This document shows positions 1 through 32,000 of a stretch of DNA of 32,000 nt, piece by piece. Within the stretch, counting starts at the first letter, position 1, and the number at the start of each line of letters is the position of its first letter. A program made the translations under genes and the position numbers. The notes below the pieces were generated by a model. That model saw only the letters and a list, made by a program, of their open reading frames with translations, was not told where the DNA came from and did no database searches. Source of the stretch: Candidatus Omnitrophota bacterium (lineage in GTDB: Bacteria; Omnitrophota; Gorgyraeia; Zapsychrales; JANLHA01); assembly GCA_963662715.1 (NCBI GenBank), contig OY759724.1, forward strand, positions 2,850,001 to 2,882,000. The letters run 5' to 3'.

Positions 1-395
1 GAGCTTTTTACAACGGCCTTTAGGATCCGTTCCAGCAGAGGCAGATCCCTGAGCAGCCCGGCGCCTTCTCCCCGCTGGGCATGATTTTTAGCCCAGCATC
101 CGCAGTTAATATCAATAAAGTCCGGGTGCTGCCGGGCGGCCATTTCAGCCGCCTGCTGCACAGAGTCTTCGCGGCTTCCAAAGAGCTGAATCCCGATGGG
201 CCGCTCATCCCCGAGAATCTTAATGCGTTGTTCGGCTTTGGGTATACGGCGGATCAAGGCTTCACAGCTGGTGAACTCGGTCATAAGCACATCCGCCCCC
301 AATTGTTTGCATATGGCGCGAAACGGGATATCCGTAATATCATCCATAGGGGCTAAAAAGAGCGGGTTTTTAATTTCCGTTGATCCTATTCTCAT
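1..395 (-). CDS. tRNA-dihydrouridine synthase (Dus family), N-terminal ~131 codons; 3' end lies beyond the window start
   Basis: Absent from the ORF track because no stop lies inside the window. Hand translation of the minus strand from ATG (complement of 393-395) gives MRIGSTEIKNPLFLAPMDDITDIPFRAICKQLGADVLMTEFTSCEALIRR...PIGIQLFGS...HPDFIDINCGCWAKN...GAGLLRD. This matches the Dus FMN TIM-barrel N-terminus (APMxxxTDxPFR, IQLFG, IDINxGC). Track ORFs 81-356(+) and 20-208(-) are shadows of this frame. Confidence 0.8.
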   Translation of the reverse strand, partial: MRIGSTEIKNPLFLAPMDDITDIPFRAICKQLGADVLMTEFTSCEALIRRIPKAEQRIKILGDERPIGIQLFGSREDSVQQAAEMAARQHPDFIDINCGCWAKNHAQRGEGAGLLRDLPLLERILKAVVKS

Positions 396-549
396 GATGG
401 TAGTCCGGGCTTTAATTTGGAATTCGACCAATTATACTTGATTTACCATTGTTTGCAAACATTTCATAAATAGTGTATATGTATATTTAATCCGAGTTAT
501 GATAATATGAATTCATGAATACGGAAAATTTTGTCCCAGGAAGGATGCC

Positions 550-1851
550 ATGATTTTAAAACAACCGACCGTTTCCTTTTATACCCTAGGCTGCCGGGTG
601 AATCAATCCGAGACGGCCGTTCTGCAAAATATGCTGGAAGACGACGGCTTCCGGGTCGTTGATTTTGAATCTCCGGCTCAGATTGTTGTGATCAATACCT
701 GCACTGTTACGGCCCGGGGGGATGCTGATACAAAACGCATGGTGAACCGGATCAGCCGAAAACACCATCAGACAAAAATTGCTTTGATCGGATGTCAGTC
801 TCAGGTTCAGGGCGCCCGGCTGGCCTCTTTGAAAAATGTGTGCTGGATCGTTGGCACAGAAGCTAAAATGGATTTGGGAGCCATTTTGAAAAACCGGCCG
901 CAGCCGGATTCGGGGCCGCAGGTCTTTGTTTCTCCTATACGCCGCAAAAAATTCACCATGCCTTCGGGAGGGGCAGACCGTCAGCATACAAGGGCCAATT
1001 TGAAAATTCAGGACGGGTGTGATTTTTTCTGTTCGTATTGTGAAATCCCTTATGCCCGGGGCCGGCCCCGCAGCCGGGTGTATCAGGACTTGCTCAAGGC
1101 CGCCCAGAATTTGGCCGAGGCCGGGCATAAAGAGATTGTTTTAACCGGAATCAATTTGGGGTTGTACCGTGACGGGAATTATACTTTAAAGGATGTGATC
1201 GGAGATATGCAGTCCATCCCGGGACTCGCGCGGATACGGATTTCTTCCGTTGAATTCAATACGTTCCCCGACCTCTTGCTGAAACACATGTTCCCCAAAG
1301 GGAAATTATGCCGTTATCTGCATGTGCCTTTGCAAAGCGGAGAGGATGATGTTCTGCAAAGAATGAACCGGCGCTATACGACCGGAGAGTTCTCTGCCTG
1401 GCTTAAGCATGCCCGTAAACAGGTGCCGTATCTGTGTGTGGGGACAGACGTTATTGTGGGGTTCCCGGGGGAGGATGGCGATGCCTTTGATCGAACTTAT
1501 GAATTTCTGAAATCCCAGCCTTTTCAATATTTTCATGTTTTCAGTTATTCGAAAAGACAGCGGGCTAAAAGCCGGAATTTCTCCGGAGAGATTCCGGCGC
1601 ATACGATTCGTAAAAGGAGTGAAATCCTCCGGGCCTTATCTCTGCAGAAAAGAAGAGCTTTCTTTGAATCGTTGGAGGGCAAGGTTGAACCGGTCCTTTT
1701 TGAAGAGGAGAAAAACGGATGCTGGTCCGGGTTGAGTGATAATTTTGTCCGGGTAAGAGTTAAAAGCCCTTTGAACCTGAAAAATCAAATCATTCCTGTC
1801 AGGTTGGAAAAACCTGTTCAACAATATATGGTAGGGACCATGGTCCGTTGA
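550..1851 (+). CDS. mtaB: tRNA t6A37 methylthiotransferase MtaB (radical SAM MTTase with TRAM domain)
   Basis: 433 aa. MTTase N-domain Cys triad C15/C51/C82 (YTLGCRVNQSE, INTCTVT, LIGCQ). Radical SAM motif QDGCDFFCSYCEIPYARGRPRS. C-terminal TRAM-like beta segment (VEPVLFEEE...NFVRVRVKS). AGGAAGGA Shine-Dalgarno at 538-545. Size and N-terminus fit MtaB/YqeV rather than MiaB or RimO. Confidence 0.8.
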   Translation: MILKQPTVSFYTLGCRVNQSETAVLQNMLEDDGFRVVDFESPAQIVVINTCTVTARGDADTKRMVNRISRKHHQTKIALIGCQSQVQGARLASLKNVCWIVGTEAKMDLGAILKNRPQPDSGPQVFVSPIRRKKFTMPSGGADRQHTRANLKIQDGCDFFCSYCEIPYARGRPRSRVYQDLLKAAQNLAEAGHKEIVLTGINLGLYRDGNYTLKDVIGDMQSIPGLARIRISSVEFNTFPDLLLKHMFPKGKLCRYLHVPLQSGEDDVLQRMNRRYTTGEFSAWLKHARKQVPYLCVGTDVIVGFPGEDGDAFDRTYEFLKSQPFQYFHVFSYSKRQRAKSRNFSGEIPAHTIRKRSEILRALSLQKRRAFFESLEGKVEPVLFEEEKNGCWSGLSDNFVRVRVKSPLNLKNQIIPVRLEKPVQQYMVGTMVR

Positions 1852-1875
1852 CGAAATTTTACGAGGGCAAGGAAA

Positions 1876-2757
1876 ATGTCAGTCTTTAATTTTTTTAAGC
1901 AAATTTTTCAAACCTCAAAGAAGACCGCCACAGGAAAAGAAGATGATCCTTTAACGGAGAACCCTGTGGCGCCTGCGGATTTGACGGGTGAGCCTAAGCC
2001 GGAAACAGCAATTTTGGAGAGTCCGGCGCAAACGGATTCCCGCGAAGAGCCTGAGGCCGTGGCTGAAACAGCCCCTTCAGCGCCAACAGGGGAATCAGCC
2101 CGGGAAGCAGCGGAAGCCTCGGCTGCCGTTGCGGATGGAGTTGAAGAAACATCAGAGGATCAAACCCCGCCGAATGAATCAAAAGAACCGGCGCCGGCGG
2201 CCCAGGAGAACGGGGAGGCCGCTCTTGAAAGCGAGCCCCAGGGGCAGGCTCCGGATACGAATCAGCCGACAGAGGCAAAAACAGATCAGGCTCCGAAAGC
2301 AGACCTTCAGCCTCCCAAACAGCTGTTGAAAAAAGTGTTCTTCCTGGGAAGCGGACACGAAAAATTGAACCACAGAATTAAAGATGAACTGAAAAAACTC
2401 GGCTTTTCTTATGTCGATTTGTCGGACAGTTACACGGAAATATCTTTGGATGAAATTACCAACTCGCATCGGGGTGTGTTTTTCAGTATTGTCACTTTAT
2501 CCGGGGATGAATTCATTTACGACAAAAACGGCAAACCGGCCCAGGCTCAATTGGGGGCAAAACAGGATGTTGTTTTCAAGCTGGGCTACTTAATCGGCAA
2601 ATATGGCAAAATGAACTGTTATGTCCTTTTCAAGGAACAAAAGAGTTTTGCTCTGCCCACAAGTCTGCTGCACGGTACTTTTACGGTGCTGGATGATGAT
2701 GCCCGCTGGCGGGACATTTTAAGACATCGGCTTACGGGCAGCGGTTATTCGTTATGA
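1876..2757 (+). CDS. Protein with ~150-aa acidic Pro/Glu/Ala-rich disordered N-terminus and a C-terminal TIR-like domain (COG4271 / CAP12-Pycsar-effector-type TIR-like fold)
   Basis: 293 aa. C-terminal half reads KVFFLGSGHE...FFSIVTLSGDEF...GAKQDVVFKLGYLIGKYGKMNCYVLFKE...ALPTSLLHGTF. This parallels the remembered family consensus VFIVHGxD...FAVVLLTPDD...RARQNVxFELGYFxGKLGRxRVxxLxK...xPSDxxG. Residues 20-150 are low complexity. Confidence 0.55.
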   Translation: MSVFNFFKQIFQTSKKTATGKEDDPLTENPVAPADLTGEPKPETAILESPAQTDSREEPEAVAETAPSAPTGESAREAAEASAAVADGVEETSEDQTPPNESKEPAPAAQENGEAALESEPQGQAPDTNQPTEAKTDQAPKADLQPPKQLLKKVFFLGSGHEKLNHRIKDELKKLGFSYVDLSDSYTEISLDEITNSHRGVFFSIVTLSGDEFIYDKNGKPAQAQLGAKQDVVFKLGYLIGKYGKMNCYVLFKEQKSFALPTSLLHGTFTVLDDDARWRDILRHRLTGSGYSL

Positions 2758-3317
2758 TGAACAGATCTCCTTTTTATAACAATCTGGCTGTGTTTTCCTT
2801 CCTTGTTCTTACGGCGGTTTCCTTTTTGTGCTGTTGCCCCTTCCAGCTTTTTGCCGAGGATCCTTCTCCGACCAGCGTTGATCTTATCGAATGCGGGGAC
2901 CGGAAACTGGCATTTAAGATGTTCTGCAATCCCCGCTGGCAGACCAGCCGAAAAACATTAAGTTTAAAACTTGTGATTGACGGGACCCCCCAGAGAGAAG
3001 TGTCTGTCACGGTTTCCAAATCCGAGGAGGTGGGGCTTTCTTATGAAGACCTGAAGCCGGTGGCCTTAAAACGGGTTTTTGAATATGCCGATGAGTTTAA
3101 ATATGCCAAGACGTATGTGAATTGGAACAGGGTTATCCGGGTGGAAGCTCAGCCTCAGGGCCAGCCGGAAACATACCTGTTGGATTATTTTTTGATACGG
3201 GACAGTCAATTATACCGGATCAGTTATTCCGCCCAAAGCCGGGAGCAGTTCAGGAAATATCTGCCGTTGTTCGCTGAAATGATGCGCAGCTTTGAATTCA
3301 TTAATGTCGGACGGTGA
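2754..3317 (+). CDS. Exported protein of unknown function (N-terminal signal-like hydrophobic segment)
   Basis: 187 aa. N-terminus LAVFSFLVLTAVSFLCCCPFQLFA followed by EDPSP. The start ATG overlaps the upstream stop (ATGA at 2754-2757), implying translational coupling with the TIR-like gene. No motif recognised in the mature part. Confidence 0.5.
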   Translation: MMNRSPFYNNLAVFSFLVLTAVSFLCCCPFQLFAEDPSPTSVDLIECGDRKLAFKMFCNPRWQTSRKTLSLKLVIDGTPQREVSVTVSKSEEVGLSYEDLKPVALKRVFEYADEFKYAKTYVNWNRVIRVEAQPQGQPETYLLDYFLIRDSQLYRISYSAQSREQFRKYLPLFAEMMRSFEFINVGR

Positions 3318-3393
3318 TCTTTTATGTCGGAAAATAAGATAATGTAATGGCCCATAGACAAGAAAGGGAGTTTGTGATATACATTAAGTAACT

Positions 3394-3933
3394 ATGAGAG
3401 TATCTATTTTAATACTGTTCAGTTTACTCTTGCTGGTTTTTCTTCATAACCCCGGTTATGCGGAGATGGTTCATTATTTTGACGAGAACGGGCAGATCCA
3501 CTATGTGAATACGGCTGTGACCAATGTCCCGGAGAAGTATATGAACCAGGTCCGCCCGCAACTGGAAAAGGCGAGACAGCAGGAAGGCGAAAGCAACGTC
3601 ACAGAAAAAAAGGAGGAGGCTCAAAACTCCATGGATATGGGGACAGAACTCTTTGAAGAAAGTGACGCGGCACCCGAGCCTCCTGACAGAATTGTCGTTG
3701 ACGTCTTAAGAAAGGCGGACTGCAAATCCTGTCTGAAACTGTTCTCTGTGTTGAGGCAAAGCAAGATACTTTTCCAGTCCCGTAATGTGGATATTGACCC
3801 CAGGGGGAAAGAGCTGTATGAAAAGTATCCGGATATGGAACTGCCGATTACAGTCGTGGGGGATCAAGCTGTCTCGGGGCTTGATTTTTTTAAAATCAAG
3901 CAACTTGTGCGTGAATTGAAAAATCAGCAGTAA
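3394..3933 (+). CDS. Exported protein: signal peptide + DUF4124-like N-terminal motif + C-terminal glutaredoxin/NrdH-like fold with CxxC
   Basis: 179 aa. Signal-like MRVSILILFSLLLLVFLHNPGYA. Then HYFDENGQIHYVNT (DUF4124-type). C-terminus VVDVLRKADCKSCLKLFSVLRQSKILFQSRNVDID...ELPITVVGDQAVSGLD resembles the Grx beta-alpha-beta CxxC and the cis-Pro/Gly-Asp layout. Confidence 0.5.
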   Translation: MRVSILILFSLLLLVFLHNPGYAEMVHYFDENGQIHYVNTAVTNVPEKYMNQVRPQLEKARQQEGESNVTEKKEEAQNSMDMGTELFEESDAAPEPPDRIVVDVLRKADCKSCLKLFSVLRQSKILFQSRNVDIDPRGKELYEKYPDMELPITVVGDQAVSGLDFFKIKQLVRELKNQQ

Positions 3934-3976
3934 ATGGTCTTGAATATCGTAAACGGAACTATAAACTAAGGACCAA

Positions 3977-4366
3977 GTGATGGGTAAGAAAACTGGTTTT
4001 ACGCTAGTTGAGGTGATGATTGTTGTCGCTATCATCGCCCTTTTAGCCGTTATTGCAATTCCTAACCTTTACCGGGCAAGAGTGCAGGCCAATCAGTCAA
4101 CAGCTCAGGCCCACTTGAAATCTATCGCGAATTCCCTGGAAAACTACGCAGCGATTCATAGTATTTATCCTTCGGATACAACACAACTTTTAGGCGCCAG
4201 CCCCCCGTACCTCAGCATTGACTTTTTTTCCGGATTTCACGCCGGATACAGTTTTACCAGTCAGCTGGGAGATTATTATTATACAATTACGGCCACCCCT
4301 GCGACTTCAGGCGCTGGAACGAGCACGTATACCTTAACGACAGGTGGCGTTATTTCTGCCATCTAA
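3977..4366 (+). CDS. Type IV pilin / type II secretion pseudopilin-like protein (prepilin N-terminal cleavage/methylation domain)
   Basis: MMGKKTGFTLVEVMIVVAIIALLAVIAIPNL is the canonical G|FTLxE prepilin peptidase site plus hydrophobic helix. 3977 is GTG; ATG at 3980, with TAAGGA 8 nt upstream, is the likelier start. No assembly genes are nearby. Confidence 0.8.
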   Translation: MMGKKTGFTLVEVMIVVAIIALLAVIAIPNLYRARVQANQSTAQAHLKSIANSLENYAAIHSIYPSDTTQLLGASPPYLSIDFFSGFHAGYSFTSQLGDYYYTITATPATSGAGTSTYTLTTGGVISAI

Positions 4367-4395
4367 TTCTCAAGCCTCCTAAAAAAACTGAATTT

Positions 4396-4426
4396 TTGAC
4401 AAGAATTTTTAATTGGGATTTAAAAT
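4396..4426 (+). promoter_or_regulatory. Candidate sigma70-type promoter (TTGACA-17 nt-TTTAAA)
   Basis: TTGACA at 4396-4401, 17-nt spacer, TTTAAA at 4419-4424 (or TAAAAT at 4421-4426). Lies in the 396-bp leader before the large operon. Sequence match only. Confidence 0.25.
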
Positions 4427-4449
4427 AAGTCAATAATAGAAGTATTTCC

Positions 4450-4477
4450 TTGACAATCTTTCGGCAAACCTTAATAT
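4450..4477 (+). promoter_or_regulatory. Candidate sigma70-type promoter (TTGACA-16 nt-TAATAT)
   Basis: Consensus -35 TTGACA at 4450-4455, 16-nt spacer, TAATAT at 4472-4477. Best -35/-10 pair in the leader region. Confidence 0.4.
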
Positions 4478-4594
4478 AGTATAAGTGGTTTAAACAGGAT
4501 GGGATAAGAGAAATGAGGGGCGGGGTCAGCCTAAAAGCCTGTTTTTTTTTGCCCTGGGGTTATCTGTCAGCATAAAACAGAGAGAGGGAAATTG

Positions 4595-4603
4595 TGCTAT
4601 AAT
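4595..4603 (+). promoter_or_regulatory. Candidate extended -10 promoter element (TGcTATAAT)
   Basis: TG at 4595-4596 and a perfect TATAAT at 4598-4603, ~160 nt upstream of the first operon gene. No good -35, but the extended -10 could compensate. Confidence 0.35.
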
Positions 4604-4762
4604 GATAAGTATTAAAACTTATTAAGAATAAATCTTTATTACAGTAATATTTATTTTAAACTATAATGACTGCATCTGAAACACCGAATAGATGATAAGG
4701 TTAAAGAGGAGCCCCGGGAAAGACTTGGGTATAGCTTAGAACATGGGAATTAATATAGGAGC

Positions 4763-5830
4763 ATGATCGAACATTCAAAACCAACACTTGGATTAGAAGA
4801 GAAGAAAGCTGTTTTAGACACCCTTGACACAAATTATATCGCGGAAGGGCCACAGGTCCGCTCTTTTGAGGATGAGGTTGCCGCGTATATAGGCTCCGTT
4901 GGGGGTGTAGCCACCTCCACGGGCACATTAGGTCTCCACCTGGCGCTGCTCTGCTTTGACCTCACCCGGAAAGACGAAGTTCTTATCCCGAGTTATACTT
5001 GCCGGTCGGTTTTAAATGCCGTTTTATATTCTGGAGCCCGGCCCGTATTATGCGATGTCAATAAAGACGATTATAACTTATCTCTGACAGAGGTTAAGAA
5101 TAAGATAACATCAAAAACAAAGGTGATAATCGTTCCGCATATGTTTGGCTGTCCGGCCCCCGTGGACCGCTTCAAAGAGCTGGGGATACCCATTATTGAA
5201 GACTGCGCCCACGCTATCGGGGCGGAATATCAGGGCCGGAAAGTAGGATGTTGGGGGGACCTGGCGCTGTTTTCATTCGAGGGTACGAAGTATATCGTTA
5301 CGGGCGAAGGGGGTATGGTTCAGGCCAATTCTCAGGTCATGCTCGATAAACTTCGAAAACTAAAAGAGAGCGATTCTTTTGATTTTTTAACGAAATATAC
5401 TTACCGGATGACTGATTTGCAGGCGGCCGTGGGCCGGGCTCAACTCAGGAAATTAGACGGTTTTATAGAGAAAAGAAGGTCTATCGCTGAAATCTACAAT
5501 AAAGCTTTTCGGACCTTGCCCGTGACCGGCCCAGAGGATAACTTGAAAGAGGGGCATATTTATCAGCGTTATATGATTCAAATCGGCGGGGGTATTCAGG
5601 CTTTCATGGAAAAATGCTATAAGAAAGGGATCAAGGTCAAACAGCCTGTTAAACCCTATGCGCTTCATTCGTATCTGAGGGTGTCTGCCCGGAGGTATCC
5701 TCATACGGAATATATTATGCATTCAGCCGTTTCTGTCCCCATTTATCCGTCGTTAACAGCCGAACAAACGGTTTATATAACTGAAACTTTAAGGGAACTA
5801 TTAACAGAACATCATGCGAAATCCCCATAA
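4763..5830 (+). CDS. DegT/DnrJ/EryC1/StrS-family PLP-dependent aminotransferase (paralog 1)
   Basis: 355 aa. N-terminus KPTLGLEEKKAVLDTLDTNYIAEGPQVRSFEDEVAAYIG. Core IIEDCAHAIGAEYQGRKVGCWGDLALFSFEGTKYIVTGEGGMV with the Schiff-base Lys in FEGTK. Followed by YRMTDLQAAVGRAQLRKLD. Confidence 0.85.
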   Translation: MIEHSKPTLGLEEKKAVLDTLDTNYIAEGPQVRSFEDEVAAYIGSVGGVATSTGTLGLHLALLCFDLTRKDEVLIPSYTCRSVLNAVLYSGARPVLCDVNKDDYNLSLTEVKNKITSKTKVIIVPHMFGCPAPVDRFKELGIPIIEDCAHAIGAEYQGRKVGCWGDLALFSFEGTKYIVTGEGGMVQANSQVMLDKLRKLKESDSFDFLTKYTYRMTDLQAAVGRAQLRKLDGFIEKRRSIAEIYNKAFRTLPVTGPEDNLKEGHIYQRYMIQIGGGIQAFMEKCYKKGIKVKQPVKPYALHSYLRVSARRYPHTEYIMHSAVSVPIYPSLTAEQTVYITETLRELLTEHHAKSP

Positions 5831-6788
5831 CACAACTGTTTCTCACTATGGTTTTTTGACAGAAAAGGCCAAACGCTTTCCTCCGATGATTGTCGTTGAG
5901 ATCACCAACGTTTGCAATCTGGAGTGCATCCATTGTCCGCATGCCTTTATATCCAAGGAGCCCGGGTACCAGCCACGCTATATGGGCTGGGCTCTTTACA
6001 AAAAAATCGTCGATGAAGTTTCGCAATATCCCGGAACGATTTTCCGGCTGCTGTGTGACGGGGAGCCCTTATGCCATCCGCGCTTTATTGATATGCTCCG
6101 TTATGCGAAGGAGAAAAATGTCCGGCCCGTAAATTTCATTACCAACGGTCTCCTGCTGGATTCTTCCAAGGCAGAGGCTGTTCTGCAATCCGGAGTTGAG
6201 GCTGTGGAATTCAGTCTTGATGCGCTTCACAAAGAGACCTACGAGAAGATCCGGGTGGGATCGGATTTTGAAAAGGTTATGCATAATGTCCACCAGTTTA
6301 TTGAAATGCGCGACCGGCTTAAGGCGCAGACCAAAATTTTTGTGAGCATTATCGATCAGCCGGAAGCCGAACAGGAACTGGAGGCCTTCCTCGCTTATTG
6401 GACGCCGAAGGTCGACCGTGTTCTGACGAGGATGTATACCTCTATCCGGGGTTTGGTCGATACGAGAAAGATTAAGATCGACCCCGACCTGACCCGCTGG
6501 CCATGTCCGGATCTCTGGCGGCGTTTTTTTATCAACGTGGACGGCCTGGCGGAATTTTGTGTGGAAGACTGGTATGACCAGTCTGTTATCGGTGACGTGA
6601 CCCAGGCCGGCATTCATGCTATTTGGCGGTCTCCCGCCTATGAGCGGATCAGGGGCCTGCATTTGCAGGGGAAATTTGAAGAGGTGTCTTATTGCCACCA
6701 CTGTTTAGACTGGCGGGCCCGTGACTGGCATTATGATTATTTCCTGGCCCTTAAAGAAGTTTTGAATCATGAAACAAAGACGGAGTAA
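5814..6788 (+). CDS. Radical SAM enzyme with a single-auxiliary-cluster SPASM/twitch-type C-terminal domain
   Basis: 324 aa. EITNVCNLECIHCPH is CX3CX2C. The C-terminal Cys pattern is C-x17-C-x44-C-x2-C (CPDLWRRFFINVDGLAEFC...YCHHC). It includes the G-x4-C hairpin but lacks the CX5CX3C part of a full SPASM. Overlaps the upstream gene by 17 nt; an alternative start is at 5886. Confidence 0.85.
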   Translation: MRNPHNTTVSHYGFLTEKAKRFPPMIVVEITNVCNLECIHCPHAFISKEPGYQPRYMGWALYKKIVDEVSQYPGTIFRLLCDGEPLCHPRFIDMLRYAKEKNVRPVNFITNGLLLDSSKAEAVLQSGVEAVEFSLDALHKETYEKIRVGSDFEKVMHNVHQFIEMRDRLKAQTKIFVSIIDQPEAEQELEAFLAYWTPKVDRVLTRMYTSIRGLVDTRKIKIDPDLTRWPCPDLWRRFFINVDGLAEFCVEDWYDQSVIGDVTQAGIHAIWRSPAYERIRGLHLQGKFEEVSYCHHCLDWRARDWHYDYFLALKEVLNHETKTE

Positions 6789-6790
6789 AC

Positions 6791-8179
6791 ATGGGAGCTG
6801 CGATATCCCCCAAGACAATAAGAACAACCCGGAGTGTCTGCCCCAAATGCCTTCAGACGATTGATGCCTTTATTGTGGAAAAGGATAACAAGGTTTTCAT
6901 GCAGAAGACCTGTCAGCTGCACGGGTTTTTTGAGATATTGCTCTCAGAGACAGCCCCGTATTATTCTGAACTGGAACAGTATTATTTTGACCTGGCGGAC
7001 GAGCGCAACGAGGTGCCGGAATATGAGATCTGGCCGACCTATAAATGCAACATTGATTGCTCTATTTGCTGTTTCGGGAAACAAAATCATGAGATGGAGG
7101 ACCAGGACGCTTCTCTCTCCCAAATCGAACAGTTCATCAAAAACAGTTCCAAACGCTTTTTTATCCTTTCCGGGGGAGATCCGACCTGCCGGGATGACCT
7201 CGATCAGATCATAAAATTATTCCGGAAATACGGTAAAACGGTCACGATCAACACCAACGGCCTGAAATGCGCGAGCATAAACTATCTTAAAAAACTTAAA
7301 GAGGCTGGCCTGGACCGCCTTAACCTGCAGTTTGACGGTTTTGACCGCAAGGCCTATATTGCGCTGCGGCGTCAGGACTATCTGGATGTGAAGTTGAAGG
7401 TTATTGAAAATTTGAAAACCCTCAATATCCAGACGACGTTCAACGCAACCATAGCCAAGAATCTTAATGAGAACGCCGTTAAAGATTTAATAGATTTCGC
7501 CGCAAAGCATCCGTTTATCAACGGGGTAAACTTTTTTACGATTTGCTACCTGGGCGGCGCCAGGGACTGGGGCCCGGATAACTATATTATGCCTGATGAA
7601 ATTGTCGACTTGCTGCAGCAACAGACGGATCATAAGGTCAGCAAAGAAAATGTCTTTATATTTCAGAAACTTCATCTGGCCATAAAATCCTTTTTATCCC
7701 AGAAATGGTGTTTTTACAATCAGGTTTATCTTTTTGTCCGTGACCGGGGTTCTTATCAGCCGATCGACCGGTATTTGAACCTGGCCAAAGCCGGCCCCTG
7801 GCTGGATAAGTACCGGGACGCTTTTATCAGGAAAAAGTTCTTGTCCCGTTTTTATCTTGGCATGGCGGTTGTGTGTCTGTTCCTGAAGAAAGAATCTTTG
7901 GTCATTTTTAAGGAAATCCTTTTAAGGGGGCTGTCTTATTTCTTGAAAACCCAGCATTATCTGAAAGGCAGCCGTTTCTTTTCCGTCAGTTTTTCGACCG
8001 GGTGCGATCCGTATAAATTTGATCATGATATTGTCAAACATTGTCAAAATGAGATTATCGCGGCTCAGGATGCGACAGGGATCCTGACGGAACTGGGGAG
8101 CGACGGAATTTACTGCATGAATTTAGAGAGAAGACATTTAAACAAAACCTTAAACCAGGAAAGGACGGCGTCCCCTTAA
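6791..8179 (+). CDS. Radical SAM protein with N-terminal CxxC...CxxH metal knuckle (COG1964 / Tes-GDGT-MAS-like architecture), paralog A
   Basis: 462 aa. C17-P-K-C20-x20-C41-Q-L-H44. CX3CX2C at C86/C90/C93 (YKCNIDCSIC). LQFDGF and ENLKTLNIQTTFNATIAK. C-terminal conserved Cys (WCF..., CDPYKFDHDIVKHC). GGAG SD 5 nt upstream. Confidence 0.8.
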   Translation: MGAAISPKTIRTTRSVCPKCLQTIDAFIVEKDNKVFMQKTCQLHGFFEILLSETAPYYSELEQYYFDLADERNEVPEYEIWPTYKCNIDCSICCFGKQNHEMEDQDASLSQIEQFIKNSSKRFFILSGGDPTCRDDLDQIIKLFRKYGKTVTINTNGLKCASINYLKKLKEAGLDRLNLQFDGFDRKAYIALRRQDYLDVKLKVIENLKTLNIQTTFNATIAKNLNENAVKDLIDFAAKHPFINGVNFFTICYLGGARDWGPDNYIMPDEIVDLLQQQTDHKVSKENVFIFQKLHLAIKSFLSQKWCFYNQVYLFVRDRGSYQPIDRYLNLAKAGPWLDKYRDAFIRKKFLSRFYLGMAVVCLFLKKESLVIFKEILLRGLSYFLKTQHYLKGSRFFSVSFSTGCDPYKFDHDIVKHCQNEIIAAQDATGILTELGSDGIYCMNLERRHLNKTLNQERTASP

Positions 8180-8180
8180 T

Positions 8181-9446
8181 ATGCTCAAGGCCTACCCCCG
8201 ACATTCCGTGGATATTACAAAGCATGATTATAAACGGATGCTTGCTTTTTTGTTCGCCCCCCGGTCCGTCAAAGCCGGATATCTGAAGCGGTTCGAGCAA
8301 TCATTCGCCGGATATATCGGGACGCGGTTCGCTTTGTCCATGCCTTCCGCCAGGCTCGGTCTTTATGTCGTGTTGAAATATTTTAATTTCCCCGAGGGGA
8401 CGGAAGTTATTATCACGCCTTTCACCCATCAGAGTATCTTCACGGTTCTCAAAACATTCCGGCTGAAGCCTGTTTTTGTTGACATAGACCCCAAGACCCA
8501 TAACACCAATCCTTCTTTGGTCAAACAGTGTATCTCAGAAAAAACGCGCCTTATGGTTTTGACCCACATGTGGGGGCAGGCCTGTGATATGGACGCTTTT
8601 ATGACGCTGAAAGAGGAATACGGCCTGAAAATCATTGAAGACTGCGCCATGGCGGCCGGGGCCGTTTATAAAGGCAAAAAAGTAGGCAGTTACGGAGATG
8701 CCAGCATATTTAGTTTCGGGAAGGCGAAAGCCATTTGTGCTTTCGGAGGAGGAATGTTGTGCCTGAATGACGAGAAGATGCATGAGTTTGTCGCTTCGGT
8801 CATTAAGGATTTTCAGCCGCCCCGGCCGTTTTCTCTGGTCTTTTCCGTGATCAATTCCGTGGTCGCCAATGTCCTCACCCGTCCGCGATGTTTTTTCCTG
8901 TCGCTTTATCCGGTTATGCGGCTTTTTAATCTCAGAGACCCCTACAATCCGGTTGAGCATAAAAAGGATTCCGAAGTCATTCTGGAGCAGATGCCGGAAG
9001 AATGGAAAGTCCGGTTATCGTCTTTTCAGGCGGCCATAGGCCTTGAACAGCTTAAGACTTTGGAAGAACGCAATGACCGCAGAACCCAAAATGCCCGGAT
9101 TTTGAACTATGCCTTGAAGGACGTCCCGGATATTGGTCTGCCGGAGACGTCAGAACGCGGGCAGCATATTTATCTCTACTATGCGGTTCACATAAAGAAG
9201 AAAACCGATCTGGACAATCTCCGGAAGAAACTGTTGGCGCGGGCCGTGGATACCCAGCTGAATGAATTGACGAATCCCGAGCAGTTAAGCATTTTTGGCG
9301 CGGACAGCGGGTCTTTTCCGGTCTTTGACAAGATCTCTCCCAACATTCTTGTTATTCCCAACGGAATAATGCTGAATGAGCAGGATATCCATGCGGTGGC
9401 ACAGGCGGTCAGGGAATGCCTTGGGCCCGGCGGGGGTGAGATGTAA
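8181..9446 (+). CDS. DegT/DnrJ/EryC1/StrS-family PLP-dependent aminotransferase (paralog 2, long form with internal insertion)
   Basis: 421 aa. YLKRFEQSFAGYIG. IIEDCAMAAGAVYKGKKVGSYGDASIFSFGKAKAICAFGGGML with Lys in FGKAK. RLSSFQAAIGLEQLKTL. Between the Lys region and the QAAxGxxQL helix there is a segment ~50 aa longer than in paralog 1, partly hydrophobic. Confidence 0.8.
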   Translation: MLKAYPRHSVDITKHDYKRMLAFLFAPRSVKAGYLKRFEQSFAGYIGTRFALSMPSARLGLYVVLKYFNFPEGTEVIITPFTHQSIFTVLKTFRLKPVFVDIDPKTHNTNPSLVKQCISEKTRLMVLTHMWGQACDMDAFMTLKEEYGLKIIEDCAMAAGAVYKGKKVGSYGDASIFSFGKAKAICAFGGGMLCLNDEKMHEFVASVIKDFQPPRPFSLVFSVINSVVANVLTRPRCFFLSLYPVMRLFNLRDPYNPVEHKKDSEVILEQMPEEWKVRLSSFQAAIGLEQLKTLEERNDRRTQNARILNYALKDVPDIGLPETSERGQHIYLYYAVHIKKKTDLDNLRKKLLARAVDTQLNELTNPEQLSIFGADSGSFPVFDKISPNILVIPNGIMLNEQDIHAVAQAVRECLGPGGGEM

Positions 9447-9449
9447 GAT

Positions 9450-10763
9450 ATGATAAAGGATGATAAGTTCAGTCACATCGTCAGGGCGACTGAAAGCGTG
9501 TGTCCGGTTTGTCTGGACTCCGTTCAGGCATTGGTGCAAATCCGGGGGGAGTCTGTTTATCTTGAAAAGACATGTCCCCGGCACGGAGATTTCCGCGTCC
9601 TCTTATCGAAACACGCCAAAGATTATAAGGAGTTGTCGGATTGCTATTTCTATTTTATCCCGCAGGCTTTGGTGCAGAAAGAATATTACCTCTGCGCAAC
9701 CATGCAGTGCAATATCTCCTGCCCGATTTGTTTTCTGGATTACTGTCAGGACAGGCAGGACCTCTCTTTTGAACGTCTGGCAGACAACCTCCGCGATAAA
9801 ACAGACGTGGAAAGATTTACTTTTTCCCATGGCGAACCGACCGTCAGTCCGCAATTACCCGATATGATCCGGGCTTTGAAACGGGCGAATAAACTGGTTA
9901 ACATTCATACCAACGGCGTCAGACTGGCGGATTATGATTATGCGCTTTCCTTGAGGAACGCCGGGCTCGACCATGTCAGCCTGCAGTTCGATGGTTTCCG
10001 GGACGAGATTTATCAGGCTCTCCGGGGGGCGCGGTTATTGGATGTTAAATTAAAAGCTCTGGAGAACCTCAAACGTTTATCCTTGCCGGTCACTTTAAAT
10101 GTCACGGTGGCCAAGGAGGTGAACGATGATGAATGCGGCCGGATCTTCGATTATGTCGTTAAAAATGATTTCATGAAAGACCTGAGTTATATCACTTATT
10201 GCCATTATTCTCCTGACGATAAGGATATGGAACGTTATATGATGCCCGATGATCTTTTGGTTATTCTGGAAAAACACACCCAAGGCCGGCTGCAAAGAGA
10301 AAATATCATCCATTTTCAGAAACTATATTATGCTTATCTCAGTGCGTCGCATAAGAGAAAATGCTTCAATTATTATCATTATTTTATCGTCCGGACAAAG
10401 ACAGGCTATCGCGGAATCGACCAGTACCTGGATTTAAAAAAGATCGCGCGGGCCATAGACCGCTGCAAAGATCAAAAGAAGAAGATGACGCGCTGGAGGC
10501 TTTATAAAATATTGCTGACATCCTTGAAAAAATCCAGCCTGTTTTTGATCCCTTATGGGGTGTCCCTGGTGTTGAGAGGGGGATATCCCAAAAAACCGGG
10601 ACGGTTCCTGGTGGTGACCTTTGCCAGTATCTGTGACCCTTATAAGTATGATGCCACGGTCGCTTTGAATTGCGGGCAGGGGATTGTGACGCAGAAAAAT
10701 GAACAGGAAAGTTACGGTTCATATATTATCGAAGAAATGAAAACTTTAAGAGTCCAGTCATGA
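9450..10763 (+). CDS. Radical SAM protein with N-terminal CxxC...CxxH metal knuckle (COG1964 / Tes-GDGT-MAS-like architecture), paralog B
   Basis: 437 aa. C18-P-V-C21-x20-C42-P-R-H45. MQCNISCPIC. VSLQFDGF and ENLKRLSLPVTLNVTVAK. KCFNYYH and CDPYKYDATVALNC. Confidence 0.8.
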   Translation: MIKDDKFSHIVRATESVCPVCLDSVQALVQIRGESVYLEKTCPRHGDFRVLLSKHAKDYKELSDCYFYFIPQALVQKEYYLCATMQCNISCPICFLDYCQDRQDLSFERLADNLRDKTDVERFTFSHGEPTVSPQLPDMIRALKRANKLVNIHTNGVRLADYDYALSLRNAGLDHVSLQFDGFRDEIYQALRGARLLDVKLKALENLKRLSLPVTLNVTVAKEVNDDECGRIFDYVVKNDFMKDLSYITYCHYSPDDKDMERYMMPDDLLVILEKHTQGRLQRENIIHFQKLYYAYLSASHKRKCFNYYHYFIVRTKTGYRGIDQYLDLKKIARAIDRCKDQKKKMTRWRLYKILLTSLKKSSLFLIPYGVSLVLRGGYPKKPGRFLVVTFASICDPYKYDATVALNCGQGIVTQKNEQESYGSYIIEEMKTLRVQS

Positions 10764-12337
10764 AAATTGCCTTTGTCAATGATTCCTGCGAACGGTTAGG
10801 CGTGGAGTACATTTCGGCCGTCCTTAAACAACACGGCCACACCGTTAAGCTCTTCGCCGATCCCCAGCTGTTTAATGACGAAAATTTCACCATCGCTCCT
10901 TTCGCAAGGTTTTTTGACTATACGGAAGAACTTGTCGCGGATATCAAGGCGTTTCAGCCGGATTTAATCGCATTTTCCGTCGTGACCGACTTTTATCAAT
11001 GGGCCTGCCGCCTGGCCAGGCGGATTAAGTCTGAGATGGATGTCCCGGTCCTTTTCGGCGGTATTCATGCCACTTCCGTACCTGAAAAAGTCCTGCAGCA
11101 GGATTGTGTCGATATGGTCTGCCGGGGGGAGGGGGAATACGCTCTTTTGGATCTTGTCACGAGTATGGAGCGGGGGGCGATAGATTATGCCACCCGGAAT
11201 ATTTGGTTTAAAAAAGACGGCCGGGTTATTAGGAATGAAGTCCGCCCGTTGATAGAGAACCTGGATGAGCTTCCTTTTGCGGACAAAGATCTTTTTTACG
11301 AAGCCAGCGCCCATTTTTCCCGGTGTTATTTCTTAATGACCAACCGCGGGTGCGCCTATGCCTGTAGTTATTGCTGCAATTCGTTCCTTAAAAAATTTTA
11401 TCAGGACAAGGGGAAATATCTGCGGTTCCGCAGCGTCTCTAACGTTATCCGGGAACTGGTATGGGCCAAGGAAAAGTACGGTATCCGCATGATCCGTATC
11501 CACGACGATGATTTCCTGACCCATGACGTCAAGTGGTTCGAAGAATTTTCCGGGCAGTATGCCGGGCGGATCAAAGCCCCGTTCGCCTGTTTTACTCATC
11601 CCAACAGCGTGACGGAACGCAAGGCCGCTCTTCTTAAGAAAGCGGGCTGTCATGATATCGAAGTGGGGGTCCAGTCCATCTCCGCCAAAACACGTTACGA
11701 GGTCTTAAACCGCCGTGTTTCCGATGAGCAGTTAAGCAAAGCCATCCGCATCTTAAAAGACGCCGGGATCAAAGTTATCACGGATAATATCCTGGGGCTC
11801 CCGCACCAAAGTGATCAGGAACTGCTGGATCTTATGAGATTTTATAATAAAAACCGGATCATGAAGATTTACTGTTTTGGGTTCCGGCACTACCCGGCCA
11901 CGGATATCGTGGAGTATTCCCGAAAAGCCTCTTTGCTGACCCGGGAGGATGTTGAGAACCTGGAAAACGGCGTGAATGTCAAAACATTCATCCAGAGCGG
12001 GGATATCTTAAGCCGGGAAGCCAAACAGCTGCAGACTTTCTTTGCGTTTCTGCTTTATCTTCCGGAATCCTTTAACAATTTTATACTGAACAGAAAATTG
12101 TACCGTTTTTTCATTCCGTTACCGTATTATATTCTTGTTATTTTCTCCAACTGGCTGAGGATCCCGTATCGTTACAACTGGGCGTTGCACATTACGGTTT
12201 GCCGTTACGGCACATATATTTTCAGGCGTTTCAAGAGCAAGCTGCGGTTTCCCGGGATGTTTGCCCGGGGAAAAAGAACTGATTTTATTCTTAAACATCC
12301 CGTAGGGCAGGAATGCGGTTCAGGAGAGAGGGCTTGA
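10760..12337 (+). CDS. B12-binding-domain radical SAM protein (class B-like), tandem paralog 1
   Basis: 525 aa. Rossmann-like N-domain MKIAFVNDSCERLGVEYISAVLKQHGH...PDLIAFSVVTDFYQWA...FGGIHATSVPEKVL...VCRGEGEYALLDL. Radical SAM motif NRGCAYACSYCC. C-terminal hydrophobic/basic extension. ATGA overlap with the upstream gene. Confidence 0.85.
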   Translation: MKIAFVNDSCERLGVEYISAVLKQHGHTVKLFADPQLFNDENFTIAPFARFFDYTEELVADIKAFQPDLIAFSVVTDFYQWACRLARRIKSEMDVPVLFGGIHATSVPEKVLQQDCVDMVCRGEGEYALLDLVTSMERGAIDYATRNIWFKKDGRVIRNEVRPLIENLDELPFADKDLFYEASAHFSRCYFLMTNRGCAYACSYCCNSFLKKFYQDKGKYLRFRSVSNVIRELVWAKEKYGIRMIRIHDDDFLTHDVKWFEEFSGQYAGRIKAPFACFTHPNSVTERKAALLKKAGCHDIEVGVQSISAKTRYEVLNRRVSDEQLSKAIRILKDAGIKVITDNILGLPHQSDQELLDLMRFYNKNRIMKIYCFGFRHYPATDIVEYSRKASLLTREDVENLENGVNVKTFIQSGDILSREAKQLQTFFAFLLYLPESFNNFILNRKLYRFFIPLPYYILVIFSNWLRIPYRYNWALHITVCRYGTYIFRRFKSKLRFPGMFARGKRTDFILKHPVGQECGSGERA

Positions 12338-13671
12338 TGAAGACCTATTTTATAACAGCTTCGACATTCTGCATGGAAAGAATGCTGGACTGCCAGAAAA
12401 TTTCCGATTACTTAAAAATGAACGGCTGGCGGCCGGTGAGGCGGATCAAGAAAGCCGGTTTGATTATTGTCAGCACATGTTCTTTCGGCCGGGAAGAAGA
12501 CGATAGCTCGCTCGATTATATCCGGTTTTACCTGCGCCGGAAGTTGCCTGAAGCACAATTTTTTATCATCGGGTGCGTGCCGGCGATCAATCCCGAACAG
12601 CTTGCCTCTCTGGGCGATATCCCCACGCTTTCTCCCACCACGTTGTCCCGGCTCGACACTTTGCTGCAGCCGTCTGTGAAATTCGCGGATGTCCCGGAGC
12701 CGAACAAGATTCTTGCCGCGGAGGTCATGCACAGCGTTTTTTTGAAAAAAGCTCTCTGGCTCCGGTCCTACGTGCGGCAGGCCTTGAAGGATGTCCCGCC
12801 CGGCCCGGCGGTTCTGAGAAAAGGGGGGCAAGCGCTGAAAACCGGGATCAAGTACTTTCCGGTGCTGAAATCACACATTAATCCTTTCCTCTCCTGCAAC
12901 CGGAACGGATTTTATTATCTGCGGATTTCCAAAGGGTGTCTGGGGAGCTGCAGCTACTGTGCCAAGAGACATTCTACCGGGCGGCTCAGGAGCAAACCGG
13001 ATGATATGATCGTTCAGGAGTTTCAAAAAGGATTGCAAGCCGGGGAGAAAAGGTTCTACCTCTTAACGGAAGACGTCGGGTGCTACGGAATTGATCAGGA
13101 AACGACTGTCATGGCTCTGCTGAAAAGGATATTTGCTGTGGGGCATGCCCAGGAATTCCGGATTGTTGTTTCCAATTTTAACGCCCGCTGGTTTGTCAAG
13201 TATTATGACGAACTGGAAGAGCTCTTTGTGAAATATCAGACCAAAATTCTTTATGTGCAGATTCCGATCCAATCCGGGAGTACGCGGATTTTAGGGCTGA
13301 TGGACCGGCATTATACGGCGGAAGACCTGAAAGAAAAACTGCTGGCTTTAAGGCGCAAGGCCCCGGCGCTTAACCTAACGACAGACATGATTGCCGGTTT
13401 TCCCGGAGAAACCGATGAGGATTTTGAATTAACCAAGCAGTTCGTCTCTGAAATCCGGTTTCAGCATATTGATATTTTTGGATATGAACACCGGCCCAAC
13501 ACCCGGGCGGGGGCCCTGACGGGGCAGCTTTCCCAGGAAGTGATAGACCAAAGGGTTTTCGAACTCGCCCGATGGCAGAATAAATATTCCCAAACAAGGA
13601 CTGTCATCGGCAAATTGATCGAGGTGGCCAAGGAAAATGCGCAGCGGTACCGGACGAATTCAAGACAATAA
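12337..13671 (+). CDS. Methylthiotransferase-like radical SAM protein (MiaB/RimO/MtaB-type N-domain + rSAM core) with a short, apparently TRAM-less C-terminus
   Basis: Track ORF starts at 12313, but ATG 12337 shares one base with the upstream TGA (TGATG) and gives MKTYFITASTFCMERM.... Cys triad C12/C48/C80 has spacing 36/32, versus 36/31 in this window's own MtaB. Radical SAM motif ISKGCLGSCSYCAKRHSTGRLRSKP. The tail after the core ends ...IGKLIEVAKENAQRYRTNSRQ. Confidence 0.75.
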   Translation: MKTYFITASTFCMERMLDCQKISDYLKMNGWRPVRRIKKAGLIIVSTCSFGREEDDSSLDYIRFYLRRKLPEAQFFIIGCVPAINPEQLASLGDIPTLSPTTLSRLDTLLQPSVKFADVPEPNKILAAEVMHSVFLKKALWLRSYVRQALKDVPPGPAVLRKGGQALKTGIKYFPVLKSHINPFLSCNRNGFYYLRISKGCLGSCSYCAKRHSTGRLRSKPDDMIVQEFQKGLQAGEKRFYLLTEDVGCYGIDQETTVMALLKRIFAVGHAQEFRIVVSNFNARWFVKYYDELEELFVKYQTKILYVQIPIQSGSTRILGLMDRHYTAEDLKEKLLALRRKAPALNLTTDMIAGFPGETDEDFELTKQFVSEIRFQHIDIFGYEHRPNTRAGALTGQLSQEVIDQRVFELARWQNKYSQTRTVIGKLIEVAKENAQRYRTNSRQ

Positions 13672-13673
13672 AC

Positions 13674-15182
13674 ATGATGAAGAAAAAAGGTTTGAAAATT
13701 GCTTTTGTCAATGATTCCTGCGAGCATTTAGGGGTTGAGTATATATCAGCCGTCTTGAAGGCCGCAGGCCATCAGACGCAACTGTTTGTCGACCCCTTGT
13801 TATTTGATGATGAATTTATTACGGTCAAAGCCCTAAGCAAGTGTTTTGATTATAAAACGAAAATTATCAAGGAATTAAAAAGTTACGGGCCTGACCTTAT
13901 CACCATGTCGGTTGTCTCCAGTTTTTATCCCTGGGCTTCCGGTATGGCGCGTTTAATCAAACAGGAGATTCCTGTTCCCGTCATTATGGGCGGCGCTCAT
14001 CCCACGGCTGTCCCGGAGAGGGTCATTCAGAATGAGTTTGTTGATATGGTCTGTGTCGGAGAAGGGGAGTATTCTATGCTGGAGCTGGCCAACAGCATGG
14101 CGGCGGGCAAGGTCGATACCACTATTAAGAATATCTGGTTTAAACAAGACGGACGGATCATACGCAATGAGCTGCGGCCCCTTATCGATAACCTGGATGA
14201 GCTTCCCATGCCGGATAAGGAGCTTTACTATTCCGCCAGCCCGCATTTTTCCCAAAGCTATTATATTACCGCCAGCCGGGGGTGTCCTTATGCCTGCAGT
14301 TATTGCTGCAACTCTTACCTGCGGTCCCTGTATAAAGGGCTGGGGCCTTATCGTCGTCAGCGCAGCCCAGGTCATGTGATCGGGGAATTGGTCGAGGCGA
14401 AAAAACGCTTTGCCATTGATCCGGTTTTCTTCCTGGATGACTGCTTTGCCTACGATCTTCAGTGGCTTAAAGAGTTTGCCCCGGCCTACCGGAAGCAGGT
14501 CGGCATAAGATTTTATTGTATGATGTTCCCTGACGATAAAATGGAGGAAGCCTTAAAATATCTGAAATTAGCCGGATGCGGAGAGATTGAAATCGGGGTG
14601 CAGTCCTGGGATGAAGATGTCCGGCGGAATATTTTTCACCGCCGTGTTTCAAACGAGACGATGATCCGGACGATGAAGCTTATTAAAAAAGAGAATATCA
14701 ATCTGGTGACCGGAGATATTCTGGGCTACCCGGGACAAAGAGAAGAGCATATCCTGAAGGCCGCGCATATTTATACGGAGATAAAACCCAGCCGGACCTA
14801 TTCTTTTATCCTGAAATATTTCCCCAAAACACAGATCACGGAAGAGGCGGTTAAAAAGGGCCAGCTAAAAGGTGAGGATGTGGAAAAGATCCTGGACGGG
14901 CATTACGGGAAATATCTGTCGAAAGACGGGAGCATGACGGAAAAAGAGGTGATGCAGTATCTGTTCCTTTTCCTGCTTGTGCGCATCCTGCCCGTCCGGA
15001 TGGCGCGGGCTGTTATCCGTAAACGTCTCTACCGGAAATTTCCGGTGGTTCTTACGCCGGCCGCCATCTCCATTTTGAACAATTTTTCGACATCCACTTT
15101 TGAATCTAAAATTAACCGGCGAAGCGCATGGCACCGGTATATTTATTTTTTAAAGAAGATGTTCTTTAAAGGCAAACGATGA
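13674..15182 (+). CDS. B12-binding-domain radical SAM protein, tandem paralog 2
   Basis: 502 aa. LKIAFVNDSCEHLGVEYISAVLKAAGH, MGGAHPTAVPERVI, VCVGEGEYSMLEL, SRGCPYACSYCC. C-terminal VIRKRLYRKFPVVLTPAAISIL extension. Confidence 0.85.
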   Translation: MMKKKGLKIAFVNDSCEHLGVEYISAVLKAAGHQTQLFVDPLLFDDEFITVKALSKCFDYKTKIIKELKSYGPDLITMSVVSSFYPWASGMARLIKQEIPVPVIMGGAHPTAVPERVIQNEFVDMVCVGEGEYSMLELANSMAAGKVDTTIKNIWFKQDGRIIRNELRPLIDNLDELPMPDKELYYSASPHFSQSYYITASRGCPYACSYCCNSYLRSLYKGLGPYRRQRSPGHVIGELVEAKKRFAIDPVFFLDDCFAYDLQWLKEFAPAYRKQVGIRFYCMMFPDDKMEEALKYLKLAGCGEIEIGVQSWDEDVRRNIFHRRVSNETMIRTMKLIKKENINLVTGDILGYPGQREEHILKAAHIYTEIKPSRTYSFILKYFPKTQITEEAVKKGQLKGEDVEKILDGHYGKYLSKDGSMTEKEVMQYLFLFLLVRILPVRMARAVIRKRLYRKFPVVLTPAAISILNNFSTSTFESKINRRSAWHRYIYFLKKMFFKGKR

Positions 15183-16675
15183 AAATCGCATTTATCAATG
15201 ATTCCGCTCAGCAGCTGGGCATTCAGTACATGTCCGCTGTGCTGAAACAGCACGGCCATGATGTGAGGCTGTTTATGGACCCCCAGCTGTTTGCTGACGA
15301 TGTTATACAGATCAAAAGGCTCAACCGCCTGCTTGACATGAGAAAAGACATCGTCCGGCGGGTCAAGGACTATGCTCCGGATCTGGTCGGCATATCCGTT
15401 GTCACTGATTTTTATCAATGGGCCAGCCAGATAGCCCGGATGATCAAGGATGAAATGGATGTCCCTATCATTGCCGGAGGCATCCATCCGACCTCGGTTC
15501 CGGAACGGGTCCTGCAGGATGAATGCTTTGACATGGTGTGCCTGGGGGAGGGGGAATTTCCGCTTTTGGAATTAGCCGACAGCATGCAAAGAGGAAAAAT
15601 GGACACCTCCATCCCGAATATCTGGTTTAAAGAAAACGGCCGGATCATTAAAAATGAACTCCGGCCGCTTCTTGAAGACCTTGACGCTTTGCCGCTGCCG
15701 GACACGGACTTGTATTATTCCGTCAGCCCTCATTTTAGAAGGACCGGGTTGTATATTACGATGACGTCCCGCGGCTGTCCGAATGCCTGCAGTTACTGCT
15801 GTTTCTCCTATCTGCAGGACCTGTATAAAGGCAAGGGCAAACGGATCAGGCAGCGCAGCGTTCAAAATGTGATTGAAGAGTTGAGAATCAATAAGGCAAA
15901 ATATAAAATAAAGTTTATCGCGTTTATGGATAACTGTTTCGGGTATGATGTGAAATGGCTCAGGGAATTCACCCCGGTTTACCGTTCGGAAATCGGCATA
16001 AAGTTCTGGTGCATCATGCACCCCAAAGACGTTACAGAAGAAACCCTCCGGCACCTCAAACAGGCCGGATGCCATACCATTGACATGGGCGTGCAGTCCT
16101 GGAACGAGGATATACGAAAAGAAGTCCTTCACCGGGATGTCGATAACGATACGATGGCCCGGGCTATTCAGATCGTTAAGGATGCCGGGATCGAAATTAT
16201 GACCGACAGCATTTTTGACCTGCCCGGGCAGACAGAAGAGGATGTCCTGGAAAGCGCCCGGAGATACGTTGAGATCAGGCCGAAGCGGATATATTTTTAC
16301 ATGTTACGGCATTATCCGAACACCCTCATAACCCGGTTGGCCAAACAAGATCAGCGGCTTGCGCCGGCCAGGTATGAAGAAGTGATGAGCGGGGTGAATG
16401 TCACGTCCTTTACGGTCGGCGGAGACCAGGTCAACCAGAGAATGATTCAGTTCCAAATCCTGTTTTATTTGATTGATCTGATCCCCAAAAGCATAAGCCG
16501 GTATATCATTCGCAAAAGACTTTATCGGTATTTCCCTGTGGCTTTGGGGCCGGCTATTATTGTCATCCTGCGCAATCTTTTGGCTTTTGATATGAATGCG
16601 CGGCTTCAACGCGCCTGGGCTTTTAATCGCTACGCCTATTTTATCTGGCAGAAATTAAAACCTTTAAAGAAATAA
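15179..16675 (+). CDS. B12-binding-domain radical SAM protein, tandem paralog 3
   Basis: 498 aa. MKIAFINDSAQQLGIQYMSAVLKQHGH, AGGIHPTSVPERVL, VCLGEGEFPLLEL, SRGCPNACSYCC. IIRKRLYRYFPVALGPAIIVIL tail. ATGA overlap with paralog 2. Confidence 0.85.
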   Translation: MKIAFINDSAQQLGIQYMSAVLKQHGHDVRLFMDPQLFADDVIQIKRLNRLLDMRKDIVRRVKDYAPDLVGISVVTDFYQWASQIARMIKDEMDVPIIAGGIHPTSVPERVLQDECFDMVCLGEGEFPLLELADSMQRGKMDTSIPNIWFKENGRIIKNELRPLLEDLDALPLPDTDLYYSVSPHFRRTGLYITMTSRGCPNACSYCCFSYLQDLYKGKGKRIRQRSVQNVIEELRINKAKYKIKFIAFMDNCFGYDVKWLREFTPVYRSEIGIKFWCIMHPKDVTEETLRHLKQAGCHTIDMGVQSWNEDIRKEVLHRDVDNDTMARAIQIVKDAGIEIMTDSIFDLPGQTEEDVLESARRYVEIRPKRIYFYMLRHYPNTLITRLAKQDQRLAPARYEEVMSGVNVTSFTVGGDQVNQRMIQFQILFYLIDLIPKSISRYIIRKRLYRYFPVALGPAIIVILRNLLAFDMNARLQRAWAFNRYAYFIWQKLKPLKK

Positions 16676-16690
16676 GCGGACTGGCAAATC

Positions 16691-18220
16691 ATGAAAATCG
16701 CTTTTGTCAATGATTGTATTGAACGGCTCGGCGTCGAATATATTTCCGCTCTTCTGAAGAACGCGGGACACGACGTTAAGCTTTTCGTCGATCCGCAGCT
16801 GTTTGATGATGTCCATATTCATCACAAGGCGTTAAACCGATATTTCGACCACAAGCAAAAGATCATCGCGGACCTGCTGGAATACCGGCCGGACCTGATC
16901 GCTTTCTCCGTGGACACAGAATCCTATGCCTGGGCCAGCGGCATGGCCCGGGCCGTTAAATCCCGCATGGAGGCGCCTGTTATATTTGGCGGGATCCACC
17001 CTTCATCCGTTCCTGACCATGTCATCAGGAACGACGCCGTCGATATCCTGTGCGTCGGCGAGGGGGAATACCCCATGCTGGAACTTGCGGAAAGCATGGC
17101 CAGAGGGGAAATGGACACACATATTAGCAATTTGTGGTTTAAACAGCAGGGAAAGATTGTCAGAAATCCTCTGCGCCCGTTGCTCAAGGACCTCGATGTT
17201 CTGCCTTACGCCGATCATGATCTTTTCTACAGTCACAGCCCGTATTTTCAGCAAGGGTACGGCACCATAGTCTCCCGGGGGTGCCCTTACACTTGCAGTT
17301 ACTGCTGTCATTCCTATTTGCGCAAGCTCTATCAGGCAAACGGGACATATCTCCGTCTGCGCAGCGTGAGTAATGTGATTGAAGAATTGAAAGATCATGT
17401 GGCGAAATATGATGTCGGGACGATCACTTTTTTTGATGATAATTTCGGCTATAATTTCAAATGGCTGGAAGAATTTTCCCGTGAATATGCCCGGGCCATT
17501 AAGAAAAGGTTTAAAGTGACGACTCATCCGGAGATTGTGTCCCGCGAATATATCCGTCTGCTGAAAGACGCGGGCTGCTGTTCGGTGGATCTGGGCATCC
17601 AGTCCTGGGATCGGCAGGTGAGACGCTATTGGTTCCAGAGAGATGTTGAAACAGGCGTGATGCGGCGGGCGATGGAGCTTATCAAAGAAGCACGCCTGGA
17701 ATTGATCTGCGATAATATTTTTAACGTCCCTGCGCAGGATGATGAACAGTATATTCAGACGCTGTTGCCGTATACGGATATTAAACCGCATCGGATCATA
17801 TTTAACCAGTTGAAATATTATCCCGGCGTGGCCATCACCGAAAAGGCCAAAAGGGAGGGGTTCATCGGCGAGGAAAGATACCGCATGATATTGGACGGGG
17901 CGGATCAAAAGGGGGTTTATTTGGACGAAGTCGTGCTGAAAGAGCGGGAACGGAAGAGTTTTGTTAAAATGAAAGTTTTTTTGTATCTCATGGATTGTTT
18001 CCCCAAGAAATTTTCCCGCTATGTCATCATGAAAAAGATTTACCGTTATTTCCCCGGTATTTTTAACCCGGCGTTTTTTCTGATGTTCCGGACCCTTTTT
18101 TCCTCTGATTCCGACACGCAATATTTAAAACAAAGAACCTTGGCGAGATACCGTTATCATATCGGCAGACGGCTAAGGTTGAAATTATTTTCAAGGAGAC
18201 ATAATGAACAGTCAAAGTGA
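16691..18220 (+). CDS. B12-binding-domain radical SAM protein, tandem paralog 4
   Basis: 509 aa. MKIAFVNDCIERLGVEYISALLKNAGH, FGGIHPSSVPDHVI, LCVGEGEYPMLEL, SRGCPYTCSYCC. VIMKKIYRYFPGIFNPAFFLMF tail. Confidence 0.85.
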   Translation: MKIAFVNDCIERLGVEYISALLKNAGHDVKLFVDPQLFDDVHIHHKALNRYFDHKQKIIADLLEYRPDLIAFSVDTESYAWASGMARAVKSRMEAPVIFGGIHPSSVPDHVIRNDAVDILCVGEGEYPMLELAESMARGEMDTHISNLWFKQQGKIVRNPLRPLLKDLDVLPYADHDLFYSHSPYFQQGYGTIVSRGCPYTCSYCCHSYLRKLYQANGTYLRLRSVSNVIEELKDHVAKYDVGTITFFDDNFGYNFKWLEEFSREYARAIKKRFKVTTHPEIVSREYIRLLKDAGCCSVDLGIQSWDRQVRRYWFQRDVETGVMRRAMELIKEARLELICDNIFNVPAQDDEQYIQTLLPYTDIKPHRIIFNQLKYYPGVAITEKAKREGFIGEERYRMILDGADQKGVYLDEVVLKERERKSFVKMKVFLYLMDCFPKKFSRYVIMKKIYRYFPGIFNPAFFLMFRTLFSSDSDTQYLKQRTLARYRYHIGRRLRLKLFSRRHNEQSK

Positions 18221-19544
18221 CAGAATGATCCGGGAAACGCAAAGTCTATGCCCGGTGTGCGGCCGTAAAATCCAGGCGGCTATTGTCGAGTCGGAAGGCC
18301 GTGTTTATTTGAAAAAAAACTGCGGCGAGCACGGCATGTTCCGGATCAGGGTTTCCAGGCACGCCTGGTACTACAAGGCGCTGACGGACTATTATTTCAG
18401 GGTTATGCCGGAGACTATGCCTCAAAAACGTTTTTATATTTATTTCAGCAACCGCTGCAATCTGCATTGCCCGATCTGTCTGCTGGAGCCCAACCAGGAT
18501 AAAATGGCGGATATCGATCTGGAACGTTTTAAAAAGGTTATCAGGGAAAACCCGAAGTTCCGTTATTACATTTACGGCGCGGAGCCGACATTGCGTCAGG
18601 ATCTGCCGGAGTGGATCCGGCTGCTGAAAGATTACGGGAATATGGTCAATATTCACAGTAACGGCATTAAGCTGGATGATTTTGAATATTTGCAGGAACT
18701 GCAGGCATGCGGGCTGGATTATCTGAGCCTGCAGTTTGACGGTTTTGACGATGATATTTATCTCCGGTTGAGAAACCAGAAGCTGCTGGACAGGAAAATG
18801 AAAGTCCTGGAAAATCTGGAAAAGCTGAATATCCCTACCGGGCTGAATGTCACAATCGCCAAAAACGTCAACGAAGCCCAGGTGAAGCCCATTATTGATT
18901 ATGCCGTTAAAAGGCCGTTTATCCGGGATGTGAGTTTCGCCTCGGTGTCCTTCCTGGGGGATGCGGAAAAGAATTTTTCTGCCGAAGATCTGCTCATGCC
19001 GGACGACTTGGTCGACATGGCCGAGGAGCAAACTCAGGGGGAGATTTCCCGGCGCAGTATGTATCTGTTTCAAAAGTTATATTATGCCGTTTTATCTGTT
19101 TTTAACATCCGGCGCTGTTATAATTTTCACCATATGGCCCTGGTGCGTGACCGGCAAGGTTACCAGACATTTGATGCCCTGTTTGATTTGGCGGATTTTG
19201 AAAAGGTCCTGGACAGATATTCTCAATGGGCGGGGAAAAGCAAAACCAAAGCCTCGTTATATTTCTGGGGGCAGCTTGTGCTGAATATGTTGACCAAAAA
19301 GCCCTTTGAAAAATTAAAGACTCTGCCGCTCAACATGCTTCTGCCGGGGAATATCCGAAGCCCCAAGATCCCGTCGAAAATCTTGCTGGTCAGCTTCGGA
19401 ACGGTTTGCGACAAGTATAAATATGATTCCGGTATTTCCAAATACTGCGGACAGGGTTTTGTATTCAATCAAAATGAGGATATCGTTTTGTCCGATTCGA
19501 TATCCGATGTGACGCTTTTACGTGAGGACCGGCAGTGTTTGTAG
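18204..19544 (+). CDS. Radical SAM protein with N-terminal CxxC...CxxH metal knuckle (COG1964 / Tes-GDGT-MAS-like architecture), paralog C
   Basis: 446 aa. C16-P-V-C19-x20-C40-G-E-H43. NRCNLHCPIC. LSLQFDGF and ENLEKLNIPTGLNVTIAK. RCYNFHH and CDKYKYDSGISKYC. AAGGAG SD at 18193-18198. 17-nt overlap with the upstream gene. Confidence 0.8.
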   Translation: MNSQSDRMIRETQSLCPVCGRKIQAAIVESEGRVYLKKNCGEHGMFRIRVSRHAWYYKALTDYYFRVMPETMPQKRFYIYFSNRCNLHCPICLLEPNQDKMADIDLERFKKVIRENPKFRYYIYGAEPTLRQDLPEWIRLLKDYGNMVNIHSNGIKLDDFEYLQELQACGLDYLSLQFDGFDDDIYLRLRNQKLLDRKMKVLENLEKLNIPTGLNVTIAKNVNEAQVKPIIDYAVKRPFIRDVSFASVSFLGDAEKNFSAEDLLMPDDLVDMAEEQTQGEISRRSMYLFQKLYYAVLSVFNIRRCYNFHHMALVRDRQGYQTFDALFDLADFEKVLDRYSQWAGKSKTKASLYFWGQLVLNMLTKKPFEKLKTLPLNMLLPGNIRSPKIPSKILLVSFGTVCDKYKYDSGISKYCGQGFVFNQNEDIVLSDSISDVTLLREDRQCL

Positions 19545-19577
19545 TGCGAAACGTTTTTTATTACCGAGCGGGGTACG

Positions 19578-21098
19578 ATGAAAATAGCCTTTGTGAATGA
19601 TTCCTGTGAACGTTTGGGGGTGGGGTATATTGCCGCCCTTTTAAGATCCCGCGGGCATGAGGTCCGGATATATATTGACCCGCAATATTTTAAAGACGAA
19701 AATATCAACATCAAATATCTGCAGAATATTTGTGATCGTCAGGCCCGGCTGATATCCCGTCTCAAAACCTATAACCCCGACCTTATCGGCTTTTCTGTTG
19801 TCTCCGATTTTTACCCCTGGGCCTGTGCCTTGGCGCAGTCCATTAAACGGGAGATGGCCGCGCCGATCATCTTTGGGGGGATTCATCCGTCTTCCGTCCC
19901 GGACCGCGTTATTCAGAAAGATTTTGTGGATATGGTCTGTGTGGGGGAGGGGGAATACCCCATGCTGGAGCTTGCGGAGAGCCTGGAACGGGGCAAGATA
20001 GATACTTCGATCAAAAATATCTGGTTTAAAAAGAACGGTACGGTCATAAAGAATGAACAGCGCCTTTTACTGACCGACCTGGACCGGCTCCCGTTTCCGG
20101 AAAAAGATCTTTTTTACGCCTCGAGCCCGTATCTGTCGCGGTGTTACTATATTATGGCGAGCCGGGGATGCGCGTATTCCTGCAGTTACTGCTGTCATTC
20201 CTACCTCAGACAAATGTGTCAGGGGAAAGGCCCGTACTTCAGGCAAAGAAGCGTTGATAATGTCTTGGCGGAACTGATTGAAGCTAAAAACAGGTACCCG
20301 GTCAAGTATGTGAGATTTTTTGACGACAGCCTGGGACTGAATCTCAAATGGCTTAAGGAATTTTCTGAAAAATACCCGAAAACCGTGGGGCTGCCTTTCA
20401 TGTGTTATATGTATCCCAGCCATATTTCAGAGGTGACGGCGCACTACCTGAAACAGGCCGGGTGCTGCGAAGTGGAGATCGGTGTTCAGAGTCTTAACGA
20501 GGATTTAAGCCGGAATGTTTTGCATCGCAACCTGTCTGAACAGCAGATCGCGCAAGCTATCGATATCCTTAAAAAGGAAAAAATCCGCCTGGTGGCGGAT
20601 AACATTGTCGGCCTGCCCGGACAGGAAGAATCGGATATCCTTCATATGGCGGAATTTTACAATAAACGGAGAGTGAACAGGATTTATTTTTTCTGGCTGC
20701 GTTATTATCCCGGAACAGTGATTGCGGAATATGCCAAAGAACAGGGGTACCTGAGTGAAGAAGAATATAACAGCATCATGGACGGTCGGCCGAGCCGGCC
20801 TTTTTCAAGGGGAGGGAATACTCTGAACCGAAAATGGCTGGGCCTGCAATTTCTGTTATTTCTTCTTCCTTTTCTCCCGCCACGGATTGTGAACTGGATC
20901 ATCGAGAAAAAGATTTACAGGCATTTTAATAAAATCCGTTCTCCGGGGATTTTTACCGCCCTGACAAGTTTGTTCTCAACAGCGTATAATGATAAAATTC
21001 TTATCAGGCGGGAACTGGCCCGTTACAGCTGTTTGTTTAAAAGGCTGCGTGAACCTCAAAAAACGAAAAAAAATCTCCAACGGCCTCCTGTTTTTTAA
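19578..21098 (+). CDS. B12-binding-domain radical SAM protein, tandem paralog 5
   Basis: 506 aa. MKIAFVNDSCERLGVGYIAALLRSRGH, FGGIHPSSVPDRVI, VCVGEGEYPMLEL, SRGCAYSCSYCC. IIEKKIYRHFNKIRSPGIFTAL tail. Confidence 0.85.
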   Translation: MKIAFVNDSCERLGVGYIAALLRSRGHEVRIYIDPQYFKDENINIKYLQNICDRQARLISRLKTYNPDLIGFSVVSDFYPWACALAQSIKREMAAPIIFGGIHPSSVPDRVIQKDFVDMVCVGEGEYPMLELAESLERGKIDTSIKNIWFKKNGTVIKNEQRLLLTDLDRLPFPEKDLFYASSPYLSRCYYIMASRGCAYSCSYCCHSYLRQMCQGKGPYFRQRSVDNVLAELIEAKNRYPVKYVRFFDDSLGLNLKWLKEFSEKYPKTVGLPFMCYMYPSHISEVTAHYLKQAGCCEVEIGVQSLNEDLSRNVLHRNLSEQQIAQAIDILKKEKIRLVADNIVGLPGQEESDILHMAEFYNKRRVNRIYFFWLRYYPGTVIAEYAKEQGYLSEEEYNSIMDGRPSRPFSRGGNTLNRKWLGLQFLLFLLPFLPPRIVNWIIEKKIYRHFNKIRSPGIFTALTSLFSTAYNDKILIRRELARYSCLFKRLREPQKTKKNLQRPPVF

Positions 21099-21136
21099 AG
21101 AAATGTTGGCCTTTTGAAAAGAAAGTTTCTGCATCC

Positions 21137-22747
21137 ATGCGAAAATTCAATTTGTTAGCCGTTTTCTTGAAATACCGCATCCTGTTGCTCGTATTGCTGT
21201 TGATTGATATTCTACGAAATCCTTTTTATCTTAATTTTGTTGAGTCCTCGGACCGCCTGCGGGAATTCTCCAAATACATTTTCTTGAGATCAGCCGTTTT
21301 AAATCAAATTATTGACAACGGGGTAACGGTTTTAAATAAGCAATTTCATTTGTTGCAGGGTGCGTTCACCAATATTTTGCTTTATTTCGGCGGCTATGTT
21401 TTGCTGTGTGTCATCTCTGCGGTTTCCCGGAAGAATGCGGACCGCCGCGCCCATCCGTCCCTTGTCCCGGGAATACTGATTATCCTGTGGTCTTTTATTT
21501 ACGTTTTTTGTCTGAAGGATTTTCCTCCCGGCATAAGTTTCTGCCTTATGGCCTGTATGGTCGGGGTTGCGGGCATGGATTTCATCCTTTTTTTCAGGGA
21601 AGGTTTTTTCGATAATAAATCTAATAAAAACATTTTTGCCGGTTTTTTTACGTCCGTTATTTTTCTGAGTGAATTGTTCTGCGCCCCGCTCTATTGGCAA
21701 TTTTTATGTGTGTTGCAGGGGAAGAAATTCCCGAAAAAGATTTCCGTTGTTATTCAGCACGGGCATTTTATGCTCTTTATGGCTGTGGCGCTGATTTTCC
21801 TGTCTCCCCTTGAGAGCCCGTCCATTATTGAGATGCGACAGATCAAAAAAGGCCAGTACTATGGTCTGCAGTATTATAAGGATAATATCCTGGTGGCGCT
21901 TAATGATTTCGAAGGACAGGTGGAACGTATCCACGTGGGTCATGATGTGTCTACAAAGGTCATTTACCGTTCGACGTTTCCCCGGGGCACGGAGGAGGCC
22001 ATGGGGGAGAGGCTGGCTTTGAGCCCTGAGAGAGAAGAGGTGTATTTTACGGACAGGAAACAAAGCCAGCTGATCGTTGCGGATGACCGCAGTCAGAAAA
22101 TAAAAGCAATGATTTCTTCCGATGTCTTCGATATGGGGGATAATGCTCTTGCTTACATGAACGGTCACGTTTATGGACTTACGGAAGAAAAACTGTGCGT
22201 TTATAAAATTGATATGTCGAGCGCCGCTCCCCAACATGTCCCGCGTTATTGCATCAATGAAGGAGAGGGAGGGATCATCCTGCCTAACGGGCCGCGTAAT
22301 GTTTTATATGCCGCGAACTGGAATGATCCGGAAAACCGATTTTTTATTTATGAGATTGACGGCCAGACACTGGATATTCACAGACGTTTCCCGATGCCGG
22401 CTGCCGGAGTGGCTATGGCCGCCGAAAACGGCAAAAAACTGTATTGTATCTGGCCAAGGAATCTTTATGTTTTAGATGCCGGGAATTTTCGTGTTGTTGA
22501 TAAAATGAAGCTTTCTTACGGCCTGATGAACACGTTTTCCCTGGATGATACGAATCAATTGGTATTCGGGGCGAACCATTTCACCAATATCATCGAAGTC
22601 ATCGATTTAAAGACCAAGAAAACAGTGCAATATTTCCGGGCGGGGATCGGCAATTCCCATATCAGCAGAATCACGGTTGATGCGGAGAATAAAAATTTTT
22701 ATGCCACGGTATTCCGCGACGGCATTTATATGGGGCATTATGAATAG
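21137..22747 (+). CDS. Polytopic membrane protein (about 6 N-terminal TM segments) with C-terminal beta-propeller-like repeat domain; function unknown
   Basis: 536 aa. Hydrophobic segments include ILLLVLLLIDIL, YFGGYVLLCVISAV, LVPGILIILWSFIYVFCL, FCLMACMVGVAGMDFILFF and FMLFMAVALIFLSPL. The C-terminal ~300 aa carries repeated LY(v)xxxxxxxxxVxVIDxxT-type strands (NVLYAANWND...FFIYEIDGQT; NLYVLDAGNFRVVDKM; NIIEVIDLKTKKTV), as in YVTN/YncE-type propellers. Confidence 0.5.
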   Translation: MRKFNLLAVFLKYRILLLVLLLIDILRNPFYLNFVESSDRLREFSKYIFLRSAVLNQIIDNGVTVLNKQFHLLQGAFTNILLYFGGYVLLCVISAVSRKNADRRAHPSLVPGILIILWSFIYVFCLKDFPPGISFCLMACMVGVAGMDFILFFREGFFDNKSNKNIFAGFFTSVIFLSELFCAPLYWQFLCVLQGKKFPKKISVVIQHGHFMLFMAVALIFLSPLESPSIIEMRQIKKGQYYGLQYYKDNILVALNDFEGQVERIHVGHDVSTKVIYRSTFPRGTEEAMGERLALSPEREEVYFTDRKQSQLIVADDRSQKIKAMISSDVFDMGDNALAYMNGHVYGLTEEKLCVYKIDMSSAAPQHVPRYCINEGEGGIILPNGPRNVLYAANWNDPENRFFIYEIDGQTLDIHRRFPMPAAGVAMAAENGKKLYCIWPRNLYVLDAGNFRVVDKMKLSYGLMNTFSLDDTNQLVFGANHFTNIIEVIDLKTKKTVQYFRAGIGNSHISRITVDAENKNFYATVFRDGIYMGHYE

Positions 22748-22796
22748 AGCCCAAGATGCAAGCGGGGGAAACTTTACAAGAAACGGATGAGGCAAC

Positions 22797-23837
22797 GTGA
22801 GAGAAACGAGAACTCTTTATAAAACAATTATGATGTTTCTTGTCCCGACCTGCCTTACGGTCGTCGTCCTGTATCTGTTATTCAGAAAAGTGGATCTGCC
22901 GATGATGTGGGCTTCTATGCGGCAGATCCATCCTGTGTTTCTTTTAACAGCGTTTTCAATTTCTGTTTTCTGTAACATCGCGGTTTATGCGCTGATTCGG
23001 TGTAAGATATGGCGGATCATGGGCGTTCCGGTCTCTTACCGGGAATCGGTTTTTATCAGGCTGGGAAGCCTGCCGTTTCAGGCGATCCCGACATTTAAAG
23101 ATACCGGCTTAGCCAAGGCCATATACCTGAAAAAATTTTTTGCCATGCCGATGACGGAAGGAGTTCTATCAAATATTATTGCCAATATTTTCAGCGTGAC
23201 GGCAATAATATCTTTGGCGGTCGCCGGCGCTCTGGCGAACGGAATCAATGTGATGCATATGTCTCAGATCAACCAGCCGCTTCTGCTCAGAGTGGTCCCG
23301 GTTATCGGGGTGATCAGCTTCGTCCTTTATGCGTTTTATTTTCATCAGCCCTTTGGGAAAAAAATGCTTTTTCATGTCTGCTTCAAAAGAAACCCGGACC
23401 TGTACCGTATTTTTGAAAAAAATATGCATCTCTGGAAAAAACTTCCCGGGGTCCGGCTCTTCAGCTTTTTTGCCCTGGCCCTTGCTTTTAAGTTAGCCGA
23501 GGTGTCTATTTTTTTTGTCTTAGCGCAGGCGTATTCTTTGAATATCCCCTTTTCGGCTATTTTACTTTTTGTCCCTTTGGCCATGATTATCAGCGAGTCG
23601 CCGGCCAATATCTCCGGACTTGGGGTCAGGGAAGGGGCCCTTGTGCTGTTTTTCTGGAATTTTGCGGCCAAGGAAACCCTTGTGGCCATGGCTGTGCTGG
23701 TTTTTGTTTTTAACCGGCTCTGTCCGTTAATACTGGGACTTGTGTTTTGTTATCCGTTTTTTTCCAGGTTAGGGGTATCATGGAAAAGCGTCAGGGCCAT
23801 GGCGGGCCGGGAAGGAATAAATTCATTTTCTACATAA
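22797..23837 (+). CDS. Flippase-like / lysyl-PG-synthase-TM (UPF0104) family integral membrane protein
   Basis: 346 aa with a GTG start (GAGG 5 nt upstream). N-terminus LLFRKVDLPMMWASMRQIHPVFLLTAFSISVF...RCKIWRIM and a multi-TM body. It includes SESPANISGLGVREGALVLFF, typical of this family, which is often adjacent or fused to GT2 enzymes. Confidence 0.6.
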   Translation: MRETRTLYKTIMMFLVPTCLTVVVLYLLFRKVDLPMMWASMRQIHPVFLLTAFSISVFCNIAVYALIRCKIWRIMGVPVSYRESVFIRLGSLPFQAIPTFKDTGLAKAIYLKKFFAMPMTEGVLSNIIANIFSVTAIISLAVAGALANGINVMHMSQINQPLLLRVVPVIGVISFVLYAFYFHQPFGKKMLFHVCFKRNPDLYRIFEKNMHLWKKLPGVRLFSFFALALAFKLAEVSIFFVLAQAYSLNIPFSAILLFVPLAMIISESPANISGLGVREGALVLFFWNFAAKETLVAMAVLVFVFNRLCPLILGLVFCYPFFSRLGVSWKSVRAMAGREGINSFST

Positions 23838-23855
23838 AAAGGCCATTGTTGATTC

Positions 23856-24584
23856 ATGCTAAATCAAACGATTTCTCTGGTTGTTCCTGTTTATAATGAG
23901 GCGGAAATCATCGCGGAAACAGTTGCCGTTTTTGACGACGCCTTAAGGAGCATCTGCCGGGATTACGAAATCATTATCGTGGACGACGGAAGCGTTGATG
24001 AAACCCCGGGGATTCTTCAGCGCCTCTGTTCCCAGCACGTTCGTTTAAAGATTATGCATAATTCTGCCAATATCGGAAGCGGGGCCAGCCTTTGGCGGGG
24101 CTTTCAGCAGGCGGGCAAAGACCTTGTCGTCAGCAATTTCGCGGACAGGCCTTTTGATGTTACGGAGCTGGGAAGAATTATCCCGTCCGTTGATTTCAGC
24201 GCCACAGACTTCGTCGTGGTTGTCCGGCAGGACAGAAGCGCAAACACACCCTATCGTAAGATCACGTCTTTGACGAATTATTGGCTTATCCGATGCCTTT
24301 TCCGAATTGAGATTTCTGATTTCCAATTTGTGCAGATTTACAGGCGGGACATCCTGAAGGGCGTTCGCATTGACTCCCAGGAAACATTTGTTCCCCCCGA
24401 GCTTATGATCAGGCTGATTCAAAAGGGATATCGGTATCAGGAGGTTGTTTCTTCTTTTTATAGACGGCCCGGGGGCCAGCCCAAGTGCGGTCATCCCGGG
24501 AAAATCATGAAAAGTATATTTGATATTTTAAAATTTTGGATATCCTGGGAAATCTTGGGGAAAAAGGACGGAGGGGAGCGATGA
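23856..24584 (+). CDS. Family 2 glycosyltransferase (polyprenyl-phosphate sugar synthase-like: DPM1/GtrB/CsbB/ArnC type), short form without C-terminal TM helices
   Basis: 242 aa. ISLVVPVYNEAEIIAETV...YEIIIVDDGSVDETPGIL...NSANIGSGASLWRGF is the GT-A N-terminal signature. Confidence 0.8.
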   Translation: MLNQTISLVVPVYNEAEIIAETVAVFDDALRSICRDYEIIIVDDGSVDETPGILQRLCSQHVRLKIMHNSANIGSGASLWRGFQQAGKDLVVSNFADRPFDVTELGRIIPSVDFSATDFVVVVRQDRSANTPYRKITSLTNYWLIRCLFRIEISDFQFVQIYRRDILKGVRIDSQETFVPPELMIRLIQKGYRYQEVVSSFYRRPGGQPKCGHPGKIMKSIFDILKFWISWEILGKKDGGER

Positions 24585-25279
24585 GAATCAGCATTATGCA
24601 ACCCGGGTATTTACCCTGGCTGGGTTTCTTTGACCTGATGGCCCGCTGTGAACTGTTTGTGATACTCGATGACGTCCGGTTTGCCCCAAGGGACTGGCGT
24701 AGCCGTAACCGGATCCGCACCAAAGACGGATGGGTCTGGTTGACGGTCCCGGTTTTATCCAAAGGCCGGGCCGGGCAAAACATTCTAGACGCTCAAATCA
24801 ATAATGATATCAACTGGCGTCATACTCATTTGAACTGTTTGAGAATTCATTATGCGAAGGCCCCGTATTTTAAGGATTACATCCGATTGTTCGAGGATGT
24901 TTACACCCGACAGTGGAACAGCCTGCTGGAGCTGGATATGGCCCTGATTTCCTCCCTGTCCCGGCAAATGAAGATTGAGACCCCTGTCATGCACTCGTCA
25001 TCTTTATCTCTTACGGATGTCTCCGGCAATGAACGTATCATTAAAATCTGTCAAGAACTGGACGCCCAAGAGCTTTACGACAGTCAGGGCGCTAAGCCGT
25101 TTATCCAAATGCCTCTATTTGAGGAAGCGAATATCCGGGTGGTTTTTCAGGATTACCGGCATCCGGAATATCAACAAGTTTATGAACCGTTTTTACCGTA
25201 TATGTCTGTCGTTGATTTATTGTTTAACGAAGGGCCGCGGAGCAAGGATGTTCTGCTGCGTGATGGCCCTTCCGGTTAA
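24581..25279 (+). CDS. WbqC-family protein
   Basis: Track ORF starts at 24536, but ATG 24581 (ATGA overlap with the GT2 stop; GGAGGGGAG SD upstream) gives MRISIMQPGYLPWLGFFDLMARCELFVILDDVRFAPRDWRSRNRIRTKDGWVWLTVPV. This is the characteristic WbqC-like N-terminus. Confidence 0.75.
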   Translation: MRISIMQPGYLPWLGFFDLMARCELFVILDDVRFAPRDWRSRNRIRTKDGWVWLTVPVLSKGRAGQNILDAQINNDINWRHTHLNCLRIHYAKAPYFKDYIRLFEDVYTRQWNSLLELDMALISSLSRQMKIETPVMHSSSLSLTDVSGNERIIKICQELDAQELYDSQGAKPFIQMPLFEEANIRVVFQDYRHPEYQQVYEPFLPYMSVVDLLFNEGPRSKDVLLRDGPSG

Positions 25280-25309
25280 AGGGTAGACAAGGAAAAGGAA
25301 GATGGTTTT

Positions 25310-27145
25310 ATGAAGAAATATCCCTGGATGCCGTTTTTCATATTATTGGCTGTTGCGTTGGGCTTTGCGGCCCCTGTCTTGAAAAACATCCATTACTGGG
25401 GCCATATGGACTGGGACCAGTTTACATTCTGGCATGCCGTCCCGCGGGAAACAATTTTAAAATACCGTCAGTTCCCGCTTTGGAATCCTTATGTCAACGG
25501 CGGAAATGTCCTGCTGGCCCATCCTCATTCGGCTTTTTTATCCCCTTTTTTTATTTGTGTTCTGATCTGGGGGCCGGTTATCGGCCTTAAGCTGGAGATA
25601 GTGCTCCATCTGTTTGCCGGGCTGACGGGGATGTACACGCTGTCGAGATATATGAAGATGAACGAACGGGCCGCTTATCTCTCTTCTTTTGTCTATATGT
25701 TAAGTTCGATTTTCCCGTTGCACTTGGGGGAAGGACAAGCCGAGTGGCTTTCCCTGGCTTTTGTCCCCTGGTTTTTTTTGTTTTTTTTGAAAACAATAGA
25801 TGCGGACATGGCCCGTCGGACGGTTACGGCTGAATCATCCGGAAGGACAGACCTTGCTTCCGGACCGGTGAGGCATGGGAATCCTTTGGCGGGAATAAAG
25901 AATTTTACGGCTGCCGTATTTTTTTTGGGCATGATTTTGGTGAGCGGGGTATATGTCTTTAACATCCTCTTCGTATTTTTGTGCTTGTATTCTCTCCTGA
26001 AATCGGTCCGAGAGAAGAGCCCGGCGCCCCTTAAAATTTTCAGCGTCATTCTCCTGGGGGCATGTTTGTTGTGCGCTGTTAAACTGCTGCCCATGCTGGA
26101 ATTTTTAAACCAGTATCCCCGGCTGATCGACCAAAAGAGCGGGCTGGGCTGGGACACATTAGGAACCATGCTTTTCAGCCGGCAACAGGCCCTTTTGGAC
26201 ATGCGTCTCTGGGAAACGGTTCTTCTTGAGACAGGGGAATATCAGTACGGCTGGCATGAATACGGAGCCTATGTCGGATTTCTGCCTTTCTTTTTGTTCC
26301 TTTACGGGGTTTTCAAAAGATATAAGAAGAACTGGCCTTTAATCCTCACCGCCGTTATCTGCCTACTGATTGTTTTGGGGGCGCGCGCTCCCGTCAATAT
26401 CTGGGGCTTCCTTCGTCATTTCCCGGTCTATAAATCCCTTACGGTACCCTCGAGATTTATTTTTTGTTTCATTTTTCCGTTTGCCTTGTTGGCGGGCTGG
26501 GGGCTGTTTTGTTTGGAATCGTATTTGCCGCAGAGGGCTAAATCATTATCCGTCATGATTGTTCTGCTGGTCCTCACGGATTTATGGCAGGTCAATGCTC
26601 CGATCTTTAAAAATGTTTTCAGAATACCTCCGGTTAAGGTGTCCAGCGCCGGAGAGTTCCGGCAGCGGTACGACAAGATTAATTTTTATGAGGATAAAGA
26701 TATCAACCGCAGTTCTCAATACCCGGTTTTCCTGAGTCATAGCGGGATTCTGGATGCTTACGAATGCGTGCAGGTCAAACGGGGCGATGTCCGTGCGCTG
26801 ACCGATCCCGGATACCGGGGGGAGATTTATTTTAAAGACAATAAGGGGGACATTTTAAGCCAACAGTTTTCTCCCAATAAAATTACCGTTGATATTGAAA
26901 CAGAAGAGCAGGATGTCCTGGTCATCAACCAGAATTATTATCGGGGATGGCGTCTCCGCTATAACGGACGTAAACAGCAGCCTGTCAGTTACAACGGGTT
27001 GATCGCGGCTTCTGTCCCGCCGGGCCGTCACCGCATAATTTTTTATTATTTGCCTTGGAGTTTCATCCTGGGGCTGGGGGTGAGTTTGGCTTTTATCGGC
27101 GGAATCCTTTTTTGTTTTATCAAAAATTCCCAATATCGGGGATAG
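25310..27145 (+). CDS. Large polytopic membrane protein, probable GT-C-fold glycosyltransferase (YfhO-like)
   Basis: 611 aa with more than 10 hydrophobic segments. N-terminal ...RETILKYRQFPLWNPYVNGGNVLLAHPHSAFLSPF resembles the YfhO-family QxPLWNPxxxxGxPxLAxxQS motif. C-terminal ~170 aa soluble domain followed by one last TM. Confidence 0.55.
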   Translation: MKKYPWMPFFILLAVALGFAAPVLKNIHYWGHMDWDQFTFWHAVPRETILKYRQFPLWNPYVNGGNVLLAHPHSAFLSPFFICVLIWGPVIGLKLEIVLHLFAGLTGMYTLSRYMKMNERAAYLSSFVYMLSSIFPLHLGEGQAEWLSLAFVPWFFLFFLKTIDADMARRTVTAESSGRTDLASGPVRHGNPLAGIKNFTAAVFFLGMILVSGVYVFNILFVFLCLYSLLKSVREKSPAPLKIFSVILLGACLLCAVKLLPMLEFLNQYPRLIDQKSGLGWDTLGTMLFSRQQALLDMRLWETVLLETGEYQYGWHEYGAYVGFLPFFLFLYGVFKRYKKNWPLILTAVICLLIVLGARAPVNIWGFLRHFPVYKSLTVPSRFIFCFIFPFALLAGWGLFCLESYLPQRAKSLSVMIVLLVLTDLWQVNAPIFKNVFRIPPVKVSSAGEFRQRYDKINFYEDKDINRSSQYPVFLSHSGILDAYECVQVKRGDVRALTDPGYRGEIYFKDNKGDILSQQFSPNKITVDIETEEQDVLVINQNYYRGWRLRYNGRKQQPVSYNGLIAASVPPGRHRIIFYYLPWSFILGLGVSLAFIGGILFCFIKNSQYRG

Positions 27146-27156
27146 GAGGGGGGAAG

Positions 27157-28650
27157 TTACCAGTAGTTGCCCAAAGGCCGCTTTTGCTCTTCGACGCATC
27201 GGAAAGGTTCGTATGTCGCTGATCTGACGAGACGGTATTTCCCGGAAGAGGCCGATCTGATATAATCCACTTCTTGAACATCGATGTCGATACGGTCCCC
27301 CAGCAGGGATTTTATGCCTTTTTTTATCTGTTCGATGTCCAGCCGGACTGAGGGATCGTCCTTGACAACTTTAAAGTCTATGGTCTCAGCGTTGCGTTGA
27401 ATGCACTGAAAAAGCTTAACGCCGGGGTAATCAAGAAAAGCACCGATCACTTCCTTTGAAGGAATCGGGGCCCCTTCCCGGCTGATGATCAAGTCCTGCA
27501 GCCGGCCTGCCACGTCCATAAGTTGACTTGTCCTTCGGCAGGCACAGGACTGGTTGTGAAATTTTCCGACGTCGCCGTGTTCGTAGCGGATAAACGGCAT
27601 GCCGTAGGAATTTAATGCTGTCACGATAATATTCGCCAGTTCTCCTTCCTGCGCTTTTTCCCCGGAATTCTTTATGAACTCGATATAACATTGCTCTTCC
27701 AGGATGTGCATCAACCCGTCGCTGTGCGGACAGGAACTGGCAATCCGACCCAGTTCGCATCCTCCGTAACTTTGAAACACAGGAGCATGAAATTGTTCGC
27801 CGATAAATTGTCTCATGGCGCGGGTGGATACCCCGGCCGTCAGGTCTATGCCTTTGCAGGCAGGGAGCCGGCAGGGATGCTTCTGCAGGTATCGGGCACA
27901 CAAATAGAGATAAACAGGGTAGCCGGTGATGATTTGAGGCCGGAATCGCTGGATCTCTTTAATATAGGCTAATATGTCATTATCTGTAAAATCCGCTTCT
28001 AATGGAGGAGGAAAACGCCGGTTGTTGATAAGACTGTTGGCGATATGCCTTTCGACAAAGATATAATACGCTTGCCTTCTGTATTTATGGCGGCTTAGCG
28101 CCATTTGCAGATATTGACGCAGCCCCACTTCAGGGCTTTGTCCGTCGGGCAGGCAGGGTTGACATTCATTGGGGGCTAACCGCAGGATAGAGTCATTCAC
28201 ATCACAGCCCATCAAATAGCGGCTTCTTAATTTTGAGGCATATTTGTAATTGATATCCTCATGATCATGCACCAGCATTAAACCGGCCCCGGTCGTCCCT
28301 GAGGTGTTTGAAAATCGCATGAATTCTTTAGGGTAATTCTGCGCGATGACATTTTTAGGGAAAAATTCCCGCAGCTCCTTTTTTGTGATAACAGGCAGTC
28401 TCCTGAAATCCTCTTCGCATCGGATGTCTGCGGGGGTGATCCCCGCCTCATCGTATTTTTTGCGGTAAAAGGGGACATTTTGGTATGCGTGGTCAACCAC
28501 CCGCATGAGTTTTGCCCAGCGTCTTTTTCTCCTGATCTCCGCCGGATCAAAATCAGCCTGGATATATTGGCCGTAATAATCCCAGCCTTTGTTGGAACTG
28601 CATTTTGCCGCAAGAGGCAGCATAATATTTTTTAAGATATATTTGCGCAT
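27157..28650 (-). CDS. Adenylate-forming enzyme of the phenylacetate-CoA ligase / coenzyme F390 synthetase / CapK family
   Basis: 497 aa. HAYQNVPFYRKKYDEAGITPADIRCEEDFRRLPVITKKELR. P-loop-like FSNTSGTTGAGLMLVHD. SYGGCELG. IRYEHGDVGKF. C-terminal SSGKYRLV. Confidence 0.75.
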   Translation of the reverse strand: MRKYILKNIMLPLAAKCSSNKGWDYYGQYIQADFDPAEIRRKRRWAKLMRVVDHAYQNVPFYRKKYDEAGITPADIRCEEDFRRLPVITKKELREFFPKNVIAQNYPKEFMRFSNTSGTTGAGLMLVHDHEDINYKYASKLRSRYLMGCDVNDSILRLAPNECQPCLPDGQSPEVGLRQYLQMALSRHKYRRQAYYIFVERHIANSLINNRRFPPPLEADFTDNDILAYIKEIQRFRPQIITGYPVYLYLCARYLQKHPCRLPACKGIDLTAGVSTRAMRQFIGEQFHAPVFQSYGGCELGRIASSCPHSDGLMHILEEQCYIEFIKNSGEKAQEGELANIIVTALNSYGMPFIRYEHGDVGKFHNQSCACRRTSQLMDVAGRLQDLIISREGAPIPSKEVIGAFLDYPGVKLFQCIQRNAETIDFKVVKDDPSVRLDIEQIKKGIKSLLGDRIDIDVQEVDYIRSASSGKYRLVRSATYEPFRCVEEQKRPLGNYW

Positions 28651-30065
28651 GATTTATTCCCGACAGCCCTGAGGATTTTCCGGGGATAATGTTGTATATA
28701 TATGATAAAACGTCTGTCTTTGTTTTTAAGAGCCAGAAGGGTCATGAGTATTATAATGAAAAAGTTGGGGATATAGCGGAATTTTTTCCAATGATTTTTT
28801 CTCTGCAAAAAAATCCTGAAATTTCGCGGCAGAAGGGGAAGGACTTTGAAATATTTTTGGAAACACGCGTTGATCTCCCTCAGTTCTCTCGCCCCGGCAA
28901 CTTCGGAGAAGAAATCTTCATGATAATCGGCATTGTCCTTGATGCCCTCCGGAGAATAATCATAGATATCCGCATGGCGGTAAAAAACCAGATTATGGCA
29001 TTTGATCCTGTTGAGATACTTCTGCCGTCCGTAAATTTCAGCCGCTTTTTTGTGATCGCCCTGCGTTTCCCCGGGTATCCCGAAAAGATGGTCCGCATCA
29101 TACATGAGCCGGTGCCGTTCACACATGGCAAAAGCCTTTAAAATATTTTCTGTCTTTTCCTCCCGCGAAAGGACTCTTTCTTTCAGCGATTCATTGAATG
29201 TCTGCACCCCGAATTCGACACAGTAGCAGCGGCTTTGTTTAAGCATCCCGGCTGTTTCGTCGTCGAAACTTTCGGCTTTGCCGAAACATTTAAAAGGCAG
29301 ACGGATATCTTCCCGGTATCGCGGCAGGTATTCTCTGAGCCAGCTTTTATTTAAGGCAAAAATAGAATCTTTATAGATGACTTCCTGAATGTCGTATTTC
29401 ACGCGGGCTGCTTTGAGTTCGGCGATGACATGAGCCGGGTCCCGTCTGCGGAAAAACTGCGGCCCGAAATTGTTCTTCAGTACGGTTTCCAGACAGTAAG
29501 AACAGCTGCACGGACAGCCTTTGCTCGTGTAAATGAGATAGCTGCTTTTAAAAGAAATGTGCCCGGAAAAAAGATCCTTGTCCGGAGGAGGCAATTCATT
29601 GAGGTCTGCCATGGCCGTAGACCGGAAGACTTTGCAGTTTTTCCCGATGTGATCGTCCCTCAGGAAAATATTAAAGGTATATTCCGGTTCTCCGATCAGG
29701 GTGAAGTCAAAATGAGGGCGTGACGGATTTTCAATATAAGACAAATAAACAGTTCTGACATCGGGGCGTTTGCGTTTTACGGTTTTCAATACATCGTTGA
29801 CCCATGCTTCATTTTGATGGATAGCGTCATAAAAGACAATCAAATCCGGGGAGGTGATGAGGAAGTTGTCCGTGAACCGCTCCATATTACGAATAAAGCT
29901 GTGAAGCCGGCGTGAAGAGATGACGTTGTCCGAAACCCCGAAAATGTCCTGGTCGTAGGCCAGAGAAGTTTTATGCCCAAACTGCTTGGCGATGGCCGAG
30001 AGGGTTTCGGTGACCACCGCATCCTGCAAAAAATACCGGCCTTTGTACAAAAATAAAATATTCAT
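28632..30065 (-). CDS. Radical SAM protein with divergent B12-binding-like N-domain (paralog 6, distant from the tandem five)
   Basis: Track ORF extends to a TTG at 30131. ATG at 30065 gives MNILFLYKGRYFLQDAVVTETLSAIAKQFGH, aligning with the MKIAFVND...GH N-termini of the tandem paralogs. Radical SAM motif TSKGCPCSCSYC. Hydrophobic C-terminal segment FFIIILMTLLAL. The stop overlaps the downstream ligase start by 19 nt. Confidence 0.75.
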   Translation of the reverse strand: MNILFLYKGRYFLQDAVVTETLSAIAKQFGHKTSLAYDQDIFGVSDNVISSRRLHSFIRNMERFTDNFLITSPDLIVFYDAIHQNEAWVNDVLKTVKRKRPDVRTVYLSYIENPSRPHFDFTLIGEPEYTFNIFLRDDHIGKNCKVFRSTAMADLNELPPPDKDLFSGHISFKSSYLIYTSKGCPCSCSYCLETVLKNNFGPQFFRRRDPAHVIAELKAARVKYDIQEVIYKDSIFALNKSWLREYLPRYREDIRLPFKCFGKAESFDDETAGMLKQSRCYCVEFGVQTFNESLKERVLSREEKTENILKAFAMCERHRLMYDADHLFGIPGETQGDHKKAAEIYGRQKYLNRIKCHNLVFYRHADIYDYSPEGIKDNADYHEDFFSEVAGARELREINACFQKYFKVLPLLPRNFRIFLQRKNHWKKFRYIPNFFIIILMTLLALKNKDRRFIIYIQHYPRKILRAVGNKSCANIS

Positions 30066-30487
30066 AACTGGTAGCTGTTGCCCCCCCTGTGCGGCTTTCT
30101 GGAAATTTAAAGGCTCCGTTAACGTTAACAATAAACGGGCTGTTTTTCAGTGAATTCGCGGTGCCCTTGAACGGGAACTGTAAAGTGCGGGCATTAACTT
30201 AAAGTTGATTTTATGATACTAAAAACAAAGACATTAAACTAGAACAAAATTTGCAATTTCAGCTCTTGCCCCTCCGCCGTGTTTCGCCTGGAAGAGTTTT
30301 CCGTTATCACAACATAGTCGAGAAAAGCCTGGAAATAAAAAACAGAATCGCTTTTGCTATTAATATTTAGTATAATATTATGACAAATAAAAATTTTAAA
30401 TATGATTCATCTAAAGAAATTATTTTCAAAGACATGAAGGATAGCGGCGATCCTAATAGCCAATGAGAGAGGAGAAATAAAGGTCAT

Positions 30488-31660
30488 ATGAAAATCACGG
30501 GGCTAACTGTTTTAAAGCTGTTGTTATGGCTGTTTGTGTGTGTTTTGATTATATCTGCCAACGAATTCCTGACCCTGAATGATACAGACGAAGTCACTCC
30601 GCAGGACCAGGCTGTTTTTAAATACCGCGAGGATTTTAAACAAAAGAAAATCCATGACCCGAAGAAGCTCCGGGAAATCCTGTACCAGCAGCTCAACCAT
30701 AAAAATATTCGGGTGAGAATGAATGCTGCTGAAGTTCTGGGTGAACTCGGGGGGGCGGGTATCCTTGAGGACCTCTGGAACATCTATCTCAGTGACGGCG
30801 GGCCTTCGATTAGAATCTCCGCTATTGCGGGTATTCTTAATCATGATACTCCGGACGGCTTGCCGTATTTGCTGCAATCTTTGTCCGATGAACACAAAGA
30901 TGCCAGGAGGAAATCCTTGTACGGGGTCTCTATCTGGGGGGATGCTTCTCACCTGGACATCCTTGAAAAAATGTTCAACGAAGAGTCTGAGTATTTGAAC
31001 CGGATCGCCGTGGCTGCGGTCATGTACAACTTCGGGGACACGGAGAAAGCGGAATATATTAAAAATGTGCTGCTCAATGAACCCGGCATCGATGTGCGCA
31101 GATATACAGCCCATCTTCTGCAGGATTACCATATCGAGATAGACAGTCAGATCGTTGTAGAAGCCCTGCAAACGGAACAGGACCCTTATGTCAGAATATG
31201 GTTGTCGGCTCTCTTGGTCGAGCGGGGTGATCAAAACGCGCTGTCCTATATAAAGAATGTTTTATCCAGCAGTGATGTCCCGGCTTTAAAATCCTGCGCG
31301 GCCCAGGCCCTGAACGCTTTATGTGAGAGAGAGTTCGCCTATCCCTACTTGCTCGATCTTCTAAAAGCGGAAGATGCCGATGTCCGGGAAAGAGCGGTTG
31401 AAGACCTGGTGGATTTCATGGAATTTCCTCTGCTCCCGGTGCTGGGCCGGGTGCTGAAGGAAGATTCGAGTATTATTGTCCGAGAGGTCGCGGCCTGGGC
31501 CATGGGGGAAAGAAAAGAGGCCGCTGCTTTGCCGTACCTGGAACCGGGACTTTATGATGAAAGCGCTTTTGTCCGGACCGGTGTTGTTGCCGCCATTTAT
31601 AAAATTCTTACCAGCGAAGGCAAGAAGCCCCGTAACGACAGGATGTGCCATTCAAAATAA
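30488..31660 (+). CDS. HEAT-repeat (PBS-lyase-type) protein with N-terminal signal/anchor helix
   Basis: 390 aa. N-terminus LTVLKLLLWLFVCVLIISA. Repeated xxVRxxAAxALGxxG-type units (NIRVRMNAAEVLGELGG, DPYVRIWLSALLVERGD, DADVRERAVEDL, SIIVREVAAWAMGERKEAAALPYL, SAFVRTGVVAAI). Confidence 0.7.
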   Translation: MKITGLTVLKLLLWLFVCVLIISANEFLTLNDTDEVTPQDQAVFKYREDFKQKKIHDPKKLREILYQQLNHKNIRVRMNAAEVLGELGGAGILEDLWNIYLSDGGPSIRISAIAGILNHDTPDGLPYLLQSLSDEHKDARRKSLYGVSIWGDASHLDILEKMFNEESEYLNRIAVAAVMYNFGDTEKAEYIKNVLLNEPGIDVRRYTAHLLQDYHIEIDSQIVVEALQTEQDPYVRIWLSALLVERGDQNALSYIKNVLSSSDVPALKSCAAQALNALCEREFAYPYLLDLLKAEDADVRERAVEDLVDFMEFPLLPVLGRVLKEDSSIIVREVAAWAMGERKEAAALPYLEPGLYDESAFVRTGVVAAIYKILTSEGKKPRNDRMCHSK

Positions 31661-31723
31661 ACATGGCGCATGAAGGAAAGAACGGCACGTGGAATTCTGT
31701 AACTTATGGAAATTTGAGGCCCC

Positions 31724-32000
31724 ATGAAACTCTCCTTAATTTTTAATCCGTTTTCCTATAAGGTTCATGAGGAAAATATAAGAGTCGTCCAGAAATATTT
31801 CGGACTGTTCCCGCCTTTGAGCCTCGCTTGGGTTGCTTCCATTGCCGAACAGGCGGGACACCAGGTTCAATTGGTTGATGCCCGCACTTTGAGACTTTCC
31901 ATGGAAGCCACGCTCGAAAAAGTCCGGGATTTTCAGCCGGACATCATGGGATTCATGATGACGACATATATGTTCCAGGACACGTTGCTTTGGATCAAGT
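31724..32000 (+). CDS. B12-binding-domain radical SAM protein (COG1032-type), N-terminal 92 codons only; continues beyond the window
   Basis: Hand translation from ATG 31724 gives MKLSLIFNPFSYKVHEENIRVVQKYFGLFPPLSLAWVASIAEQAGHQVQLVDARTL...FQPDIMGFMMTTYMFQDTLLWIK. This is the typical cobalamin-binding Rossmann N-domain of class B rSAMs. The rSAM motif itself lies outside the window. Confidence 0.6.
   Translation, partial: MKLSLIFNPFSYKVHEENIRVVQKYFGLFPPLSLAWVASIAEQAGHQVQLVDARTLRLSMEATLEKVRDFQPDIMGFMMTTYMFQDTLLWIK

Follow-up and report, generated by a model that had tools for sequence, protein, structure and literature searches.

A conserved radical SAM-rich gene island in Candidatus Omnitrophota that may tailor an envelope sugar

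Introduction

What kind of product would be built by ten radical SAM (rSAM) enzymes encoded among twelve adjacent genes? This question is raised by a locus of Candidatus Omnitrophota, which we analysed within a stretch of 32,000 nucleotides (contig OY759724.1, positions 2,850,001 to 2,882,000), referred to here as the window and used for all coordinates. We found no paper in the literature that describes the locus. The window holds most of a chromosomal biosynthetic island, and below we develop a model, to which we give an even chance, in which anaerobic rSAM chemistry tailors an amino or diamino sugar; this sugar is then attached to polyprenyl phosphate, flipped, and moved to an envelope acceptor.

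Results

The open reading frames of the window include 17 consecutive, tightly packed genes on the plus strand at 4763-27145 (g1 to g17), as a first-pass annotation had described. With the longest-ORF starts, the junctions between them range from -49 to +49 nt; the narrower range reported earlier (-17 to +49 nt) holds if g7 and g16 start later. The packing of the genes suggests that they form an operon, and G+C content is even across the locus. Upstream of g1 lies a non-coding gap of 397 nt (4366-4762), which contains no plus-strand ORF of at least 25 aa and is a candidate promoter region, with sigma70-like matches at 4450-4477 and 4638-4667 (10/12 each) that are consensus matches only.

Pfam domains and a motif scan agree with the gene types previously assigned to the first twelve genes. 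Ten encode rSAM enzymes with an intact CxxxCxxC motif, present once in each protein, and comprise one twitch-type, three Zn-ribbon/Tes-like, five B12-type and one methylthiotransferase-like enzyme that lacks a TRAM domain; the remaining two genes encode DegT aminotransferases. Even assuming that 3% of genes encode rSAM enzymes, the probability of ten among twelve adjacent genes is ~1e-13, and the arrangement recurs in many genomes, which together argue that chance can be excluded. The window holds no PKS/NRPS, ACP/Fab or terpene synthase gene, no nucleotidyltransferase or sugar dehydratase gene, and no conserved precursor-peptide ORF, in line with the first reading of the sequence.

The boundary proposed at 27145 did not stand, as the locus runs on past this position and past the end of the window. 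Convergent with g17 is a previously overlooked gene, d1 (27157-28650, minus strand), which encodes a PaaK/CapK-like adenylate-forming ligase of 497 aa (PaaK structure, 4e-25). Its matches to the NCBIfam PaaK, DVU1553 and FlxY models are under cut-off, CapK_C is the precomputed Pfam match of its relatives, and syntenic copies with 62-65% identity occur in L001-L004 and L019-L022. Two flanking genes had been called B12-type. The call holds for d4 (31724-32000, plus strand), the N-terminus of a B12-binding rSAM enzyme cut by the window end (Pfam B12-binding, 2e-8), whose full-length orthologue in L020 and L021 has 501 aa and is followed by a third DegT gene; in L006 and L011 the d4 orthologue lies directly upstream of g1. 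By contrast, Pfam finds no B12 domain in d2 (28632-30131, minus strand), although this rSAM protein is homologous to the B12-type paralogues g6-g12 (25-29% identity). It has a degenerate N-terminal domain, a CPCSCSYC motif and a Radical_SAM score of 29.4 bits, slightly under the Pfam cut-off, and its real start is probably later because its orthologues have 471 aa. Between d2 and d4 lies d3 (30488-31660, plus strand), a HEAT-repeat protein (HEAT_2, 2e-34) whose translation begins with a hydrophobic anchor segment. Both d2 and d3 are syntenic in relatives. In P0197 (984 aa), a g17-like GT-C protein is naturally fused to HEAT repeats, and d3 is likely a partner of g17. The island thus encodes at least 11 rSAM enzymes and a twelfth that the window end interrupts.

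Gene-neighbourhood conservation across related genomes, a check set beforehand, gave a positive result: at least 11 species-level metagenome-assembled genomes (MAGs) of Omnitrophota share the synteny, with each paralogue kept separately, and the locus has so far been seen only in Candidatus Omnitrophota. The B12-type and Tes-like paralogues are 57-84% identical to their positional counterparts elsewhere and only 34-49% identical to their neighbours in the window, which indicates that they have distinct, selected functions. The low identity within the window also rules out an assembly artefact, the other explanation for such an array that had been raised beforehand. The island lies after a conserved Dus/MtaB/TIR flank, and at the same position relatives carry other sets of glycosylation genes. 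Their loci continue with the third DegT gene, more rSAM genes and an ArnT-like GT-C gene. PMT_2/ArnT-like GT-Cs lie beside the rSAM array in L013, L014 and L021; GT2s and TPR proteins surround it in other lineages; and in L010 the gene directly upstream of the g2 orthologue encodes a GT2-phosphoglycosyltransferase fusion (EPS_sugtrans, 258 bits). In L020, L021, L027, L028 and L029, GT-C or flippase-like genes adjoin a recurring pair, a B12-type rSAM gene followed by a g4-like DegT gene. Genes for sugar activation, such as those for a nucleotidyltransferase or a 4,6-dehydratase, are absent from the window and from the related loci examined, which counts against a sugar product.

The aminotransferases and the twitch-type enzyme point toward such a product. 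The g1 protein (4763-5830, 355 aa) is a DegT-family PLP sugar aminotransferase (Pfam DegT, 8e-83) with an SFEGTK lysine motif; its best NCBIfam matches, PseC, LegC and ArnB, are all under cut-off, its solved relatives are 7b0m, 7b0d, ArnB and perosamine synthase, and its orthologues in relatives are 58-70% identical. The g4 protein (8181-9446, 421 aa; Pfam DegT in two stretches, 6e-70) belongs to a distinct subfamily with an insert and retains SFGKAK, the invariant lysine motif. Its orthologues form a tight clade of at least 50 90%-clusters at 51% identity or more, after which identity drops to 36%. Since both proteins retain the PLP lysine and all of their solved relatives are sugar or inosose aminotransferases, they point to a sugar or cyclitol substrate. 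Between them, g2 (5814-6788, 324 aa; Radical_SAM and SPASM, CNLECIHC motif), which adjoins g1 in every relative compared, has four conserved C-terminal cysteines (C231, C249, C294 and C297) that would suffice for one auxiliary cluster. Its closest matches among solved structures are BtrN (8e-10) and DesII (7e-4), two sugar-modifying rSAM enzymes, and from its sequence g2 is a candidate secondary-alcohol dehydrogenase.

The substrate of the Tes-like and B12-type enzymes could be either a sugar or a lipid. The Tes-like proteins g3 (6791-8179, 462 aa), g5 (9450-10763, 437 aa) and g11 (18204-19544, 446 aa) combine Zn_ribbon_HMPTM and Radical_SAM domains, with g5 34-40% identical to the other two. 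The g3 protein matches the GDGT-MAS/Tes structure 7tol (9e-44) and has conserved residues at C17/C20/C41/H44, C86/C90/C93 and C307/C405/C418; its NCBIfam scores for TrsS (178 bits) and Tes (156 bits) fall well short of the respective cut-offs (490 and 450). GDGT-MAS/Tes, the sole characterised relative of these enzymes, works on lipid tails rather than sugars, which counts against the sugar model.

Five proteins carry Pfam B12-binding and Radical_SAM domains: g6 (10760-12337, 525 aa; 7e-19 and 6e-24, respectively), g8 (13674-15182, 502 aa), g9 (15179-16675, 498 aa), g10 (16691-18220, 509 aa) and g12 (19578-21098, 506 aa). The g6 orthologue is 71-84% identical in relatives, compared with 41-48% for g6 and its paralogues in the window; g9 shares 76-83% identity with its orthologues from closer relatives and 69% with that from L006, and L001, L020 and L021 each carry a g12 orthologue at 74% identity. 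The best solved relatives of g9 are AprD4 (2e-15), TsrM, HemN, OxsB, CysS and TokK. The best NCBIfam matches of the B12-type paralogues, far under cut-off, are the lipid and tetrapyrrole enzymes HpnJ, TIGR04072 and BchE, which again weighs against a sugar. The methylthiotransferase-like g7 (12313-13671, 452 aa; UPF0004 and Radical_SAM), which may start later than 12313, scores 223.6 against the TIGR00089 cut-off of 251 and conserves all three N-terminal auxiliary-cluster cysteines (C20, C56 and C88). The protein contains an insert of ~85 aa, and the TRAM-length extension found at the C-terminus of MtaB is missing.

The last five genes fit the polyprenyl-phosphate-sugar/GT-C module recognised earlier. 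The soluble GT2 (GT-A) glycosyltransferase g15 (23856-24584, 242 aa) has ArnC (7e-15), DPMS (4e-11) and GtrB (5e-8) as its closest solved relatives, which makes it a candidate polyprenyl-phosphate sugar synthase, and scores 67 against the NCBIfam ArnC cut-off of 529. Unlike ArnC and GtrB, it lacks a transmembrane helix, and no GtrA/ArnEF-type flippase is present; both count against a lipid-carried sugar. The g14 protein (22797-23837, 346 aa; PF03706, 9e-21) is a flippase-like membrane protein of the LPG_synthase_TM (MprF/AglD/HpnL) type with ~8 hydrophobic segments, and the NCBIfam 'flippase-like domain' model TIGR00374 recognises a relative in L028. For g17 (25310-27145, 611 aa), Pfam matches the YfhO C-terminus (4e-10) and, weakly, the AftD GT-C N-terminus. 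Its AF2 model (pLDDT 92.5, pTM 0.93) confirms the predicted GT-C fold, with all top 16 Foldseek matches being GT-C proteins (AglB, PglB, STT3, ALG12, AftD, AftA and Pmt4), and a DxD-like motif in the first loop (D34-W35-D36) is conserved in 51 homologues. The g13 protein (21137-22747) combines a polytopic membrane anchor (~1-230) with a 7-bladed beta-propeller (~230-536), as judged by hydropathy and an AF2 model in which the propeller has a pLDDT of ~80 and the transmembrane part is poorly predicted. It has no Pfam or NCBIfam match, generic WD40/propeller matches in Foldseek, and a small family (5 clusters in a set of 5.8e9; 20 representatives at E<=1e-30 in a set of 1.84e9). The WbqC-family protein g16 (24536-25279; 5e-74), whose Pfam match begins at residue 22, probably starts ~20 codons later; sequence searches found no solved relative, and the literature yielded nothing functional on WbqC.

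Discussion

We favour an envelope sugar because the relatives of the DegT proteins and g2 act on sugars or inososes, the island encodes an export module (g14, g15 and g17), and polyprenyl-phosphate glycosylation genes surround the rSAM array elsewhere. The first-pass proposal, a heavily tailored envelope lipid, glycolipid or glycan, is supported in each element that could be checked. The analysis shows which domains are present, that g17 has a GT-C fold, that catalytic and cluster-binding residues are conserved, and that the locus is syntenic with each paralogue kept separately; we infer every chemical step, the step order, the substrate and the acceptor. In this pathway, g1 would transaminate a keto-sugar carried on a nucleotide or already on polyprenyl phosphate, g2 would oxidise an adjacent secondary alcohol to a ketone, needing neither NAD nor O2, in the manner of BtrN and DesII, and g4 would aminate that ketone. 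Five to seven separately kept B12-type paralogues would perform distinct C-H functionalisations, most likely C-methylations, with dehydration or ring rearrangement of the AprD4/OxsB/HpnJ kind a possible alternative. Three to five Tes-like enzymes would make C-C bonds at unactivated carbons, and g7 may introduce a sulfur or methylthio group. An amine would be N-acylated by d1, possibly with g16. Docked on g14, which is of AglD/MprF type, g15 would load the sugar onto polyprenyl phosphate for flipping, and g17 would pass it to a periplasmic acceptor (LPS/lipid, glycan or protein), perhaps assisted by d3 and g13.

In keeping with the first-pass annotation, the island matches no characterised pathway: none of its proteins scores high enough to pass the curated NCBIfam threshold of one. 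Membership was rejected, with scores under cut-off, for Tes, TrsS, HpnJ, HpnR, BchE and AprD4, for the 'ladderane' B12 family TIGR04072, RiPP methylases and MiaB/RimO, and for PseC, ArnB, DesI and ArnC. We know of no glycan pathway with more than a few rSAM enzymes, which counts against the sugar model. The earlier dismissal of aminoglycoside pathways is correct for membership but rather hasty as to chemistry, as the DegT/twitch-rSAM/DegT core (g1-g2-g4) resembles BtrS-BtrN-BtrS and DesI-DesII-DesV, the aminotransferase/rSAM/aminotransferase logic used in 2-deoxystreptamine and desosamine biosynthesis.

Organization and extent of the island

Radical SAM (rSAM) enzymes provide an anaerobic means of functionalizing unactivated C-H bonds, and pathways that employ over three or four such enzymes are, to our knowledge, uncommon and confined almost entirely to RiPP, cofactor and antibiotic synthesis. 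The ORF list of the window contains 17 consecutive + strand genes (g1-g17, 4763-27145), whose junctions measure -49 to +49 nt when the longest ORFs are used. The two largest overlaps (g6/g7 and g15/g16) probably result from start codons called too early, which is likely for g16 because its WbqC Pfam match starts at residue 22. Based on Pfam, g1 (4763-5830) and g4 (8181-9446) encode DegT aminotransferases, g2 (5814-6788) combines Radical_SAM with SPASM, and g3 (6791-8179), g5 (9450-10763) and g11 (18204-19544) combine Zn_ribbon_HMPTM with Radical_SAM. Five genes (g6, g8, g9, g10 and g12) encode B12-binding and Radical_SAM domains, and g7 (12313-13671) encodes UPF0004 and Radical_SAM. The array closes with g13, which has no Pfam match, followed by LPG_synthase_TM (g14), GT2 (g15), WbqC (g16) and a YfhO C-terminus (g17). 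Each of the 10 rSAM proteins among g1-g12 contains exactly one CxxxCxxC motif. Pfam and motifs together confirm the census proposed in the first-pass annotation, which counted one twitch-type, three CxxC-knuckle, five B12-domain and one methylthiotransferase (MTTase)-like rSAM enzyme, two DegT proteins and a five-gene membrane and glycosylation module. Even at a generous genomic rSAM frequency of 3%, we infer that chance is excluded as the source of ten rSAM genes among twelve adjacent genes, and recurrence of the array in other genomes provides independent support.

The tight packing of g1-g17 and the absence of any strong intergenic terminator from the array in a terminator scan suggest that these genes form an operon. 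Promoter and terminator scans of the window otherwise gave consensus-level hints only, and an Rfam scan of 1-32000 returned no family at its gathering score, including no cobalamin or SAM riboswitch. The G+C content is even across the locus (0.44-0.50) and therefore gives no sign of recent foreign insertion.

The 17-gene run stands as first described, but 4763-27145 does not hold as the limits of the island, since four further genes (d1-d4) are all syntenic with g13-g17 in related contigs. Convergent with g17 is d1 (27157-28650, - strand), which encodes a PaaK/CapK-like adenylate-forming ligase, and it is followed by d2 (28632-30131, - strand), an rSAM protein that is 25-29% identical to the B12 paralogues and in which Pfam detects no B12 domain. 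A divergent promoter region separates d2 from d3 (30488-31660, + strand), which encodes a membrane-anchored HEAT-repeat protein, and d4 (31724 onward, + strand) is the start of another B12-rSAM gene, of which the B12 domain alone is visible before the window ends. In two related loci, L006 and L011, the d4 orthologue lies directly upstream of g1. The window thus holds 11 complete rSAM genes of the island and a truncated twelfth; a B12-binding domain is recognizable in six window genes, with d2 as a related seventh. Two other related loci, L020 and L021, continue past the d4 orthologue with a third DegT gene of the g4 type, one or two more B12-rSAM genes and a small rSAM gene, and their far end carries an ArnT-like PMT_2 GT-C or a second LPG_synthase_TM protein. 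Because these loci run on, the window most likely cuts the island, which by analogy with its relatives would extend past 32000, where related islands add two or three rSAM genes.

Conservation among related loci

Named relatives of the window proteins come almost entirely from Candidatus Omnitrophota/Omnitrophica MAGs, with a few labelled by their submitters as 'uncultured Planctomycetales/Planctomycetia'. At least 11 MAGs among the GTDB species representatives carry the island, a number that undercounts carriers because the scan relied on two strict peptide patterns. The first-pass annotation had proposed gene-neighbourhood conservation as a check, and mapping related loci on other contigs against the window proteins showed that gene order is kept. 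The order g1-g2-g3-(0-2 extra Tes-like genes)-g4-g5-g6-g7-g8-g9-g10-g11, in which Tes-like denotes the Zn-ribbon rSAM genes, is preserved in L005-L011, down to 62% g4 identity. The more divergent loci L013, L014, L016 and L017 (52-57%) contain the same genes, but g7 precedes g4 and the order of the B12 genes is changed. Islands vary in the position of g7, in the number of Tes-like genes (3-5) and in the number of B12 genes (5-7), with two extra B12 genes between g11 and g13 in L001-L004.

Within the window, protein identity is 41-49% among the B12 paralogues and 34-40% among the Zn-ribbon paralogues. Their positional counterparts in L001-L011 are closer, at 57-84% identity versus 34-49% for in-window neighbours, which indicates that the paralogues are old duplicates that are each kept by selection and argues for distinct catalytic steps. 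This divergence and separate conservation, together with independent assembly of the same array in many samples, exclude a collapsed or expanded assembly artefact as the source of the array. A single 918-aa ORF in L008 (12648-15404) contains two Tes-like genes, as either a true fusion or a frameshift or assembly issue.

The surroundings of the array also vary. L010 lacks the g1 DegT gene and encodes, directly upstream of its g2 orthologue, a GT2 fused to a polyprenyl-phosphate phosphoglycosyltransferase (5703-7037; Bac_transf 8e-61, EPS_sugtrans 258 bits), while PMT_2 GT-Cs, a 317-aa GT2 and TPR proteins flank the array in L013 and L014. Distant relatives of g4 (~32% identity) have a B12-rSAM gene immediately upstream and lie beside GT-C, GT2 or flippase-like genes. 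One such locus (L027 1-21263, GCA_964570585.1) encodes seven B12-rSAMs, one of them a 1040-aa double enzyme, along with a SPASM rSAM, two GT2s, a g4-like DegT, three PMT_2 GT-Cs and an α/β hydrolase, which suggests a wider class of 'B12-rSAM + DegT + GT-C' islands. L029, which is from Omnitrophota, contains a YfhO-like gene, three PMT_2 genes, a B12-rSAM and a DegT. In L028 (7807-11275 and 12263-15929), a triad of flippase-like LPG_synthase_TM, B12-rSAM and g4-like DegT (32%) is located one gene away from a squalene-hopene cyclase, with a genuine HpnH (366 bits, cut-off 225) close by. This triad may represent an undescribed module for head-group amination of hopanoids or lipids. Genes for an inositol-1-phosphate synthase and a CDP-alcohol phosphatidyltransferase are located 5-9 kb upstream of it.

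Aminotransferases and the twitch enzyme

Both DegT proteins contain the Schiff-base lysine, within SFEGTK in g1 and an invariant SFGKAK in g4, and their solved relatives are all sugar or inosose aminotransferases. Pfam matches g4 in two stretches, which indicates a distinct, insert-bearing DegT subfamily; the clade of g4 orthologues is sharply bounded, as at least 50 90%-clusters show 51% identity or more and identity then falls to 36%. Between the two DegT genes, g2 conserves C231, C249, C294 and C297 in its C-terminal region besides the rSAM triad (seven orthologues). Four cysteines are enough for one auxiliary cluster, which points to a twitch domain and not to a complete SPASM domain, and their spacing presumably matches that of the BtrN twitch domain. 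The best solved relatives of g2 are BtrN (8e-10) and DesII (7e-4), both sugar-modifying rSAM enzymes, and the matched region is the core alone.

These first genes fit the reading that we prefer, in which an amino or diamino sugar is tailored by rSAM enzymes, carried on a lipid, flipped and placed on the envelope. We give the scheme as a whole about an even chance of being right and any single step a much lower one. The same genes also bear on the possibility that the product is a diffusible antibiotic resembling an aminoglycoside or aminocyclitol, made by an anaerobic route and maybe used by predatory or parasitic Omnitrophota, with the membrane genes serving in export or self-protection. The DegT, BtrN-like twitch rSAM and DegT core matches the butirosin route to 2-deoxystreptamine, inosose aminotransferases are among the matches of the DegT proteins, the closest solved relative of g9 is the apramycin enzyme AprD4, and B12-rSAM C-methylases are typical of the gentamicin and fortimicin pathways. 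However, the window and its relatives lack a 2-deoxy-scyllo-inosose synthase, an inositol-phosphate synthase, a GT1 or GT4 glycosyltransferase for a pseudo-oligosaccharide, an rRNA methylase or modifying enzyme for resistance, and an ABC or MFS exporter. Furthermore, a GT-C and a lipid-carrier GT2 are foreign to aminoglycoside clusters, and the similarity to AprD4 and BtrN is confined to the rSAM core and falls far below family cut-offs. We consider an antibiotic improbable. Membership in the aminoglycoside/2-deoxystreptamine pathways was rejected, as neither the window nor the syntenic loci encode a DHQS-like 2-deoxy-scyllo-inosose synthase or other cyclitol-forming enzyme. A desosamine-type route was likewise rejected on the absence of a dehydratase, the weak DesII match and DesI equivalog scores of 125-138 against a cut-off of 650.

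Tes-like, B12 and MTTase-like enzymes

The Tes-like enzymes g3, g5 and g11 conserve the ribbon residues C17, C20, C41 and H44, the rSAM triad and three further cysteines (C307, C405 and C418). They match the tetraether synthase GDGT-MAS (PDB 7tol) at 9e-44 over ~250 residues, with the C-terminal region unmatched. NCBIfam Tes (NF045702) scores g3, g5 and g11 at 156, 124 and 161 bits against a cut-off of 450, and TrsS scores the three at 170-180 against 490. On these scores and an absence of ether-lipid context, membership in Tes was rejected, and the three enzymes are, by sequence comparison, a separate subfamily of the Tes/TrsS superfamily.

The B12 paralogues g6, g8, g9, g10 and g12 have the class B architecture, in which a B12-binding N-terminal domain precedes a CxxxCxxC rSAM core, and are predicted to use cobalamin. 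Besides AprD4, g9 resembles the TsrM, OxsB, CysS and TokK structures. The best NCBIfam matches of the paralogues are all sub-threshold, at 98-114 against 578 for HpnJ and 84-109 against 360 for TIGR04072. A hopanoid HpnI/J/K/L module was rejected on the HpnJ scores and because the window contains no shc or hpnH gene, both of which occur next to the distant L028 triad alone, and a proposed ladderane-type cluster was rejected on the TIGR04072 scores and the lack of Fab/ACP genes in the window. In g7, the three N-terminal cysteines that ligate the second cluster of MTTases are kept, and an insert of ~85 residues is present. The protein stops at the point at which MtaB continues into its TRAM domain and scores 223.6 against a MiaB/RimO subfamily cut-off of 251. 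Membership of g7 in MiaB, RimO or MtaB was therefore rejected even though the UPF0004 cysteines and the rSAM core are present.

These families bring in the strongest rival to a tailored sugar, namely a glycolipid whose tails are the substrate. In that case, the Tes-like and B12 enzymes would act on a membrane lipid, an isoprenoid or hopanoid, or the polyprenyl carrier through tail-to-tail C-C coupling, methyl branching and cyclization, as Tes, Hgm, Grs, HpnP and HpnR do, and DegT, GT2 and GT-C would only make and mount an amino-sugar head group. The sole characterized relative of the Tes-like enzymes acts on lipid tails and Tes is among their top NCBIfam matches, the top NCBIfam matches of the B12 paralogues are HpnJ and TIGR04072 ('lipid biosynthesis B12/rSAM'), and g14 belongs to the MprF/HpnL lipid-flippase-like family. 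The hopanoid neighbours of the L028 triad add to this case. Members of all three rSAM classes are documented lipid tailors (10.1101/2023.10.20.563219). However, the scores for Tes, HpnJ and TIGR04072 all fall far below threshold, neither the window nor the syntenic Omnitrophota loci contain a fatty-acid, ether-lipid, isoprenoid or hopanoid gene, and the L028 adjacency is one case. In addition, a simple head group would hardly call for the two to three sugar-type aminotransferases of each island. We regard this glycolipid reading as unlikely.

Proposed transfer module

The tailored-sugar reading assigns the end of the array to lipid-carrier transfer. The g15 product is a soluble GT2 with no hydrophobic segment or TM helix, whose closest solved relatives are ArnC (7e-15), DPMS (4e-11) and GtrB (5e-8). 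It scores 67 against an NCBIfam ArnC cut-off of 529 and is a candidate polyprenyl-phosphate charging enzyme. Its neighbour g14 falls in the 'flippase-like' LPG_synthase_TM family of MprF/HpnL type, for which, as far as we know, a flippase role is established for MprF alone; it has no match in the PDB, and no GtrA or EamA-type protein is present. AglD, the archaeal dolichol-phosphate-mannose synthase, consists of a GT2 domain fused to an LPG_synthase_TM-type membrane domain. InterPro groups LPG_synthase_TM with AglD (family name quoted in PMC12324291). If the fusion is as described, the adjacent g14 and g15 resemble a split AglD, which would explain why g15 lacks TM helices.

An AF2 model of g17 built from 51 homologues has a pLDDT of 92.5 and a pTM of 0.93. 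When the model was compared with the PDB using Foldseek, the best 16 matches were all GT-C enzymes (AglB, PglB, STT3, ALG12, AftD, AftA and Pmt4; E 2e-5 to 4e-3). The residues D34-W35-D36 in the first extracytoplasmic loop are conserved among the 51 homologues, at what we take to be the expected site of the GT-C catalytic acidic motif. The g17 protein thus combines a GT-C fold, as modelled, with an acidic first-loop motif. The HEAT-repeat protein d3 may work with this GT-C, as Rosetta-stone evidence comes from a natural fusion in L030 (8001-10955, 984 aa) of a g17-type GT-C (42% identity) and a d3-type HEAT domain (40%). The g13 protein is predicted to be a polytopic anchor followed by a seven-bladed β-propeller, for which the structure match is generic and has little bearing on function. 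Its family is small: protein sets of 5.8 billion and 1.84 billion sequences gave 5 clusters and 20 representatives (E≤1e-30), respectively. For the WbqC protein g16, a sequence search found no solved relative and a literature search gave no functional account.

Upstream flank

Upstream of the island, the window begins with a partial Dus-like gene (tRNA dihydrouridine synthase; 5' end, 1-395, - strand), which was recognized by visual inspection and from its synteny with L006 and L030, followed by a genuine MtaB (550-1851, + strand; 382 bits, cut-off 357). The latter was rejected as an island member, as it is a bona fide MtaB and belongs to the conserved flank. This flank of Dus, MtaB and TIR protein is conserved, while the genes that follow vary by lineage and are always glycosylation-related; in L030, they are a HEAT-GT-C fusion, PMT_2-TPR, rSAM-SPASM and GT2. 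The presence of different Omnitrophota glycosylation sets after one flank suggests a hot spot for turnover of surface-glycan genes. A 2026 preprint on complete Omnitrophota genomes describes hypervariable-locus cargo that includes LPS/capsule glycosyltransferase and polysaccharide genes, and this island is absent from its account (10.64898/2026.06.07.730766). The TIR gene (1876-2757, + strand) encodes a 293-aa protein with a C-terminal TIR of the CAP12/Pycsar-effector type (PF10137, 1e-10) and a match to the PADLOC candidate defence family PDC-S35 (8e-13), and a shorter homologue follows MtaB in L030 (4606-5163). A defence role is possible for this gene, which borders the variable island.

Between the TIR gene and g1, a + strand gene (3394-3933) encodes a 179-aa protein with an N-terminal hydrophobic segment, which is a possible signal peptide or anchor, and a weak, sub-threshold glutaredoxin-like C-terminus (E 0.005). 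Another + strand gene (3977-4366), located 397 nt upstream of g1, encodes a type IV pilin- or pseudopilin-like protein with an N_methyl motif, weak PilA, GspG and ComGC matches and a Ser/Thr/Gly-rich C-terminus. The pilin gene is relevant to the possibility that the island modifies a protein or peptide, in which case the rSAM enzymes would act as they do on proteusins and alter the side chains of a RiPP-like precursor, pilin or other surface protein that the GT-C would also glycosylate. Both B12-rSAM and SPASM/twitch enzymes are characteristic of proteusin-type RiPPs, RiPP methylase families appear among the weak NCBIfam matches, and protein oligosaccharyltransferases head the structural matches of the g17 model. 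However, the orthologous islands in L005, L006 and L008-L017 have no pilin gene upstream, which suggests that it is probably unrelated and led us to reject it as a general substrate; in this genome, it is a possible GT-C acceptor. Moreover, the island and its immediate surroundings contain no conserved small ORF, the window contains no leader-peptide-binding RRE domain, protease or nitrile-hydratase-like leader, and RiPP tailoring has no use for two to three sugar aminotransferases. Modification of a protein or peptide therefore appears very improbable, and a proteusin-type or other rSAM RiPP cluster was rejected because of the missing small ORF, the sub-threshold RiPP rSAM scores and the unconserved pilin.

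Proposed pathway and its significance

Under the tailored-sugar reading, g1 would aminate a keto-sugar, g2 would oxidize a neighbouring hydroxyl to a ketone by radical chemistry, and g4 would aminate that ketone. Such aminotransferase/rSAM/aminotransferase sets have precedents in the biosynthesis of 2-deoxystreptamine (BtrS-BtrN-BtrS) and desosamine (DesI-DesII-DesV). Genes for sugar activation or for a dehydratase were not found in the window or the related loci examined. The B12 paralogues could then perform position-specific C-alkylations or rearrangements like those of AprD4, OxsB or HpnJ, the Tes-like enzymes could form C-C bonds, g7 could insert sulfur or a methylthio group, and d1, possibly with WbqC, could acylate an amine. 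Finally, g15 and g14 would load the sugar onto polyprenyl phosphate and flip it, and g17, aided by d3 (HEAT repeats) and g13 (β-propeller), would transfer it to an envelope acceptor. A bolder possibility, which we hold to be less likely than not, is that these steps amount to previously unseen glycan chemistry, in which Tes-type C(sp3)-C(sp3) coupling, multiple cobalamin-dependent C-alkylations and small-molecule methylthiolation act on a lipid-linked amino-sugar to give an envelope unit that is polyalkylated, possibly also carbocyclic or cross-linked, and found in Omnitrophota alone. In that event, a Tes family member would for the first time have a substrate that is not a lipid, and an MTTase-like enzyme would for the first time have one other than RNA or protein.

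In this locus, an rSAM array is coupled to machinery for lipid-carrier glycosylation, and the arrangement has been conserved between species of a phylum that is uncultured and whose members are often ultra-small and host-dependent. If the model is true, the Tes-like, class B and MTTase-like enzymes would have new activities on non-canonical substrates, and the product would be a lineage-specific surface structure that could bear on cell-cell attachment of Omnitrophota or serve as a biomarker. The locus would also offer a clonable test bed (~30-40 kb) for anaerobic tailoring of sugars or lipids. Furthermore, the unit of B12-rSAM, insert-bearing DegT and flippase-like protein or GT-C recurs outside the island in the separate loci L027, L028 and L029, which, if the model is true, suggests a more general, undescribed pathway.

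Comparison with known systems

Literature searches, including full text, on Omnitrophota rSAM and DegT/B12-rSAM topics found no description of this locus. The first-pass annotation held that the cluster resembles none of the known rSAM-rich pathways it considered, and this view is borne out by the island proteins, which fail every family tested against a curated threshold. At the class B enzymes, the B12 paralogues share their architecture with GenK, Fom3, TokK/ThnK, CysS, PoyC, HpnP/R, Hgm, HpnJ, OxsB and AprD4, but reach none of these families at cut-off and form a set of five to seven divergent (41-49%), individually conserved paralogues in one locus. We know of no glycan pathway with such a B12-rSAM array. 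Similarly, g3, g5 and g11 have the Zn-ribbon, rSAM core and extra conserved cysteines in common with Tes/GDGT-MAS and TrsS, but they score one third of the cut-offs, occur as three to five paralogues per island and lie among sugar aminotransferases and glycosyltransferases, with no archaeol or ether-lipid genes nearby.

At the start of the island, g1, g2 and g4 follow the same gene logic as the 2-deoxystreptamine (BtrS-BtrN-BtrS) and desosamine (DesI-DesII-DesV) cores. However, the similarity of g2 is weak, at least one Tes-like gene separates g2 from g4, and the 2-DOI synthase, NDP-hexose 4,6-dehydratase and N,N-dimethyltransferase of those routes are absent from the island. At its other end, the joint encoding of a GT2, a flippase-like protein, a GT-C and a DegT protein (as ArnB) resembles three-component lipid-carrier systems, namely Arn, Gtr, CsbB/GtcA/YfhO, archaeal AglD/AglR/AglS and mycobacterial PpgS/Rv3632/Rv3779. 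In contrast to Arn- and Gtr-type systems, the GT2 lacks TM segments, the flippase type differs from GtrA/ArnEF, no protein reaches equivalog cut-offs, ArnA (formyltransferase/decarboxylase) and ArnD (deformylase) are absent, and 10-18 rSAM genes lie between aminotransferase and transfer module. Taken together, these analogies suggest that the transfer end may work like Arn, Gtr, CsbB-YfhO or AglD-AglS and the first genes like BtrS/BtrN or DesI/DesII/DesV. The island would then encode envelope glycosylation by way of a lipid carrier, its novelty being an rSAM tailoring block that exceeds in size those of all glycan pathways known to us, and the product could be categorically new chemistry.

What the first reader, a model, noticed from the sequence alone, without database searches (positions are those of the whole stretch)
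6791..19544. Three paralogous rSAM proteins with rubredoxin-like CxxC-x20-CxxH knuckle: candidate bacterial Tes/GDGT-MAS-like C-C coupling enzymes
The 462-, 437- and 446-aa proteins share five features. (i) C-P-x-C-x20-C-x2-H at identical spacing (C17/C20/C41/H44; C18/C21/C42/H45; C16/C19/C40/H43). (ii) CNxxCxIC about 45 residues later. (iii) LQFDGF and ENL..L....LN(A/V)T(I/V)AK core strands. (iv) A hydrophobic/basic segment in the last quarter (FYLGMAVVCLFLKK; LFLIPYGVSLVLRGG; LYFWGQLVLNML). (v) Three conserved C-terminal Cys, one in WCF/KCF/RCY and then C-x12-C, which could ligate an auxiliary cluster. From memory this is the COG1964 layout. That family includes the archaeal tetraether lipid synthase (Tes / GDGT-MAS), which has a rubredoxin-like iron site plus several 4Fe-4S clusters and joins two lipid tails by sp3-sp3 C-C coupling. 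Three copies in one bacterial operon interleaved with B12-rSAMs would resemble the archaeal lipid-tail tailoring toolkit; as far as I recall the archaeal ring synthases GrsA/B also carry B12 domains. Enzymes for bacterial membrane-spanning and branched tetraether lipids are only partly assigned.
Basis: partly seen in the sequence, partly recalled or inferred. Interest (0 to 1): 0.85.

Follow-up and report, generated by a model that had tools for sequence, protein, structure and literature searches.

The report
Tes-like radical SAM trio, Omnitrophota operon
Three related iron-sulfur "radical SAM" enzymes in an uncultured Omnitrophota bacterium are distant, uncharacterised cousins of the archaeal enzyme that welds membrane lipid tails together, but they sit in a conserved operon for an amino-sugar-bearing cell-envelope molecule, so they probably do similar chemistry on a different, still unknown substrate.

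Summary

They belong to the Tes/GDGT-MAS superfamily. All carry PF23545 plus PF04055. A family profile hits PDB 7TOL at E 3e-75 over almost the full length, and the AlphaFold model matches 7TOL at TM 0.77.

They are not Tes orthologs:
- They score 124-161 bits on the NCBIfam Tes model (cut-off 450; GDGT-MAS scores 693).
- They lack the N-terminal auxiliary [4Fe-4S] motif, Met439 and Tyr459.
- They fall in a separate clade (100/100 bootstraps) that has one CX3CX2C motif and three invariant C-terminal Cys.

The surrounding 17-gene operon is syntenic in many Omnitrophota contigs. It holds two DegT aminotransferases, a BtrN-like SPASM rSAM, three Tes-like rSAMs, five B12-rSAMs, a MiaB-like enzyme, a flippase-like protein, an ArnC-like GT2, WbqC and a YfhO-like GT-C.

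Best reading (confidence about 0.45): these are cluster-assisted radical C-C or C-X bond-forming enzymes acting on a membrane-anchored glycolipid or lipid-linked amino sugar. A role as tetraether or membrane-spanning lipid synthases is possible but the less likely reading. It is a new variant of a known kind.

The parts
4450..4477 (+). Promoter-like site (TTGACA-16-TAATAT) in the only sizeable intergenic gap upstream of the operon
   Evidence: Consensus scan, 10 of 12 matches. Weak evidence only. No riboswitch or other Rfam family is found in the window.
4763..5830 (+). DegT/DnrJ/EryC1-type PLP sugar aminotransferase 1
   Evidence: PF01041 E 8e-83. Best NCBIfam matches are PseC, LegC and ArnB, all below cut-off. 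It precedes the SPASM rSAM and a Tes-like gene in related Omnitrophota loci.
5814..6788 (+). Radical SAM/SPASM protein, BtrN-like
   Evidence: PF04055 plus PF13186. The best solved-structure match is BtrN at E 8e-10, then DesII. It overlaps the DegT stop by 17 nt.
6791..8179 (+). Tes-like rSAM paralog 1 (TesL-1, 462 aa)
   Evidence: PF23545 plus PF04055. 7TOL is the top PDB hit. AlphaFold pLDDT 96, Foldseek 7TOL TMq 0.77. Orthologs at 41-76% identity, where named Omnitrophota.
8181..9446 (+). DegT-type aminotransferase 2 (421 aa, split match to the Pfam model)
   Evidence: PF01041 E 6e-70 in two stretches. 35% identical to DegT1 over 166 aa.
9450..10763 (+). Tes-like rSAM paralog 2 (TesL-2, 437 aa)
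   Evidence: PF23545 plus PF04055. It falls in its own Omnitrophota subclade. Its stop overlaps the next gene by 4 nt.
10760..12337 (+). B12-binding radical SAM a
   Evidence: PF02310 plus PF04055. Best NCBIfam matches are HpnJ and BchE, far below cut-off. Hydrophobic C-terminal segment.
12313..13671 (+). MiaB/RimO-family methylthiotransferase-like rSAM (not the housekeeping MtaB)
   Evidence: UPF0004 plus Radical_SAM. TIGR00089 scores 224 bits against a 251 cut-off. Only 23% identical to the MtaB at 550-1851. Conserved in the close Omnitrophota clusters.
13674..15182 (+). B12-binding radical SAM b
   Evidence: PF02310 plus PF04055. Shares 45-49% identity with the other four B12 paralogs. The C-terminal segment at 430-448 has a KD hydropathy of 1.93.
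15179..16675 (+). B12-binding radical SAM c
   Evidence: PF02310 plus PF04055. Best PDB match by sequence is AprD4 at 2e-15.
16691..18220 (+). B12-binding radical SAM d
   Evidence: PF02310 plus PF04055.
18204..19544 (+). Tes-like rSAM paralog 3 (TesL-3, 446 aa)
   Evidence: PF23545 plus PF04055. Orthologs at 68-70% identity sit in syntenic metagenome contigs.
19578..21098 (+). B12-binding radical SAM e
   Evidence: PF02310 plus PF04055. The ortholog is 74% identical in L081, L082 and L085.
21137..22747 (+). Polytopic membrane protein with a C-terminal soluble domain, no family assignment
   Evidence: About 6 hydrophobic segments in residues 1-230. No significant Pfam or NCBIfam hit. Syntenic homologs at 45% identity.
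22797..23837 (+). LPG_synthase_TM (flippase-like) membrane protein
   Evidence: PF03706 E 9e-21. Syntenic at 49-50% identity.
23856..24584 (+). Family 2 glycosyltransferase, ArnC / polyprenyl-phosphate sugar synthase-like
   Evidence: PF00535. Best NCBIfam match is the undecaprenyl-phosphate 4-deoxy-4-formamido-L-arabinose transferase at 67 bits, below cut-off. Syntenic at 63-66% identity, and present at 46-47% even in distant Tes-like clusters L086 and L088.
24536..25279 (+). WbqC-family protein (function unknown, found in polysaccharide loci)
   Evidence: PF08889 E 5e-74. It follows the GT2 in L081, L082, L085, L086 and L088 at 56-66% identity.
25310..27145 (+). YfhO-like GT-C type membrane glycosyltransferase
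   Evidence: PF09586 C-terminal match at 4e-10 and a weak GT-C_AftD match. Many hydrophobic segments. Syntenic at 56-61% identity. PMT_2 GT-C genes are present in more distant clusters.
27157..28650 (-). PaaK/F390-synthetase-like adenylating enzyme, convergent to the operon; membership in the system uncertain
   Evidence: NCBIfam PaaK-type models score 119-137 bits, below cut-offs. No Pfam hit at E<0.01.
28632..30131 (-). Sixth, divergent B12-rSAM-like protein (no Pfam B12 hit); membership uncertain
   Evidence: PF04055 at 29.4 bits. 25-27% identical to the five B12-rSAMs. Best NCBIfam match TIGR04072 at 57 bits.

Best explanation
The three proteins belong to a previously undescribed branch of the Tes/GDGT-MAS radical SAM superfamily. 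I call it the 'QFDGF clade'. It is commonest in Omnitrophota but also occurs in MAGs labelled Acidobacteriota, Myxococcota, Lentisphaerota, Verrucomicrobiota and Undinarchaeota.

Shown: each protein keeps the surface Cys3His mononuclear-iron domain, the SAM-cleaving CX3CX2C cluster, and a C-terminal domain with exactly three invariant Cys. That pattern fits a [4Fe-4S] cluster with one open site. Each has lost the N-terminal auxiliary cluster of GDGT-MAS.

Inferred mechanism: 5'-deoxyadenosyl radical abstracts H from an unactivated carbon. The substrate radical is parked on, or oxidised by, the open-site C-terminal cluster, as in GDGT-MAS. A second activation then forms a C-C bond (a cross-link or ring), or possibly a C-S bond. 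The helices at residues 331-391, which are hydrophobic and very basic, would act as a membrane-interface lid.

Inferred pathway: the enzymes work with the five B12-rSAMs (C-methylation or cyclisation) and the MiaB-like enzyme (methylthiolation) on a membrane-anchored intermediate. The BtrN-like rSAM and the two DegT enzymes install amino groups by alcohol to ketone to amine steps. The ArnC-like GT2, the flippase-like protein and the YfhO-like GT-C load, flip and transfer the sugar part. The product would be a heavily tailored envelope glycolipid or lipid-linked glycoconjugate, whose structure is unknown.

Three to five paralogs per cluster imply different sites or different reactions, or hetero-oligomers.
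For: Homology and fold:
- 7TOL is the top hit by sequence (E 9e-44 for one protein, 3e-75 for the family profile, aligned over profile positions 7-420).
- 7TOL is also top by structure (TMq 0.77 over 495 columns, model pLDDT 96).

Cofactor sites:
- The CCCH, RS CCC and C307/C405/C418 positions are conserved in about 100 homologs (His is Asp in two).
- C418 aligns to GDGT-MAS C455, and C307 lies one column from C338.
- The features that were lost, Met439 and Tyr459, are dispensable for GDGT-MAS activity in vitro (M439A, Y459F and Y459L stay active; PMC9433317).

Coupling to B12-rSAMs:
- The two gene types are adjacent in nearly all 78 loci.
- P0218 is a single-chain B12-rSAM::Tes-like fusion.

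Conserved operon:
- DegT-SPASM-TesL-DegT-TesL...B12-MTT-B12 recurs in L001-L014.
- T3-B12-B12-B12-TMprotein-flippase-GT2-WbqC-YfhO is syntenic in L081, L082 and L085. GT2-WbqC persists even in distant clusters L086 and L088.
- GT2, PMT_2, Wzx and DegT appear around more distant members.
- Genes are tightly packed, with overlaps or gaps of at most 49 nt.

Membrane association:
- The B12-rSAMs have hydrophobic C-terminal segments, and TesL-1 residues 354-372 reach KD 1.59.
- The helical insert is as hydrophobic as in archaeal Tes but much more basic (18-28% K+R).

Amination module: the SPASM rSAM's best solved relative is BtrN, the rSAM dehydrogenase that works with a DegT-family aminotransferase (the BtrN/BtrS pairing is from my knowledge of butirosin biosynthesis).
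Against: - There is no biochemical or lipidomic evidence of any kind. The substrate is inferred from context only.
- I could not inspect the model's cavity (no coordinates), so a hydrophobic tunnel is not shown.
- A three-Cys open-site cluster also fits substrate ligation, as in MoaA, which is the next-closest structural relative. Polar sugar chemistry is therefore not excluded.
- C405 does not align with GDGT-MAS C438 (it sits 4 residues later), so the geometry of the C-terminal cluster may differ.
- The operon holds no 4,6-dehydratase or nucleotidyltransferase, and no acyl- or prenyl-lipid biosynthesis gene, so neither the sugar nor the lipid precursor is identified.
- One distant relative (L079) sits with PEMT, a CrtI-like oxidase and GDSL lipases, and no glycosylation genes were called in that locus. 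The clade may therefore not share one substrate.
Confidence: 0.45

Rival explanations
1. They are true membrane-spanning lipid synthases, the functional analogues of Tes or Mss. They would couple two acyl or alkyl tails tail-to-tail to give diabolic-acid or brGDGT-like lipids. The B12-rSAMs would add methyl branches or rings, and the sugar genes would only supply a head group.
For: - Full-length GDGT-MAS fold, with the rubredoxin-like site and a C-terminal cluster retained.
- Co-occurrence with B12-rSAMs mirrors the archaeal Tes/Grs/Gmm toolkit (PMC13459092).
- Amphipathic, hydrophobic helices are kept.
- A distant member sits next to PEMT and a CrtI-like gene.
- GDGT-MAS binds ester phospholipids non-specifically (PMC9433317).
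Against: - The proteins are below the Tes equivalog cut-off by about 300 bits and form a separate clade.
- BLASTP against MJ0619 gives only E 1e-30 to 1e-42, below the published 1e-50 homolog criterion (PMC8941075).
- Archaeal tetraether formation needs only one Tes, yet these clusters hold 3-5 paralogs.
- The strictly conserved partners (DegT x2, BtrN-like rSAM, MTTase, GT2-WbqC, GT-C) have no role in known membrane-spanning lipid pathways.
- No ether-lipid or fatty-acid genes are in the operon.
- No bacterial Tes homolog has been validated. Omnitrophota were reported for Mss homologs and are not among the phyla named for Tes homologs (10.1101/2024.06.25.600576).
Confidence: 0.15
2. They tailor a soluble amino sugar, aminocyclitol or nucleotide sugar, in chemistry like that of aminoglycoside pathways. 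The open-site C-terminal cluster would bind a hydroxyl or amino group of the substrate, as in MoaA. The enzymes would act as dehydrogenases, epimerases or carbocycle/C-C extension enzymes feeding the DegT aminotransferases. Lipid would enter only at the GT2 step.
For: - DegT-SPASM-TesL and TesL-DegT gene pairs are tightly coupled and conserved.
- No 4,6-dehydratase is present, so the ketone used by DegT must come from a radical enzyme.
- The SPASM rSAM is closest to BtrN and DesII, and a B12-rSAM is closest to AprD4 among solved structures.
- MoaA is the second-best structural relative of TesL-1.
- The B12-rSAMs' best NCBIfam model is HpnJ, a hopanoid-biosynthesis rSAM.
Against: - Similarity to GDGT-MAS covers the whole chain, including the helical region that forms its lipid pockets (TMq 0.77 against 0.39 for MoaA).
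- That region stays hydrophobic and basic in all three paralogs.
- The B12-rSAMs carry hydrophobic C-terminal tails.
- The BtrN and AprD4 hits are weak, cover only the rSAM core, and reflect what happens to be in the PDB.
- The cluster looks vertically conserved across many Omnitrophota lineages, more like an envelope trait than a sporadic secondary metabolite.
Confidence: 0.25
3. They are peptide or protein maturases, acting on a RiPP or on the upstream type IV pilin-like protein.
For: - SPASM and B12-rSAM enzymes are common RiPP maturases. NCBIfam gives weak hits to RiPP rSAM models.
- A pilin-like gene with an S/T-rich C-terminus lies just upstream, at 3977-4366.
Against: - There is no room for a precursor gene. 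Gaps from 4763 to 27145 are at most 49 nt.
- The pilin gene is separated by a 397-nt gap containing promoter-like sites, and it is absent from all related loci.
- DegT, GT2, WbqC and GT-C partners are not typical of RiPP clusters.
- The nearest characterised homolog acts on lipids.
Confidence: 0.05

Closest known systems
GDGT-MAS / tetraether lipid synthase Tes (M. jannaschii MJ0619, PDB 7TOL/7TOM; NCBIfam NF045702)
   Same: - The domain order is the same: Cys3His mononuclear-iron ribbon with identical C-x2-C-x20-C-x2-H spacing, a partial TIM-barrel rSAM core with CX3CX2C, a helical insert, and a C-terminal Cys-ligated cluster domain.
- The alignment covers almost the full length, and the fold matches at TM 0.77.
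- The Q-F-D-G, GGEPT and TNG core motifs are shared.
- Both are associated with B12-domain rSAMs (the archaeal enzyme with Grs and Gmm; PMC13459092).
   Different: - Only 24-27% identity to archaeal Tes over trimmed columns.
- 124-161 bits on NF045702, against a 450 cut-off and 693 for GDGT-MAS itself.
- The roughly 19-residue insert carrying C73/C77/C80 ([Fe4S4]N) is missing.
- Met439 and Tyr459 are absent.
- The second C-terminal Cys is shifted: F aligns at C438 and a Cys aligns at M442.
- There are 3-5 paralogs per cluster, not one.
- The neighbours are amino-sugar and glycosyl-transfer genes, not GGR/ferredoxin or archaeal lipid genes.
TrsS radical SAM (seleno)protein (NCBIfam NF045646), function uncharacterised
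   Same: It is the best-scoring NCBIfam model for all three proteins (170-180 bits) and belongs to the same superfamily.
   Different: - The scores are far below the 490 cut-off.
- GDGT-MAS itself scores 392 on this model, so TrsS is closer to Tes than to the window proteins.
- No selenocysteine is involved here.
- The papers I found only list TrsS in a table of selenoproteins.
'Bacterial Tes homologs' proposed for brGDGT synthesis (Zeng et al. 2022, PMC8941075)
   Same: They are bacterial members of the same superfamily. MAGs labelled Acidobacteriota (Holophagae, Thermoanaerobaculales) carry members of the same QFDGF clade, next to B12-rSAMs.
   Different: - The published set was defined by BLASTP E<1e-50 to MA_1486, with best bacterial hits at 40-42% identity. 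The window proteins reach only E 1e-30 to 1e-42 and 29-35% against MJ0619.
- None of these bacterial homologs has been functionally tested (10.1101/2024.06.25.600576).
Mss, bacterial membrane-spanning lipid synthase (Thermotoga/Thermoanaerobacter; PMC13159169)
   Same: It is an rSAM enzyme that joins two lipid tails. It is said to share the catalytic architecture of Tes (PMC13274423). Mss homologs have been reported in some Omnitrophota MAGs (10.1101/2024.06.25.600576).
   Different: It is described as only remotely related to Tes, and its host genomes lack Tes homologs (PMC13159169). I had no Mss sequence, so I made no direct comparison.
MoaA (GTP 3',8-cyclase)
   Same: It is the next-closest solved relative (E 4e-22 with the profile, TMq 0.39). 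It also has a C-terminal three-Cys cluster with an open site that binds substrate (the mechanism is from established knowledge).
   Different: It has no Cys3His domain and no helical insert. All MoaA models score below cut-off.
Arn pathway (ArnB/ArnC/ArnE-F/ArnT) and BtrN/BtrS amination logic
   Same: - The non-TesL part of the operon has the same parts list: a DegT-family aminotransferase, a GT2 that loads polyprenyl phosphate, a flippase-like protein and a GT-C transferase.
- The rSAM dehydrogenase plus DegT aminotransferase pairing resembles BtrN/BtrS.
   Different: - All matches are below equivalog cut-offs.
- There is no ArnA-like dehydrogenase/formyltransferase and no ArnD.
- Ten radical SAM genes are inserted, which no known Arn-type pathway has.

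Membership tests
Tes / GDGT-MAS (NF045702) | N-terminal mononuclear iron site C-x2-C-x20-C-x2-H | tested here: met
   C17/C20/C41/H44 and the equivalents in the other two align to C9/C12/C33/H36 of GDGT-MAS. PF23545 E about 1e-17.
Tes / GDGT-MAS (NF045702) | Radical SAM CX3CX2C cluster and SAM-binding core | tested here: met
   C86/C90/C93 align to C98/C102/C105. The GGEPT motif is present. PF04055 E 1e-19 to 1e-24.
Tes / GDGT-MAS (NF045702) | N-terminal auxiliary [4Fe-4S] cluster (C73, C77, C80 plus His) | tested here: not met
   The insert carrying CPYDCGLC is absent. There is a single CX3CX2C per protein in all three paralogs and in almost every clade sequence checked (two 918-aa tandem ORFs aside). 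The GDGT-MAS and SAR324-type proteins have two.
Tes / GDGT-MAS (NF045702) | C-terminal auxiliary [4Fe-4S] cluster with three Cys and labile Met439 | tested here: inconclusive
   Three invariant Cys are present (C307, C405, C418). C418 aligns to C455, and C307 is one column from C338. C405 aligns to M442, and the column of C438 holds F. Met439 is replaced by S, A or G. Metal content was not measurable.
Tes / GDGT-MAS (NF045702) | Tyr459, strictly conserved in 1,000 archaeal homologs | tested here: not met
   The three paralogs have no Tyr here: the profile alignment puts Ile at the Tyr459 position and MAFFT leaves a gap, with C-Q-N-E or C-G-Q-G following C418. The paper reports that Y459F and Y459L stay active (PMC9433317).
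Tes / GDGT-MAS (NF045702) | Score at or above the curated equivalog cut-off (450 bits) | tested here: not met
   156, 124 and 161 bits. The positive control, a GDGT-MAS fragment, scores 693 bits.
Tes / GDGT-MAS (NF045702) | Published homolog criterion (BLASTP E<1e-50, identity >20-30% to a confirmed Tes) | tested here: not met
   Against MJ0619 residues 2-460, at an nr-sized database setting, E is 2e-40, 3e-30 and 1e-42 at 29-35% identity. Caveat: the published query was MA_1486, which I did not have.
Tes / GDGT-MAS (NF045702) | Placement inside the clade of confirmed Tes enzymes | tested here: not met
   In an NJ tree of 53 sequences and 441 columns, the split between archaeal Tes (plus SAR324-type) and the QFDGF clade is recovered in 100 of 100 bootstraps. 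This is a distance method only.
Tes / GDGT-MAS (NF045702) | Overall fold including the helical lipid-pocket region | tested here: met
   Foldseek gives 7TOL E 3e-32 and TMq 0.77 over 495 columns. The model has pLDDT 96 and pTM 0.93.
Tes / GDGT-MAS (NF045702) | Long hydrophobic substrate tunnel ending at the 5'-dA carbon | not testable with these tools
   Model coordinates are not exposed. The only proxy is that the helical insert is similarly hydrophobic (mean KD -0.38 to 0.15, against -0.47 to 0.20 in four archaeal Tes) and more basic.
Tes / GDGT-MAS (NF045702) | Catalyses tail-to-tail Csp3-Csp3 coupling of membrane lipids | not testable with these tools
   This needs anaerobic expression or an in vitro assay with lipid analysis.
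TrsS (NF045646) | Score at or above the curated cut-off (490 bits) | tested here: not met
   178, 170 and 180 bits.
PF23545 + PF04055 architecture (COG1964-type 'uncharacterised Fe-S rSAM enzyme') | HMPTM-type zinc ribbon followed by the rSAM core, above the Pfam gathering scores | tested here: met
   PF23545 scores 60.6-62.7 bits (cut-off 27), and PF04055 scores 70.6-85.2 bits (cut-off 29.5), in all three. JGI names for homologs match the COG1964 description.
Mss (bacterial membrane-spanning lipid synthase) | Sequence homology to the confirmed Thermotoga/Thermoanaerobacter Mss (E<=1e-50, >=30% identity) | not tested
The source paper describes Mss as only remotely related to Tes (PMC13159169).
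MoaA | Score at or above the MoaA equivalog cut-offs | tested here: not met
   61-82 bits against cut-offs of 231-325.

The most novel reading that the evidence does not exclude
The operon may be a bacterial, fully anaerobic counterpart of the archaeal Tes/Grs/Gmm lipid-tailoring toolkit, joined to an Arn-like export module. It would build a new class of envelope lipid in Omnitrophota and related anaerobes. The hydrocarbon tails would be cross-linked or cyclised (Tes-like paralogs), C-methylated (B12-rSAMs) and methylthiolated (MiaB-like enzyme). The polar end would carry radical-installed amino groups (BtrN-like rSAM plus DegT). If so, the QFDGF clade is a second, cluster-poorer lineage of lipid C-C coupling enzymes, and a candidate source of orphan branched or bridged environmental lipids.
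Probability: 0.2. Interest if true: 0.9.

Novelty: new variant of a known kind. Interest (0 to 1): 0.62.

Why it matters
Tes/GDGT-MAS is the only structurally and mechanistically characterised enzyme known to join two inert sp3 carbons of lipids. How bacteria make membrane-spanning, branched and bridged lipids, which are used as paleoclimate proxies, is only partly resolved.

This finding defines a distinct clade of that superfamily. Most of the 150 best representatives are near-full-length matches, and 1,046 representative clusters score E<=1e-30 for the superfamily profile as a whole. The clade has a simpler cofactor set: one mononuclear iron plus two predicted clusters.

The clade travels with B12-rSAMs across several bacterial phyla and one DPANN archaeal lineage. 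In Omnitrophota it sits in a large, syntenic operon with 10 radical SAM genes and amino-sugar and glycosyl-transfer genes.

It offers three things:
- concrete, expressible candidates for testing what 'bacterial Tes-like' enzymes do;
- a natural experiment on which GDGT-MAS cofactors are needed for radical coupling;
- a first handle on an envelope trait of a phylum with almost no cultured members.

If the substrate turns out to be a sugar and not a lipid, that would broaden the known chemistry of the Tes fold.

Tried and rejected
- Source contig: exact-sequence look-ups of TesL-1 and of its 100% identical database copy P0001 found nothing on record. The organism was inferred from the names of homologs instead.
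- Riboswitches and other RNAs: no Rfam family reaches its gathering score in the window.
- TrsS function: the papers found only list it in a table of selenoproteins.
- WbqC function: nothing useful in the literature, and no PDB relative.
- Literature search for this type of cluster (B12-rSAM, aminotransferase, glycosyltransferase, Tes): nothing relevant.
- Metagenome scan with the 536-aa membrane protein: no relatives. The repeat scan with TesL-3 succeeded.
- The first bootstrap script timed out. A faster implementation was used.
- RiPP or pilin-maturase reading: rejected. There is no precursor-sized gap, and the pilin gene is not conserved near related clusters.
- Class D methylase / pterin methyltransferase annotation (the HMPTM name on Pfam and some JGI hits): rejected. 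Lloyd et al. could not corroborate that assignment for MJ0619 and showed the enzyme to be GDGT-MAS instead (PMC9433317).
- Pocket-residue comparison: the GDGT-MAS paper text gives no list of tunnel residues and model coordinates are not exposed, so only a crude hydropathy comparison was possible.
- Taxon labels such as 'uncultured Planctomycetales' or 'Rickettsiales' on binchicken TPA MAGs were not trusted for taxonomic claims.

Full report
**What is there.** The window carries one long + strand operon from 4763 to 27145 with 17 tightly packed genes. Neighbouring genes overlap or are separated by at most 49 nt. The three proteins in the finding are at 6791-8179 (TesL-1, 462 aa), 9450-10763 (TesL-2, 437 aa) and 18204-19544 (TesL-3, 446 aa). 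They are 34-40% identical over their full length, with BLASTP E 1e-81 to 1e-110. All three have Pfam PF23545 (the N-terminal zinc ribbon of HMPTM, which is MJ0619/GDGT-MAS) followed by PF04055.

**Origin.** The best database relatives that carry a name are annotated Candidatus Omnitrophota. A 100% identical copy of TesL-1 lies on a 3.36-Mb contig. In GTDB representative genomes the closest loci (62-73% identity) are labelled Omnitrophota, apart from two 'binchicken' MAGs labelled Planctomycetales/Planctomycetia, labels I do not trust.

**Relationship to Tes/GDGT-MAS.**
- A single-sequence search of the PDB puts GDGT-MAS (7TOL/7TOM) first at E 9e-44.
- A profile of 80 family members aligns positions 7-420 to chain residues 22-480 at E 3e-75.
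- An AlphaFold2 model of TesL-1 (mean pLDDT 96, pTM 0.93) matches 7TOL with TMq 0.77 over 495 columns. The next relative, MoaA, reaches 0.39.
- The proteins are therefore full-length homologs with the GDGT-MAS fold. Their Cys3His site has exactly the C-x2-C-x20-C-x2-H spacing reported for the rubredoxin-like iron of GDGT-MAS (PMC9433317).

**Why they are not Tes orthologs.**
- On the NCBIfam Tes equivalog model they score 156, 124 and 161 bits against a cut-off of 450. A GDGT-MAS fragment run as a control scores 693.
- Their best NCBIfam model is the uncharacterised TrsS (170-180 bits, cut-off 490). GDGT-MAS itself scores 392 on TrsS, so Tes and TrsS are closer to each other than either is to the window proteins.
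- BLASTP against MJ0619 gives 29-35% identity and E 1e-30 to 1e-42 at an nr-sized search space. That is below the E<1e-50 criterion used to define Tes homologs (PMC8941075).
- The profile alignment shows that the roughly 19-residue insert carrying C73/C77/C80, the N-terminal auxiliary [4Fe-4S] cluster, is absent.
- Met439 and Tyr459, both completely conserved in archaeal homologs (PMC9433317), are not conserved.
- The three invariant C-terminal cysteines are placed as follows. C418 aligns with GDGT-MAS C455. C307 sits one column from C338. C405 sits four residues after the C438/M439 position.
- Across about 100 homologs from 78 loci the pattern is almost constant: CCCH (the His is Asp in two), a single CX3CX2C (two 918-aa tandem ORFs aside), and three C-terminal Cys. 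Only a few SAR324-type or Pseudomonadota-labelled proteins have the GDGT-MAS pattern with two CX3CX2C motifs.
- An NJ tree (53 sequences, 441 columns) separates archaeal Tes plus those SAR324-type proteins from this 'QFDGF clade' in 100 of 100 bootstraps. The three window paralogs fall in three different Omnitrophota subclades, so the duplications are old.
- An exhaustive profile search finds 1,046 representative clusters at E<=1e-30. Most of the 150 best are near-full-length matches.

**What the lost features imply.** According to Lloyd et al., the M439A, Y459F and Y459L variants of GDGT-MAS remain active, and the N-terminal cluster lies on the protein surface (PMC9433317). The element that paper ties to catalysis is a C-terminal cluster that captures the first substrate radical as an S-C adduct. 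Its apparent counterpart here is a three-Cys, and thus open-site, cluster. 'Works like GDGT-MAS' therefore remains plausible even though 'is a Tes' fails. That is inference. The same three-Cys arrangement serves substrate binding in MoaA.

**Genomic context.**
- The operon order is DegT, SPASM rSAM, TesL-1, DegT, TesL-2, B12-rSAM, MiaB-like rSAM, three B12-rSAMs, TesL-3, B12-rSAM, a polytopic membrane protein, an LPG_synthase_TM flippase-like protein, a GT2 (best match the ArnC-type undecaprenyl-phosphate sugar transferase, below cut-off), WbqC, and a YfhO-like GT-C.
- The 5' half recurs in Omnitrophota contigs L001-L014, with 3-5 Tes-like paralogs per cluster.
- The 3' half (TesL-3, B12-rSAMs, membrane protein, flippase-like, GT2, WbqC, YfhO-like) is syntenic at 45-74% identity in three independent metagenome contigs. 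GT2-WbqC follows the Tes-like and B12 genes even in clusters whose Tes-like proteins are only 33-37% identical.
- More distant members sit with GT2, PMT_2-type GT-C, Wzx, DegT, asparagine synthase, SDR and U32 genes.
- One distant relative instead has PEMT, a CrtI-like oxidase and GDSL lipases as neighbours.
- Adjacency of Tes-like and B12-rSAM genes is near-universal across the bacterial phyla and Undinarchaeota sampled. One database protein fuses the two in a single chain.
- The SPASM rSAM's best solved relative is BtrN, followed by DesII. A B12-rSAM's best solved relative is AprD4. These hits are weak and limited to the core.
- The operon contains no sugar 4,6-dehydratase, no nucleotidyltransferase, and no fatty-acid, ether-lipid or prenyl-lipid gene.

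**Membrane association.** The DegT, SPASM and MiaB-like proteins look soluble. The B12-rSAMs have hydrophobic C-terminal segments (KD up to 1.9), and TesL-1 residues 354-372 reach 1.59. The helical insert corresponds to the region whose amphipathic helices form the second lipid pocket in GDGT-MAS. In the window proteins it is as hydrophobic as in archaeal Tes but much more basic (18-28% K+R against 5-7% D+E). That would suit binding to an anionic bacterial membrane.

**Interpretation.**
- Best reading (confidence about 0.45): the three proteins are cluster-assisted radical enzymes that form C-C, or possibly C-S, bonds on a membrane-anchored intermediate of an envelope glycolipid or lipid-linked glycoconjugate pathway. 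They would act together with the B12-rSAMs and the MiaB-like enzyme. The BtrN-like rSAM and the DegT enzymes would install amino groups, and the GT2, flippase-like protein and GT-C would load, flip and transfer the product.
It is weakened by the failed membership tests, by the multiplicity of paralogs, and by conserved partners that known membrane-spanning lipid pathways do not need.
- A soluble sugar or aminocyclitol role with MoaA-like substrate ligation is a serious rival (about 0.25).
- A RiPP or pilin-maturase role is unlikely (about 0.05). There is no space for a precursor gene, and the upstream pilin-like gene is not conserved near related clusters.

**Literature.** Bacterial Tes homologs are still described as untested. 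Omnitrophota MAGs are reported for Mss and ElbD homologs and are not among the phyla named for Tes homologs (10.1101/2024.06.25.600576; PMC13159169; PMC13459092). I found no description of this operon.

**Limits.**
- All functional statements rest on homology and synteny.
- The tree is distance-based.
- No Mss, MA_1486, Grs or Gmm sequences were available for direct comparison.

Noticed in passing
window 1876-2757 (+): A 293-aa protein. Its N-terminal half is acidic, Pro/Ala/Glu-rich and of low complexity. Its C-terminal half is a CAP12/Pycsar-type TIR domain (Pfam PF10137 1e-10; PADLOC PDC-S35 8e-13). It may be a defence effector. It sits between the housekeeping MtaB and two small secreted or membrane proteins.
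   Followed up: partly
window 3977-4366 (+): A type IV pilin-like protein (N-terminal methylation motif) with a Ser/Thr-rich C-terminus, directly upstream of the rSAM/glycosylation operon. A 397-nt gap with promoter-like sites separates the two. The gene is not conserved next to related clusters.
   Followed up: partly
database protein P0218 (950 aa); L005 14035.. and L021 1487.. (918-aa ORFs): P0218 is a natural single-chain fusion of a B12-binding rSAM with a Tes-like rSAM. L005 and L021 (overlapping stretches of one contig) carry the same 918-aa ORF that looks like two Tes-like units in tandem. This may be a real fusion or a missed stop or frameshift.
   Followed up: partly
database proteins P0258, P0270, P0320, P0315: Hemerythrin-domain fusions to Tes-like rSAMs. 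P0315 additionally continues into a P-type ATPase. This suggests an O2- or iron-sensing subgroup of the clade.
   Followed up: no
window 27157-28650 (-) and 28632-30131 (-): A convergent gene pair at the operon's end. One is a PaaK/F390-synthetase-like adenylating enzyme. The other is a divergent sixth B12-rSAM-like protein, 25-27% identical to the other five and without a Pfam B12 hit. They may belong to the same pathway.
   Followed up: partly
loci L033-L067 (distant Tes-like clusters): Outside the close Omnitrophota clade, Tes-like genes nearly always occur as adjacent pairs. One is about 35% and the other about 26% identical to the window proteins. They often lie next to four B12-rSAMs on the opposite strand. 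This hints at a heteromeric enzyme.
   Followed up: no
window 12313-13671 (+): A second MiaB/RimO-family enzyme, only 23% identical to the genuine MtaB at 550-1851, is strictly conserved inside the cluster. A methylthiotransferase paralog in a non-tRNA, non-ribosomal context is unusual and implies a methylthiolated product.
   Followed up: partly
window 30488-31660 (+): A HEAT-repeat protein with an N-terminal hydrophobic segment (PF13646 2e-34; weak PADLOC HEAT-ARM hit). It has no evident link to the operon.
   Followed up: no

Follow-up and report, generated by a model that had tools for sequence, protein, structure and literature searches.

Five B12-domain radical SAM paralogs form an interleaved array in an Omnitrophota operon whose flanking genes point to envelope glycosylation

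The locus analyzed here is a stretch of 32,000 nucleotides (the window) from contig OY759724.1 of a Candidatus Omnitrophota bacterium. It harbors an operon of 17 genes and 22.4 kb on the forward strand (4763-27145), with intergenic gaps of at most 49 nt, followed by two genes on the opposite strand:

4763..5830, + strand: DegT-family sugar aminotransferase, first gene of the operon (PF01041, 279 bits)
5814..6788, + strand: radical SAM/SPASM protein (Pfam Radical_SAM and SPASM)
6791..8179, + strand: Tes/HMPTM-like radical SAM protein 1 (Pfam, NCBIfam)
8181..9446, + strand: second DegT-family aminotransferase (PF01041, 237 bits)
9450..10763, + strand: Tes/HMPTM-like radical SAM protein 2 (Pfam, NCBIfam)
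10760..12337, + strand: B12-domain radical SAM paralog 1, 525 aa (Pfam B12-binding 68 bits, Radical_SAM 85.5 bits)
12313..13671, + strand: MiaB-like radical SAM protein, interleaved in the array (Pfam UPF0004 and Radical_SAM)
13674..15182, + strand: B12-domain radical SAM paralog 2, 502 aa (Pfam)
15179..16675, + strand: B12-domain radical SAM paralog 3, 498 aa, the one modelled (AF2)
16691..18220, + strand: B12-domain radical SAM paralog 4, 509 aa (Pfam)
18204..19544, + strand: Tes/HMPTM-like radical SAM protein (Zn-ribbon and radical SAM), interleaved in the array (Pfam Zn_ribbon_HMPTM, 61.7 bits)
19578..21098, + strand: B12-domain radical SAM paralog 5, 506 aa (Pfam)
21137..22747, + strand: unknown membrane protein with about six hydrophobic segments and then a C-terminal domain of about 300 aa (hydropathy)
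22797..23837, + strand: LPG_synthase_TM (flippase-like) membrane protein (PF03706, 75 bits, cut-off 33.4)
23856..24584, + strand: GT2 glycosyltransferase, ArnC/PpgS-like (PF00535, 70 bits)
24536..25279, + strand: WbqC-like protein, O-antigen cluster family (PF08889, 249 bits)
25310..27145, + strand: polytopic membrane protein, YfhO/GT-C-like, last gene of the operon (YfhO, E 4e-10)
27157..28650, - strand: CapK/PaaK-like adenylate-forming enzyme, convergent with the operon (NCBIfam PaaK and DVU_1553-type, below cut-off)
28632..30131, - strand: sixth, degenerate paralog with an eroded B12 domain (Pfam, alignment)

The radical SAM block of the operon thus comprises five B12-type, three Tes/HMPTM-type, one MiaB-like and one SPASM protein. 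The initial annotation had described the B12-type genes as a tandem array; the five are indeed neighbors but not strictly contiguous, since the MiaB-like gene and a Tes/HMPTM-like gene are interleaved among them, at array positions that are conserved in relatives. The MiaB-like protein scores 224 bits with TIGR00089, under the cut-off of 251, and retains the three N-terminal cysteines but lacks the C-terminal TRAM region. The interleaved Tes/HMPTM-like protein finds its nearest NCBIfam models in TrsS (180 bits, cut-off 490) and Tes (161 bits, cut-off 450), and belongs to neither family because both scores lie below cut-off; across the Tes-like proteins of the operon, the Tes model reaches 124-161 bits. 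The three Tes-like genes and the CapK/PaaK-like ligase could indicate a hydrocarbon or acyl substrate instead of a sugar.

The five B12-type genes encode members of a single family, as first proposed from their sizes (498-525 aa) and shared blocks. All five match PF02310 (B12-binding) with 57-73 bits (Pfam gathering cut-off 32.1) and PF04055 (Radical_SAM) with 72-86 bits (cut-off 29.5), and their pairwise identity is 40-49% over the full length, 39-51% in the core and 53-62% in residues 1-140, in good agreement with the earlier estimate by eye that about half of the N-terminal domain is identical. The shared motif blocks reported previously are present throughout with small exceptions in four paralogs: NRGC in paralog 1, GGAHPTAVP in paralog 2, DMGVQS in paralog 3, and NLWFK and DLGIQS in paralog 4. 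The cluster cysteines of the CX3CX2C motif (C200, C204 and C207) are invariant in all 87 close family members. The additional cysteine that had been noted directly after this motif (CSYCC) is found in all five paralogs and in 65 of the 87 members, and is therefore common rather than invariant. Three non-cluster cysteines (C121, C278 and C298) are near-invariant in the family, S73 and G100-G101-x-H103 of the N-terminal domain are invariant or near-invariant in the 87 members, and all 33 family-invariant residues are kept in each of the five paralogs.

The AlphaFold (AF2) model of paralog 3 (pLDDT 93.6, pTM 0.91) retrieves TsrM, MgmA, CysS, AprD4, TokK and OxsB as top Foldseek matches; apart from AprD4, these range from E 2e-23 (TsrM) to 1e-18, with TMq 0.62-0.66. 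TsrM, TokK, CysS, MgmA and OxsB resemble the paralogs in having a Rossmann B12-type domain at the N-terminus, followed by a CX3CX2C radical SAM barrel and a helical C-terminal region, but their identity to the paralogs is only 15-19%, HMM E-values are at best 7e-14, and the C-terminal region of the paralogs matches no Pfam model. By family and fold, the five paralogs are class B (B12-domain) radical SAM enzymes. A Rossmann domain alone is no proof of cobalamin binding, as AprD4 has such a fold without cobalamin, and we know of no sequence motif that is diagnostic of base-off/His-off binding. Nonetheless, the cobalamin-domain motifs are kept in the five paralogs, contrary to a general loss of such features, and are lost only in the degenerate sixth paralog; we infer from sequence that the five use cobalamin. 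The known substrates of the five solved class B enzymes named above are tryptophan, a carbapenem, a benzoate thioester, protein glutamine and a nucleoside, with no glycans among them.

The five paralogs fall in no curated family, their NCBIfam scores being about 4-10 fold under the respective cut-offs. HpnJ (TIGR03471) ranks first or second among the models for each of the five (98-114 bits, cut-off 577.6), accompanied by TIGR04072, a lipid biosynthesis B12-binding/radical SAM protein (84-109 bits, cut-off 360), BchE (TIGR02026; 67-100 bits, cut-off 481), ApyD (NF050148; 69-97 bits, cut-off 750), the RiPP C-methyltransferase TIGR03975 (51-69 bits, cut-off 282), the hopanoid C-3 methylase HpnR (TIGR04367; 41-53 bits, cut-off 650) and the diol dehydratase AprD4 (NF033070; 32-68 bits, cut-off 500). 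GenK, GenD1, Fom3, PoyB/C, GrsA/B, HpnP and MoeK5 were not among the NCBIfam matches of the paralogs, and a literature search found neither a characterized member of this clade nor publications on it. As all these matches lie far below cut-off, the chemistry of the paralogs can be read only from superfamily precedent, which for characterized class B enzymes consists for the most part of methylases. On this analogy, the paralogs are probably C-methylating enzymes.

The C-terminal region of the five paralogs had been described as a membrane-like extension. Its composition is as reported, with two hydrophobic stretches around a basic (R/K)(K/R)(L/I)YRxF motif and a Lys/Arg-rich end (8-11 K+R versus 1-3 D+E in the last 40 residues), but it does not span the membrane. 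In the paralog 3 model the tail folds into helices at 420-432, 437-445, 448-451, 457-468 and 472-497 (pLDDT 74-97 for the block), the hydrophobic stretches being predicted as helices of 9-13 residues next to one basic helix of 26 residues. Among the 87 members, the median maximum Kyte-Doolittle hydropathy (19-residue window) is about 1.2 in each stretch and only 5% reach 1.6 in both, whereas the operon's genuine membrane proteins attain maxima of 2.3-2.5. A transmembrane hairpin was accordingly rejected on the basis of the short predicted helices and the low hydropathy across the 87 members, and the tail is non-transmembrane. The suggested DUF4070-type domain was not recovered either, as no meaningful Pfam match was obtained for the last 128-155 residues of the six paralogs at E<=10. 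Basic and aromatic in composition, the tail has near-invariant P436, Y449, R484 and Y485, and its last helix shows a low hydrophobic moment (0.14). Over the last ~98 residues, identity is only 19-33% between paralogs, compared to 41-78% among orthologs, and a region that is most divergent between paralogs and yet kept among orthologs is more readily explained as a cap or specificity subdomain than as a generic anchor. The last ~80 residues thus form a structured, paralog-specific helical subdomain that most likely caps the barrel and sets substrate specificity; at most, it may assist in placing the enzyme at the membrane surface.

In seven to nine related Omnitrophota loci, every paralog is represented by orthologs of its own that occupy the corresponding position in the array, with ortholog identities of 53-83%, against 38-52% between paralogs. 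The orthologs of paralog 1 (58-83% identical) come first in the array in L002-L005, L007 and L016, and those of paralogs 2 to 5 are 68-75%, 56-82%, 53-62% and 56-74% identical, respectively. The gene order B12_1-MiaB-like-B12_2-B12_3-B12_4-Tes-[X]-B12_5-[Y] is conserved in eight loci (L002-L005, L008, L016, L079 and L080). In an NJ tree of the family, built without bootstrap support values, the clade containing all five paralogs has 58 leaves, all of them from core Omnitrophota loci, and each paralog lies in a separate orthogroup. Since each paralog constitutes a separate and positionally conserved orthogroup, the sequence data indicate that the five very probably act at several different tailoring steps, in line with the multiple modifications anticipated in the initial annotation.

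The sixth paralog presents a different picture. It is 26-28% identical to the five, carries CSYCL as previously observed, scores 29.4 bits with Radical_SAM against a cut-off of 29.5, and gives no Pfam match for B12-binding. G100-G101-x-H103, S73 and C121 have been lost, and the core invariants are kept. Its best NCBIfam model is TIGR04072 (57 bits), and it is paired with the PaaK/DVU_1553-like ligase, whose syntenic ortholog in a related locus (L080) bears Pfam CapK_C. This pairing is reminiscent of the TIGR04072 system with its DVU_1553-type ligase, but ACP or ketosynthase genes are absent here.

The outer genes of the operon have roles that match those of known envelope systems, namely Arn (ArnB/ArnC/ArnE-F/ArnT), mycobacterial PpgS/GT-C and the three-component GT2-flippase-GT-C systems. 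The shared components are a DegT aminotransferase, a GT2 resembling ArnC/PpgS, a flippase-like membrane protein and a polytopic protein of GT-C type, although the matches in the operon all lie below equivalog cut-offs and a block of ten radical SAM genes is absent from these systems. For the first DegT protein, the nearest NCBIfam models are PseC, LegC and ArnB, and for the GT2 protein the polyprenyl-phosphate sugar transferases ArnC and PpgS, in both cases below cut-off; the last gene product has many hydrophobic segments and a weak Pfam match to GT-C_AftD. The membrane protein at 21137..22747, for which no Pfam or NCBIfam family was found, is encoded between the array and the flippase-like gene also in L003, L004, L012 and L080, and the last of these carries the same operon block of two DegT genes, GT2, LPG_synthase_TM, WbqC and YfhO/GT-C. 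Neither a sugar-nucleotide synthase nor a 4,6-dehydratase is encoded in the operon.

A similar context emerges for the family at large, which is extensive, unannotated, uncharacterized and concentrated in uncultivated anaerobes. A representative library yielded 14,942 matches at E<=1e-30, of which the best 150 are all full-length and exceed 470 bits. Among 137 neighbors at 47 distant loci, delimited with a simple ORF caller, the 25 commonest families include 18 GT2 proteins, 8 NDP-sugar dehydratases or epimerases, 7 PMT_2 GT-C proteins, 5 GT1/4 proteins, 4 polysaccharide deacetylases, about 16 class I methyltransferases and another 29 radical SAM proteins. Glycosyltransferases and sugar-nucleotide enzymes surround the relatives found in CPR, DPANN and Elusimicrobia, and a locus of Falkowbacteria is a typical polysaccharide cluster. 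Some family members are fused to GT4 glycosyltransferases (P0227 and P0270), and others to class I methyltransferases, SPASM radical SAM proteins or a Tes-like radical SAM protein. The lipid-embedded substrate initially proposed for the paralogs is not borne out by these neighbors and fusions, which lead to sugar and glycan pathways instead; the context points to a glycoconjugate rather than to a core lipid. A polyprenyl-phosphate-linked, and hence membrane-anchored, sugar would reconcile both views.

We therefore favor, with moderate confidence, the interpretation that the paralogs are five differentiated class B tailoring enzymes at the core of an envelope amino-sugar glycosylation operon. 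The DegT aminotransferases would make an amino sugar, which the ArnC/PpgS-like GT2 would load on polyprenyl phosphate, the flippase-like protein would carry across the membrane and the GT-C-like enzyme would hand to an envelope acceptor, so that the outer genes would approximate an Arn-like carrier-lipid glycosylation route. Unactivated carbons of this sugar, or of an acyl group that it carries, would be the targets of the radical SAM block, with each B12 paralog providing one distinct step. Most likely, 5'-deoxyadenosyl hydrogen abstraction would generate a substrate radical, to which methylcobalamin would donate its methyl group. Both a sugar or polyprenyl-linked substrate and the above order of steps are deduced from gene content. 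GenK and GenD1 (gentamicin) and MoeK5 (moenomycin) are class B enzymes that methylate unactivated sugar carbons, MoeK5 doing so within a phosphoglycolipid pathway (PMC5819394; 10.1101/2023.10.20.563219). They offer a working analogy for chemistry and substrate type, likened by described function and not by sequence, but are single genes in actinomycete antibiotic clusters, as opposed to the arrays of 4-7 genes in envelope glycosylation operons seen here. HpnJ, the top-ranking NCBIfam model, acts on a lipid-attached sugar head group; its scores are about five-fold under cut-off, and no hopanoid genes were found in the window.

The same glycan pathway might instead rely, for some or all of the paralogs, on cobalamin-independent or non-methylating radical chemistry, be it an AprD4-like 1,2-diol dehydration feeding DegT, an HpnJ/OxsB-like ring contraction or an epimerization, a scenario that we consider unlikely. 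AprD4 acts on an amino sugar, is the solved structure closest to the family by sequence (E 2e-15) and, with a TMq of 0.66-0.67 (PDB 6fd2), equals the highest value among the class B structures matched. Moreover, the two or three DegT aminotransferases would be able to convert keto products into amines, HpnJ ranks first or second among curated models, and the near-invariant C121, C278 and C298 could act as hydrogen donors. AprD4 is, however, a cobalamin-independent diol dehydratase that aligns with the family profile only in core residues 190-398, whereas the N-domain residues align with the cobalamin binders OxsB, TokK, CysS and MgmA; the paralog family keeps its Rossmann-domain motifs, with GG-x-H and S73 eroded only in paralog 6. 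The low score with the AprD4 model and the predominance of methylases in the class likewise speak against it.

Tailoring of core membrane lipids, in which B12 enzymes would methylate or cyclize lipid chains, Tes-like enzymes would couple them and the tail would dip into the bilayer, comes close to the view taken in the initial annotation but appears decidedly unlikely. It parallels GrsA/B, the GDGT methylases and HpnP/HpnR, and would accommodate the three Tes/HMPTM-like genes, the presence of HpnJ and TIGR04072 among the best models, the hydrophobic and basic tails and the partial likeness of the CapK/PaaK-like ligase to the DVU_1553 family. Yet HpnJ, TIGR04072, HpnR and Tes all score far below cut-off, and fatty-acid, isoprenoid and glycerolipid genes were found neither in the window nor among the 25 commonest neighbor families. 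The occurrence of the family in CPR and DPANN glycan clusters, the GT4 fusions and a tail that is not transmembrane-like run against it as well.

A soluble aminoglycoside or aminocyclitol-type metabolite, built by DegT and a BtrN-like SPASM dehydrogenase and decorated by GenK/GenD1-like methylases, would fit the DegT-SPASM-rSAM-DegT arrangement, and radical SAM action on aminoglycosides is precedented by GenK, GenD1 and AprD4 (PMC5819394). It is nevertheless highly improbable: the operon has no 2-deoxy-scyllo-inosose synthase or GT-B pseudosaccharide transferase and ends in the flippase-like, GT2 and GT-C genes typical of envelope glycosylation, and the family is common in tiny CPR/DPANN genomes, within polysaccharide clusters. 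Peptide (RiPP) maturation by PoyB/C-like or ApyD-like methylases has a barely appreciable probability, since ApyD and TIGR03975, the weak matches that suggest it, score far under cut-off, the paralogs do not group, by NCBIfam score, with peptide-modifying enzymes, no plausible precursor ORF occurs in the intergenic gaps and no typical RiPP-cluster peptidase or transporter was found in the window.

Within the favored reading of envelope amino-sugar glycosylation, a bolder and rather doubtful extension is that up to eleven radical SAM enzymes remodel a polyprenyl-phosphate-borne amino sugar, or its N-acyl group, by successive C-C bond formations. C-methylations by the B12 paralogs, Tes-type couplings and possibly methylthiolation would yield a hyper-branched or carbocyclic glycolipid head group, and shorter toolkits of 2-9 B12-type genes in glycan clusters would diversify surfaces in Omnitrophota, Elusimicrobia, CPR and DPANN archaea.

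Class B radical SAM enzymes catalyze reactions that rank among the most difficult in biology. Only a few dozen of these enzymes are understood, and nearly all of them come, to our knowledge, from antibiotic, cofactor or lipid pathways. In metagenome surveys, Tes-like or Grs-like matches in operons such as this one should not count as evidence of tetraether-lipid synthesis. B12 radical chemistry would gain a new class of substrates if the paralogs C-methylate or otherwise remodel carrier-linked sugars. Cell surfaces mediate epibiotic or predatory lifestyles in Omnitrophota, CPR and DPANN, and unknown, chemically unusual envelope glycans would then be predicted in these groups.

All five genes for radical SAM proteins with a B12-binding domain (paralogs 1 to 5, or B12_1 to B12_5) were found where the initial annotation had placed them, on the forward strand and within a long run of forward-strand genes. 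They lie in a 17-gene unit (4763-27145) whose genes overlap or are separated by gaps of at most 49 nt; promoter-like sites occur in the 400-nt gap ahead of this unit. The unit comprises, in order:

Gene 1: DegT aminotransferase, nearest to PseC, LegC and ArnB, below the equivalog cut-offs
Gene 2: SPASM radical SAM protein
Gene 3, 6791-8179, +: Tes/HMPTM-like radical SAM protein
Gene 4: DegT aminotransferase
Gene 5, 9450-10763, +: Tes/HMPTM-like radical SAM protein
Gene 6, 10760-12337, +: B12_1, 525 aa
Gene 7, 12313-13671, +: MiaB-like radical SAM protein
Gene 8, 13674-15182, +: B12_2, 502 aa
Gene 9, 15179-16675, +: B12_3, 498 aa
Gene 10, 16691-18220, +: B12_4, 509 aa
Gene 11, 18204-19544, +: Tes/HMPTM-like radical SAM protein
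Gene 12, 19578-21098, +: B12_5, 506 aa
Gene 13, 21137-22747, +: unknown membrane protein
Gene 14: LPG_synthase_TM (flippase-like) protein
Gene 15: GT2 glycosyltransferase, nearest to ArnC and PpgS, below the equivalog cut-offs
Gene 16: WbqC
Gene 17: YfhO/GT-C-like protein

Ten radical SAM genes fill the stretch from the aminotransferases to the transfer machinery. ArnC and PpgS are polyprenyl-phosphate sugar transferases and, judged by homology, the outer genes of the operon parallel a carrier-lipid glycosylation route of the Arn-like or three-component kind. The B12 genes had been described as a tandem expansion; they are indeed clustered, but the run is split by genes 7 and 11. The MiaB/RimO-like product of gene 7, whose position in the array is conserved in related Omnitrophota operons, keeps the three N-terminal auxiliary-cluster cysteines, lacks the RNA-binding TRAM domain and carries an insertion of about 50 aa, which suggests methylthiolation of a non-RNA substrate. 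The three Zn_ribbon_HMPTM radical SAM proteins come closest to TrsS and the tetraether synthase Tes, scoring well under both cut-offs, and such genes in glycan-type operons could be miscounted as Tes by homology surveys. The 536-aa product of gene 13 matched no family; it combines about six N-terminal hydrophobic segments with a C-terminal domain of about 300 aa (weak DUF6923 match), and its gene likewise separates the array from the flippase-like gene in four related loci (L003, L004, L012 and L080). Convergent with the operon, a reverse-strand pair (27157-30131) encodes a CapK/PaaK-like adenylate-forming enzyme and the degenerate relative termed paralog 6; PaaK-like genes also adjoin B12 arrays at L021, L036, L039 and L059. 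The cluster is bordered, both in the window (30488-31660, +) and in L080 (20941-21611), by a gene for a HEAT-repeat protein whose N-terminus carries a hydrophobic segment; L080 repeats the whole arrangement, including the CapK/PaaK-like, paralog 6 and HEAT-repeat genes. At the other end of the window, directly downstream of the housekeeping gene MtaB (550-1851), a gene (1876-2757, +) encodes a CAP12/Pycsar-type TIR-domain protein (42 bits) with an acidic, Pro/Ala/Glu-rich low-complexity N-terminus of about 150 aa; it appears unrelated to the operon.

Each of the five paralogs matches the Pfam B12-binding (57-73 bits; cut-off 32.1) and Radical_SAM (72-86 bits; cut-off 29.5) models. Pairwise identity among them is 40-49% over the whole protein, 39-51% in the core and 53-62% over residues 1-140, in agreement with the earlier estimate that roughly half of the N-terminal domain is identical. 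The motif blocks quoted for the family are likewise present, with minor deviations only (NRGC in paralog 1, GGAHPTAVP in paralog 2, DMGVQS in paralog 3, NLWFK and DLGIQS in paralog 4), and all 33 family-invariant residues are kept in all five. The extra cysteine of the CSYCC motif does occur in every paralog; it is found in 65 of 87 aligned close family members and is hence frequent and dispensable. Outside this motif, three cysteines (C121, C278 and C298 in paralog 3 numbering, at about 15539, 16010 and 16070 of the window) are nearly invariant (86/87, 82/87 and 84/87, respectively; position 278 is Val in paralog 4), and they could form an auxiliary site or serve as H-atom donors. Paralog 6, with CSYCL, was also located (28632-30131, -) and is 26-28% identical to the five.

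Modelled with AlphaFold2 from the 87-sequence alignment (pLDDT 93.6, pTM 0.91), paralog 3 has a class B fold. Its top Foldseek matches in the PDB are exclusively class B-type radical SAM enzymes, namely TsrM (E 2e-23), MgmA, CysS, AprD4, TokK and OxsB, with TMq of 0.62-0.67 and identities of 15-19%. The nearest solved structures by sequence are remote as well (AprD4, E 2e-15, followed by CysS, TsrM, OxsB, MgmA and TokK), and none of the NCBIfam models comes near its cut-off with any of the five paralogs: HpnJ (98-114 bits; cut-off 578), TIGR04072 (84-109; 360), BchE (67-100; 481), HpnR (41-53; 650), AprD4 (32-68; 500) and ApyD (69-97; 750). The paralogs hence belong to the class B superfamily and to none of the curated families tested. 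OxsB, TokK, CysS and MgmA bind cobalamin, whereas AprD4 is cobalamin-free, and the family profile covers N-domain residues in its alignments with the former four and only the core with AprD4. Across the 87 members, the N-domain motifs S73 and G100-G101-x-H103 show little or no variation; in paralog 6, which yields no match to the Pfam B12 domain, the invariant residues of the radical SAM core are retained, but S73, GG-x-H and C121 are gone. This coverage, the conservation of the motifs and their loss in paralog 6 favour cobalamin binding by the five paralogs. A search for a riboswitch ahead of the operon, for cobalamin or another ligand, gave no Rfam match in the window.

The closest named relatives are Omnitrophota metagenome-assembled genomes. 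Each paralog shares 53-83% identity with its orthologs in other Omnitrophota, as opposed to 38-52% across paralogs. The order B12_1, MiaB-like, B12_2, B12_3, B12_4, Tes-like, [X], B12_5, [Y], unknown membrane protein and flippase-like protein recurs in L002-L005, L008, L016, L079 and L080. X and Y, additional B12 paralogs present between the Tes-like gene and B12_5 and after B12_5, respectively, in L003, L004, L008, L016, L079 and L080, are both absent from the window (19544-21137), with no remnant. Copy number among related operons varies from four to seven or more, and L036 bears about ten B12-type genes, including an unbroken run of seven. When 134 family sequences were placed in a neighbour-joining tree, computed without bootstrap support, each window paralog fell into a separate orthogroup shared with 7-9 other loci, and the smallest clade containing all five comprises 58 leaves, all from core Omnitrophota loci. 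This separation excludes recent tandem duplication as well as a gene-dosage role. The five paralogs are differentiated, and the orthogroup structure, the conserved order and the retained invariant residues indicate distinct, individually selected functions, in keeping with the several distinct steps that had been suggested.

Differentiation is most pronounced in the C-terminal tail, the last 98 or so residues, where identity among the five drops to 19-33%, the lowest of any region. The two hydrophobic stretches around (R/K)(K/R)(L/I)YRxF and the basic end (of the last 40 residues, 8-11 are K or R and 1-3 are D or E) reported for this tail are seen in all five paralogs, but its tentative assignment to DUF4070 is contradicted by the lack of any Pfam match at E<=10 in the last 128-155 residues of any paralog. 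In the paralog 3 model the tail folds into helices at 420-432, 437-445, 448-451, 457-468 and 472-497 (block pLDDT 74-97), and the hydrophobic stretches form helices of 9-13 residues interrupted by Pro and Gly, which are too short to span a bilayer. The Kyte-Doolittle maximum (19-residue window) has a median of about 1.2 in each stretch across the 87 members, just 5% of which reach 1.6 in both; for the flippase-like, GT-C and unknown membrane proteins of the operon it is 2.3-2.5. The tail, at first termed membrane-like, is thus not transmembrane; peripheral membrane association is possible. Its near-invariant residues are P436, Y449, R484 and Y485, and its identity among orthologs (41-78%) is about on par with that of the core (52-83%). 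Diverged among paralogs yet kept among orthologs, the tail is, on this comparison, a structured, presumably specificity-determining subdomain, not a generic membrane anchor, and may be likened to the barrel-capping C-terminal domains of other class B enzymes. The tail probably packs against the core, since the predicted pTM would be hard to attain with 16% of the chain unplaced. A direct-coupling analysis (358 sequences, Neff 305) was unvalidated and too noisy to lean on, its top scores falling mostly in indel-prone columns; one cluster, joining 181-191 and 217-222 to 452-460, is compatible with such packing.

The family is large and extends well beyond the Omnitrophota. It has 2043 matches at E<=1e-10 in an indexed search, a minimum of 581 loci across GTDB species genomes and 14,942 representatives at E<=1e-30, the best 150 of which are all full length and above 470 bits. 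Full-length relatives with 35-43% identity were found in Elusimicrobia, CPR (Falkowbacteria, Doudnabacteria, Parcubacteria), DPANN archaea (Woesearchaeota, Aenigmatarchaeota), Desulfobacterota, Nitrospinota, Planctomycetota and Bacteroidales, and their genes usually adjoin one to eight more B12-type radical SAM genes. Among 137 same-strand neighbours sampled at random within 3 kb at 47 such loci were 29 radical SAM proteins (12 with SPASM), 18 GT2, about 16 class I methyltransferases, 8 NDP-sugar dehydratases/epimerases, 7 PMT_2 GT-C, 5 GT1/4 and 4 polysaccharide deacetylases, and the genes at one Falkowbacteria locus make up a textbook polysaccharide cluster. Full-length members are also fused to GT4 glycosyltransferases (P0227 and P0270), class I methyltransferases (n=4), SPASM radical SAM proteins (n=3) and a Tes/HMPTM-like radical SAM protein (P0195). 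As gene-called, the fused relatives (P0131, P0138, P0154, P0165, P0178, P0195, P0204, P0227, P0250 and P0270) span 738-931 aa, tail included. The context is of glycan type, and the census, the Falkowbacteria cluster and the natural fusions tie the family to a probable role in glycan or glycoconjugate synthesis. Radical SAM arrays beside nitrogenase paralogs, described in a paper on Elusimicrobia, represent a different context; Nif families are not among the 25 commonest neighbour families of the 47-locus census.

In the mechanism we propose, the [4Fe-4S]/SAM site of each paralog would abstract hydrogen from a defined unactivated carbon of an amino-sugar-derived intermediate, which may be linked to a nucleotide or, as the more attractive option, to polyprenyl phosphate at the cytoplasmic face of the membrane. 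Methylcobalamin would then supply the methyl group, the paralog-specific tail would position successive intermediates, and the product would be flipped and transferred by the GT-C protein to an envelope acceptor. Non-methylating chemistry on the same substrate, either ring contraction or an AprD4-like dehydration that would supply the DegT enzymes, has a small but appreciable chance of being the correct reading. A hydrocarbon or core-lipid substrate, akin to the lipid-embedded one of the initial annotation, is rather improbable, given that no lipid-synthesis family figures among the 25 commonest neighbour families (137 neighbours, 47 loci) and that neighbours and fusions point to glycans instead. 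Aminoglycoside-like or RiPP products are unlikely; no RiPP precursor was found in the intergenic gaps.

For the proposed methylation of a carrier-linked sugar, GenK/GenD1, MoeK5 and HpnJ are the nearest working analogies, being class B enzymes with sugar substrates that are lipid-anchored in two cases; the Arn and PpgS/GT-C pathways serve as analogies for the outer operon genes. We found no account in the literature of this family or of B12 radical SAM arrays in glycan clusters. We rate the superfamily and the type of chemistry as known, the clade, the C-terminal subdomain and the pathway context as new, and the density of radical SAM genes as unusual. Though its substrate and reaction are putative, the array offers a strong lead for the enzymology and surface chemistry of uncultivated phyla.
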